A DNA stretch of 64,000 nt from NCBI GenBank assembly GCA_039621445.1, contig CP154954.1:9708641-9772640 (forward strand). Direction: 5' to 3'. Position numbers and translations under genes: made by a program. This DNA is from Euglena gracilis (Eukaryota). Each line of letters opens with the position of its first letter. Position 1 is the stretch's first letter. The notes under the pieces are model-generated. The model worked only from the letters and a program-made list of their open reading frames with translations. It did not search any database and was not told where the DNA came from. This document shows positions 1 to 64,000 of the stretch, one piece after another.

Positions 1-267
1 TGTATCATGAAGTGTGCAGTTACGTATTTTTGTTTCCCTAGGTGCATTCGGCGGTTCAAGGATTTTTCAAAAATTGTCGATGTGTGCAATTGCGCACATT
101 GACAAAGAAAAAAGCTCAAGTGCGAGATCCGCCGCCTGAGTTTTAAATGGAGTGGGGGTTAGTGCCTGCACCTCAGCCTGCTCCCAAGTGGCATATTTTG
201 TGCCCCTTTTCATCGTAGTCAGGTCCTGTTATATTATTTATTATAGTATGTTATTTATATTTAGTTG

Positions 268-268
268 T

Positions 269-339
<71 letters not shown>

Positions 340-340
340 G
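268..340. repeat. (TTG)n microsatellite
   Basis: Direct reading; explains the poly-L and poly-V ORFs. Confidence 0.95.
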
Positions 341-1020
341 CTGTTGCTTACGTGGGCACTTCGGTCAAATTCTTAAATTTTAATTTCCCCCTTTGTCCAC
401 TCCGGAGGAGTGCAGCACGCGCATCATCTCCGACGCATGCAAAGCCGCGTGGTGCCGAACCCTTCCAGCCCAGTCCGCAGCCCTCGCCCTCTCGACTGCC
501 TCCCTGGGCACTGTCCTGTTTCCCTGAACGTCCCTGTAAAGTCCAAACCGGTATAAAGTCCAAACCAGTAGTACTGCTGGTGTCTGCCAACAACTGCTTG
601 TGGGCTAGTGGCAAATTTTGGGTCACCCGTTGGGCCGCCTCCAGAGCGCATCACTGAATGCCACCCTTGTGGCTTCTGGGCAGTTTGCACTGACTTCTGA
701 ATTTCAATGAATAAATGATTTCTCAAACTCTGAATTAACTTGTGCTCGTGAGAACGTTCATGCCTTTGGGATGGTTCTCGGATATATTTTGTTTTATCTG
801 CATTTTTCTTAAGACATGAGATTCAAATTGCTCTTGCAGTTTTTTTCCCCTTCCAGTTTAGTGTTTTCATACGGAAAATCTGTCAAAAAATCAGAAGGAG
901 CTATTTTTTTCCAGAAATTGTGTATAGTCTCAAAGGGCCCTGAAAGCTATGAAATTTGCAATGCAATTTTCGTGCAGCTTTGAGCTTTTTGTGTAGTTTT
1001 GTGTTGATTGTTTTGTGCAG

Positions 1021-3165
1021 TATCATTGAACCTCTCGGGGTCAGTGTCCATTGTCAGCATCACACAAATTCAGGCAGCAGCCATTGGGAGGGGCTTCGCA
1101 GGAACCCTGGAAGCCGTTGACTGATTGAACTTTAAAATACGCTGGCCAGGGTTTTTTTTAGCCTTGGACCCCGGGGGGGGGGGCAGGGTGGGTGGGTCCG
1201 GCCGATCCCCCCCCCGGGGATACACTTTTCGGCGCTGAAAATTGTTAAAAAAGTGCTATTTTTGGCATTTTTCGCTTTTTTGGCCATTTTCAGGGAAAAG
1301 TGAGTGGGTCTTCCGGGACCCCCCCTGGTCTTAAAAAAAACCCCGACGCTGGTGCGATGCGCCGGTTCCACCCTCCTTCCTGGGCACTGTCCAGCGGCCA
1401 CCGTCATTTGTCCTCCTCTCATGAAGGCCGTCCCCCTCGAGACGTTCCAGGCCCACCTCCACATCGTCGTCTGGTGGGTCCTGTTGACCCATGAGCACCG
1501 GCCAGGTGTTTCTTTCTTTTTTTTTGAGAAACTTCCCCATCTTGATCTCAGGGATCCAGTGTGTAATGAAAGCGGGCCTTTTTTCTTTACACCCTGACCC
1601 AACCCGATTGCGAAGCTGTCCTTCTGCACTCTCGCTGACTTGTCTGGAGGGATCAACAAGCCCGGGTGCGAAGCATGCGCTTCTGTACCTGCCATGTGAC
1701 CCTGCCTCGGTCAACGGGAAGGTGACCAGCTCCTCGTTGTCCGCCACATTACTCGTTTCAACGGCCACCGCGCTCCCAGCGAAAGCCCCCTGCCCCCAGC
1801 GGCTCAAGGCCGACAAGCCGGTGAAGGTCCCGCCGGTCTCCGTGGACCTGTCCCCCCAGTCGTTCTTCGACGTGTTCGCCCGCCTCCAGGCCCGCATGTA
1901 CAACCCGCCCTCCGGGGCTTTTTTGCGTGCTCCGTAGCGATACACGTGCTCACACGGTGAGCACGGTAGTATCACTGCCGGGCTCATGATACGGCAGCAT
2001 CATGAGCACGGTAGATGCTCATGATGCCTACCGTGCATCATGAGTAGCTCGGTACTACTACTACCGTGCTACTGTTTTTTAGGCATGGCTGTGGCTGCGA
2101 CCGGCACGGCTACAGCAGCGGTGTAACGGAAGTATTGGCACAGGGAACACAAGTGCTTCTGCCCATTCCCCCCTTTCATGTATCCATGGGGAACCTTCCC
2201 CCCCCTTTGTCTTTGCACAGCTGGTCTATGACACACGGGGTACAGTGCATATGACACGGCGTATCCATGACATCCCCCTTGTCAACCGCATTTTCCCCGT
2301 ATTTTGGCGTGTCAAGTACAAGGGGGGGGGAGTTAGCTGACTGGATTTGGGTTTTTTTTCTGTCTGACGGGTTTTGGAAACTCCTCTATAGTAAATTTCA
2401 GATTGGGGGGCAAAGCATTGTGGTGGGTGGGGGGCATGGTGTCGCATAAATCAAAGTGGACCCCATTCGCAACCAGCAGCTCTTTTCCAGCTTCGGACCC
2501 CCTCCCCCCATTGACAAGTTTAAATTTGTTTTTCAGTCACCCGAAGGTTGGCTGGGCTGCAGCAGTTTTTTTTCCCTTCTGGTTGTGCAAAAAAAAATGA
2601 GCGAAAACAGGTCTATAAGGATGGCCTGGGCAAATTTGGGGTCGAAAAATCCATATTTTGCACACGTCGAAGTTCTTTTGTTCACTTTTGACACGTCGAT
2701 TTTTTTGGTACATTGGTTGACCCTCAGTCGGGCCACTTCCAGCCAGGGGCCCTGACAAGGGGGCAGGGGGGGGGGGGGGGGCTGGGGGGCTCGAACGGAT
2801 TTGGCGCAGAGCAGGACAGGTTGGCGGAAGTGCGAAAAATCATGCTTTGGTTTGGGCTTCTGTGCGAGCAAGTGGCCTTAGAGATGACGTGAAAATCCAA
2901 CTTGTTACGCGAGAGTCCTCAGCGGCCTGGCGCCCCCCTGCAGCTCCGCCACCGCCCTCAGCGAGTCCCTCCTGCAGCTGAAGGGAGACCTCGTGGCGGC
3001 CATCCAACCCAGGTCCTTGCTGAAGGACGCTCCCTCCGGTCCAAAAGCGGCCCAGCGGAACTCTCGGCAGGCTTCCTTCCTTTTCAAAAATGGGTGTTCC
3101 GCAGAAAAACGTCCTGCCCCCTGCTCCCCAACGAGTCTCCACCGACTCATTCAAACAACGTTGAT

Positions 3166-3196
<31 letters not shown>

Positions 3197-3387
3197 ATTA
3201 TTAAACATATATGTGTGCCATTATTAACTATCTATATGTTGTTATTGTTATTGTTGTTGTTGTTGTTGTTCTTGTTGTTGTTGTTGTTGTTGTTTTTGTT
3301 TGTTGTTGATATTATTATTATTATTACTATTACTTATTATTATTATTATTATTATTATATTATTATTATTATATTATTCTTATTATT

Positions 3388-3442
<55 letters not shown>

Positions 3443-3456
3443 TATTATTATTATTC

Positions 3457-3532
<76 letters not shown>

Positions 3533-6500
3533 ATTATTATTATTATTAATATTATTATTAATATTAATATTATTATTATTATTATTAAAACAATATGTAT
3601 CACTCATATTATTTTATTGTGCATTTGTACCGGTGGCACACTCATGTGCTATTGGCCCGTTCGTGGCGCATTTCTGTGCCATGGACAGGGGGTCGGGAGG
3701 GCCCCTGGTACTGAGAATGCCAGCCCGAAGCCCTCACCCTTGATGGTGGTCTGAAGCACCGGCCTGGGCTCGGCCCTTAGCCACACGCAGGGCTGTCCGG
3801 GAATCCATGCAGCCCTATCGGTGGTGGGGGGTCGGACCGCCCCCCCCCCCCCCCCCCGCCCGGCCTTCCCGCACAGCCCTGGCCCCACGCGGGGGCTGTC
3901 CTCCACCGGCCGCCGCACCCATGCCGCCCACATGCAGGCGTGCACCCACCTCGTGCGGGCCGCTGTGGGCCTGCTGGCGGAGCACTGGGAGCTGCCGGAG
4001 GCTCGGGCAGGGGCGGACGGATCCCCCTGAGGGGTTGCGCCATGCCGAAGTGTTCCCGGGTTTCCCCGGGATCCCTCCAAGTTTCTTTGAGCTGTTGTTG
4101 TTGACTGATTTTTTTACAGTTTTTTTTATTGATGCTTGTGCGTGCAAATGTCGCATGTGATGGCTTATTTCCTGTGTGTACGCACATACAACACAAAATG
4201 GAAGGTTCTGTTCAGTTTAGGGGAAAACCAATCAACGTTGGGCTGCAGGTGCACTTCTTAAGTGATTCCCAAATTATTTGTTGATCACTCAACGGCCGGG
4301 GGGGGGGTCGTGGATGGGTGGGTTTTCAAAAATAGTGGGTGGGGGTTTGGGCCAGGGGAAAAATGCCCACCCCTTGGGGAGTCACTAAAAATATATTCCA
4401 GAGCTTGTCACAGGGGAAAAGCAATATTTTCTGAAATCTTTTGTTGTTTTTTTTTTTGCACAACCGCGACATTCATCTTGACAAGAGGGCCCTAAAAGGT
4501 ATTTTTTTTGGGAAATGGGGTTTTGAGTTCTGTTGGGAGCCAATTTTCTGACACAAAACTCTGAATAACAGCCCCCCCCCCCAAAAAAAAACAGCCCCCC
4601 CAAATAACATCCCCTGCCCGAGTTTTTAATTGCGTGTTTGAATAATTACCCATGGGGCCATTGTTCGGGGGGTGGGTAACAGTGGCGCCGGATGTGACAT
4701 AAATGAGCAATATTGGTTCAACACATTGCGGCTGGACGAAATGGTTTTGTGTTCAAAATGCTTCCGCTGATTTTTTCTTTCATGTTGTGTCTTTTGTGTC
4801 CAAGTTTTCGAAAAATTCAGAAGCAATGCAAGCAATATTTTTTTTCATTCAGACCAAACCCCCCCCCCCCCCCCTTGTCGTACGACCACCCCTCATTTAC
4901 GACCACCCCCCGGTCGCAGGTTGCAGGAACCCGGTCGTACGACAAGGGGGGGGGGTGGGTAATTTCAGCGAAACCGCGCCGTGCGCCACACGATGTGCCC
5001 GGTGTCGTGCAGGGTGTGCCACGCGCGGCGTTGGCATTGCCCTGTCCGGGTCCTCCCCTGGCTCAGGCAGCTCCAGCGGGAGTTCAGCCGCCTGCAGAGC
5101 TTGGAGGCGGAGGGGGTCGATCCGCCGCCGGAGGTCGAGGCCGTGGACGGTCTGGTTCCCAGGGCGTCTCTTTGGAAGCAGAAAGTTGTTTCCCATTGTG
5201 TCTGCTGGCAGATCACAGGGAAAATAGAGGCTGAATTTCCAAAAAAGGTCAATTTCCAAAAAGAGGTTGAAAAAAGGCAGGGTATCAAAAGGTTTTTTTT
5301 CTTTTCAATTTTGGATATTTTTGTGCGCATGTATTGTTTTTTTATCACACTTTTACACAACTGCTTCCGTCCCAGAATTTTCTCGACCCGAGTTAGGATG
5401 GGAGCATGGGCAATTGGTGAATCTGGTTGGGCCTCTCCCTGATAACCTTGATGCCATCCCTTCTGATAAAAAGGACAACAGTGTAAATTGGCAGATCCAA
5501 ACGAAAACAAAATATCGGAAAATGCAAACATTAGGGTGCATTTTCGAAACGTATAGATATCTCTTTGGGGTCAAATGCAAGCATTTTTGAGGTAAATTGT
5601 ATGCATTTGACAAATACCAAATAATAACCCTGTCCTCTGCACTACGGTGAACCAAACAAACAAAGAAGATAATCCAACAGAAAAATGAAAAATTGGAGAC
5701 CGTGGAAAGAAATCTGAAATTACAACAGAAAAGCACATTGGTGGTGCTGATGAAGCGCCTTTGACCATGAAATTTATGCGGGATTTTGTGGGATTATGCA
5801 GGATTGTGAGTTTTAAGCCCATAAAGCTCGTTGGACCCACCCACCCACCCACCCACCCACCCACCCCCCTGGGGGAGGGACTCGAAGGGAACCAATTTTT
5901 GGGGTCAATTTGGGGTCCAAAAACTTGTGTTCTTCCCCTGTGTTTGGCGAAGCGCTAAATATAGAAAACCCCACCTCCGGCAGGGTACCCCCCCGGGTAC
6001 CCCCCCCCCATAAAACTGTCACCTGACAGCTGGCAACTTCCGAAACTGACACCCTGATGAGGTTGGGGGACTGGTCCAATGCATTCATACCCATTTTTTT
6101 GTGCAAAGTGGTAGAAGTTGTAAGAGATATTATTTTTCCCCAAAAATGAAGGTTTTTGAGGCAGGGTTTTCCGTTGTTTTAAGGTTTTTTTTAAATTCTA
6201 TGTTTTAATGGTGGGACAAGGGCCATCTGGGCATCGAATGGAGTCAAAAATTAAATCCCCATGTTCCAAATGTGACTGGATAAGTTTGTATGGACAATGA
6301 TCCAAGAATGCCTAAATGATTGCCGGAATGATGCCGGAGTGATTTTTTTCGCAGGTTTCTTTAAGACATTCACCCTACGAGTTTGCCAACTACCCTGGAA
6401 GTTGCCACCTCAAGCCCAAACCACCTGTCTTCTCATGGTGGAAAGTCCACCACAGGCCCCCTGGAAGTCATCACCTGGTAATATCACCTGCTTGCACTGG

Positions 6501-8436
6501 CTGACTGTCAAGTGACAACTTCCTGGGGGGGAGATGTCCTTGATAGGGCTGGTCCATGACAGCCCCCCGTGTCAACTGCACTTTCCCCGTACTGTGGCGC
6601 GTGTCAAAGGTCGGGGGGGATAACGGATCGAAGCCAGAGGAGTTCAAAATAAACACCTCCGTTTTCAGCAACTCAGAAACGGAGATGCCGGAGCGGAACG
6701 CTGCCCCGTTTCTCGGGGCTCGCCTCAATGGCGGAGGCCCTGCCGGGCGGCGGCGGAGAGTGCGTGGGGCGGCTCCAGCACCGCCCAGCAGGCGGCGTTC
6801 ACCTTCGCGGACCGGATGGACCACATCTGGGGCCTCGCGGGAGCTTGCGGATGAGAATGGTGCAGTGCAGTGCAGTGCCCTGCAGTGCCCCCACAGTGCC
6901 CCCACAGTGCCGACAGTGCCCCTGCAGGGAGGGCGGGGTTTGAAGGCAGAAATTCTTTTGGGGCGGGCCAGCTAATGCTAATCTCAACAATAGTGATCCC
7001 CCAAAAGAACGCCCCCCCCAAAAGCGAAGATTAGCATTGTTGGATAAAAGAAAAAAACTGGTCCCGACTGCACCCCTGAACGCGTGAGCAGCGCCTTCCC
7101 AGAACATTGGCAGGACTTCTTATTCAAAGCCGCCGGGATCCCCGCAGCGGGGCCCCACCGTTGTCCTGTCCAACAAGACCCTGCTGCAGCGGCACAGCCA
7201 CGTACTGGCGGACCTGTACGTCGGAAGCGGGGTCCCACGCGGAGGCCGTTTGTGTCCAAGTCTTTCCCATCCATGCTTCTTCTTTACTTGGAAGACCCCC
7301 GGGGGGTGGGTCCAGGACCAGCCCCCTGGGGGGTCGCCCCAGGCCCTCGGGCGGCGCACTGCGCGTTTTTCGCTGAAACTAACGAAAGAAAACAGTCAGT
7401 TTGATTGACATTGCTTGCATTGCTTCTTTTTTGAATTTTCCGAGAATTTTACACATGAAAAAAGACATACCGTGAAATAAGAAAATCGGCAGCATTGGCG
7501 CTCACATTTCGATGCCACAATAAAGCATAAGCAAGCACGCCACAAGCAGGCACATAACAGCTGAGGCATTGTGTGAGAGAAATTGCACAGTCGATACCAT
7601 CTGCATTTGGCTTTTTGAGGATCCGGGAAAAATCACATACAAAGCGACAACACCACCAGGGATGTCTTTTGGGGGGTGACACCAACCACACACAGAGGGG
7701 GAGCGAGGATCAGAGGACTCACTTTGAGAGGGGTACCTGCTAGAAATTTTTTGGGGATGCCTCCAGACAACCCGGTTTTTTGGGGGGGGTCCCACGCCAC
7801 CATGAGTGGGGTGACCCCCCCTCCCCCAGCGGTCTCAAGAAAGCCTGTTCCTATTATCATATAGCTGCCGACTTTTCAGAAGAACGCACCATAAACCTGC
7901 ACGCCAAGTAGTTGGGCGGTGAAACAGAACAAGAAAAATTCAGCCATTCTTTAAATGAAACAAAAACCCCTTTGTTCCGAAAAATTGAGCCTGTTTGCAA
8001 ATTTTGCCAAAGGGTGATCACTTTGTCCTTTTGTTCACGGTGGCGAGATTTCTCTGCCTGCTGCTTGTTCCGAACCCGAAAAAGGGTCTTGTGGTCCATA
8101 TAAAAATGGGTCACACTTCTGTTTAGATGGACGGATGTCACCCCCCCCTTCCCGTACTGGGCGCGTATTTCAAACCCTGAAATGGCCCTTCTTCAAGTTA
8201 ACCTCCCCAAGTGTTACCCCCTCACTTTAATATTTGGGTGGGATTTCAAGACGATATGCAGTTTACGGGAACCTGTAAAGATATCGACTCAGTCAGAAAT
8301 TGCCTTGCTGAGAGGAGACCACCGCCTCAAATACGCCGTCAAATATTGTGGTGAAACGCTCCCCTCAGCTGTGCACCACCATACCGACATAGTCATCACA
8401 CGTTTTCTTCCAGCAAACCTGTCCTACAGGAAGTAG
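1021..8436 (+). CDS. Multi-exon gene A, hypothetical protein; 5' end unresolved, possibly includes exons at ~400-610 or upstream of the window
   Basis: GC3-rich exons join in frame: 1427-1473 (AVPLETFQAHLHIVV), 1800-~1927 (RLKADKPVKVPPVSVDLSPQSFFDVFARLQARMYNPP), 2944-3012 (SATALSESLLQLKGDLVAAIQP), GT-AG intron, 3877-4004 (PGPTRG...LAEHWELPEA), nonconventional intron, 5066-~5154 (RQLQREFSRLQSLEAEGVDPPPEVEAVD), ~6747-6831 (AAAESAWGGSSTAQQAAFTFADRMDHIW), ~7152-7219 (GPTVVLSNKTLLQRHSHVLADLY), GT-AG intron, 8293- (SEIALLRGDHRLKYAVKYC...), stop TAG 8434-8436. No family recognised. Confidence 0.6.
1147..1345. mobile_element. hAT-like MITE (family A), 199 bp, inside an intron of gene A
   Basis: TIRs CAGGGTTTTTTTTA / TAAAAAAAACCCCG; flanking 8-mers ACGCTGGC (1139-1146) and ACGCTGGT (1346-1353). 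Related copies start at ~12925, 32130, 41514 and 58014. Confidence 0.8.
3165..3590. repeat. Compound (TA)n/(TTG)n/(TTA)n microsatellite, intronic
   Basis: Direct reading. Confidence 0.95.
4005..5065 (+). other. Nonconventional (euglenid-type) intron in gene A
   Basis: |GGG CAGGGGCGGAC ... GTCCTCCCCTG GCTCA|G: 10 of 11 bp terminal stem in the +4/-6 register; removal gives in-frame ELPEAR|QLQREF. Confidence 0.8.
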
Positions 8437-10154
8437 AGACCGTGATGCAATGCCAATAAATGGCATCAATTTTTAGCCAGCAAACTTTCAGGAACCCGTT
8501 AACCCATTCTGTCGCTGCATCAGACACATGGGGTAGGGGGGGTGTTGGAGGTCGTGGTCCACTGCCCAACTGCAGGTGAGGGTACAAAGTCGAGACTCCA
8601 TTCAGGAGTGAAGGGGACTTTGTGCTCGTTTACGGGAACCAAGCAAGTTCACGTTTATAGTTTCCCGTGAACTTGTTTTGAAGCATGTTTACGGGAAACA
8701 GTAAACATCCTCCACCATCGGACAACAAGAAAAAAAACTTCCCAATATAGAACCCCACTGTTTCAAAATTTGAACGGAGTTTCAAGACCCCAGGGGGGGG
8801 TTCTCCCTAGAGATCACCTCATGCATTTTGGGCCCATTTTTGACCCTGTTTTAACTGGTGGGGTTTGAATCTGTTTGTCCAAAAAGGCAATATTCTCAGA
8901 AAATAAGTGATGGAAAGCCCACGTCACTCCAAAAAGTCGGCACTCTTGGAGCATCTTTTCATCGCCCCCTTCCATCTTTTGTTTCTCCCCCTTCTGTAGA
9001 AGGAGGGTTCTATTCGATCTCCTATTCGATAATTTTGTCGGTTTCCCCATTTGGGGGGTTTCTATGTTTAGGAGGCTTTTATTTGTTTATCAGGCTTCAA
9101 AAAGTTTTCAGAAACCTGTAGATTTTCAGCCGGGTGAAAAAATCAAGAACAAGGCCCTCGTAACCTGGTAACCTCTTCATAGGCCCTCGTAACCCCCCCA
9201 CCAATTTTCCACCCCAAATAATATCATCCCCCCTGGCCCCGGACTTCAGCTGCCAAATTATATTCCCCTCCCCTGCCACTCCCCTGGGAAGGAAATCAAG
9301 CAAGGCAGAAAATACTCAATTTCCCTCCAAAAAAGCAGCACACTTTGGAAAAAATGACTGGTGCCACTGGTACCAATTTTTTTTTTCAGGTGGTGTCAAC
9401 CTAAAATAAATGCAGTGCAAAATTCAGAATATATGTGAAAATGTGCCTCTTGAGGTGTCTGTTTGAGTTTGAAAAGTTTGCCCAAATATTTATTATCAAA
9501 TCCCCAATCAAACACCCCCTCCCTGCCACGGACTTGTGACTTAGGGCAGGGTGTTTACTATATGGGGGGTCGCTGAGCTCTTATCCCTTTATCGGTAAGA
9601 GCGAAGCTTACCCCTGGGGGAAACCCCCCCCCCCTCCCCCCTTCCCCCCCCCCCTCGGGGCCACCATCCCAGCCCCGTTCCCGAAAAAAAAATTCCGGTC
9701 GCGAGCGACTGGATTTCTAGTTTCCGAATCACCTGGGTTTGACCCCCAACTCCCCGCCAGGCCCGAGTTATTCACGCGCGAAGGGGTCTAAGATCGGCCC
9801 GCCCCCCCTGGATAAGCCCCCCCCCCTTTGGACTTTACGTCAGGTCATGATGGGCATCAAGGGTCATGATGGGCATCACAGGTCTTTCCTGGAGGGTCTA
9901 TCCAGGGAGCCAGTTCATATAGGGCATCAAAAATGCGCGTTTGCGCGCATCTTAAGAGCTCAGCACTATTCAAAACCTGGTTTACTCACAAATTGTACGA
10001 GATTTTTTTGGTACTGAATTTGAGAAATCAGACAAATTTGGGGATATTTTCAGGCGGGCAGAAATGGCTTATCGCGGCCAAGCGTTGCCGGTGGCCCCCC
10101 TGGGCTTTATTGTTGTAGCATTTTTATTGGGGGGGTCTGTGTGTGGGGGGTTCA

Positions 10155-12195
10155 ATGGTCAGGAGTGCATCCATAGAAGTGCATGAGGAATCACTTGACC
10201 ATATCAGCTGCTTGCTGGTGACCCAGAAGGCCAACGACATCGGGCACAACTCTTGCTGCTGGAGGAGCAGATCCATAAACTGGAGGGGAAGTATCTGTCG
10301 GAGCTGGCTGGCGATCCCAGGTCAGTTTGTGTTGATGAAAACACCAGCAACCAGTATTGCAATTTCAGAAGAAGATCCAAAAACTTCCTTAGCCTATTGT
10401 CCGCACAATAGTTGCCCCCCCCCCCCCTCGGGCAATGGGTACCTCCCTCTTGCTGTCTTGTGCAAGCCGTTTTGTCACCTCCTCATGCTGTTCATGAGGA
10501 ACAGCAGTGCGAAAAAAGGAGTTTTGAGATATTGTTGTTTTCAACGTTGGTTAACCTTTGACCAGACCCATTACCAAAAAAACCCCAAGAATGTAATGAT
10601 CCAAAAAAAATGAAACAAGAAAATACTCGAGATGATTGCTATGTCGCCCCAGCAATTGTCACCCCTCCTTGCGCTGCCACTGTGTCGCTCCTCTCCTTCG
10701 CTGCCCCAAAATTGCTGGCCCCTTTGCCCACCTACTTCTTATCTTCTTCTTATCCCTGTTTTTTTTTTAATTGTTAAGCATCTTCTTTTTTTTAGTCTTT
10801 TTAGAGAACACACCTCAGGCAGGCCTGGGGTCAGGTTTCAGGCCTGGGCGGTGCAAGGGGGGGAATGCGTTTCGCATTTTTGCGTGTTTTTTTTCGCTTT
10901 TTTTCAGCACATTTTTTGCTTTTTGGTGCTTTTTTTTTTTTTTGTGGTTTTCACTTTTTTTTTCCGCATTTTTTAACCATTTTTTGTAAATTTTTGCAAT
11001 TTTTTGAATTTTTTTTCAAAAACCGCATAATTCCACACAATTATTGTAAATTTGGTGCCTTTTTTTGCAGGTGTTTGGGCAAATTTTGCATTTTCGTGAT
11101 TTTTGCACATTTTCTCTCAAATTTGACTATTTTTGCACATTTTTTTCCCCGAAAAATGTGCGTCTTTTTGTGCTTTTGCTCCTTTTTTCGATGCTGGGCT
11201 AGCCCCCCCCCCCCTCCACAGCGAAGTGTGCTTTCGGCGTCGGGAGTCCAAAAATGGCCATTTTCAAGGGAAAATTGGGTTGGTTGAATACCCCCCCCCC
11301 CTCTATTTGGGGGGTATTATTGGGGGGGGGGTATTATTTGGGGGGGTTTAGCAGGCACTGGGGGGGGTGCCTGCTATGGGCAGGCACCAAATAGCACAAA
11401 GTTCCTCCCTCCCCCCAGGGTTGGTGAACAGAAGAAAAAGCAGCCTGACTCTACTCTTTTTTGTAACCCCATCCCGAAACCCCCAAAGGAAAATTTTGTT
11501 TTTACCAGCGCTGCACTCAAGCGCAGCAAACAACCCGCCATTCCTTCCTGCAGCGCAGATAGCTGGTTTCCACCAACCAGCCAACCGCCACCAAAGCAAA
11601 AGGAGCACAGTGCCATGCCATAGCGCCTGCCTGCCCGCGTCTCTCTGTCCCCATTCCGCAGCCTCCTCAACGGCTGGAAGGGCTGCTCAGGCTCGTCCTC
11701 GGATGCTGTATCCCATCCCTCCAGCCACACCAGGTCATTTCGCTCCCTGGAAGTGATTTTTTTCTCGTCTCTCAATTTTTTATCCTCTCTCTCTTTGGCT
11801 CTGTTGCAGCAATTTTCATTTGATAACCTTCTGTCCAATGCCCCAAAACGCCCTAAATCTCTTCACCGATAGCGTAGAATGGGTGCATTTGGTCATTTTG
11901 GCCATGCCACTGTTTTGATGCTGGGGGGCCTGTGCAGTTGATTTGTCGTTTTTGGCCGGGGAGTTGACGTTGACTCTTGCAAACCATAATAAACACGGCA
12001 AGCAGGATTTCGTTCGCTTGCTGAACTGCTGGCAGAGCCTGAGGCCACATCCAACTCACAAAGCAGACGAAGGGCGAAGGCGGTAACAACGGGAAGCGGC
12101 AGCGCAACGATGAAGACGAACAGCCAGGGGCTGACCCCTCTTCCCCCAGCACTTTCTGTGGGCCAATTCATTTGTTGGCGCACTCTGTTGGATGA
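10155..12195 (+). CDS. EAF6: EAF6/MEAF6-like chromatin-modification (NuA4/HAT complex) subunit; 4 exons, apparent frameshift at ~10230
   Basis: Exons 10155-10320, 11662-11733, 11810-11873 and 12067-12195, all GT-AG and phase-compatible, give ...QRHRAQLLLLEEQIHKLEGKYLSELAGDPS|LLNGWKG...NLFTDS|TKGEGGNNGKRQRNDEDEQ. This matches the Eaf6 pattern LE.QI...EG.YL....G.II.GW...RLFS.SS recalled from the family. The 3' exons are less certain. Confidence 0.7.
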
Positions 12196-12675
12196 TGACA
12201 GACCTCAGCTGTTTAGGCCTCCCAAAGCCTCGGGGTTAGATATTCTGTGGGTTACAGGGGGGATTGTGGGGACTTTTTGGGATGAGGAGAGTCGGAAAAG
12301 GCAGTTTCCCACCGGTATGTGGACAGTTCGCCCAACGCAGCAACCGATATTTGGCTGAGCGAAAGGGGCACAACATTTACCCAAAGTGAACCAAACGTTT
12401 TTCTTTTTTGGCTTCTTGGGCCAAAAAGCTATGGGCAGGGTGATTGTATCGGCAACGTCGGCGAAAAAAAAAACGCCGCAACGACTGGAAAAACACTTTC
12501 CTAACCTCAAATCATGATTGGATTAAACAATGGAAGGAATGGACGGGAAATAGCAAATTGCACGTTTCAAAAATTGCACCCGCAACTCGTTTTGTGGCCA
12601 AAATTCTGTCTCCAGAAACATATGGATGGAAATTTTTATATTATATATAATATTAATAATATATAATGTCAGATA

Positions 12676-13597
12676 TTAATTTTTATAAAAACATGGAAAT
12701 TTCTGACAAATAACATTTGCATTCATACCCCGGGGTCCAGGTGCCACCCCCTCCCTCGGCAAGGGATGGCAAGCAGAGGTTTCAAAAAAAAAACAACAAC
12801 TCTGGTCTGAACCAGAAATGCTATGGGCGAAAGCAGAGCCCTCAACACGCATGGGCGGCACTCTCCGACCCCGGCTGTGGCACCGCAGACCACCTCACAT
12901 CACCGTGGTGGTGTCTGTGGAGGACAGGGGTTTTTCTTTTAGTCTTGGACCCCTGGGGGGAGAGGGGGGTAGGGTGGGTGCATGGCCGAGCCTCCCCTGG
13001 GGGGTCCGCACAGGGGGGGGGGTATACTTTTCGGAAAGCGCCGAGAATTTTTGAAAAAGGGGCTATTTTAGCATTTTCCCAACTTTTTGGCCATTTTCCG
13101 GGAAAATTGAGTGGGCATGGTGGTGGCTAATTTGTCACCCCTACACTGATACAGTGCAGATAAACGTCAGAGACAATCATTATGGGAAGAATTACAGGAA
13201 GAAAAATCATGGGAAAAATATTATATTTGAACTTTGAGCTTCAGAGATTTTCTAAAGCCGTGTCCCCTCCGCTAATAGGATCAAGGACAAAGCCTCGGGT
13301 GCAGCACGTCAGACACAATGTGCACCTGAGGTTTTGTTTCCGTGTGAGTGTGATGGTCAAACCACACTCAAATGTGTAGTGTGTGGCGACCGTGCCTGTG
13401 ATTGCATTTCTGATCACGCCACTGTAGTTTGACCCATTTTCCAATTGGACAGCGATTGGCCGATTTTGGATAAGCTGCAGTCCAGGGAGGAGGTACTGCA
13501 AATTTGTAGGCAGAGTTCTGAGTGGGAAAAAATGACGGGAGACAAAATGATCTAATGGGAGATCAAGCTGTTTATTCAGCATTTCCCCCCTTTCCAT
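12676..13597 (-). CDS. Sm/LSm-fold RNA-binding protein (LSm4/SmD-like)
   Basis: Minus-strand exons 13495-13391 (YLLPGLQLIQNRPIAVQLENGSNYSGVIRNAITGT, Sm1 motif), 13325-13294 (VHIVSDVLHP) and 12874- (SRGRRVPPMRVEGSAFAHS, Sm2-like), joined by a GT-AG and a GC-AG intron in phase. Start ATG at 13597 or 13582 and the C-terminus are uncertain. Confidence 0.6.
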
Positions 13598-13965
13598 CCA
13601 GTGTACTACCTTTCCTCCACCCTTCAAATGCGCCATCTACATGGAGGACGCCTTGCGACGGCTGTAATCCAATACACCATAAGCAAAGTCCCCCCCCAAC
13701 CGGCCTTTTTTGCTCTATCTTTGTCCTCCCCATACCCCCTTGCTGCTTCTGTGCATTGTGTGATAGCCGGTTTGGGGGATAATTTTGCGCACTGTTTGAA
13801 GCCCATCAAATTTTTTTCCAGTGCTTTGCGTCGGTTTTTTTTTGACGCAAGGGGGGAGGGGCGTCCTGGACCAGCCCCCTCCCCCCTCCCCCCCTCTCAC
13901 TTCATGCCCTGCTGGGGAGTGAGGTCGCTTCCACCCCAGCAATTCTTGATTCTTGAATGAATTGA

Positions 13966-14072
13966 TTCTTGGGATTCTTGGGATTCTTGGGATTCTTGGG
14001 ATTCTTGGAATTCTTGGGATTCTTGGGATTCTTGGGATTCTTGGGTTCTTGGGATTCTTGGGATTCTTGGGG
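13966..14072. repeat. 9-bp tandem repeat (TTCTTGGGA)n, ~12 units, between divergent genes
   Basis: Direct reading; source of the GIL/GFL/PKN repeat ORFs. Confidence 0.95.
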
Positions 14073-14133
14073 TTCACGCGGCGGCCCCTGCCGGCGGCAG
14101 TTCTCGCACTCCTCCACCACGGCGCGGGCCGCC

Positions 14134-17100
14134 ATGGCCCAGCTCCAGGCGGGTGACGTGTTCGTGGCGCACGAGTGGATGCCCCCCGCGAAGTACCGCC
14201 GCTACCTCGCGAAGCAGCGGGTGTGCCCGCCGACCCCAGCGATAGATGGCAGGGGGGTCCAGACCACCCCAGGGCAGAACAGGAATCGGCCAAACAGCCA
14301 GCGTGGTGGGTGGTGGGGGGGGTCGAACCCCCCCACCACTTCCCGTATTTCCGGGAGCACCAATTTTTGGACCCCAATATTTTTTTTGGTGCCTTCGGCA
14401 CTGAGTGTATTTTGGACCCATTTTGGGACCCATATGGGAGGTCCCCCCAAAAACCCTAAAAACCCCATTTTTTTTTCACACCTTCCAAAATTTTAACATT
14501 TTCTCAAAATTTTGATTTGAGAGGTTTTGAAGCAAAAAATGCTATTGGAAATGCAAAAAATTTCCAAGAGAAAAAATGTCAGTGAATTACTGTGCCAAAA
14601 TTTGGTCCATTTTTTTGACCTGCATTTTTTTTGCCCCCCTCCTAAAAACTACCAATTTTTAAACCTGAAAATCCGGAGTTTTTTTTTTGTGAAAAAATGT
14701 GGTTTTGCATCAAAAAATCATGTATTTTAGATTCATTTTTCAAAATAATTTCAAAAATTTTCCCCCAGCCAAAATCCCCGTTTTCCCAAAGTTCAAAGTT
14801 GGTGGAAATGCTGTGGTGGGTGGGGGTGGGTCGACCCCCCCCCCTCCCGGGTGGGGGGTCGACCCCCCCACCAGGCCTTCCCGTTCTGCCCTGGACCCTC
14901 CTCCCCTAGATGTTGTAAGGGGGGTCCGGACCCCCATCCCCTCCTCAGCAGGTTCCAAAAATAGAGAATTTTTTCCTCCGGTGCTGCGCGCCAGAAAATG
15001 AACCAAAAATGCCCCCTTTCCTTTAACTTTGAGCATATTGCCCATCTTTTGATGTTTTGGTGTTTTCCAGATAAAATGTTCAAAGAATTTCAAAAAATCT
15101 GCATTTTTGGGTTAATATTCAAATAAAAATCAATGATTTTTGAACAATTTTGGTCGATTTCCTGCCCTTGCATAAAACCGAAAAAATTTTCGGGCCCCCT
15201 CAGTTTCGAGGGGGGGTCCGAACCCTCAAGGCTTCCCAACTTCCCCTTTCCATTTAAGACACACGGATGGTCACAATTTTGGAGAGTGGTTTCGGACACT
15301 CAGGTGTGTTCGCTTTTTTGGATTTCATTTTTGGAGGCTCAGGGTCAGGGGTTTCAGGGTCAGCCGGAGGGGACCCTACCCACCGGGGGGGTCCAGCCAG
15401 CCAGCAGCTCAAATCCAGCCAGCAGCCCAAATTCAGGAGGGTCAAGTGAAATAAAGTTGGGTCCAGCCCGGCCGGAGGCCGGGCCAGCCAGCCGAAGGCT
15501 GGGTCAGCCGGCCGGCCGCAGGCTGGCCAACCAACTGGGCTGCCCAGCTCACCTATCCCTGCATTTTTTTTCTCATCACAGCGTCCTCTATCACAGCCCC
15601 CCAGCCTTGATCTAGCTCCATCCATCAAAATGTCGAGAAGGCAAAAATGTGTTAGAAATTTTTTTTTCATCGACCAAGCCCAGCAGCCCCCTCCAGCCCC
15701 GGACCCCCCCCCCCTATCTCCCTGGGGGGTCCATCCAGCAGCTCGTTTCCAGCCAGCAGCCTTTTTGCCAGCCGGAGGCTGGACCACCCCCAGGGGGGGG
15801 GGTCCTTAAGAAAACCCCTGCTCAGGGTGTGGTACCCTTCAGACGCTGAGCACTTAAATTGTAGGGGCAGTTTACACTCCGCTCCACTTTCTTTGACGTG
15901 GCATCGTTCCACAGTTTTTCGGGTGGTCATTTTTTCTGAAGGTAGTTTCTTGCATGTGTCTCATACAGCTGTGCTCAAACCTCGCATGGCAATGAGCGGG
16001 ACTTTACATAGCAACCCTCAGGTGGCCAAAAATGATAAAAAAGTGGCCCAAAATGGCCAAAGGTGGCCAAAGACACTTAAAAGTGGCCAAAAGTGTTCTA
16101 AAATGGCCAAAAAATGGTCAAAAGTGGCCAAAAAATAGCAAAAACAGCCAAAAATGTTCATTCCTCCCATGTATTGTCAGTTTTCCGTCGATCTGGGGTC
16201 CATACCCCCTTGCCTAACGACCCCCCCCGGGTCGGAGATGAACATTGGCTATTTGAGCGACCGCCCGGTTGGAGACGAACATTGGTGGTCGTTGGACAAG
16301 GGGGGGGGGAGAACGACGGAGTGTACCAATCTTCCAGGGATTTTCTTTGCATTTTTTTGGTTACAGGTGTTTTAAGGGGCAAAAGGGATGCAAGCATTTC
16401 TTCAAAAGAGATTTTTAATGGCGATTTGTGAGAGCCACAAAACCACAATCATGCAAAAAGCAAAAGTGGAGCACACATGATGCACAAGCAGGTGGAAATC
16501 GTGCAGAGTAACCGAACAGTGTTTTTCAAGTGAATGTCAGATTTGTATTAAATTTATGTCTTTATGTGCATTTTCCTACCTCCCTGCCAACCAAATTTCC
16601 TCCCTATAGTTTTTTACCACCTTTCTCTTTTTGTGTTTTGTCCACACAGTTTCATGTTTACAGTCCGGACACAAATGACGAGAAACAAAAATGATGGAAA
16701 AATGATGGGAATTTTTTAATTTGGGAAAATTAATGATGGCAAAAATAAATTTGTCATGGAAAACGGCGGTAGTTTTTCCACTGGTGATGATTTTTTTTTT
16801 GGTAAAAGGGAGTTCAAAGTTTCAAACTGGTGGTCTTCTGAGTGTGAACAAGCTCCAAAAATGGTGTCTTCTGGGGTGTTCTTTTGTGATTTTCTTCGAA
16901 CAGACCCCAAATTTGACCATATACCATACCCCCATCTTTTTTGTGTGTGAAATTTGACTGCCCCTGAATGTGGCTCCTCCAAAAGGGCATGGGTGGAAAA
17001 GGTGGGGGGGGGAATGATGGAAGAAATGATTGGCAAGGGGCACTTGATGATTTTTGTTTTCTATTTCACTTTTTCTGTGCAAAAGGAACTTTGGAAATAC

Positions 17101-20100
17101 AAGGGCTTTGTTGCAATATATACAACATACACATGTTAAAATCCTATATGCATCATTATGTTGATGTATATGTAATTGTTCTATTGTGTTACTGACATAT
17201 TTGACAAAAATTGTCAAATATGTTCTGTGATCACAGTCTGGACAAAAATAATGCGAAACAAAGACATGATGGGAACCACCCAGTTTCCCCCAAAATGAAA
17301 CCAAATTCACTTGTTTTCCATTCAATTTTTGACTCCAATCTTCAACTGATGGTGGAAAAAGGACCTTCCCCAATTGTTTTGTTTTTGGGGTGCCTAGTTT
17401 GCCAGTAAAAGGGGGATAAATCTGCCAGAACCAGCTCACAAGCACCATGCTCACTGGTATGAGGTCAGACCAGGTCTCATTGAGATGATGTTTGATTCCG
17501 GCATTCTAACCACAGACTATATATGTATATACATATATATATATATATATATATAACCATAGACTATATGATATATATACATATATATATATACATACGT
17601 GTGTATATATAAATTTTTTATGAGCGCAGTACCAAATAACATATTTTAGCAGGGTGTTTCCTCTCTTCTAAAGTAAAAGGAACGAAATAATCACTCTTTG
17701 AATGGGTCACTCTACAAAAGCTGAAATGTTTCACATTTCGTTGTCACACAAGAAACGTTTTTTTATAAAAATTGATTTTCTTTGGATTATTTTCCTTTAA
17801 TGAAGTTCATTTTTGATCCCTCCATATGTTGTGTTTGTAGCTGCAGATGCAAGTGCAGGAGAAGCCAACCGTACCAGAGATCACAACTGCCGCAGTATCG
17901 TCGGACCGGTCCTCCATCAGCGAACGCTATTCTGATTCTTCCGATTCTGGGTTCGACCTCCCGGCCATCTCTTCCCATCTTTTTTTTCTGAGGCAGGTGA
18001 TTGGTTTTGTTTTAACCGAGGGTTTCTCTCTTGTTCTGTTTCGTGTGGTCGTGTTGCAGAATAAAATGTAGCTCCCAGGGTGTGGCCAACCTCCCACCCC
18101 CCTTGTCCAACGACCAGGCTTGTCCAGTGACCACCCCCGGTCAGATGCGACCTTTTTGTATAGGATGTAGGTTCATTTATTACATAAAATTATTTTGAAA
18201 GAATTGTATGATTCAATTTAGTTTTTTTTTCATTGCAAGTTCTGGAGAAAGTTTGTTGTTGTAGTTTGTTGGGATGATCATTTTACCATAAAATGGTTGA
18301 AAGTGCCCCCCAAAATAGAAGGAAGGTCAGTAGCTCCCAAAATGGCTACAAGTTACCCAAATCCTCAAATTGATGTAAGTGTGCGAGACTGTGACAAACG
18401 GTGGAAAGTTGCTAAAATTGGTTAAAAAATATGGCCAAAATGGTCGAAATGGCCAGAAACAGCCACTGCAGAGCCAAAATGGCCCAAAAATGGCAACAAA
18501 CAGCCAAAATGACCATTTACCCCCTTGTCTAACCCCCCCCCCCGGTTGGAGACGAACATTGCCTGTTTTGATTACCCCCCCACCCGCTGGTCGGAGATGA
18601 ACATTGTTGGTCATTGGACAAGGGGGGAGGCACCCACCAGGGGTGGGATCGGACCAGGGATTGGTATAAGGAGGTCGGTGTGGCTTTTTTTTTAAAAAAA
18701 GGTGGAGTGCACCTCCCCCGCCCACCTGCCAACAGGGGTGTGTACCGACTCTGGGGGAGGACCCGGGACCCCCTCCGGCGCTTCGTGTCAATTTTTTTTC
18801 CAGCAATTTTAACATATTTTGCCCAAAAAGTGCCTAACATAACATTTTTGATTGATTTTGATTATTATCGGCTCAGTGCTGCTGCGTGCCAAGCAGAAAT
18901 AGTTCATTTTGTCCACCCCTCCTCCCCTCTCCTTGAGGGATCAAGACCCCCCACCTGCTCTTTTGTCGAGTTTTTGAGGTTTTCTTATTTCCAATTGCTG
19001 TTTTCTTGAGGAATGCTTTTTTTGCTTGTTCAAAAAGGCACTCTTGATGTGTGATGCTGACCTCCAAGGTGGCCTGCTTTCGTGTGACATGCCGCACTTG
19101 TATTTATTAGTGACAAGACTCAATGTCATCTCTGGCCTCCCAAACCAGCTGTACAGTCACCCCCCCTTTGACACATATCTACTCACCATCTCACCCCTTT
19201 TCTCAAAGAAAATTTATTAAAATAAAAGTTTCTTTGAATTGGACTTTGATTTGTATTGAAGAAATGAAAATTTGCTTTTCTTTTGCTCAAATTATTGGCA
19301 TGAGGTGGTGGGGGAGGTTTCAATTTGTTTGAAATAGGCCCACGATGACTGGGAATCAAAGCAAATGTCTGGCGACCAAAAGCTTCCTCCTGCAATTCAT
19401 TTCACAGGAAACCTCATGCAGCCTTGTATTCAGATCGTGATACCAGGTGCCTTTTCCAGATCCCGAGGAGGGTCGACCCCATCGGAAGTGAAAAGTAATT
19501 TGATCAATTTCCAATCAGACTGGAAATAAATATTCAAGAGTTGTAAATATTGGAATGTTGGCAAATGTGACATTTTTGGCCGTTACCATTGACATGCCCT
19601 TTTCTGAGGCCCTGGTACCATACTCCATTTTTGAGAACAATTTCTTTGTCTGTCCCATTTTTGCTTTCCTGTTTCTGGGTGACTGGTGACAACCGGTGAC
19701 ATTTCTTGGGCAGCACAAGAAAGCAACATTTCTCGGATTGATGGTTAAAATGTAGTCCTTCAGTATCCTCCACCCCAAAAGCCTGCATTTTGATGATTTC
19801 CATCCCTGAAGTTGGATTGATTCTGGGAGCGAGCAGGAGGCGTTTTTCGGGGGGCCCAATCCTTGATGGTGGGAGTCTGGTTGAGGTTTAAGGCGTTGCC
19901 GACCCAACCCCCAGGGGGCTCGAATTCATCCCATCGGCGTTTTTGAGTGGGCAGGAGGTCCTCTTTGGGGGGGGTGTTTCAGGGCAATTGATCCCCTCCT
20001 CCCCACAGGCTCTCCTCCTCCACATATGGATCGCTCCGGCCGAGCCCCCAAGCCGGAGGCGTCCGTGACGCGGGCCTTCAAGCAGACCCTCGCCCCCACG

Positions 20101-21891
20101 GACCACCACACCTCCCGCCGCGGGGAGGCGATCCGGCTGGACAAGCGGCCCGGGGGGTGTCCCTGACTGCATGAGCCGGTTTGCCAGGCTCTGCTTGCGT
20201 CGTTGACTGGCGGTTTGTGTTCGACTGTGCGCATGTGCACGTGTACATGTTTAGTGTTCCCATATGCCTTCGGATGTATTTTTCACCAACCCAAAAAGGC
20301 TTGAATCCTCGGCCATTAATGGGACGTAGTTGGGGTCTGAGTTCACACACTGGAACAAGTGCTATTTTCAGATGCATTTTAAGGCATGTAAATGAGGCGT
20401 CCAACGAAGGGGTTACGAAGACTCCTTTTTCATCAGGCTGTATACCATCGAAATCACACCTGTCCAACGGCTGATGGAAAGGTCTGTAACAGGGTTGAAA
20501 ATACATTTCATGGGAACATGGCAGACGACACCCTATTTGTGCATCCATTTCTGATAAGCAAAAAGGCAAGTCAATGGAAGGTACCAGTGAGCCAACTGCA
20601 CCACTTGCAATTGCGCAAGCAAAAGTTAAAGAGTCCCGTGCGCAACTGCGCAAAAGGGTGCAAATTTCAATTGCTTGCGCAATTGAGCAAATTAAAAACT
20701 CACTTGCGCAACCACAGCAGCCTCGATCCCTCCCCTCTCTATCTCTCTCTGTCGTGGATTCATTTCACTTCATCCTGTTGTGACCGCAGCTGCCAGTGGG
20801 GGTGCATGGGTTTTGAGAGTTGGTGGGAGGTGTCTGGGTGGTGGGTGAACCTCTGGGTTCAAAAAAGTAAGTTTGGGCATGTGGAAAAGTGCCACCTGAC
20901 TCTGTGCATAGATTCTGTGGGTTAGGACCCACCCCCAGAGGAATTTTGGGGGTTCGCGGAGCCCTTCATTCGGTTGTTTTTTTTGGACGGGGGTTGTATG
21001 CGCTTGATTTGCTCTGCAAATTAGAGCCTTCCAATAGGCGGCGGAAGGGCGTTAGAATTGCGGACACCCCCGAACTCATCATTTCGGCCCCAAAAAGCGG
21101 GCATTCTGGCAGCCGCCATCACCAGGTGGATACCCTCGGAGGTGTGAACATGTCGATCGGCTCCCAGGTGGTGGAATGTGTGAGATCACAAAGTACATGG
21201 AGTGACAGGCTGTGCTTTCAGAACTGTGCAACGCTGTTCTCACGATTTGGATTGGAACCTTCGAATTCCCTTCGCGCTCGATGTCCGGTTTTGCGGGTTT
21301 TGAGGCACGTGTTTTCACCCAAAAAAGGGACCCCAAAACGACCCCAAAAAGGCTAAAATCCCGGAATGGGCCTTGTATTGCGCGATTGTGTAAGGCAAAG
21401 TCCACTTTTGTGAGCTAAGTGTGAAGTAAACCGCTTGGGAATCTGCAAAAAAATAAAATTTTCCCTAGGAACAAATGGAAACCAGCTTGAAACGATTTGC
21501 ACCCTGAGCAGGTTGAAATTGACCAACCCCGGGGGAGGGAGGGGGTCTCGGAGAGCCTCGGAGTGCCTGGGCAGGCAGGCAACCCCTGGGAGGGGGGGGT
21601 GCCTGCTTGTTCATGGGCCAAAAAATGCACAAAAATGGCTTTTTCTGGGCTTTGGCGCCTTCGCCGGCAGTGCCTTGGCCAAGTGCCCAGTGCCCATGTG
21701 TTCTGCCCCCCCCCCCCCGAGGGGAACTGGGTGCCTTGGAGTACCTGGTACCTGCCCAGGCAGGCACCCCCCCCCCCCCCGGGGCGGGGTCGGCACCGCC
21801 TTAAAATTCAGCCTGGCCCCAAGTCACAGATGCAGTCACATGCTCTATTTCTCTATCTTTCTTCTGTGTGAGTTTGTATGAATGGTGCATG

Positions 21892-21927
<36 letters not shown>

Positions 21928-24900
21928 TTTGTGTGTGTGTTGGGTGTGTGTGTGTGTGTGTGTGTGTTGGGTGTGTTGTGTGTGTGTGTGTGTGTGTGTT
22001 GGGTGGGTGGGTGTGTCTGTTTGCCTGAGTGTTTGGTGTGGGTGTGTGCTCATAATCGTGGTGCATACGCATGCATTCATGCATTGTTTGCTTGCCTTGG
22101 TGCCCGCACGTATTCCCCCCTGTGATTTGTTTTTGGACACCAATGTAGCCTCTCCCACACCCGGGGACTGGCACGACCCGTTTGTTGGTTCCCCCGTCAC
22201 CTGGTCACCACCAGGACAGGACACCACGTGACACCACACAGGAGGTACAGGTTGGCAGATTTCGGCAGTGGGGGGGGGGGCGTGCGGACCCGGCCCGGCC
22301 TGCAGCTGCAGATGATCGGGCTGATGCGCTACCCCATCCCCGGGGACGGCAACTGCCTCTACGGCGCCCTCAGCCACCAGCTGGAAATCCAGCCCAGAGA
22401 TTCACTTGCCTCCCCCCTTTTCGAGAGAGGGTGAGTGGGTTTGGGCCAGGGGTAAAATGCCCGCCCCTGGCACCCCCCCATTATAAAGCCCCCTCCCAAG
22501 TATATATCCCCCAGTCGGTTTGTTTTTGCCACCCAAATATAAAGCTGCTTTGATGAAAAGCCCATTCAGGAAAAATTTTGGGTATATAACAGTTTTCCAG
22601 TAGAATTTCTCCATTTTTAAGACAAACATTGCACACACACACACACACATTTTTTGGGTAAAATAGGAGGTGAACAACCAAATTTTGGTGTGTAATTTGA
22701 CATTTGACTGCATCTGAAGGCTACCTGGAAAGGTTTGATTTCCCCCCTTAAAAGCCCCCCCCCCCCGAGGGTTTTGAAATCCCGCCCAAATATAACGCCC
22801 GGGGGGGCTTTATATTTGGGCGGGTGTTTAAGTGGACCTATGATCCAGGCCAATGTTGCCATCAGCCCCCTGGAGGTGAAGCGACCGCTGCCTGCCCCGC
22901 CCCCACCCCCCGCCTGGTTGCTTCGTTGGACACGCGGGGCTGAAGTGCGGAGCCCAGAAAAACACACAGGAATGAGGTTTTGAAGACGTCTGTTTCTTTT
23001 AGTGCATGGGAAAGGGTGAACCTCCCTTGTGGGAACAGTTCTGGGAGATATTTGCGATAATGGATGTTTTCAGCAATGTTTTTCCCGTTTGTGAGGATTT
23101 TCCAGCGAACAAATTTGCATTGTCAGATTTTTTGAAGGTTTGCATTTTTTTCAAAATATTATTGAATTTTTTTCGGTCATGGTTTTTTTTTATTACTAAA
23201 GCAACATATTACACCTCTTTAACTTTTAATATCTGATTTGCCTCGGTACGAGGTTTTTTCCATTTCTTTGGCCTTTTTCAATCCCTTGGTCTGGCTTGAT
23301 GAAAGGCTTTTTGTGATCCATCCTTTTTATCATCACTGCCACAACACCCTTCCCACCGGGAGGCACTGCCTTGACGGATATTCCACCGGATGCGGACCCA
23401 AGAATCGTATCGACACCTCTTCGAAGCGGAAGTCATCATGGATTTCGGCAGCTTCAATGAGTACCTGCACCCGGGGTCGGTGATAACAACCTGTAGAACC
23501 CAAAATTCCGTGGATTCCCATCCGAGGATGTTTGATGCACGGGTGTTCGTGGCATGGATGATTCACATACTGCATCTCTTTTTGCATGTTGTTCTTCAAG
23601 ATATTTTTGGATGTGTGCTGTCTTTTTACACGTGTTTGCATGTTCAAACTTTACGACTTAACAAACTTTATTATTGACAAACATTTTTTTTAAAAACATG
23701 GTTCGTGTGTACATACTGCTTTAGGATGCTGGCAAACGTTTGCTGAGACAGGCTGAGTTCATCCCACCAACGGAATAACCTCGTATGCTCTCCCTCGGCA
23801 GGGCATTTTCCACAGACCCAGAGTTCCCCCTCCCCCTGGCTCCGCCCCCAGGTGAAGGAATTCGGGACGGGGCAGGTTGCGTGGGGCGGCCTGCCGGAGC
23901 CCAGGCAGCTTTGTGGTCAGTTCAGGGGTCTAGTTTGCGGACTGCCCTATAGCCAGGGCCAGCCAATGGCCGGTTCAGGGCCGAAAAATTTTAGTGTCAA
24001 GAAAAACCATATTTTGATGTTTTATGGTGGGATGGAATTATTGAACGGTCTGGATGGATTACCTCGGATGATGGATGGATGACGCTGGCGGAATATGTGT
24101 AGAGAATGTGTAGAGTGTAGAGAATGTGCGTGTAAAGAATCTGGATACGTCGAGTTTCGCTCCAGCGTTTCATGTGTTTTGTCCGATGCGTTGCTGGGAG
24201 GGGGTCGGCAGAGGAAGTTATTGCTTGGCCTGCACTCACAGGAGTGTCAAGTGTCAAAATTCTCCCTGGGTTTCGTCCAAAACTGCCTGCCGGAGGTCAT
24301 CGTCTTCTGCGATGAGTTTCAGCGGCGTGCTTGTCTGCCCAGCCCCAGGTATTTCTGTCTTAACCCCCCCCCCCCAGCCACCTTCTGCTCACGCTTTTCG
24401 AAAGAAGGGACTGCCTGAGAAGGCAAACTTTGTGGACAATGAATCCGAGGGGGGGGGTCAGGTGACCATTTTTTTTGGGAAAGCCTGTGATTTTACAGTG
24501 GAGAGTGACAGCTGTGGATACAGCGATGCGACACAACGTGAAAGCTTGCTGACCAAGTTTCTCATAATTGATTGCCTGAAGGGCTTGCTGTAGGGCGACA
24601 CCCTGCTCACTGCTGATCCTGTTTCCGGCAGACATTCTTCATGCCATTCGTGTACGAGCCCACCGCTCAGAAAAACACCTAGCATGGAAAAGTGCAGGAA
24701 GCTCAAAAAAAAAACGGTGCTAGAGATGTCCCTTTGGGAATTTAAACTTTTCTATGAAGGGCCTCACAATCCGAGCCTGGCACATCAGAGGTTTTGGTTC
24801 ACTCTCTACTCTGTGCATCTCTGTACGGTTGCCCCCCCCCTGACCTGCGCGGAGTCATGGCAGCCCCAGGGAAGGAATGCCACGACCATCCCCTCCTCTC

Positions 24901-27700
24901 GCATCACATCGTCCACGGTCTGCGATACAATTTTTGTACAGAACCTTTCCCCCCCGAATTTCGGTGTAGAGTGAACTTGGCGGGACCCCCAGACTTGCCC
25001 CGGACGTCCCGTCTTGAGGTCTAATTCTCGATACGCCCCCTCCAGGGTTTGGCCCTCGGGGTCCACCAGGCTGATGTGTCGGGGTCATTGGTGCGGGTTT
25101 GGCAGTGGGGCTGGCCCCGTTCATGCACAACAGCTCGTTCAACATGGACCCGTCCCCCTCCGTGGGACCCCCGGCGGGCAACGCCCTGCTGATTGCGTAC
25201 GTCGGGCAAAGCCGGTGGCAACTCCGCTGGCGCGCGAGGAAATCGCTGAGAGCTTCCAAGTTCACTTGTTCACGGTTGGCATGTGCGAGAGAGAACTCGT
25301 GAATCACAGCAAAGTTCGGACTGGTGTGCCATGCATTAGAAATTTTTGTTATCAAGGTATCCCCCCCTACGTCCAACGACGCACTTCTTCTAACGACCAC
25401 CCCGGACAGAAACGGATTTTCGGATGTTTTGGCCGGATTTTTTGGCGTGGCGCAAAGCGCCGAGCTGAAAAATTCTGCCCCCCAAAATTGGCCAAAAATG
25501 AAATTTTAGCATTTTTTGGGAGAAAAATCAAAGACGCCAAAAGGTTTTGGCAAGTGCTGAAAAAATTGACCTTTTGGGGGTGGTCCTGCGTACCCCCAGT
25601 CTGCGGACTTTTTTTTGGACCTTGTCGAACAACCGACCCTCGTTTGGAGGACACCTTTTTGGTCAGAACCCTATGTCAACCCCCCCCCCCCCCCCCAGTT
25701 GGGAGGACAGATATTTCCGGTAGCTGGATTTAGGGTTACTCCATAATTCCATGAAAAATATATAATAATTACTAACTTGAACAGTAACCAGGAAAAGTCT
25801 TTGAACAGGAAACCAAAAATCCTGAAAGGACAACAGTGCAAAGATATGTTTTCTTTTAAACTGAAAACTATTTATATTTAAAAAAAAAATGTGATGTACC
25901 TCAAGCTGTCCACTGCAAAATATTTTGTCTTTGATGACATATTTTTGCATCGGTAAACATGTCCTCACAATCAGCTGCTTTTTTTGCAACGCTTCCCGTG
26001 AATCTTGTGAACCCAACTGCTCGTGCATGCCAAGATGATAACACCGCTTTTCAATAACGTCGTCCACCTCAATGTAAGCATATTTGCCACTGATCTCAAT
26101 CATTATGACTCCGTCGTTGCGCTGGGCTCGCACAAGTTTCGGATCCCGTCCCCCTTCGTCCGCATTTTGCAAGTGGAGACCCCACAAGCTGTGGTATGCC
26201 CTGCCTCAGGTCCCTTAACTGCCCTGCCTCAGGTCTGCAAACTCTGATGCAACTAGGGAATGGCTCCGATAATGTGTTTTGTTTTGAAGATTTTTTTTAC
26301 AGATTGTTAATTTTTTTTGTTCCATATTGCGCCTGGTCCCCACGTTCACCCTTTTCTCCCCGGTTTATGATTTAATGGATTATGTGTGTGTGTGTGTGTG
26401 CGTGTGGTGTGTGTGGTTTTAGCCCTGTTCCCTCCACCCCCGTGGACAAATTAATATTCCTGCCTGCTGCTTCCAGTGCCTTGTGGACAGAAATGGGTCG
26501 GAAATGGGCTTTCCAGTTTCAAACAAACAACCTTCGCAGAAAATTTTAATATTTGGGGACTATTTGCAGTTCCGGGGGTTTCCTACCCAGTTCAACCCTT
26601 GTTCAGGGGGAATCAAAGGAAATGTCTGGAGACCTAAATTGAAGCCCTTAAAATGCCCCATCAAACAGTATTTTCATTTCCTCGCAACTCCCCGCCCAGC
26701 CCGAGTTGCGGCAATTTTTTTTCGGCCGATTTTGGCCATTTTGTACAGTTTTGGCCTAATTTGACTTAGCCGTTTTGGGCCATTTTCGGGTCAAAAGAAG
26801 TTGAGAAAAATCGATTTTTTTTGCGGAACCATGTTTTTTTTTTGGCCTCCCAGACCTGGAAAACCTGTTTTCGAGCCGAAAATGAGCGTTTTTCGACCCC
26901 CCCCCCCGGCGCCACGTTTTGGGCCGCCAACCCATAGACTTTGGGTCAAAACAGGTCAAAAAAGTCGAAAAAAATCGAAAAAATTTTTTGCCCGAAACGA
27001 TGTTTTTCGGCCCCTAACTGCTGGGGACTTATTTCTCCATTTCCCAGCGAGCCAACCTCTGAGCTGGACCCATAGGGTGGGCATTAAATACACCTCCAAA
27101 ATCACACAAACACACAGATCCTTAAGCATACACAAGCACACAGGTGAGTGTGCGCACTCGCTCATTCACTCACTCACCAACTCATACCTCCATAGTCGCA
27201 TCCTCACAGACATAACAGGTCTCATCCAACCCCCCCCTCCAAATAGCCTAACAATTGCCTACACATTTTCCCCCAACCCCAATTATGAACATGAAAATGA
27301 GGAAAAATCTGATTTTTTTGGGATTTTAAGAAAAGTGTTGTGTTATACCTTAATCTGACCCAATTGGATTATGGTGCAAATTGTCTTTCTCGCGTTTTTT
27401 GGGGAGCCCAAAATAATTTGTGGCGGGTTCGGTCAAGAAAAAAATGGGGCCAGCAATGGGTCTTCTTTGCTATTTGGGGGTAAAACGAACGACCTCCACC
27501 CAGGTGGTTTCCAGCATCGGATCCAACAATAAGGCACGGGTGTCATTTTTGGGGTGTTTCCTGACGAGATCGACACCCCCCCTCCCCTCTCGCAGCTGAA
27601 GCAGAACCTCCGCGTGGAGCTGTACGACGACGCCTGCCTGTACAGCATCCTGGACGACCTCCTCCAGCAGCATGGCAACGACCCGGCCTGGCGGGTCCAG
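14134..27700 (+). CDS. OTU-domain deubiquitinase (cysteine protease), multi-exon; N-terminal and catalytic part
   Basis: Exons 14134-14220 (MAQLQAGDVFVAHEWMPPAKYRRYLAKQR), 17841-~17950, 20009-20156, 21038-21125, 22215-22244, 22306-22391 (LQMIGLMRYPIPGDGNCLYGALSHQL; catalytic Cys codon 22354-22356), 22848-22883, 23374-23468 (YRHLFEAEVIMDFGSFNEYL), 23844-23898 (GQVAWGGLPE), 24295-~24326 (VIVFCDEFQ), ~24632-24665, 25134-25209 (ALLIAYVGQ), 26098-26193 (NHYDSVVAL; catalytic His) and 27596-27700. The OTU motifs DGNC, WG and HY occur in the correct order. Confidence 0.85.
15346..15820. mobile_element. hAT-like MITE (family B), 475 bp, intronic
   Basis: TIRs CAGGGGTTT / AAACCCCTG; perfect 8-bp TSD CTCAGGGT (15338-15345 and 15821-15828); homologous to 39338-39777. 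Confidence 0.85.
21509..21815. mobile_element. Older CAG..CTG MITE, intronic
   Basis: TIRs CAGGTTGAAATT / AAATTCAGCCTG; flanks ACCCTGAG vs GCCCCAAG (5/8, differences are transitions). Confidence 0.55.
22392..22847 (+). other. Nonconventional intron within the OTU domain
   Basis: |GCC CAGAGATTCACTT ... AAGTGGACCTATG ATCCA|G; 11 of 13 pairs (one G-U); joins LSHQLEIQ|ANVAISPLEVK in frame. Confidence 0.8.
23469..23843 (+). other. Nonconventional intron within the OTU domain
   Basis: |ACC CGGGG ... CCCTG GCTCC|G; joins FNEYLR|PQVKEFGTGQVAWGG in frame. Confidence 0.6.
23899..24294 (+). other. Nonconventional intron within the OTU domain
   Basis: |GCC CAGGCAGCTTT ... AAAACTGCCTG CCGGA|G; 10 of 11 bp stem; joins WGGLPE|VIVFCDEF. 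Confidence 0.85.
25210..26097 (+). other. Nonconventional intron just before the OTU catalytic His
   Basis: |AGC CGGTGGCAA ... TTGCCACTG ATCTC|A; 9-bp stem; joins LIAYVGQ|NHYDSV. Confidence 0.85.
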
Positions 27701-27793
27701 GCGAGGGGTGGCCCGCTTCTGGTCCTGCTGGCACCAGAACCGCTAAACAAACCTGACCAACATCGTAATTGTTTTTTTTTAATATGAAATGTA

Positions 27794-27984
27794 CCCCCCC
27801 CCCCTTGTCCTTGAGATGGCTGGTCCATGGCACCCCCTCCCCCCCCCGTGTCAACCGCACTTTTTCCGACCCAAAATGCCAATTTATTATGGTACAGTGC
27901 ACATGACATGGCATGTCCATGACACCCCCCCCTGTGTCAACCGCATTTTGCCTGTACTTTGGCGTGTCAAGGACAAGGGGGGGG
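27794..27984. mobile_element. TA-flanked MITE with CCCCCCCCTTGTCCTTGA TIRs; related fragments at ~2230-2330 and ~6525-6620
   Basis: TA|CCCC...TTGTCCTTGA ... TCAAGGACAAGGGGGGGG|TA; the internal TGTCAACCGCA motif is shared between copies. Confidence 0.7.
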
Positions 27985-28537
27985 TACACCAGTTGTGCAG
28001 CAAAAGCAAAGAACAGTCCACCTCTGTGGCTGGACTTGGGACATATGAAAAATGATGACATGGGGTTTTAGTGATCAGCTTAGCCCTCTGTGGGGGTGTT
28101 TTTTTTTTTATACACCCATGTCCCTCTGTTCTGTGGGGGGCTCGGAAGTGTGCTTCTGCCTGTGAGGAGTGTGTTGTCGGTCGGTGTGTCGGTGTGTGGT
28201 TTGTGTTCTGGTCTTTGACTCAAGGGCAGCATCGTCAGGTGTAACACAGGAGCAGACAGGAGCAGAGACAGGACAGGGACCTTTGTTCATGTCCTCAACT
28301 GCTGACTGTGTGGTGCAGACGGTTACAAGTTGGCTCGGCTACACCCTCCCATGGGGCAGAGGGGCTGAGAAACAAGCCCCAAAATCAGGGAATTGCAGGG
28401 AAGGAAAAACTCTGCCACGGCTGGATACCTTCTGGGATGGGATCTGGCCGAGAGATTGGGCAGAGACACAGTCCAAACACACAGAATCTTTCACACAGCT
28501 GCACGCATACTCACTCATCCTCTCAATATTACAGCAG

Positions 28538-31500
28538 CTGGCGATGTATGGCATGTCCGTTTGCGTGTATCTGAGAGTATCTGGCCTCCCCTCCCCCCTA
28601 TGCCGTATTCCATCGAAGTCGGGATCAAGTCCGGCGTCACCACCCCCGGTGCCAAATTCTACCTTCTGGACGTCTCCACACAGCCATTTTGCACTCTTTG
28701 CTGTCCCTTGTTTGTGCATCACTCTTGAGCGCTGCTTTCCCGTCGCTTTCTAAATGCTTTCTCACAGTTCCCAAATTACCCCTTCCGTCCACGACAATGT
28801 GTCATTCAGAATGCAATGGGATTGGGTAAGTTACATGCCACTTGCACCGTCGCCGTTTTTTTTCCTTGCATTCAAATTTTTTAATTTTCATTTTTTTGCG
28901 TAGCGCATTTTGAGGGGCATTGTTGCATCCCCCCCCATGAGTATTCCCCTTCAAACCACCTGCTCTGGATGGGATGGGACGCTTTTGGTAGTGGGATTGG
29001 TGTGCTCACCTCGTCAAGTGGTTTCCCTGGCGGTACACGCCACCAAACGGCTGCCCGCAGCTTCCAGGAGGTCGTAGCGAAGTACGAGTCCATCGTGGCC
29101 CGCATCGTAGCCTGGCAGCCGCCGCCCGCCCGGGCTGGTGGTCTGGGGGGGGGGGCGTATCAGGGCGTAGACTTGTTAGCACTGTATTTGTAGCACTGTT
29201 TTGCATACCCCCCACATGCCCTCCCCAGGAACAACCCGGGCTGCCCAAACGACAGCAAAAAGCCCCAAAATGCAAAGGAAAAGGGGAACTGCTTTTATGG
29301 GCATTCTTGTTTGGTTTTGAAAATTTTGTTGTAATCTACAAAATATTTACCCCGCAGTCTAATAAAAGTCGGTGTCCAAATAATGAACTAAGAGTGTTTT
29401 TGTTTTGGTGGATTTGTTTTGTGCATTTTTTTTCCACCAAAGGGCACATATATCTGATTGGTGCATAATTTGAGGTTTTCACAGGTTTTCAGTTGCAAAT
29501 TTGTCCATTCCTGAATAGCTCAGCTTATTTTTGACTATTTTAAGATATTCCCACACGTTTGGGATTTTTAATTTTGGTCGTTTTGGGCAATTGTAAGCCG
29601 TTTTTTTTTTAGCAATTTTGGGTAATTTTCAGCCCCAAATGACCCTATGAATGGCTTTTGCCAAAAAATGGCCCCAAAAATGGTCCTGACTAAAATGGCC
29701 CCCAAATGGCCCGAAGATGGCCAAGTGTTCGAAAATGGTCAAAAAAAATGGTGGAAAATGACCGATAACAGCCCGAAATGGCCCTTTAAATGGGCCCAAG
29801 ATGGCCGAAATGACTTTGCAAGAGGGGGTCCGGAAAATCGCCAATTATGGCATCAATTGCATATTTTCCGCGTATCCACATGTCCACATTCACACACCCC
29901 TGTCCCCGTCACGTCACGCAGGGGAGGGTGGGCATCTGTCCAGGAAATCCACTTTCCAAGTATGTGCAACTGGCCCCGCCTAGCTGTAAGGGTCTCCGGC
30001 TGGCACGGCAACAATTTCCCTGGGGGAGGATGGCTGTGCCCCACCGGCCCGCCTCCGAGCCCCCCTCGGAGCCCCCTGCCACGTCCAGGCAAGGACAGCC
30101 ACCGGATCCCACCGGATCCCACTGGAGATTTTTTCCCATGCACATATTTTTCTGCTGGATTTATGGCCCCATAGTCTCATGCTGCAAAGAGGGATGCAGA
30201 ACAACAGGTTGCCTTTTTATGATTATTCAAAAGACCCTTTCCTTCAGGTTTAAACAGGTTGCAGGATATGATTCGCGATGACCAATATTTGGTGGCCATT
30301 GGGGTGGATGAAACCGGCGGCCCCAGGGTGAGTACATCACATCATGTTGTGATCCCACGTGGCGATGGGGCAAAATATTTTGAGCACCTGGCTGGGCCAT
30401 TAAACAGAGCCAAAAGGTGCCTCATGTGGGACAAAAAGGAGGCCAAGATCCTGACCCCGGGGGCCATGCATGTGGTTATGCTGTGCACCAACTGCATGAT
30501 GCAAAAAGAGTATCCGGTCAGATCGCCTTGTTGGATGTTTTTTTCCCAGTCCCCCCCCCAGGGTTGTATGGGGAGCTCCGCAGACATGAGGTAGGTGGTA
30601 GGGGGGGGTCACCCCCCCCTTGGGGGGTAAGGTGGTAGGGGGGTCCCCCCCCCCCTAGTTTCGGAAGGGGGTCCTCCCCCACCCCCCTCCCCTTCCTCTG
30701 GGGGGGCAAAAAAATTTTCTGGCGCTTCGCGCTGGGACTGTATTTTAGGACTTTTTTGGGGGCTCAACGTGAAATTTTGGCAAAATGGCCAAAAATGACC
30801 ATAAATCGGGACAGGTGGGGAGTTGCCAGGAAATCAAAATACTGTTAGATCTGGCATTTTAAGGGCTTCAATTTAGGTTTTGGACATTTCTTTTGATTCA
30901 CCACCATTTTTGAGAAATTTCAGAAAAATTGACCTTTTGACCCCCAAAAGCGGCCGAAATTTCGGCGACCGAAAACTGGAGGTAGGAGGGGGGGGTCTCC
31001 CACCCCCCTCCCCTAGTTTCGGAAGGGGGGGGGTCCCCCCCTCGGAGATTCCCATACAACCCTGCCCCCCCCCCAAGGCAACCCACCGGAACCCACCGGA
31101 GACCAATAACTGGGGATGACTGTCTTTGCCTGGCCACGTCCACCACGCCGTCGTCCGCCGGCGCGCGGCTGAAGGGGGCGTGGCGCCGCGCCACGTCCCC
31201 GTTCCGGTCCGCGAGCCGCGAGCGCAGCGCGGGCAAGTCGCCGTTCTCCCGGCGGCGGTCGCAGACGCCCAGGGTGGGCCGGGCCGGGCCGAACGACAGC
31301 CTCGTGCAGGGGTGGGAAAGGCCCATCGACTCAACTCACTTCTTTTACTCATGCTCCTCTCATTGCTCAACCATGCAAGTTCCATACTCCCCCCCACCCC
31401 CAGGCAATTGACCCCCGGGCAATTGTCACCCCTGGCTGTGCCGGCCAATTTGTCACCCTGGGAAATTGTCACCCCCCCTCTGTGCTGCCCAATTTGTCAC

Positions 31501-34500
31501 CCCCCATTTGCAGCATTGTTCTGTGATCTTCTATTTCGCTGCAATGTGCTGGAATTTTTGCATACCAAACGCTCTGCACAATATCGCGATCGTAGCTGCA
31601 TTTTCCCTGCGTTCACTTGTGTTTCAGATGGTGTTTTTGGCCATTTGGTTTAAAATGTGGCTTACATGGGTGGGCAATTGACGCCCCCGAGCAATTGACG
31701 CCCCCAGGCAATGGTCACCCCCCTCTGTGCCGGCCAAATTGTCCCCCCGGGAAATTGTCACCCCCGTCCGTGCTGCCCGATTTGTCGCGCGACAATTGCC
31801 TGGGGGGGGGGGGCGGGTATTTATACATATATTATATCATATATATTATAAATAAAAAAGATGAATAAAATATATTATTATACATAAAATTATATATATG
31901 TATTATGTTTAATTTATTGTATTATATTATATATTATATTATATATAATATGCATATGTTACATATATAATGTTTTCTGTTTCTTGTCATCCACCAATCC
32001 CGAATCCTGAATCCTTCCACCCTCACCCTTTGAGTTTTTTTTTTGTCATGGAACTCGAAACTCTGCTTTCGACGGAGTCGACATCCCCCAATCAGACCGA
32101 CCCAACCACCGTTACGCCTGCTTCCCCTCTGGTGGTTTTTTTTTTAGTCTTGGATCCCCTCCCCTGGGGGGGGGTAGGATGGGTGGGTCTTTTGGACCCC
32201 CTCCCCCCCGGGGGGGGGGGGGGCAGGGGATGGTGGGTATATCTTTTTTCGGCGCCGCAGGCGCCGAATTTTTTGAAACCGTGTTAAGTCTACGATGTAC
32301 ACCGGCCGTGAAAACCGTGTTCAGTCCACGTGTTCAGCGGTGGAAAACGTGTTTGTAACACGCTTTCCGTACAATGTACATGTGTTACCAAAAAGTGTAA
32401 ACACGCTTTCCGTACAATGTACACGTGTTACCAAAAGAGTAAACACGCTTTCCTGCAGTGTACACGTGTTACCAAAAAGAGTAAACACACTTTCCGTACA
32501 ATGTACACGTGTTACAAACACGGTACATTTGCATTGTTCCGTGTTATAAATGAAAAATATTCTGTAGGGTTACAGCATAACTAGAATGCATGAAACGATG
32601 GACATACTGCTCAACGGAAGCAAGAAGCAACACGGCGGCGGGAAGTTGGTGTATTTGGGGGGGGGTATGCAGACGCATGCTGCAAACACCTCGTGGCCTG
32701 TTGGCCAAGAACAATAGCACATCATGAAAGGCATCACAAACATCCCGGGCATTTCCAGGGACGTTTGGGAGCTCGGCACAGGTCAGCACACACAAAATGG
32801 TAGGTGTCCGCACAACTCACACAAGGAACAGACCGAGCTACGTCGGAGGTGGTGGGGAAGCACGTTTTCGTCACCATAGGGGCAAAGAAAGCAAGGAATT
32901 TGGGGAATTGAGAAGCAGAGGAGGCCACAATTGGAGGTCCGTCACGGTCTGACACTTTATACAAAAAAACAAGGGCATTGAGGTATGTACGGAAAGACAA
33001 AACAGGTATGGAACGAACCCGAAAATCTGTTCCAGCTCTCTCCGTACGGGCAGCAACGCAGGCGACTTGTTGCTCGGGTGTCGCGTACAACACCCGAGCA
33101 TCAATGCACCAGCGGGCCCACCCCAAAAAACAGTCGTCCAACGTCGCGTGTTGTACCCCATGGGCTGCGCAAACCCCCATGTATTCTGTAAAACAATTCA
33201 GGGCAGCCATGCGGTCGCGACGGTAATCTTTTGCCGAGACCAGATCTGGGGGGGGGAACAAAGCATCAACTTCCTCAGATGGAGATTTCACCTTTTGGAG
33301 GGATTCCACAAACTGCTTAACAGTGGGAGGGGCAGGCATGCGGGCCTCAGCGAGGTTAGCCAGGCGCATCATGGCTGTGAAGGGTGTGAAGGCGTTTTTG
33401 AAACACGTTTTAGCATAATGCACACGTGTCACCAAAAGTCTAAACACGCTTTCCGTAAAAGTACACGTGTTACCAAAAAAGTAAGCACGCTTTCCTGCAG
33501 TGTATACGTGTTACCAAAAGGAGTAAACACACTTTCCGTACAATGTACACGTGTTACCAAAAGAGTAAACACGCTTTCCGTACAATGTACACGTGTTACA
33601 AACACAGTACATTTGCATTGTACCGTGTTTGTAACACGGTACAATTGCAATGTACCAAGGTACCCCATTTTTGTACACGTGTTTATTATAATCGGCATTT
33701 TTTTGCGCGAATCACGTGGACTTGAACACGGTTTTCACTACCGGTGTACATCGTGGTCTCTTAACACGGTTTCAAAATTGTTTCGTGTTCTGATCCCGCT
33801 TTTTTACCAGGAAAACCGGGGGCGCCTTCGGCGCCCCCGGTTTTCCTGGTAAAAAAGCGGGATCAGAACACGAAACATCTTATAGAAATGGATGCTATTT
33901 TTAGCATTTTGGCCATTTTCGGCCGAAGTGGGTGGGTCCCCTGGGACCCCCCCCCCCCAGAGGGGAGCCCACCCCAGGGGGTGGGTGGGTGGGTACCGAC
34001 CCCCCCCCCGGCTTCAAAAAAAAAACCCTGTTCCCCTCCCCACCTACCCCCACTACACATTCACCCCAGGCCGCACCCTGCATGCACCAGAGAATTCAGA
34101 CGCGAGGCAGCAGGAGAAGCCGATGCCCCCCGCTGGCCGATAGCGTCTGCAACCCTTGTCCGTGGAGTGCATGGGAGTTGGGGCTGGGTGTGAATGCCGG
34201 TTTACAAGGATAGCCGTCAGGCCCTCATTGACCCCCCTCCCCCCGTCCAAGCACCATCCTTGTCCAGGCACCACCCCGCTGTTTCTTTCCCATGGTTTTA
34301 AAGGTCACATCCTCAGGGAGTGTTTTTTTGTGTGATTTACGGGGATCATCCTTTGGGTTCCGCCACAAATAAAAACAAACAAATAAACAAATACGTAAAT
34401 AGATAGATAGATAGACAAATCAAGCATAAATGAACAATTTGTTAAATAGATGCACAAATGAAGGAAGGAAGGAAGGAAGGAAGGAAGGAATGAATGAATA

Positions 34501-34634
34501 AATGAATGAATGAATGGATGAATGAATGAATGAATGAATGAATGAATGAATGAATGAATGAACCAACAAACAAACAAACAAACAAACAAACAAACAAACA
34601 AAACAAAGAAAGAAATAAATAAAGAAAGAAGAAA

Positions 34635-34677
<43 letters not shown>

Positions 34678-37600
34678 AGTATACATGTACACACACATAT
34701 ACATACATACATACATACATACATACATACATACATACATACATACACACATACATACATACATACATACATACATACATACATACATACATACATACAT
34801 ACATACATACATACATACATACATACATACATACATACATACATACATACATACATACTACATACATACATACATACATACATACATACATACATACATA
34901 CATACATACATACATACATACATACATACATACATACATACATACATACATACATACATACATACATACATACATACATACATACATACATACATACATA
35001 CATACATACATACATACATACATACATACATGCATATATGTATATATATGGATATATGGCAGCCTCCAACTAAAGTCTCCAACTATATATATTTATATAT
35101 ACCCGCCCCCCCCCCCGGGCAATTGACGCCCCCGGGCAATTGACGCCCCCAGGCAATTGTCACCCCTGGCTGTGCCGGCCAATTTGTCACCCTGGGAAAT
35201 TGTCACCCCCTTCCGTGCTGCCCAATTTGTCACCCCCCCCCCCCACAGAAGATGTTTGCGAATTTGCTTTTCGCCGACACGACTCGATTGATCCTCTATT
35301 TCGCTACAACGTGCTGAGAAATGTCACATACCAAATGCTCTGCACAATATCACAACCAATAGCTGCATTTTTGCGTGTTCACTGGTGTTTCAGATGGTGT
35401 TCTTGGTCATTTGGATTTCATGTGGCCTACATAGGTGGGCAATTGACGCCCCCGGGCAATTGACGCCCCCGGGCAATTGTCACCCCCCTCTGTGCCGGCC
35501 AAATTGTCACCCTGGGAAATTGTCACCCCCCTCCGTGCTGCCCGATTTGTCGCGTGACAATTGCCGGGGGGGGGGGGGGCGGGTATGGCAGGTGAGAACT
35601 TTAGGACCCCCTGGGGGGGGGTCCTAAAGTTCTCACCACGATGGCCACCCCCATTATTGAAGGAGTAGGGTTAGGTGCGCACATGCAATGTTGTGCTAAT
35701 TGGCTATGTTGCGCTACATGGCTATGTTTGCGCAACATAGCCATGTAGCGCAACATAGCCAATTAGCGCAAATTAGCATGTGCGCACCTAACCCTGCTCC
35801 CTCAATAATGGGGGTGGCCATTGTGGTGAGAACTTTAGGACCCCCCCCGGGAGGGGGGGTCCTAAAGTTCTCACCTGCCATATATATATATGGATATATA
35901 TATATATATATATATCCATATATATGGACATATATATATATCCATATATATGGATATATGGTTATATGGTGATATATATATATATATATGGATATATGAT
36001 ATATGGATATATGGCAGCCTCCAACTAAAGGGACCCCCCCCAGGGGGGGTCCCTATAGTTGGATCAGGGGGCGGCAATTTTTTTTTGTGTTATTGATGGA
36101 ATAGGGTTAGGTGTGCTATTCTGGCCTAACTTCAGGCCTAACTTGTACACCTAACACCCGTCTATAAGTTGGGCCTAACCCTAACCCTAAGTCGCGCACC
36201 TAACCCTATTCCATCATTAACACAAAAAAACTATTTTGACCCCCTGATCCAATTATAGGGACCCCCCCCTGGGGGGGTCCCTTTAGTTGGAGGCTGCCAT
36301 ATATATGAATGAAAGAATAAAATGAATAACTGCATTCACAATCGTTCTCTGGCTAGTTGTGGAAACGGATGGTGGGCGTCCAGCGGTGGCCGCGGTCGCC
36401 CCGCCGGCCCCCAAGCTGCCTCCCACAGGCCCTCCGGCATCCAGGGTTGACCGGGGTCGGAAGCATATGGGTGTGAACTGAACTGGGGGGTCTGACCTCC
36501 CACAGGTATTATTTGGGGGAGTTTGGAATTTTGGGCACTGGTTTCAAAGTCAATATTTGGTCAAATATTTTTGTGAAACATTTTTCTGACCAGATTTCGT
36601 CTTTTTTTTTTGATCTTGCCATACTTTTTGGTGGTTTTTATTCACGCACTGCTGAGGGGGGGTATTGTATGGGCCACCGAAGTCGGGCCTCGGGGGGGGG
36701 GGGGTTATTTGGGGGGAGTCACCGTTTCCGGCGTTCACCCCACATTCTGGCAACATTAGCAAGTGATGCGCAAGGATGGGGTGGAACACTAACAATGTCT
36801 ATCGGTCCATCGGGCCTGAATTCAAGCTTGAGTTCAATCCAACGGGGGTGTTATTCTTTGGGTTTGCCGTAAATGGATGATGTGATGTGGGACTCCCCAC
36901 GTGGAATGGGCAACACGTGCAGTCGGGCTGACCCCTTCAAACCTTTCCGACGCCCCTGCCCGTGAAGCCCGCGGGGCCGACCTCGCGACCTCCCGCGGAG
37001 CCTGGCAAGCGACCCCAGTCGCTTGCCGGAGCCGCCGTGGCCCCCGTCGAAAGCCAGCGCCCCCCAGTGGCTGTCCCCCCCGAGCAGGGGCATGGCGCTT
37101 CTGGCACACACACATTTTTTTTTGAAAATATATATTTTTTATATTATATACTCATATTTATATATACATTTTTGAACATGAATTTCAACAACTGTCGCTC
37201 CTCGAAGCATTGAACGCCCCCGCCCCCCTTTGGGGTTTCCAGTCGCCTTCGTGTTCCGGAAGCCCCTTGGGCTGTACTGGCGGACTTGCCATGTTGGAAA
37301 GGTATCACCTGGGGCCGCACCTGCTGAGTAACAACGTCGAAAATGTTTTTTGATGCCTCTCACGGGGGATCAGGATTTTTTTTAATTCATTTTTGCGTAA
37401 ATTCGGCTTGCTCGACTGAATACAACGTGCGTGCGTGCGTGCGTGCGTGCGTGTGTGCGCGCGTGTGTTTGTGTGTGTGTGTTTTGCCAAAACCTGACAT
37501 GCACCTCCAAATAAATGCAAGACACACGTCCCATCATCAAAAAAGATTTTATTTGGGTCGAAACTAGGTTCCCCAAAAGCTGTCATCCCCCCCCCCCCTG

Positions 37601-40600
37601 AAGTTACCACCTTCCATTCCCGGACTCGTTGATTTGCAATGTTGGGAAGTTGTTACCCAGGCTTGTGCTCAGGTGACAGCTTTATGGGGGGCAGAGCCAT
37701 GCGCCCTCCCCAGGAACACCACTCTGCGATCGTCTATTCCACCAACCCAGAAATCTGGAAATTGTCAACTGGACTTGCACTCGCCGACATGTCTCCAACT
37801 TCACAACTTCTGGCTTCAGGGGTGCGCACTTTCCCACTGTACTCAGCAATTTTTTTGATTTTTTTCATTAAAATCGTGTTTCCTCTCTCATAGGGCTTTT
37901 TAGGGGCGGAGGATAGTCTTCCGGGTGCCAGCCAGGGTTGAATCCCATTGAGTTTGCCTGGAGATGGCCCACCCGGGAAACTGTCGGAGTCGTCGGCACC
38001 GGCCAACCTTGCCATCATAGAAACCCATCAGGGTGCCGGTGTTGACCGACCTGTGAGGTGACAGTTTCCGGGGGAGGGGTGGTCGGTACCTAATTGTCGG
38101 CGGATTTCGACCTGCAATGCGATCAGCAGACTGTGCACTATGCATCATGGTAGGTTTTTCGCGATTTTTGCGATTTTTTTTTGCGATTTGTTTCCGCGAC
38201 TCCACACGGTCGGGTGCGGGACTCGGTCCGGCGCGGCCCTGTACCCGCCGCCCCCCGGGGCCCTCCCCCCCGGCCGGCGCCGGTGCAGACGCAGCCAGAG
38301 CCGGTGCTGTTTGAGGAGACGATGGTCGTCATCAAGGACGTGGGGCACCCGGGCCGGAATGAGGTCGCGTGCGCCACGGTGACGCCCACGCGCCTGGAGC
38401 TGGTAAAGTCCGACGGGCAGAGCCCGGCCTCTTGGTGTTATTGTGTCGGACCCCTCCCGTGCGCAGAATTTGAGAATTTTTGACCCCCTTTTGGTGTTTA
38501 TTTGTGCCTCAGGGTTTTTGAACCTTCAAGGGAATTTGATGAGGGATTTGTAGTTCAGTTTAAAAGGCATTTTTCAATGCAATTACTTTGTTTTTTTGCT
38601 AAATTCCAGTTTGGCGCCTTTTTTTTATGTGGGTCAAGGCAAATTTATTACCCCCCCCCCCCGGGCAATTGACGCCCCCGGGCAATTGACACCCCCGGGC
38701 AATTTTCACCCCTGGCTGTGCCGGCCAATTTATCCCCCCGGGAAATTGTCACCCCCCTCCATGCTGCCCGATTTGTCACCTCCCCCCACAGAAGATGTTT
38801 GTGGACTTTCTTTTCACCGACACGACTCAATTGATCCTCTATTTCGCTACAACGTGCTGAGAAATGTCACATACCAAATGCTCTGCACAATATCACAACC
38901 ATAGCTGCATTTTTGCCTGTTCACTGGTGTTTCAGATGGTGTTCTTGGCCATTTGGATTTAACGTGGCCTACATGGGTGGGCAATTGACGCCCCCCTCTG
39001 TGCCGGCCAAATTGCCACCCCGGGAAATTGTCACCCCCCTCCGTGCTGCCCGATTTGTTACGCGACAATTGCCCGGGGGGGGGGCGGGTACCAGAAATGC
39101 ACAAAATGATAAATAATGATAAAATCTGAAATGATGTTTTTTTCCCCAGAAATCTTTCTGTTCACTGGGATGGGTTGTGCCCCTGTTTGAATTTCCATAG
39201 AGGGGGATTTTACCTTTTTTTTGGATGCCAAATGGAAGCACCCAGGATGAAGGGTTTGAAATAAAAATTTTATTCTCAGAGGTTGTAAATGGGGAGATTT
39301 TTTTTGTTAGGGAGGTGCCTTGTGCCTTGCTCAGACTCAGGGTTTTATTCAGCAGGGACCTTACCCACCGGGGGGGGAGGTCTAGCCAGCCAGCACGTTT
39401 TTCCCAGCCCACAGCTCCAAGCCGGGCTGCAGGACACCGCCCCTGCCCGGGGGTCCGCTGAAACAAAGTTTGGGTCAGCCCAGCGAAGCCAGGCTGGACC
39501 GAAAATTCTTGTAAAAGGTGGCAAAAAATGAATGGCATTTTTGATTTTTTGGGGGGGTTACTTCCATATTTTGGCTGAAAAATGCCAAACTGGTTGTTTT
39601 TAGAGCTCTTCTGCCATTTTAGTGGACACCAGCCAGGTTGCCTCTGCTTTCGGGGCACCAGAAGGTCCAGTCGCCCCGGCTTGACCCCCCCCCAGGCTCA
39701 CCCAGGGTTCCAGCCAGCACCCTTTTTTCCCACCTGGCCGGTGGGACCCCCCCCCCTGAGTGTTCAAGAAACCCCTGCTCAGAATTATACCTGCAGTTTA
39801 TCCGATATTTGACATGATAACAATAGAGAAAGAGTCTTTTTTTTATAGATGTTTTGCTCCATTCTTGATGTTCAACATAAGTGCCCTCGAGCAAGATATA
39901 CTTCAGCAATTCCGAAGAACATGAATTGCAAAATTGCATCGTTACATCACAACGTAAATTGCAAACGTTACCATTGCACAGTACCAAAGGCTGCCAGCGC
40001 CTCTCTGTCCCAATCAATGAGGTGTCTATCCAACCCTCCCTTGTGATCGCGGTTTGTCTTCTCACAGACTGGGGGTAGGGTACGAGGTGAGCGTTTGTTT
40101 GCAATGTGGGAGGGAGGTCTGACCCGCCGGGTCCTGACCCCCCTTTGGAGCCGTGATACGTGGAGATTTGGGCTTCCAGAGAACCCCAGAACCAAAATTT
40201 TATACCCTGCCGCTTGCATGTCCAATGTTTTCGATATTTTCTTTGATTGCTTTGAAAGCAACTGATAACAGCAATGTGGTTTTCTGCAGGACTGCAGTGG
40301 ACAGCATGCACCCGTGAGGACTTTTTGGGTGAGGGGGATCAAGCTTTGATAATTTCTCAGTCTCATTGCCAGATCCCTAGCAACAACACCATTTTTTCTT
40401 CCCCTTCAATCCCCTAAATATTTCGCGACACAGCCGTCTGCAGTATGTGGTTTTTTTTTGGAGAGGGAGAGTCGAGGAAATGTCAACACACCCCAAACAG
40501 CACGGCCGACATCTTAAGAGTTACGTTCGATGCATAATTCTAAAGTTTTCCGATAGTTGACATGGATTAATATTTATGCGGCACAGAACCCAATGGCTCC

Positions 40601-43600
40601 AACGGGTTTAACAAGTTATTATCCTCGCATGGGGCAGGGATGTCTGTCATCACAGGAATTTACAACGATCCCGGAAGTGGCTGGCCTGCCAGGGAGGTTT
40701 GTTCCCTGGTGAGTTGCCTGACTGCACCTCTGACTTGTCCTTTTGGGAAACCAGGAAACCCAACCAGGCCAGCCCCGAGAGTTGTCATACAGGTGTTCAC
40801 AAATTGAATTGTCAGGTGACAATTTCCGGAGGAGGGCAAGCGTAATAAAAACGAAACTCACACCCAACAGAGCATTAATCTGGAAAGAAGGCTACAATAT
40901 GTTTGGCCAAATGTGGGAGTTGTGGGGGTCATTTGTGTCTCAGGAAACCCCCAGCTGGGAGGTGCAGCCTTTTTTCGGTCGAGCGATTTCTGATGCTGTG
41001 AAAGGGCGTCTGGAGAGAAATGCTTTTGTATGTAACAGAGCGTAAACCAAACCAAAAGATGGGGGGGGACAGGCAGTGGTCATTTTCCAGCAAGCCCATT
41101 TTGTTTCAAGCTGCTTCCCCCCCCCCTCCCTAGTCTCAGTCCGTTTCCTCAGTCAGCCCAGTCACACATGACAGGGGTGCGAGGGGGGGGGGGGTGGCTC
41201 CCCTGATGTCAGCCACAGGCGAACCGCGGGGGCGTACCCCTTCGACAGCCGCTACTTCCAGGTGTTCCACAAGCACCACCGGCTGATCCACTTCTTCTCC
41301 TCCCGCACGCCCACCTCCGCCCATCGCTGCCCCGGCCCTGGCGGTCCAACGAACGGCGTGCGTTGATCAGTGCCATGTGGGTTGGCATGGACGATGTGGG
41401 GCCGGAGGAGGGCTGTCATCAACGACAAATGTGCCCATCATTCCAGGGGCAGCGACGATGCGGGGCGCAAGAAAGGCAGTAAGGAGTGGAGGGGGAGGGT
41501 GCAAGCGCACCAACAGGAGTTTTTTTAGTCTTGGACCCCCCTGCCCCCCCCCCAGGGGGGATATACTTTTCGCACCAAAGGTGCCGAATTTTTTGAAAAG
41601 GTGCTATTTTTAGCATTTTCGCAATTTTCTGGCCATATTGGGGGAAAAGTGAGTGGATACTCCGGGACCCCCCCGGTCAAATATGAAAGAATTTCAACAC
41701 CAATGAAATGGCCTTCGTTTTTATGTGGCCATAAGTTCATTGCTTCTCTGTGGTTGTTGGCATCGCGCGTTGTCCCCTGTCGGGCCCACCAACCTGGGGG
41801 CGATGGCCTCAACCGGTTCCGGCAGCTGGTGGCCGGCCCGGCAGGGGCGCCCCCGGATGCGCACTCCATGTGGAGCCGCCTGCAGCTGGAGCAAGGCCGG
41901 GCGTTGGCCAGGGGCTGTGACTGATTCAGTTGTGAGTGTGCGAACAAGTGTGTTCTGCGTGGGGGAGGAGTGGTGGTGAGTGTCTGTGCAACCTGGCGCG
42001 TGTGCCAGACATGCTGTCTGTATTGACGGAAGCACAGAGATTGGGAGAATTATTTTCAAGTCAATACTTTTCAAGCCAAGTGTAATAAATTTTCAAGCAC
42101 CGAAATAATCGGCAATTTAATTTTGGAGTGTTTTGTGAAGGGATTCGGTGCTGTTTTACTGTCCAATGAACAGTTTGGTTGAAAGACATGGTCGTTGGGC
42201 ATGTGCAATTTCTGCTCTTATTTTTCTTCGACACCCCCAAAACAAAGAATTTTCTTCCCTGGCGCAAGGTCATGTTCATCTGTTTTTTTGCCAATTTTTC
42301 AGAAAATACTCCGGGGCAGGGTTTGATATAAGGAGGGCGTACATGGTTTAGGTGGGGGGGGTGCCCCCCCCCCCCCCCCCCCCCCTCCTGGCCCGCAGGG
42401 GGGGGGTCCGGACCACCCCCCCCCACCTGCCAGGGGGTCCGGACCGACCCTCGGGGGGGTTCCCGGGACCCCCCCCCCAAAAAGGGTCAATTTTTTCCTC
42501 CGGCGCTTCGCGCCGAAATTTTTTTGCATTTTTGGCACATTTTTGCCCAAAAAGTGCCCAAAATGCGCCGGGCCGAAATTCGGCCACCCTGACCGCGCAC
42601 CTGTTTAGGTGGGGGGTGTCCCCCCCCACCCCCCCCCCCCCCTTGCCCCCAGGGGGGGGGGGGTCCGGACCACCCCCCCCCACCTGTCCTTATATCGAAC
42701 CCTGCTCCGGGGTGCGTTGCTAACAACCAATTATTTCGATATATTTTCCAGCTTAGTTCCAGATTTTCCTTTGCACAGGAGGAGGAGTTGACCCACCCAG
42801 GGGGGGAGCAGGGTCCGGAAAAGGGTCCTTACCGTGGTTCTGATGTCCACCTGTGGATCCAACCCAGCTCACCCGTGATCGCACGCAAAATAATCATTCA
42901 AAAAGAGAACCTCTGAAATCCTCGAAACCTCCGAAAAGCGAGGTTTATGATTTCTGCGTGTCCCATTTTGTCTCGCATTCTGCACCGTGTTCGGCTTAGA
43001 CACGGCGATAGGCCGTGTCTAACGCCGTCCGTGGGAGCCCCCGGCTCCACCCCCCCCCCCGGCACCTGCCCCCGAGCAGCCCGAAGCCCGCCTCGCGCGG
43101 GGCAGCCGGGGCCGGGGCCGCCACGCCGGCCAGCCCCGTCGACGTCCCGCCCCCACCCCCGCCGCCCCAAGCCCCCTCTCGCACGCCGACCGCCGTCGCG
43201 GAACCGGAGGCGGGGGCGTCCTGGCCGCCTCCGCCGGCGTTGCCCGGGGGTCCCATGTCCCCTCCCGGTTGTTCACCCCCCGAAGAGAACCAACCTCCCT
43301 GCCATGGCGGACGGGGTGACAACAATTTGCTCCCTGCCCAGTTTTGGTTCCCACCTGCTGAACTGCTTCTCTGATGTTGACGTTGAATTGTTTTCATCTG
43401 TTCCTTCTGGCTCTGCCTTTTATTCATTTTCTGCATCTCATGTGAACAAAACCTGCATGTATGGCACATAATATAGTTCCCTCCTGCACACCAATCGAGG
43501 ATATTGTTGAAAGGATGTTTTATTTGTAATTATATCTTGTGCCTCGTTGGTGCTTTGGCACTAGCACTTAACGATCCTGTGTTGTTTTCTCTGACCATTC

Positions 43601-44560
43601 CCTCCCTCCCTCCTCCCTCCCTCTCTCCCTCCCTCCACCCACACAACAGTGCTTCACAATTCTGGTTTTTTTTGTAAAAATTTGGTAAGAACAACAAAAA
43701 AGTATGCTGCCCAACCCCTGGGCTTGTCCAACGACCCCCCCTCAGTCAGATGTGATATTTTTGGATCCAATGTTGGTTCTATCAGGATTAATTGTGTGAA
43801 TTTTGCTTTTTATGCAAAGAAAAATGGCCACCACAATGAAATCGCTGGGAATGTTGAGAATGGCAAGAAAAAACTCCCTGCAAAACAGTTTCAAAATACA
43901 CAAAATGGCAAATTTCGGTGGAAATTTCCATAATTGGCTCAACGTTGTGCAATATTTTTTCTAAGGAAGGGCCCATCCTCCACACAGCCAAACCGAAGTC
44001 AATTCATGTGACTTTGGCTTGGGAGGTGGAACCCCCCCTTGTCCAATGGCTACAAATATTTTTCTTGCACCAGGGGGCGGTCGCTAAAAATAGCCAATGT
44101 TTGTCTCCAACCAGGCAAGGGTTGGCCATAGGTGGGGGTTTGTGGCACTTTTGGCATTTTTTTTTGGGCCCCCTAATTTCACTCTTGGCCGTTTTTGGCC
44201 TTTTTTGGACATTTTTGGCCATGCGTGGCCTTTTTTTTCGACAGCTTTTGGCCATCGGTCGCAACCTTGAGAACATGTTATTCAACAAAGGCGGCCAGCG
44301 GCCGGCTGTGCGGGCCGCTGCGCCCCCCTCCCAGCGTCCCCCCTCCCTGCCGGGCAAACGGCGGGCGTCGCATGAGCCGCCGCAGCCACCGCCGCCAGCC
44401 TTCCCGACAGTGCGTGAGGTGTCGGCCCCAACCGCCGCCCCGCCCCCCGCCCCTCCCCAGGCGGCACCTCTTGCATGGGTGGGCGGGCGCCACAAGGTTG
44501 CTGATTAGATTAATTAATTATTGGATTAATTACTTAATTAATTGATTAGTTAATTAAGTA

Positions 44561-44611
<51 letters not shown>

Positions 44612-47600
44612 AATTAGACAATTAATTAATTAATTAATTAATTAATTAATTAATTAGTTATTTAATTGTTTAATTAATTTAGTAGTTAACTAATTGGATT
44701 AATTTGCAAATCTAATTAATTAGCTCAATAAAATAGAACCAGCTGGGGTACCGTGGGAGGTGGAATCATGGGAAGTGGCGCCGGGGCCAGGCACGGCCAC
44801 CACCACGGGCCAGTATTGGTGGTGCTGTGGCCACCTCGCACGTCCCAAGGTGATTGATGAGGCCATTGGGAGGATTAGGGTTAAGATTCCCCTTCAAACA
44901 TTTTAACCTTTCCCACCCGACATTGTTATATTGACCTGTACAGGATACTCAGCGAGCCCAAAGTACTGCCCAACGAGGTGCCGAACTTGCCAAACGACGG
45001 CCCCCCATTCGCATCAACCATTGTTGGGCAGCATTTGGGTTCGCTGGTATCCTGCATGCGCCAGTTATCACGCAAACATGCGCATCGATGGCAATGGAAG
45101 TCTCAAGACTCTGTGAGAACTCACTGCTTGCGTTTAATATCTGGCCACGGCCAGCCGCGGAGCCACCTCCCACGTTCGCCACCTCCCACGATAACCCACC
45201 CAATTATTTTGCTTGATCATTGTTTTGGTACCAAAACAATTTTGCACGGTTTTTGTGGACACGTGGATAAAAATGTTAGGAATCCCTTGAAATCAAACGA
45301 TCCATGCAGATTCAGAAGCCTATTTTTAAAATGAAAAAAATCTTGTTTTTGAGTTCATTTTGTATTTCTTTGAAGAATATGCCAAAAGAATGACAAAAAA
45401 TATAGGATAAGATGCTAGTAAATACACATATATAATATCTTTTAGGATTCCCAATGATAATTTGGTGTTGTTTAAAAATGGGATGCCCAATTTTTTTATT
45501 GTGCAGAAAAAATTGATTTCTTTGATTTGTTGGGAATAAATTTAAACGAAAAATGTTGTGAGAATACTGCATCAAAAATGATGATGGATTCTTGATCAAA
45601 CAAAGTTAAGCTTCCAGTATTATGGGAAATTTGGGAGATTTCTCTAAAAATGTCAAAAAATTTGTGTAGTGACAATCTTTGTAATTTTTTTTGAATAGAA
45701 TTCCGGGTTTGTCCAACCAGTTTTCCATGGCATCGTCACCTTCGGCAGCTCCCAAACAAATTTTTTTTTGTCCAAGTCCTTGCTGGTTTCGAGACGGGAG
45801 GAGCGGGAGGAGTAGAGATCACTCTTCTGTTGGGATGGGGGGGGGGGGAGGAGTCTTGACCCACCTTCTGCAGGCTTCCCACTCTTTCCTGGGCTCCCCT
45901 GGCGACTTCTAACATTTTTTGGCTAGTTTTGGCTTTTGGGCCATTTTTGGCCACTTTTGGCCTTTTTTTTAGCCGGTTCTGGCCTTTTTTTTGCCGGTTC
46001 TGGCCTTTTTTGGCTACTTTTTTTCCTTTCAATTCTTACAAACTTTCAACCGATTTTTGGCCGTCTGGCGCAAACGCTGCTAGACACAATGCCAAGCCCA
46101 TTTTCCTGAAAAAATTTGCACCAATTTTCGCCATTTCGATCGTTCATTGTGACCTTTTTGGACCACGGCGAGGTGCGCTCTGCCCCCGACGCGCCGAACG
46201 GTCCCCCCCGGCCGCGCCCCCCGCAGCGCCGGCGCGACACTGACCCCGCGCCCCGCCGCCGCGGCCGCCCCCCCGGCCCCGCCCCGCAGTGGGGCCGGCC
46301 GGTCCGCCGCGGGGGCGCGGCTGCCGCCCGACGTGCTGCCCGCCGCCGCCAGCGCCCCGCCCCCGCCCCGCCCAACCCGTCCCCCACCCCGAGCAGAGCA
46401 CGTGCGATTGTCGTATTCCCGTGGCGGCATTTTTTTTGTGCTTTTTTGACGGAGTCTGAAGTGGCCGAGATTGTTAGCCAAACAATTCTGAAGACAGAGT
46501 TGCCGTATTGGGATTTTAAATGAATTTGTTTAAATTATGTTTGCAGCCATACTTTGGAAGCCTCATCTTGGCCCCCCCCCCCCCCGCAGGGGGAGGGAGG
46601 CCTCCAGGATGACTGGGGGGTGTCCCTCGTTGGTCCAGGAAGTATAACGCGGGTGTACCCTGGGACTCCTCTTTTTGGGGGGTGGTCTTTTAGATACTGA
46701 TTTGGGGAACGTGGGTTATTGGTGGAGATGGGGTTGGAGTTACGATTGGACCGACCTTTTGGGTTTCCGCCTCTTATACGCCTCTTATACTCTTATCCCT
46801 TTCAGCCTCCAACAGCAATGCTGCCTGTGCTCTCGCCCCCTGTCAGCCTCATTTGCCCGCCCGTTCGTTCCCTTCGGGCCCTGCCACTGTCCAGCTCGGC
46901 GACCGGCACTCCCCCCCTCCCCCCCTCCCTCCCACCCCCGGTGCCCCCAGTGCAGCCCACCGTGCCCCTCACCTTCGTGCCCCCACCGCCTCTCCCGGAG
47001 CCCAATGCACCCGCGCGCCACACCCTCCTTTCGGCTTGCGTCCGATCCCCCGGGGTGGACCGGAATACCGAAAACCTCTGGGTGTTGGGGAAGTGGTTCT
47101 TGGATCCTCCTCCCCCGATTCCTCTCTGAGCAGATGGGATCAAACATGAAATCACGGGGAGTGCAGTACCCCCGAACGACAGTCACCCCCGGAACCTTTT
47201 TGGTTTGGGGGGGCCGACCCCACACCCCCTCTTGTATTTCCAGAGGTGCCAATGTTTATGTCAAATTTTTATTTTGGCGCCGTCCCCCTCCCCCTCCCGC
47301 CACCTCCTGGGGGTTGACCCCCACCATGATTCCCGTACAGCCCTGCACTGAGGGGGGGGGGGGCGTCGCTTAAAATAATTTGGTCCCATCCCCTGGGGGT
47401 GTCCAGCCAATCAGCAGCTTTTTTCCACCCTTGAACCCTCCCCCCCCCAATCAACACTATTTGTTTTGAAGCATTCCAACGGGTGGTGACGTTTTTTTTT
47501 TTGGCTTCGGAGGTGCAAATATGTGCCAAAAATGGGCAAGAATGGGTCCGAAGAGGGCTGGGCACATTTTGGGCCAAAATATCAAGTTTTAGCATAATTG

Positions 47601-48838
47601 GAAGTTTTTTTTAGTTTCAATTTTTTGGTACCTGGTACGACCCCGGGACCGAATTTCAGCCAATGGGGACCCCATGGGGGGGGGTGGTCATCCAGCAGCC
47701 GGGGGGGGGGGGGTGTTGCTAAGCATCGCCCTGAGAGTTGGCATTGCTCAGTTCCATTGGAATCTCCACCTCCCCCCGGGGAACTGTCTTCCACCCTCAG
47801 ATTTTTTAGCCTGTTCTCACTGTCCTCATGGGGACCTGTCTCCAACTCACCTTTCTCCTAACGATTTTTTGTGTGATTTTTTGTGTTTTTTTTTGGATTG
47901 AAGAAAAAATTTCCCCAAGCTGGAAATATTGTTAATGCTTTCACCCCCATGCTTCTGATCACAAGCATGCGAAGAAGAATCGCCCTTTCGGGGTTTTATG
48001 TCGGCTGTGGTTATGTCGGCTGTGGTCGAAAAACGGGTATTTCCCCCCTCTGACCCCGACCCCTCTCAGGAAATTTTCCTCTGATCCCGTATTTGCTGAC
48101 CTGTTGTAGTCAAAGGAACCCGCCTCCTATCTCTGTACTCGTTGCCTTGTCAGAGTGGATACGGTTTCTGGCGAGGCGGTGGGTTGACTGACGAATTGGA
48201 CAGTACCAAAGGTTCTCTAGGAATGAAAATTTCCTAGGTGGCGGAATAAAAGGTTTCGCAAATGAGGATAAGACCAGGGTGACAAGAAGTTGGCACCCCC
48301 GTGGTGGTGTCACAGGTGCCCCCAAACAGGTCGGCAACATGAAAATCAACCCCTAACCCCTTAAAACCATGCAGAGCGGGAGGGTGAATGCGGGTTCAGA
48401 TGCTAAATCAGTTGTTGTTTATCTGGACCGCCCACCAAAAGAAAAAAGGCTCCTTCCATATGACTGAACATCTTGTTTAAGCGTTGTTCAATGTAAAAAC
48501 ATGGGGTTGCCAAGAAGTTCTTCAAGACTCATTTGGTCAAATGAAGCCTGCTTCGCTGTTGGCCTGCGTGATCACCAGTTCGAAGTTTGCCGAATGGCCT
48601 CCCGTGATTATCCTGATTTGGACATGCACCATTGGGGAGGGGGTTCTCATTCTGGCAATACTTCGATCCGTCCATTTTCTGTTGCTGGCGGTTGCCACAA
48701 GCAGAGGGGACGACCCAATTCCTGGGCAAGAGATCCCTCGACTGAACAGCCTTCTGCTGCGCTCCTGCTGGCGATGAAGCAAACCATGCACACACACAAA
48801 TGATGCCAGTGAGTAGACGGTTGTGGAGTGCAAAATAA

Positions 48839-48873
<35 letters not shown>

Positions 48874-48941
48874 GTATACATATGCATACATATACATATA
48901 TTTGTATATATGTATATATGTATATATACATATGCAAACAT

Positions 48942-48979
<38 letters not shown>

Positions 48980-51900
48980 GTGTGTAATGACGTTTCAAAT
49001 ATGATCGAAACATTTTTCTTCCTCCCCCCGTGTCCAGTGATTTGTTCACTGGCCTTGTTTACTCAGGACATCTCATTGGGTATATCCTTGTGTAGCAAGC
49101 GTGTGCTTTGGTATTTGTAGTGCTTTGTGTGTGTGGTCTTTTAGGATGTGTAGTAGCATGTGCTTCAGGAGTTGCACCCCCCCCATCGAGGGGTGGGCTG
49201 GACTACAGCCAGTCTAAAATGGGCCAAATGTATTTTCTAATGGACCCTGAGGGGGGGTTGTCACATTAGATAGTGGAAAGGAAGGGCCACTGTTAAAATC
49301 ATGGCCTACTGAGGAGATTGTCAGGGTCCCCGGGACTTGCGAGTTTGTCAGGCAGCATTATCTCAAGGTGGAGTGGGGCCTTTGGTGGATGGCAGTACGA
49401 TGGGCTGGGGCAGATGGCTGGTGCAGACGCCCCGCCGCTGCCTAATGCTCAGGAGCGTCGAGGTCGGCCGCAGGACCCCTCGGCCAGGAGGTGGGCACGC
49501 GACAAGCCGTACATCCAGGCTCCTGCTGGATTTGAGGTGCCGACCACGAGGTGGTGGCACTGCCACATCACGAGGATGATCGTAACTGGGCAGTTCGAAA
49601 ACGTTTGCTGCAGGATTGGGTGTATTTCTGTGCGAAGTGCACGTGTGTATTATTATTATTATTTATTATTTATTATTGCCAAGTCATGATGTAGAGCAGT
49701 GGGTGGGCGGCACACAAACGTGGGCACACACAAATTGTGTTTATTGCTGTTTTTCCCCCCCTTTGTTTCGAGGTTCTTTGTTTTTCTCCTCCATTTCGAA
49801 ATGATTTTGATTTTTTTTATTCAATTATGCATGTATGTACGTTCGTACGTACGTACGTACGTACGTACGCACGTACGTACGTATGTATGTATGTATGTAT
49901 GTATGTATGTATGTATGTATGTATGTATGTATGTATGTATGTATGTATGTATGCATGCATGCATGCATGCATGCATGCATGCATGCATGCATGCATGCAT
50001 GTATGTGTGTATGTATGTATGTATGTATGTATGCATCGTAATTGGGCAGTTCGAAAACGTTTGCTGCAGGATTGGGTGTATTTCTCTGCGAACTTCACGT
50101 GTTTATTAGTATTATTATTATTATTATTATTTATTGCCAAGTCATGATGTAGAGCAGTGGGTGGGCGGCACACGAACGTGGGCACACACACAAATTGTGT
50201 TTGTTGCTGTTTTTTTCCCCTTTGTTTCGAGGTTCTTTGTTTTTTCCCCCATTTCCGAATGATTTTTAATTTTTTTTATTCAATTATGCATGTATGTATG
50301 TATGTATGGATTTACGTTCGTACGTACGTACGTTCGTAAGTACGTACGTATGTATGTATGTATGTATGTATGTATGTATGTATGTATGTATGTATGTATG
50401 TATGTATGTATGTATGTATGTATGTATGCATGCATGCATGGATGGATGGATGGATGGATGGATGGATGGATGGATGGATGGATGGATGGATGGATGGATG
50501 GATGTATGGGATGGATGGATGGATGGATGGATGTATGTATAGATGGATGGATGGATGGATGGATGGATGGATGGATGGATGGATGGATGGATGGATGGAT
50601 GGATGGATGGATGGATGGATGGATGGATGGATGGATGGATGGATGGATGTATGTGTGTATGTATGTTCGTGTGTATGTGTGTACATGTGTATACATAAGC
50701 ATGGAAGTTTCTTATGCTATATGATATAAGTACAATCTCCTTGAGGGCACACGCACACACAGTAATACACCTGATGTTTATCGGTTGCTTGCCCCCCCCC
50801 CATGCGCCAGCGCGCTTCGGTGCCCCATCATTTCCTTCCCACCACTGCCCTGTGCCAGTGGCGCCGGTCCCCACCGTGACCAAGGTCCACTCCGACCCCA
50901 TCGCCAGCCCGCCCGTCCGCCCGGACGGCGCCACACCCCCAGCCCTGGCCCCACGCATCAGCCCCCTGAGCCAGTCCCCCCGCCTGCCGTCGCCGGAGAT
51001 GTTCAGCCCCGCGGCGGTGTCCCCCCGGCTGGTCTACCCCGAGACGTCACGGGTGTCTGCCCAGAGGCTGCCTGTCCTGTTCCGAAAGAAACCCCCGCAA
51101 AATGCACCCCCGGTTTTTTTGTATTTTTTGGTTTATTTCTCAGATTTCACCATTTTTGAGCAATTTTCAGTTGGTCACCATTTTTTTGACCAAAAGTACT
51201 GAATTCAATGCCTAAAAAGTCGTAAAACGTATGTTTTTTGGGGGGGGATTTTTTCCCCCATATTGTGCCTGCAACACACAACCACCCAGGGGGGGGGTTA
51301 AATTTGGGGGTATTGTGTATGAGTTGTATTGGGGGTGTTCGCATTTTCTGACATATTGTTGAAATGATTTTCTTCCTGAAGAGGTCATCAGCACCTTCCA
51401 AGTTTGTTTAGATAAACAGTGAGTGAATGTGTGCAAGCCACCCAGGTTGAGCAGTGGACGTTGATGAAATGGTATCTTTTCCTTTCCTTCTTCCAAAACT
51501 CCCCCCTTGGGCAATATTTAACAAATATGTGGGTGACGTGGTGCCAACGGCACAGAGGACTAACACGAAAGGAATGTTTCGAAAGAAAAACACCACGTAA
51601 TGATAACGTGGAGGATGCGATATGGCGTGCTGGTCTGGAAGGCATATACCCCGGGAAACTGTCTCCTGACAGAGTAACACTGCACAGGTAAATAAATAGG
51701 TACTCGGGCTTGCCCATCGGCCCTCCACGCACGGCCGCCCCTGCTGGTGCCCCCTCCGGGGACTTCTTCCCCCTGCGCAGCAGCAGCCCCGCCCCCAACG
51801 CCGGCCGCCCCCCCAGCCCCTCCATGCATGCCCACCCCCGCCGGAGTGCCAGCCATCCAACTGCTTCCTGAAGTCCATTGTACAGTTCAGCTGAAAATTA

Positions 51901-54303
51901 CGGAAGACAGAAATTTTGGCAAAATACCCAATTTTTGCCATAATTTCTTTCTCGTATTTTTTTTGCCGTAGTTTTTGTCTTCCATAATTTTTAGCCACAC
52001 TGTATACACTGTATGCATTGACATCCCCCCCCTTGGATTTGGCCCAGGTGTAATTATCCTTGACTCCGTCATTGAAACCCTCCAGGGTCACCAGGGTGAG
52101 TGTCAGGGCATCTCGTAAGCCGGAGGGACTCAAACCAACTGGGTGGCCCTTCTTTACAACCCTGGACAATTCACTCAACAGCTGTGTAACCTCACCCCCG
52201 GGGGGTGGGTTTTCAAGAGTGAGTGGGTGGGTTGCGGCGCCAGTCCCCATGGGGGGTGCTCCAGGGGTCTGTCTTTGGCCCAGCCGAAGGCTGGGTGGAA
52301 AACTCTTTTCAACGCTTTTCAGCCGATTTCGAGTGATTTTTTGGGTGGCTGGTGAGTGGGTGGGTGGGTTGACCGTCCAGGGGAGGGGAGTGGGTGGATG
52401 GGTGGGTTTTCAGAGAGAAAAAGTGGGTGGGTGGGTAGGTGGGTTTTGGTCCAGGAAAGAGTGCCCCCCCAAAAAAAATCTGTGCCCGGGGCCCTCCACC
52501 GGAGTGAATTTAGCTGTCCAGCTGCCTGAAGAGTGGCTGAACAGAATGCCTTTTTTTTCTTTTGGCTGTGCAAAAGATGGGTCAAAAATTGGTCAAATTT
52601 GGCCGTCTGCCCAGTATCATTTCGGTGAAAAAATGGATTTCCGCATCAATTGTTTTAACAGTTTTTTTTTTGCAGGGTACCAGCCGGAGGTGCCATTTCA
52701 CGCCTGAGGTTCGTCCATCCCCGGCACAGCAGTGGCATGGGGTCACCCCGCGCCACCGTAGCCGCGGCAAGGGCTGGCTGGTACGCGCCCGGCGTTTTCC
52801 TCTCCCCCCTCCTCTTCTTCGAAAACCTGGCGGCACCCCCACCGTTGTTTTCGGATGTCTGCCTGGAAATTCATTTGCTTTTGGCACTGGTCTTCATCCA
52901 GTCTTGTGTTTAATTTTGTCGAAGAAGAAGCACAAGCAGCAAACACAAGGAAAGAGCTTGTCTGGATACCCCCCCCAGTGGCTCTCCGGCCCTTCCCCTA
53001 GCCCCCAACCAGGCCAGCGCAGCCACAGCCCAGTCGGCCGCGTCTCCATGCCTGGGGCGTACCCGGTGACCCGCATGCCCGCATACGACTTGCGACCGCC
53101 GGGTGGCCAATGTTGACTGTTGGCACGTTTGTATTATTTCCTGAGACTCGGGGTTTGCTGAGATTGTTTTTTTTGTAGTTTCTGGGCTACGCCCACAGGA
53201 AGGCGTCAGCTAGCAGCTAAGTTTTCCACCCTTTAAGCAAGGGTTTTTTTTTTTTTTGAACAGTGGAAGAGACCCCCCCTCTGAGGGTTGGTGAAAGTCA
53301 GAAAAAATTTTGTTATGCACAGCCCTTATTCCGCGCCACATGCAAGGGGGGGATAATTTGATGGTGAAAGGGTCGTGAAGCATGTACCTGGCGTCCTGTA
53401 AAGCTTTCCCCCTAGCGACCCTTATTTAGTTTATGGAAACTCCCGCACGCGATAATTTCTGAGATAGAATGCGCTCGGGAGCGTCCCATCCCAGAAATAG
53501 CTTCTTTTGGATGAGATGTCTTTTCGTTTTTTGATATTTCTTTGCGAGTGATCATTTCGATCGTTTAAAAAGAACCCTGGTGGACGAAACCCCTGGGGGG
53601 TTTTCGAGAGTGGGTAGGTGGGTTGGGCAGGGTATGAAGTGAGCGTTGGTTTTGTACAGGGGAGGGGAGGGGGTCCAAGCAGGGGGGGGGGGGGGGGGGG
53701 GTCCAGATCCCTACTCTACCCCCCCCCCCCGGGATACCGTCATGCCCGAGAACCTGTCAGGGTCCCACCCGGGAAATTGTTAGGGTCCCCGGTACCGGCC
53801 AACCTGTCAGTGTAGGAAGTTGTCAGGGTCCCCGGTACCGGCCAACCTGTCAGGTGACAGTTTCCCGGGGGGGGGGGGTAGGTACTCTAACCCTGCTTTC
53901 CCCCTCCAGCCCACCCTCACCCGGGTTTGGAGATGGTCGGGCTTGCTTCCACATTTTTCCCCGTCGACCAACCCCCCCCCCCTTCCTGTTGGCCATCCGG
54001 TGACCGCAGCGGCACAACAGTGCCGGCTGGTGGGACGCCCCCAACCCTCATCCCGCAGGCCGCTTCACAAGCCCACACCGCGCACCGGCTGCTGTTTCGG
54101 TCTCTGGATTTCTGGGCCGGCAGGCGGGTTTAATGCAGTTTGGCACTCTGGCAAATAGGATTGCAAAGTGCTTTCACCCAGAAAGCTTAAAGCATTCTGA
54201 TTTGCTGCCGGCTTTTCTGTGTCCGTGTGCACATGCACCTGTTTGTGCATGTTGGTGTGCGCGTGTATGTGTGTGTGGGTGCGTGAGTGTGGGTGTGGGT
54301 GTG

Positions 54304-54363
<60 letters not shown>

Positions 54364-54826
54364 TGTGTGTATACGGATGCGTGCGTTCTGGCAAAAAAAA
54401 CCTTAGGCCCTTCGGAGGGTGCTGCTTATCCATCTGCATATCCCAAACACGCCACAGTGCCCGGAGGGCGATCCGCTGTGGTACGAGCCGCCACCCGCGA
54501 AATGGGGACCCGCCGCCGGCGGCCCATGGGGCCCGGCGTCGCGGCCGGCGGTGCGGGCGGGCTCCTGGTTCTAACCTTGTCCTATCCTGCCCCTCCTGCC
54601 CCCACCTCGATGCCCGGTGTGCCATCCTGCCCCGTGGTCGGTGAGCGATACGCGTTTCGCCGACAGTACGGCCAGCCGGGGCCGGCCGGTGCGGCAGTGG
54701 GTTCTGCGGTGGCACCGCCCCGCAATCATGGAGTGTGAGTTGTTCAACGCCTTCAACGGGTGGGGGGACAATTGGTTCGTCCCAATGCTGGCTAACCTGC
54801 CAAGTTTAGATTATTTTGTTGACCTG

Positions 54827-54912
<86 letters not shown>

Positions 54913-55545
54913 GCGTGTGCGTGTGCGTGTGCGTGTGTGTGTAGATATATGAGTCATGTCGGGGTTTTGTTAAAGCAAAACCGAGCACAAGGGTCAGTTA
55001 CCATATATGTATATATACATATATATATATAGACATACACGCACACCCCCACACACACATATATATATATATATATATAAACATTATATCTACATATATA
55101 TATATATATATCACATATACCTATATATATATATATATATATATATATGGTAACTGACCCTTGATGACTTTTTTTTTGCATTTTTTTTGTCCCCCGCTCA
55201 ACCCCGCCACCGCTCCCTCCCTCCCCTTCCTCTACCCTCCCACCCTCTAGATGGCCGCTGGCCCCTTCATGAGCAGGGCGGTGGCCGTTGCGGCCCCCCC
55301 CTGCTCGGCTGGCTCTTCTGCCGGCGGTCCTCCTCCAGGGCGTGCTGGTGCACGTCGTGATTCTGCACACTGCATTTGCTTTTCTTGTGTTGTGTATGTG
55401 CTCTTGTGTGCATCCGAAATTGTGTGTGTGTTGGGGTGGATGGGTGCCAGTGTGTGTATTTGTGTGCGCTGTGAGTGTGTGTCTGCATGTGCATGTATTC
55501 TTGTGTGTATTCACATATGCGCGTGTTGTGTGTGTGTGTATTTGA

Positions 55546-55583
<38 letters not shown>

Positions 55584-56880
55584 GTGTGTGTGTGTGTCTT
55601 TGCCTGATCCAGTTGTGTGTTTTTGTTTTGGGCGCAGTTCGATTGGGGCATGTGCTGTTTTAGCTTTGCACTGCTCACCCAGCAACCCTGTCTGTGGGTT
55701 CCTTGGCCCGCCGAGTTTTATGGTTGTGTCCATTTGTAATGTGCAAGTGATTTTTTTTTTTCAGCCAGAGGGGATCCCCACCCCACCAGGGGGTTGTTAG
55801 TAATTTCCGGGATATGGACACAGGGGTAAATTAGCCATATCACATTTTTTTTTGATGAACCACAACCTAACTGGATTCGGGCTTTTCCCACAACGTTTTG
55901 GGTCCAAACTAACGCCAAACCACCCTCTGGACCGTGGGGGGAGTCCAGCCGGCACTTTTTTCCCCAGCCAGCTGGATTACCTCCCTTCTTGAGAAATCCC
56001 TTGGTAATGCGCAGCCGCTCTCACCCACCCCTGCCGCCCCTGTACCGCGTAACCTGTGAGTCCTGTCCACAATCCTCCCACCACTTCCCCAGTGGGCTGA
56101 ACCAGTGCTACCTCCGCCACTGTGACCCAACCAGCCCCCCCCCCCCCAGTCGACTGCAGCTAATCTCAAATTTGGCTTGTGGGAATCGTAGTGGACCCCC
56201 CAGGGGGGTATGCTAGAAGGACCAGCCAATTTTCCCGCTCACCGATGCAAAGTGCCAGAAAACTTTTTGACCTGCCAAAGATGCCCATTTTTTGACATTT
56301 TGGGGGGGGATTTTCCGGGAAAAGAATCTGCCAAAGAATCTCATTCATAGATTTTTATCCTGTTGGAGGGACTCCAGGACAAGGGGGAGGCTGCGTCTCG
56401 TCAGTGGCTTTTTTTCCTGGCCAGCAAAATGCCTAGCAGACCCTTGGGGACCTTAAGCATACCGAGGGAATTGTCGTGCCTTAGGGTTTTCAGGTCCTGT
56501 CTGAGGAACTGCCCGAAATGAGCGACTGGGGCCTGGCTGCTATGCGTCGACACGGTCATCCATGGTCCGTATTTTTTAAACGGAGTTGAGAAGTGGGCGT
56601 TTCCCCAATCTCTCCCCCCCCCTCCTCTGGAAGGCCGCCAAACAATGCCACCACCCAGTTCTCCACTTTTGCAAAAGCCCTCAGGGGGGAGGTTGTGGAC
56701 TTCAGAAATGTCAGCAACCAACAATGATTATTGTGCGCACAGGCGAGGGCTGGGTCTGACCTGGCACAGTATGGGACCAGCTCCTTCCCTTGGAAGCCTG
56801 CCCATCCATGTGAGCCCATCGCTCCCCCCCCCCAACCACCACATCACCGTACGTTCGCTTGATGCCCTCCCAGCGTGATT
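28538..56880 (+). CDS. Further + strand exons (largely Pro/Ser/Arg-rich, with one globular segment at 38.2-41.9 kb); probable continuation of the OTU gene, or one or more additional genes
   Basis: GC3-rich exon-like blocks at ~28538-28680, 29061-29127, 30057-30090, 30265-30327, 31138-31266, 32071-32110, 36357-36438, 36964-37081, 38246-38414 ([38 protein letters not shown]), 41211-41305 ([29 protein letters not shown]), ~41800-41910, 43020-43310, 44260-44480, 46160-46400, 46820-47060, 49390-49560, 50800-51050, 51700-51850, 52980-53110, 54450-54738 and ~56630-56880. Several junctions join in frame through nonconventional introns; gene boundaries are not resolved. Confidence 0.5.
29128..30056 (+). 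other. Nonconventional intron
   Basis: |GCC CGGGCTGGTG ... CACCGGCCCG CCTCC|G; 10-bp stem including one U-G pair; joins [15 protein letters not shown]. Confidence 0.75.
31267..32070 (+). other. Nonconventional intron containing a TA-MITE
   Basis: |GCC CAGGGT ... ACTCTG CTTTC|G; joins [13 protein letters not shown] in frame. Confidence 0.6.
31387..31817. mobile_element. TA-TSD MITE (family C) with internal GGGCAATTG(A/T)C(G/A)CCCCC repeats
   Basis: TA flanks, C-rich/G-rich TIRs with GGCAATTG; homologous to 35102-35583 and 38651-39088. Confidence 0.75.
32288..33760. mobile_element. TIR element flanked by TTAA (Kolobok-like?), with two direct ~42-bp tandem arrays and an internal ORF
   Basis: TTAA at 32284-32287 and 33761-33764; ~45-50-bp TIRs sharing ACGATGTACACCGG..GTGAAAACCGTGTTCA.GTCCACGTG; arrays at ~32350-32545 and ~33400-33660. 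Confidence 0.65.
32734..33372 (-). CDS. Intronless 212-aa ORF inside the TIR element; C-terminal PHD-finger-like motif
   Basis: ORF from MMRLANL...; C-terminus C..CVSC....H..C........W.C..C supplies 7 of 8 PHD ligands; the N-terminal helical part ([14 protein letters not shown]) loosely resembles tyrosine-recombinase core-binding domains. Confidence 0.55.
   Translation of the reverse strand: MMRLANLAEARMPAPPTVKQFVESLQKVKSPSEEVDALFPPPDLVSAKDYRRDRMAALNCFTEYMGVCAAHGVQHATLDDCFLGWARWCIDARVLYATPEQQVACVAARTERAGTDFRVRSIPVLSFRTYLNALVFLYKVSDRDGPPIVASSASQFPKFLAFFAPMVTKTCFPTTSDVARSVPCVSCADTYHFVCADLCRAPKRPWKCPGCL
33779..33877. repeat. Perfect inverted repeat: 48-bp arms, 3-nt loop (TTC)
   Basis: 33779-33826 is the exact reverse complement of 33830-33877. 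Confidence 0.95.
34440..35050. repeat. Compound tetranucleotide microsatellite (GAAG, GAAT, CAAA, TAAA, TACA)
   Basis: Direct reading. Confidence 0.95.
35102..35583. mobile_element. TA-TSD MITE (family C)
   Basis: TA|CCCGCCCCCC..GGGCAATTG ... CAATTGCCGGGG..GCGGG|TA. Confidence 0.85.
35586..35880. mobile_element. Foldback TA-TSD MITE (TGGCAG termini), nearly fully palindromic
   Basis: TA|TGGCAGGTGAGAACTTTAGGACCCC ... GGGGTCCTAAAGTTCTCACCTGCCA|TA; each end is itself a hairpin. Confidence 0.85.
36012..36299. mobile_element. Foldback TA-TSD MITE (TGGCAG termini) with internal CCCTAA/TTAGGG units
   Basis: TA|TGGCAGCCTCCAACTAAAGGGACCCC ... GGGGTCCCTTTAGTTGGAGGCTGCCA|TA; CCTAACCCTAACCCTAA at ~36174-36190; a truncated copy starts at ~35057. 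Confidence 0.85.
36439..36963 (+). other. Nonconventional intron
   Basis: |ATC CAGGG ... CCCTG CCCGT|G, plus GTCGGAA/TTCCGAC pairing; joins [13 protein letters not shown] in frame. Confidence 0.6.
38651..39088. mobile_element. TA-TSD MITE (family C)
   Basis: TA flanks; high similarity to 35102-35583. Confidence 0.85.
39338..39777. mobile_element. hAT-like MITE (family B)
   Basis: CAGGGTTTT / AAACCCCTG; TSD CTCAGACT vs CTCAGAAT (7/8). Confidence 0.8.
42317..42704. mobile_element. Young hAT-like MITE, 388 bp
   Basis: 17-bp TIRs CAGGGTTTGATATAAGG / CCTTATATCGAACCCTG (one mismatch); perfect TSD CTCCGGGG (42309-42316 and 42705-42712); a related end occurs at ~18655. Confidence 0.9.
44505..44720. 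repeat. (ATTA)n/(ATTG)n microsatellite
   Basis: Direct reading. Confidence 0.9.
49579..50680. repeat. Tandem duplication: ~250-bp unique unit plus TATG/CATG/GATG microsatellite tail, two copies (starts 49579 and 50035)
   Basis: ATCGTAA.TGGGCAGTTCGAAAACGTTTGCTGCAGG...TCAATTATGCATGTATGTA occurs twice, 456 bp apart. Confidence 0.9.
53719..53878. mobile_element. Short TA-flanked MITE with CTGTCAGG(G/T) internal repeats
   Basis: TA|CCCCCCCCCCCCGGGA ... TCCCGGGGGGGGGGGG|TA; related GTGACAGTTTCC motifs at ~38060 and ~40815, and reverse-complemented at ~6015. Confidence 0.6.
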
Positions 56881-58335
56881 TCTGTCCCCCTGGACTGGGC
56901 ATAAACCCGGGTGAGGGCAAGGGAGTGGATCACAGAGGTTTTCTCATCTGGATATTCCAGTTTGAGGCAGGCAGATTCGGTATATGGAATACGGAGGGTG
57001 TCCACGGACCCCCAACCACCCAAATGGTGGTGGTCAAGGTTGTGGAATTTCGGGGTCATTTTTTTAGCGGTCAGCTTCTGGGAAACATTTTCCTTTTGCC
57101 TTTTCTCGAAAATTTCGCTATTTTGAAGACTTTCGAGGCTTGTTCGGTGAGATATTGCTCAGTTTGCCAAAAACTGCCTGGTCAGGTTAGAGATAGGATT
57201 AAGGTTGGATGTAATGTTGGGTGCTCAGTCTGGCTTATGCCCCGTCTTCCCCCACCCCTCCTGTCTGCCTGTCTGGCCTCCACTCCTTGTCATCCTCGGC
57301 CTGGTTTCTTGTAACATTTGTCCACTTCCCCCCTTCACATCGGTCTCAGCTATGGCCAGCGTCCTTTCCTTTTTGTGCATGTGGCTTGCCTTCTTGCCTT
57401 GAAAAGCATTCACCCCTGCTTGCACAACATTCTGAGTTAAAAAATGGAGATGGGTAGTATGGGTATGATTGGAGAAGCAGACGGGGAGTCCCACATCGTT
57501 TTTCAAACCAAATTAATCAATATCCCTATCCATGAATGAGGAAGTTGGCAAGAAAACATATTTAAAGCAGACACTCCCTTTCGCTTACCCCAGGAAACCC
57601 GGGGGGGGGTGCCTGCTATGGGGAGCTCAAGTCATCCCTCCCGTGGGGGGGGGTTGGTGAAAAGGAGCCTGGTGCAAGTGGGAATAGGCGCCTTGCCCCT
57701 AAAATCGGGAGTGAATTCCAAAATGCCCCAGACTTCTCCAAAATTTGGATCCAAAGCCTCTTTTATGGGGAGTGAAATGGGGAACCAACGAACAAACATT
57801 CTGATCATGCGTTGCGGGCCTTCGCTTCGGAATGCGGAATTAATTTTATCAAAGCGTCAGCCACCTGGCGAGTAGTGTGCTTAGGACGCGTTTATCAAAG
57901 GAAAACATAAAATTTTGACAGCAGTCTAATATTTCTGCTGGTATTTCTCGCTGGGGAATCGTCCATGATCCGAGCTCCAAAAGTTTCAGAAGAAACTAAC
58001 GGACAGAAGGGCCCATGGATTTTTTTTTTAGCCATGGACCCCCCGGGGGGGGATGGGCCATCTCCCCGGAGGGGGGTGAGCTATGCTTTTCGGCTCCGAA
58101 TGCACCGCAATTTTTGAAACAGGTAGGGGTGGATGGGGGCCCCCCTCCCCGTCCTCAAAAACTCCTTTATCGGCACGACTCATTCCGGCACTGCAACAAA
58201 GTTTGGACCCGGAACGTGGCCCGTCACACGTTGAAATCGGACTCCCACGACACAGGAAGGGGGAGGAAGGGACCAAGAGGGCGAAGCACAAGAAGATGGT
58301 GAGGTCCTGCTTTCCTTGCCGGCTGTTCTGTTCTG

Positions 58336-59451
58336 GTGTGTTTGTGTGTGCGCGGGGGGTGCTTCTTACTGCTTTTTGTTGCCGGAGATGGCTTATTCGT
58401 AATTCTGCCCTTCGAACTCAAGGAGAAAGATTTTCAACTCAACGAGTTCAACAACGTTCACCACATCGACCAATCAATACAGCGGAGGAATAGCAATTCA
58501 GAACATATAGAGAAGCGGAGGAAGAAAATTTTGACTTCCATGAAAGACGCAACATACCTGGTGTCCAGCGGCCCAGCGAAGCACGAAAGAACCGCGGCGA
58601 AGGCTGCAGAAGATATAAAAGATGGAGTCCCAGCAGGCGCCAGAGCAACCAACATGGAACAAGCGGCAGTGCAAGGAATTGCAAGGAAAGAATCTGAGAT
58701 GGAGAAGAGGAGAGGAGCCGCAGGCGCTGGAGACGATGATGGAGCAGCAGCAGAACACCAGTCCGTGGCCATCGCAACCCCCCCACCCCCCACCACATCA
58801 GAGATTTCAAAATCCCCCACTCAACATGAGGATGGCCATGGACCATGGACAACTGTGGTCAGAAAGACAAGAAGACAGAAAGGAAATACCATCACAGGTC
58901 CAACAAACTCCCCCCCTTTTTCTATGTCCCCCCCTTTCAGGGGACAAGGCAAGGGCTATGGCAGCCTTTCAACAAATGTCAAAAATTCAAGGGACATAAG
59001 TCAACATCAAGGCTATGGCAGCCATCATCCAAAAGGACCTGGGGTCCAGAATCAAGGCTATGGCAGCCATCATCCAAAAGGGTCTCGGGTCCAGAATCAA
59101 GGCTATGGCAGCAATCATTTAAGGGGACAGTGGGCCCAGGGGCAAGGCGATGGCAGCCAGTATCCCAGCCTGGACAGATCCCTTTGGGGAAAGGTATGTC
59201 CAACTTTCCCCCCAGCATTTTCAGACACAAACCCCCCAGGAGAAGGCCAATGCCAAAAACAGGCCATGGTGGCCTATATGGGGAATCAAGAGGGCCAGAG
59301 AAGAGACCAGAGAAGTCCCGGAGAGAAGGCCAATGGAGGCCAAATGGCCCTGAAGACAACTGGTGGCCAACACAACCAAGACCATCTACACCACATCAGC
59401 CCTTGTGGGGGAGGCCCAAGATTGGCTCAGACAGGCCCCCCCAGAAGATAA
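58336..59451 (+). CDS. Putative Gag/ORF1 of the DIRS-like element, with QGYGSHHPKG..VQN repeats
   Basis: 371-codon intronless ORF directly upstream of pol; the true start may be an internal ATG (e.g. 58540). Confidence 0.55.
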   Translation: MCLCVRGGCFLLLFVAGDGLFVILPFELKEKDFQLNEFNNVHHIDQSIQRRNSNSEHIEKRRKKILTSMKDATYLVSSGPAKHERTAAKAAEDIKDGVPAGARATNMEQAAVQGIARKESEMEKRRGAAGAGDDDGAAAEHQSVAIATPPPPTTSEISKSPTQHEDGHGPWTTVVRKTRRQKGNTITGPTNSPPFSMSPPFRGQGKGYGSLSTNVKNSRDISQHQGYGSHHPKGPGVQNQGYGSHHPKGSRVQNQGYGSNHLRGQWAQGQGDGSQYPSLDRSLWGKVCPTFPPAFSDTNPPGEGQCQKQAMVAYMGNQEGQRRDQRSPGEKANGGQMALKTTGGQHNQDHLHHISPCGGGPRLAQTGPPRR

Positions 59452-59584
59452 TCAGCCCAGCTTTATATTACCTCCCCACTGCAGACACAGACCTTCCCCC
59501 ATCATTTAGAAACAGGGGGAAAGTCTGCCTTTGGAAAGCCCTATGGGAGGGCCAGCTGCAGCCCCAGTGATGGGGCAGCCAGGG

Positions 59585-60241
59585 CTCCTTTCTCCATTTC
59601 CGTTCCCAGGCTCTCGTGAGCGTCATAAATTTTTGTGGCAGGCTGCTGATGCCGAAGCATGCAGCTTGAAACTGCCAGGTTTCTCCCCCCACCTGCATGC
59701 AAACATATTTTTCTAAGCTGCTGTGCAGCTGCAGATGGAAATAAGCATCTTTCAGGTCGATTTTGCCACAAAACCAATCTTTTCTTAAATATGGGAAGAT
59801 GCTTCCCATGTGCTCCAGTCTGAACTTCTGGGGGGTGAAGTGGAGATTTAACTGTCGACAATCCGAAATTATTCTCTCCTTTGTCTTTCCCCCCTCTTTT
59901 TTTGAAATGATGAAGTAAGGGACAAAATATTTTGCCTCCTCTGGCGGGATTTGCCTGGTTGCCCCTGCACATTCGTATTATCTCAGAATTTTCTGGGCCG
60001 TCATTATTTCTTGGTGGGTTTTGAAGGGAACTTTTAAGGACATTTGAGGGGGGAGGGGAAGATCTGACATAACCCCTCCACTTATCAGGTTTAATACCTC
60101 TGGCTCATGCCTTGACCCAATGGGGAATGCTGGCCTGAAGCGCTTTGTAAGGGGGTACCCCTGGGTGTAATGTGTCTGAGGATTCCACAGGCCCCATCAC
60201 TGGGGTCCTTCCCCCTGGTTGCCCCATAACTGGGGTCATCC
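59585..60241 (-). pseudogene. Inverted reverse-transcriptase segment of copy 1
   Basis: Reads KIDLKDAYFH...FGISSLPQKFM...WRKE on the minus strand; continues as GKVVFFYLDDI on the + strand from 60245. Confidence 0.85.
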
Positions 60242-61460
60242 GAGGGAAAGGTAGTTTTCTTCTACCTAGACGACATTTTTGCTGTTAGCCCCCAGCAAAA
60301 AGACAGCAGCCCAGCATTTGGCAGAAATAAAACAGGCCCTGTTACTGGCAGTTTCAGATTAAACCTCCCCAAATCCTGTCTGGAACCCACACAGGAGATA
60401 AGGCATTTGGGCCAGTGGGTCAATTTGAAAAAAGGCCAGCTGCAAATTCCACAGGAAAAACTAAAATACTTAAGAAAGGAGCTAGGAAAAGTGCTCAGAG
60501 CACAAAAAATGAGCTGCAGAAACTTCAGTTCTATTGTGGGGCAAGTCAGAAGCTATTTAGTCTCAATTCCATTTCTCAGAATTCTGACAGATCAACTTTG
60601 CAAAATGGTGGATTTGCACACAACGTGGGGTTTGGACCACACCCTAACCATTCCCCAGGGATCAAGGATCAAATTGTGGAGTTAAAAGCGTTTTTGCAGG
60701 CAGGTGTGGGCAGAGCTTTTCAATCCCAGGCCTCTCAGGAACTGTTCTCAGACAGCAGCACCTGGCAGTGGGGGGAGCTGGACACAAACTCAGGCCAAAA
60801 AGTGCAGGATTTTTGGAGGGACTTGCACATCCTTCACATCAACCAAAAAGAGTTGATGTCAGCAGTGGAGACAGTAAAAAGTCTGGCCAAACCAAAACAA
60901 ACAATAATGCTTCATGTGGACAGCCAGGTGGCTGTAAGTTATTTAACAAAATGGGGAGGCAGAAAGCCCTACCTAAATTCCATCTTAAAACCCCTGCTGT
61001 ATCATTGTCAGGAAAAGCAAATCAATTTGCAGGTGGTTTGGGTCCCCACAAAAGAGCAATTGGCAGACTGCCTGACCAGAGAGCAAAAGGGTCCAGGGGA
61101 TTATACCCTAAACCTGAACATCTTTCACCAAATTCTTCATTTTTTCAGAAAAGACATCACCCCAGAGGTGGACATGTTTTGCACACCCAACAACAAAAAG
61201 TTCCCCAAGTTTGTTTGTCGATACCCCCACCAAGGGGCTTTGCTGGTGGACGCCTTGAAGGCAGATTTGAGGGTTCCCCCCAGTTTATGCCAACCCTCCC
61301 TGGAGCATCATTCCCCAGTGGGTTCAGAGATTAATGTTAAACCCAGACCTGACTTGTCTGTTGATCGTGCCCCACTGGGCTTCGACATCATGGCGGCGAC
61401 AATTAATGTCAATCAGGCAGCCAGGCAGCAAAGTTTTGTTGGTACCCCCCCAATGAGGTC
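60242..61460 (+). pseudogene. RT C-terminus, RNase H and N6-adenine DNA methyltransferase domain (frameshifted)
   Basis: YLDD; LFSDSS..WG, HINQKEL, HVDSQVA, LADCLTR (DIRS-type RNase H); VDMF and YANPPW (61286-61303, in a shifted frame). Confidence 0.85.
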
Positions 61461-61715
61461 TGTTCACCGGAGGAGATGCCCCCCCAAAGTGGGATTTGGC
61501 CTGCTTGATTGTGTCAGGCAAATTTTACAATCCCAGGAAGTTTCGATGTCCAGTATCGACACTTACATAAAAAATCTGGGAAATGTCAAGAGATTTGACT
61601 CGGCATTCAGGACATTGGTGGGCCAATTTTTGCACAAAGGGGTGCCCCTGCAGGTCTGCACAGTCCACAGGATGGCTGAGGCCATCCTTGATCTCGCTGC
61701 CCACAGCCTCAACAC

Positions 61716-64000
61716 TGCACCTCCTCCGACACCTTGGCGAAGCTGAACCGTCGTGGCCCCGCCACTCCCCTCTCCCATGTTTGCTTGGTGGCCCCCCCCC
61801 ACTCGATGGGGATGGTTGTCTCTCTTTGTGTTTCTGGGTGGGTGGTTGTGGTTGCTTGGTTCGGGGTCCCCCTTCTGGTTGGGATGTTTTTATTTTTCTG
61901 CTGATTTTTTGGGTGGGGGGTTGGGCTCACCATCTTCTTGTGCTTCGCCCTCTTGGTCCCTTCCTCCCCATTCCTCTTTCGTGGGAGTTCGAGACCATTC
62001 GGGCTCCGCACTGCGAGATGGTGAGGTACTGTGCAGCCCCATTTGGGCCATAATATTTTGAATTTTTTAAACGACACCGAGTCGTAAATATTGAGCTTGG
62101 AAGGCCCCAAAAATTTTCCACTGACCAAATTGCTGGACTTCTTCCACTTGCAAAACAGCATTTTTCCACCATAAAACCCCAGCTCCTCTGGTGCTGAGGG
62201 GTTTCCAGTGCGTGGTGTCCACCCCCCCCTCTTGCAGAATTTCTCTGGTAAGTGAATTCACTCTTTCTGCTGTCAAAGGTCTTTTTCCATCCAAAGACCA
62301 TAACAAATTATTTTTGTGCCCAATCATGTGGGCTGTCCTTTCCACGTACTCTTTCAATAAATGCCAGGGGCTTATGAGGGGGGTGTGTGGCAAATCAAAA
62401 CTTCCTCCCATCTGGGGAATTGCCATCCTTTCCTTTGCAGTGAGATGAAAATTTTTTCTCCACCGAAACTGGTTTTCCCCGGTGTCCTGGCTAAATCAAC
62501 CCCCCTGTGGAGGGCCAACAGCCTCCACAGATGATGAGTCTGTTTCTGAGCTCTTTTACAGATAGGTCTGAGAGGGGTTTGGATTTCCTTATGATGTTTT
62601 CTAAGAAATCAGTGGGGTCCCAAAAATGGGCATACTTGCAGACATTGAAATTCCATTTCCTTTTCAATGGAGACAAAAGAGGGGAAAACCCCAATGACCC
62701 AAACCCTGGGAGTAATAAAGCTGCTGCATATGCATCTCGTGTTGAGGCTGTGAACAGCAAGATCAAGGATGGCCTCAGCCATCCTGTGGACTGTGCAGTC
62801 CTGCAGGGGCACCCCTTTGTGCAACAAATGGCCCACCAATGTCATGAAGGCTGAGTCATATATTTTGACATTTCCTAATTTTTTTATGCAAGTGTCGATA
62901 CTGGACAGCGAAACTTCCTGGGATTGTAATATTTGCCTGACACAATCGAGCAGGCCAAATTCCACCTTGGGGGGCATCTCCTCCCCCCAGCAGTTGGTGA
63001 ACAGACCCCACTGGGGGGGGTACCAGTAAAACCTTGCTGCCTGGCTGCCTGATTGACATTAATTGGCGCCACCAGGATGTCGAAGCCCAGTGGGGTACGA
63101 TCAACAGACAATGCAGGTCTGGGTTTACCATTAAGCGCTGAAACCACTGGGTAATGATGCTCCAGGGGGTGGTTTGGAAAAACCTGGGGGGAGGTCCTTC
63201 AAGTCTGCCCTTAAGGCGTCCACCAGCAAAGCCCCTTGGTGGGGTTATCGACAAACAAACTTGGGGAATTTTTTGTTGATGGGTGTGCAAAAATCCATGT
63301 ACATGTGTCCACATTTGGGGTGATGTCCTTTCTGAAAAATTGAAGAATTTTGTGAAAGATGTTTAGGTTTAGGGTATAATCCCATGGGTCCTTCTGCCAC
63401 CTGGCCAGGGAGTCTGCCAGTTGCTCCTTTGTGGGAAGGCAAACCACCTTCAAATTGATTTGCTTCTCTTGGCAATGATACAGCAGGTGTTTTAAGACAG
63501 AGTTTAGGTACGGCCTTTTTCTTCCCCACTTTGTTAAATACCTCACAGCCACCTGACTGTCGACATGAAGCACAATTGTTTGCTGAGGTTTGGCTGGTGC
63601 TTTACAGTTTCCACTGCCTGCAACTCTTTTTGGTTGATACGAAGGACATGCAGGTCCCTCCAAAAGTCCTGCACCTTTTGGCCTGAATCTTTGTCCAGCC
63701 CCCCCCATTGCCAGGTACTGCTGTCTGAAATGAGTTCCTGAGAAGCCTGGGATTGAAATGACCTGCTGACCACTGGCTGTAAAAATGTTAATTAACTTCC
63801 GAAATTTGATCTTTGACCCCCTGGGGAATGGTCAAGGTGTGGTCCCAACCCCACTTGGTGTGTAAATCCACCATTTTGCAAAGTTGATCTGTCAGAATTC
63901 TGAGAAATGCCATGGAGACTAAATAGCTTCTGACTTGCCCCACAATAGAGCTGAAGTTTCTGCAGCTCATTTTTTGTGCTGTGAGCTCCTTTCTTACGGA
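61716..64000 (-). mobile_element. DIRS/PAT-type retrotransposon copy 2, opposite orientation, runs off the window; RNase H, MT, tyrosine recombinase (frameshifted) and 3' terminal region
   Basis: Closely homologous to 60490-61715; YR motifs WKP(L)STRGAG, FGQW and QYLRL in ORF 62067-62426. Confidence 0.85.

Follow-up and report, generated by a model that had tools for sequence, protein, structure and literature searches.

In Euglena agilis, nonconventional introns reportedly account for 71.8% of the intron total, and the origin and removal mechanism of this intron class in euglenids have stood as a question since the 1990s. They range from tens of bases to kilobases and carry pairing CAG and CTG ends, according to the main reports (Milanowski 2014/2016; PMC12501133). 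Their published junction consensus is Y|R at both ends, as a duplication predicts. The splicing code has recently been defined by experiment as 5'-N3CDG-/-CH'GN5-6|R, with a 5' spacer of strictly 3 nt and a 3' spacer of 5 nt, 6 nt being tolerated; the same paper (PMC12501133, Nomura et al. 2025) describes the splicing of fully synthetic 50-bp sequences that carry the CAG/CTG motifs, 12 complementary bases, spacers of 3 and 5 nt and the R. Such an insert might be regarded, in effect, as a mini-MITE.

A MITE origin for these introns has been a published proposal since 2014 and was restated in 2016, 2024 and 2025, as the sequence-only reading of the DNA described here had surmised; also in print are the equation of TIRs with the CAG/CTG ends and the existence of TSD-like junction repeats. 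The proposers of 2014 noted that transposable elements were yet to be identified in the genomes of euglenids. Two individual introns bear on the length of such repeats. Intron 4 of gapC in E. agilis ACOI 323, recently gained, has eight-nucleotide direct repeats, which its authors attribute to double-strand-break repair; intact 8-bp repeats are reported to be exceptional among the known introns of this class (PMC4770533). Intron 12 of tubB in L. spirogyroides has nine possible positions (PMC3935182). In our full-text searches, no paper assigned these introns a source family, a transposon superfamily or a TSD length, and none described an 8-bp/hAT register, spacers that add up to the TSD length or free-standing MITE families with CAG...CTG ends; the supplementary junction tables and figures on sliding distance of PMC12501133 and PMC4770533 may already contain a repeat-length distribution.

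Introners offer a second point of comparison. Introners such as those of Micromonas and Aureococcus (Huff et al. 2016) and of Amoebophrya are described as TIR/TSD transposons that turned into introns at insertion and whose TSDs contribute to exon restoration. The Amoebophrya elements have inverted repeats of 8-20 nt, and their junctions, which are non-canonical, carry direct repeats of 3-5 nt (PMC7789003). Among transposons themselves, the closest known comparison is with hAT-superfamily MITEs, for example the non-autonomous hAT families of the lizard Anolis, which are non-coding, have short TIRs and comprise long and short members with common ends; they include families with CAGGGG tips within the YARNG pattern and 8-bp TSDs, the latter a defining hAT feature (PMC3014272).

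A dense set of CAG-tipped transposons

The 64-kb stretch of E. gracilis DNA analysed here (the window) carries at least seven non-autonomous cut-and-paste DNA transposons, a dense set, with tips of the form CAG...CTG (mostly CAGGG(G)TT), TIRs of 9-18 bp and TSDs of exactly 8 bp. They are real transposons, belong to at least two or three families, and include one nested insertion and several decayed copies. The sequence-only reading had listed five elements with 8-bp TSDs (E1 to E5), all of which were recovered where it placed them, with repeats identical at 8/8 positions in three and 7/8 in two; its description of the tips as CAG..CTG holds for three of the five, the exceptions being E1, with CCG at its end, and E3, with TGG at its start. 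Two or three further elements were found in the same window, and are listed here with the more doubtful pairs and the fragments (window coordinates; no strand assigned).

1147-1345 (1139..1353 with TSDs): E1, a 199-bp MITE; TSD ACGCTGGC/ACGCTGGT; ends CAGGGTTTTTTTT and, as reverse complement, CGGGGTTTTTTTT
3788-3881 (3780..3889 with TSDs): N1, new, a 94-bp intron-sized element; TSD GCCACACG/GCCCCACG; TIR CAGGGCTGT
12925..13115: E1-family fragment; 5' end intact (CAGGGGTTTTT), 3' end lost
15346-15820 (15338..15828 with TSDs): E2, a 475-bp MITE; exact TSD CTCAGGGT; ends CAGGGGTTT
18711..18840: E5-like fragment; some 80% identity with the interior of E5
30086-31132 (30078..31140 with TSDs): N2, new, a 1047-bp element; exact TSD GCCACGTC
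30559-31064 (30551..31072 with flanks): N3, new, a 506-bp MITE nested inside N2; first 12 bases CAGGGTTGTATG, 12/12 matching
32130-34030 (32122..34038 with TSDs): E3, a 1901-bp long relative of E1; exact TSD TTCCCCTC
36418..36502 with flanks: N4, doubtful, a 69-bp CAG..CTG pair; 7/8 flank repeat
39338-39777 (39330..39785 with TSDs): E4, a 440-bp MITE; TSD CTCAGACT/CTCAGAAT
41514..41678: E1-family fragment; 5' end CAGGAGTTTTTTT, 3' end decayed
42317-42704 (42309..42712 with TSDs): E5, a 388-bp MITE; exact TSD CTCCGGGG
45710..47846 with flanks: N5, doubtful, a 2121-bp pair; TIR 9/12; TSD TGTCCAAC/TCTCCAAC

These elements have the character of MITEs, being short and non-coding, with TIRs and TSDs and several related copies; sizes run from 94 to 506 bp, with longer relatives in addition. 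E1 and E3 are the short and long members of one family, which has four copies or fragments in the window; E2 and, weakly, E4 resemble each other, and E5 has its one fragment. The TIRs of E5 match at 17/18 over the first 18 bases and those of N2 at 12 of the first 13 (CAGGCAAGGACAG), while the 5' tip of E3 has decayed to TGGTGG. The flanks of N3 are a run of C (C8), leaving its TSD uninformative. N4 and N5 are possible chance pairs: the flank repeat of N4 extends 4 nt further and its fold lacks an end stem, and N5 falls within the count expected by chance. The 'age series' that the elements had been said to form amounts to no more than a loose gradient in the decay of TSDs and TIRs.

The association of these ends with 8-bp repeats exceeds chance. 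Among 60,309 CAG..CTG pairs lying 60-3000 nt apart in the window, eight combine a TIR of at least 9/12 with a flank identity of at least 7/8, compared with only 0-2 pairs when the flanks are displaced by 4-32 nt and a mean of 0.53 (maximum 4) in 100 second-order Markov resamples; overall, eight co-occurrences stand against roughly 0.5-1.1 expected. The repeat length is exactly 8 bp, the four bases beyond the TSD matching at chance level. Furthermore, in an unbiased scan for TIRs, the combination of a strict TIR with an exact flank repeat outside microsatellites picked out two elements only, both CAG-tipped and both with 8 bp. Flank identities of 5-6/8 are hardly enriched (42 vs 31), and the window therefore shows no population of decayed relics. 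It also contains no paralogous empty site. Matches to the E5 tip in a metagenome scan (17 loci, none matching beyond 20-22 nt) were set aside as chance matches.

The label 'hAT-like', as first proposed, draws its support from two features, TSDs of 8 bp and ends of the CAGGG (YARNG) type. The TSD is identical at 8/8 or 7/8 positions in E1-E5, N1 and N2, with no extension past 8, and short TIRs with CAGGG tips occur at E1, E2, E4, E5, N1 and N3. In common with the Anolis families, the elements are non-coding and occur as long and short members with common ends. They differ from hAT-superfamily MITEs in three respects: N2 (CAGGC) and N5 (CAGTT), as well as the decayed 5' tip of E3, fall outside YARNG; the target consensus (NTCTAGAN-like) is half matched, with T2 and C3 in four of the five elements first listed and A7 in no TSD copy except, at most, the right-hand one of E4; and no transposase partner was seen in the window, where none of 331 ORFs of at least 85 aa matches any transposase family, including the DDE/RNase H-like core and dimerisation domain of hAT. 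The elements are presumably mobilised by a hAT-type transposase encoded elsewhere.

Fit to the splicing code and the search for genes

The geometric argument of the sequence-only reading, that 3 nt before the stem and 5 nt after it add up to one 8-bp TSD, is arithmetically right and agrees with the N3-CDG..CH'G-N5-6|R code. With the TSD included, CAG is preceded by 3 nt and CTG followed by 5 nt, after which most of the elements have a purine; position 6 of the TSD is indeed G or A in four of the five elements first listed. The full code, comprising motif, middle-base pairing and R, can be read in the sequence of six of the ten elements on the plus strand (E2, E4, E5, N1, N2 and N5) and of five of the ten on both strands (E2, E4, E5, N1 and N2), while E1 (CAG/CCG) and E3 (TGG) fail it. 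In elements with an intact TSD, cutting at the predicted positions gives back precisely the site with a single TSD. In five of eight folded elements, the minimum-free-energy stem starts at CAG:CUG; for example, that of E2 does so with 9 pairs, that of E5 has 18 contiguous end pairs, and the fold of N1 has its end stem with a z of -2.1. Unlike euglenid nonconventional introns, the elements are known here from DNA alone, have longer TIRs (9-18 bp) and form sequence families. CAG tips and 8-bp TSDs are both generic hAT features, and their match to the code could be coincidence.

The claim that the window also holds at least eight frame-restoring introns could not be confirmed: no coordinates accompanied it, no gene was found, and frame restoration proved uninformative. 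In a register test, whichever 3' spacer from 0 to 8 was applied, 328-349 of 1150 short stems, and 350-367 of 1262 longer ones, had both sides open over at least 45 aa. Around 29% of CAG..CTG stems thus restore the frame at any register, with no excess at a 3' spacer of 5, so that an open frame across a stem has no evidential value in this window. This test, itself negative, replaced two broad searches for intron-like stems that were discarded as too permissive.

At E<=0.001, Pfam gave no match for any of the 331 ORFs of at least 85 aa in the window, the ORFs of E3 matched no family, and at a threshold of 0.01 one of 31 ORFs gave a weak RVT_1 match. No usable gene model emerged from ranking ORFs by GC3 and amino-acid composition, nor from Pfam searches on 20 chosen ORFs; the one codon-biased ORF, at 27533-27784, had no relative among longer proteins, ORFs joined across predicted cuts were not coding-like, and an Rfam search of the window returned no matches. 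The window is repeat-rich, with GT/GC and AT/AC microsatellites, which fits published descriptions of E. gracilis and is not diagnostic. The elements lie mostly in its AT-rich, apparently non-coding DNA.

Transposon insertion as a source of nonconventional introns

The proposal that hAT-like MITEs are a candidate intron-generating system keeps its geometry, with six elements that follow the code by sequence; no intron could be defined in the window and no hAT transposase was found there. The proposed link to intron origin would represent a well-supported refinement of a known hypothesis. In the mechanism suggested by the published code, an element would insert into a transcribed exon and its TIRs would form the stem that the nonconventional-intron machinery needs. 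The machinery would cut 3 nt upstream of CAG and 5 nt downstream of CTG and, because 3 + 5 equals the 8-bp TSD, would remove the element together with one TSD copy and restore the original mRNA exactly. TSD position 6 would supply the purine with which the downstream exon has to begin. By the published intron rule, an element landing in a gene should leave the message cleanly.

Whether CAG-tipped elements with 8-bp TSDs, or their relatives, are the source of nonconventional introns is in our judgement an evenly poised question. The fuller statement, that these introns are born from exonic hAT-type MITEs and that the machinery acts as a transcript-level transposon eraser whose 3-nt and 5-nt offsets sum to the TSD length, has about an even chance of being correct. 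With offsets that sum to the TSD length, every insertion would be spliceable and therefore harmless at birth, and this would explain the duplicated Y|R consensus, 'slidable' introns and rapid strain-level intron gain. Removal would then differ from that of the introners of Micromonas and Aureococcus, which are described as spliceosomal with canonical sites: here the euglenid pathway, which is non-spliceosomal, would cut at set distances from the stem that add up to the TSD length.

The strongest competing explanation, which we consider doubtful though worth serious weight, is that the window holds ordinary hAT-like MITEs in non-coding DNA, causally unlinked to nonconventional introns, and that 3 + 5 = 8 is coincidental. 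CAG tips and 8-bp TSDs are generic for hAT elements, the lizard families having CAGGGG tips and TSDs of that length as well; the frame-restoration test showed no register signal, and the flanks of E1-E5 are not exon-like, being AT-rich or mixed (GC 0.36-0.58). Those of N1 and N2 are GC-rich (0.73 and 0.77). Coincidence, however, would have to deliver five agreements together, namely CAG, CTG, the bases that pair beyond CAG, spacers totalling 8 and a purine as the sixth TSD base. It would also have to accommodate the gapC and tubB introns, which fit the 3 + 5 = 8 geometry as two published cases of 8-nt junction repeats, and the duplication of Y|R at both junctions.

An origin by double-strand-break repair, or by some other route that involves no transposon and produces short direct repeats, with the MITEs as bystanders, follows the reading that the gapC authors give of their own 8-nt repeat (PMC4770533). 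We consider it improbable, as it leaves the conserved CAG/CTG inverted ends and the fixed repeat length unexplained, and the same genome has mobile elements with exactly those ends and that length. Spread through RNA (circular intron, reverse splicing or reverse transcription), which would make the 'MITEs' retro-copied introns, could draw on the full-length circles reported for excised nonconventional introns (as cited in the review PMC11282704) and on the reverse-transcriptase remnant in the window, but is very improbable given the constant 8-bp TSDs, the long and short pair E3/E1 with common ends, the nested insertion and the subterminal repeats, all typical of DNA transposons.

Concrete CAG-tipped elements with 8-bp TSDs, together with spacers that sum to the length of the TSD, make the idea of a MITE origin sharply testable on existing genomes and transcriptomes. 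If true, it would mean genome-scale intron gain through a non-spliceosomal pathway, and would suggest that this pathway evolved as an RNA-level defence neutralising one transposon superfamily. We also infer from the 3/5 offset that the intron, once excised, would have a 3' overhang of 2 nt past its stem, which would point to a helix-measuring endonuclease and a ligase rather than to a spliceosome.

Transposon-like elements and their target-site duplications

The five MITE-like elements of the sequence-only reading (E1 to E5) were all found at their stated positions by reading the sequence directly, and a joint scan for terminal inverted repeats (TIRs) and flanking repeats added five further CAG...CTG pairs (N1 to N5).

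Elements, added pairs and related fragments, with flanks or target-site duplications (TSDs)
1147-1345, E1, flanks ACGCTGGC/ACGCTGGT
15346-15820, E2, CTCAGGGT at both flanks
32130-34030, E3, TTCCCCTC at both flanks
39338-39777, E4, flanks CTCAGACT/CTCAGAAT
42317-42704, E5, CTCCGGGG at both flanks
3788-3881, N1, 94 bp, TSD GCCACACG/GCCCCACG; its fold shows the expected end stem (z = -2.1)
30086-31132, N2, exact TSD GCCACGTC; 12/13 match over the first 13 bases
30559-31064, N3, nested within N2, flanks C8
12925-13115, E1-family fragment
41514-41678, E1-family fragment
18711-18840, E5-like fragment

The repeat flanking E1 to E5 has a length of exactly 8 bp, as had been described, since the next four bases outward match only at chance level. 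The CAG/CTG-type tips ascribed to all five are present at both ends in three, while E1 ends in CCG and E3 starts with TGG. A purine occupies TSD position 6 in four of the five, in agreement with the earlier count, and T at position 2 with C at position 3 is likewise seen in four of five. Across the small sample of seven credible elements, C stands at position 3 in six and a purine at position 6 in six (TSDs of E2, E3, E4, E5, N1 and N2), a roughly symmetric preference that would meet the requirement for a purine at the exon start in either orientation. The TSD of N3 is uninformative because its flanks are runs of C; N4 is doubtful as an element because its repeat extends four bases further and the end stem is absent from its fold, and N5 because it falls within the number expected by chance.

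The set as a whole exceeds what chance would give. Among 60,309 CAG...CTG pairs lying 60-3000 nt apart within the window, 879 had 12-nt tips matching at 9 or more positions, 49 had 8-nt flanks matching at 7 or more, and 8 had both, compared with a joint count of 0-2 when the flanks were shifted outward by 4-32 nt and a mean of 0.53 (maximum 4) in 100 second-order Markov resamples. The excess in flank identity was confined to 7-8 of 8 positions (8 observed, against 1.1 on average over eight displaced controls), the counts at 5-6 of 8 positions being 42 observed and 31 in the controls. Scanning without bias for inverted tips of any kind that are flanked by an exact repeat returned mostly microsatellite palindromes, and outside microsatellites the only strict TIRs with an exact repeat were 30086-31132 and 42317-42704, both CAG-tipped with an 8-bp repeat.

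These elements are non-autonomous DNA transposons, real as transposons and new as described objects. Typical structural features of hAT transposons are an 8-bp TSD and YARNG tips; CAGGGGTCC is an example of a TIR and NTCTAGAN of a target (PMC3014272). The CAGGG tip fits YARNG, whereas the tips of N2 and N5 fall outside it, and because no transposase was found in the 64-kb window, we infer the hAT likeness from structure. E1 and the 1.9-kb E3 have both ends in common, as would be usual for a short MITE and its longer relative. Blocks of a G-run, a GGTCCGGACC-like motif and a C-run lie subterminally in most elements (E1, E3, E5, N1, N3 and the fragments; for example 1190-1215, 3820-3870, 42395-42440 and 42650-42690), and N2 carries directly oriented CCCACCGGA repeats close to each of its ends; a transposase may bind at these blocks and repeats. 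No paralogous empty site was found in the 64-kb window.

Correspondence with the nonconventional-intron splicing code

The code reported by Nomura et al. 2025 (PMC12501133) for nonconventional introns, 5'-N3CDG-/-CH'GN5-6|R, requires a 5' spacer of 3, a 3' spacer of 5 (6 being tolerated), pairing after CAG and a purine as the first base of the downstream exon. In the same report, wholly artificial 50-bp inserts conforming to the code, with 12 complementary bases after CAG, were removed from a foreign exon by splicing, and in structure these inserts amount to miniature MITEs. Any CAG...CTG-tipped element with an 8-bp TSD would automatically have CAG preceded by three TSD bases and CTG followed by five, and cutting at these positions would remove the element together with one TSD copy. 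The sum on which the sequence-only reading was built, 3 nt before the stem plus 5 nt after it equalling one TSD, is correct, and its basis is now this experimental code (PMC12501133) rather than logos.

Motif, middle-base pairing and purine rule are together present on the plus strand in 6 of the 10 elements (E2, E4, E5, N1, N2 and N5) and on both strands in 5 of 10 (E2, E4, E5, N1 and N2). The predicted cut product is a site with one TSD wherever the TSD is intact, and the terminal stem begins exactly at CAG:CUG in the minimum free energy folds of 5 of 8 elements. The proposed passage from element to intron sharpens a hypothesis already in print and is well supported as a refinement of it, but for this window it stays an inference.

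Junction repeats and earlier proposals

The suspicion that a MITE origin had been suggested before was well founded: it was proposed in 2014 and restated in 2016, 2024 and 2025, and the 2024 review (PMC11282704) already applies the term TIR to CAG/CTG and calls the junction repeats TSD-like. Direct repeats at the junctions are reported for 84.4% of all introns (Nomura et al., PMC12501133). The sole intron known as recently gained, gapC intron 4 of a single E. agilis strain, is described as having direct repeats of eight nucleotides at its junctions, whereas the repeats of the other introns analysed are shorter; Milanowski et al. 2016 attributed the eight-nucleotide repeats to double-strand-break repair (PMC4770533). 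Milanowski et al. 2014 (PMC3935182) report one intron with nine possible positions, corresponding to an 8-nt repeat, and a pyrimidine|purine consensus at both junctions, exactly what a duplicated target site would give. Our search of the main texts of open-access papers found neither the 8-bp length tied to hAT, nor the spacer sum equated with TSD length, nor a described free-standing euglenid MITE family; the idea may still have appeared in print elsewhere.

Coding content and other features

At least eight frame-restoring introns had been claimed, without coordinates, and these were not recovered. CAG...CTG stems were scored, at 3' spacers of 0-8, for an open frame of 45 aa or more on each side. 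At every spacer, 328-349 of the 1150 stems of 30-400 nt had such frames, as did 350-367 of the 1262 stems with lengths up to 1500 nt; the register of five nucleotides after CTG was not favoured. Frame restoration is a chance outcome in roughly three in ten cases in this stop-poor sequence. A Pfam search with the 331 ORFs of 85 aa or longer in the window gave no match at E<=0.001, the sole match anywhere in the window being a weak reverse-transcriptase one near 59.6 kb. About 45 GC-rich islands (150-560 nt, GC 0.62-0.74) lie with exon-like spacing in AT-richer DNA across 1700-55400. Coding-like codon asymmetry was found in 1 of 32 islands tested (27571-27750, plus strand, GC1/2/3 = 0.78/0.37/0.86), which had no relative among longer proteins.

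Other features of the window
14813-14906, plus strand, tRNA-Gly (CCC), 94 nt (ARAGORN), inside a GC-rich island
58300-64000, span containing a retroelement remnant
59585-59941, minus strand, weak RVT_1 match
60242-60511, strand opposite to the RVT_1 match, YLDD-like motif
60483-60660/63819-63996, 60886-61174/63306-63594 and 61480-61715/62739-62974, arms of a large near-palindrome
31414-39086 and 53768-53878, a 110-160-nt repeat
3150-3650, 34400-35070, 44490-44700, 49700-50700 and 54250-54950, long compound microsatellites

The length of the tRNA-Gly would require an intron, and the call may be false. The RVT_1 match and the YLDD-like motif lie in and beside the near-palindrome, whose arms are 85-92% identical; that the remnant may be a tyrosine-recombinase (DIRS-like) element is only a guess. 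Pairs of the 110-160-nt repeat stand ~3.2-3.4 kb apart (31655, 35100/35420, 38646/38928), which suggests a tandemly duplicated ~3.4-kb unit with E3, N4 and E4 at different places in it. The microsatellites are of the (ACAT)n, (GCAT/ACGT)n, (GT)n(GCGT)n, (ATTA)n and (ATT/GTT)n types.
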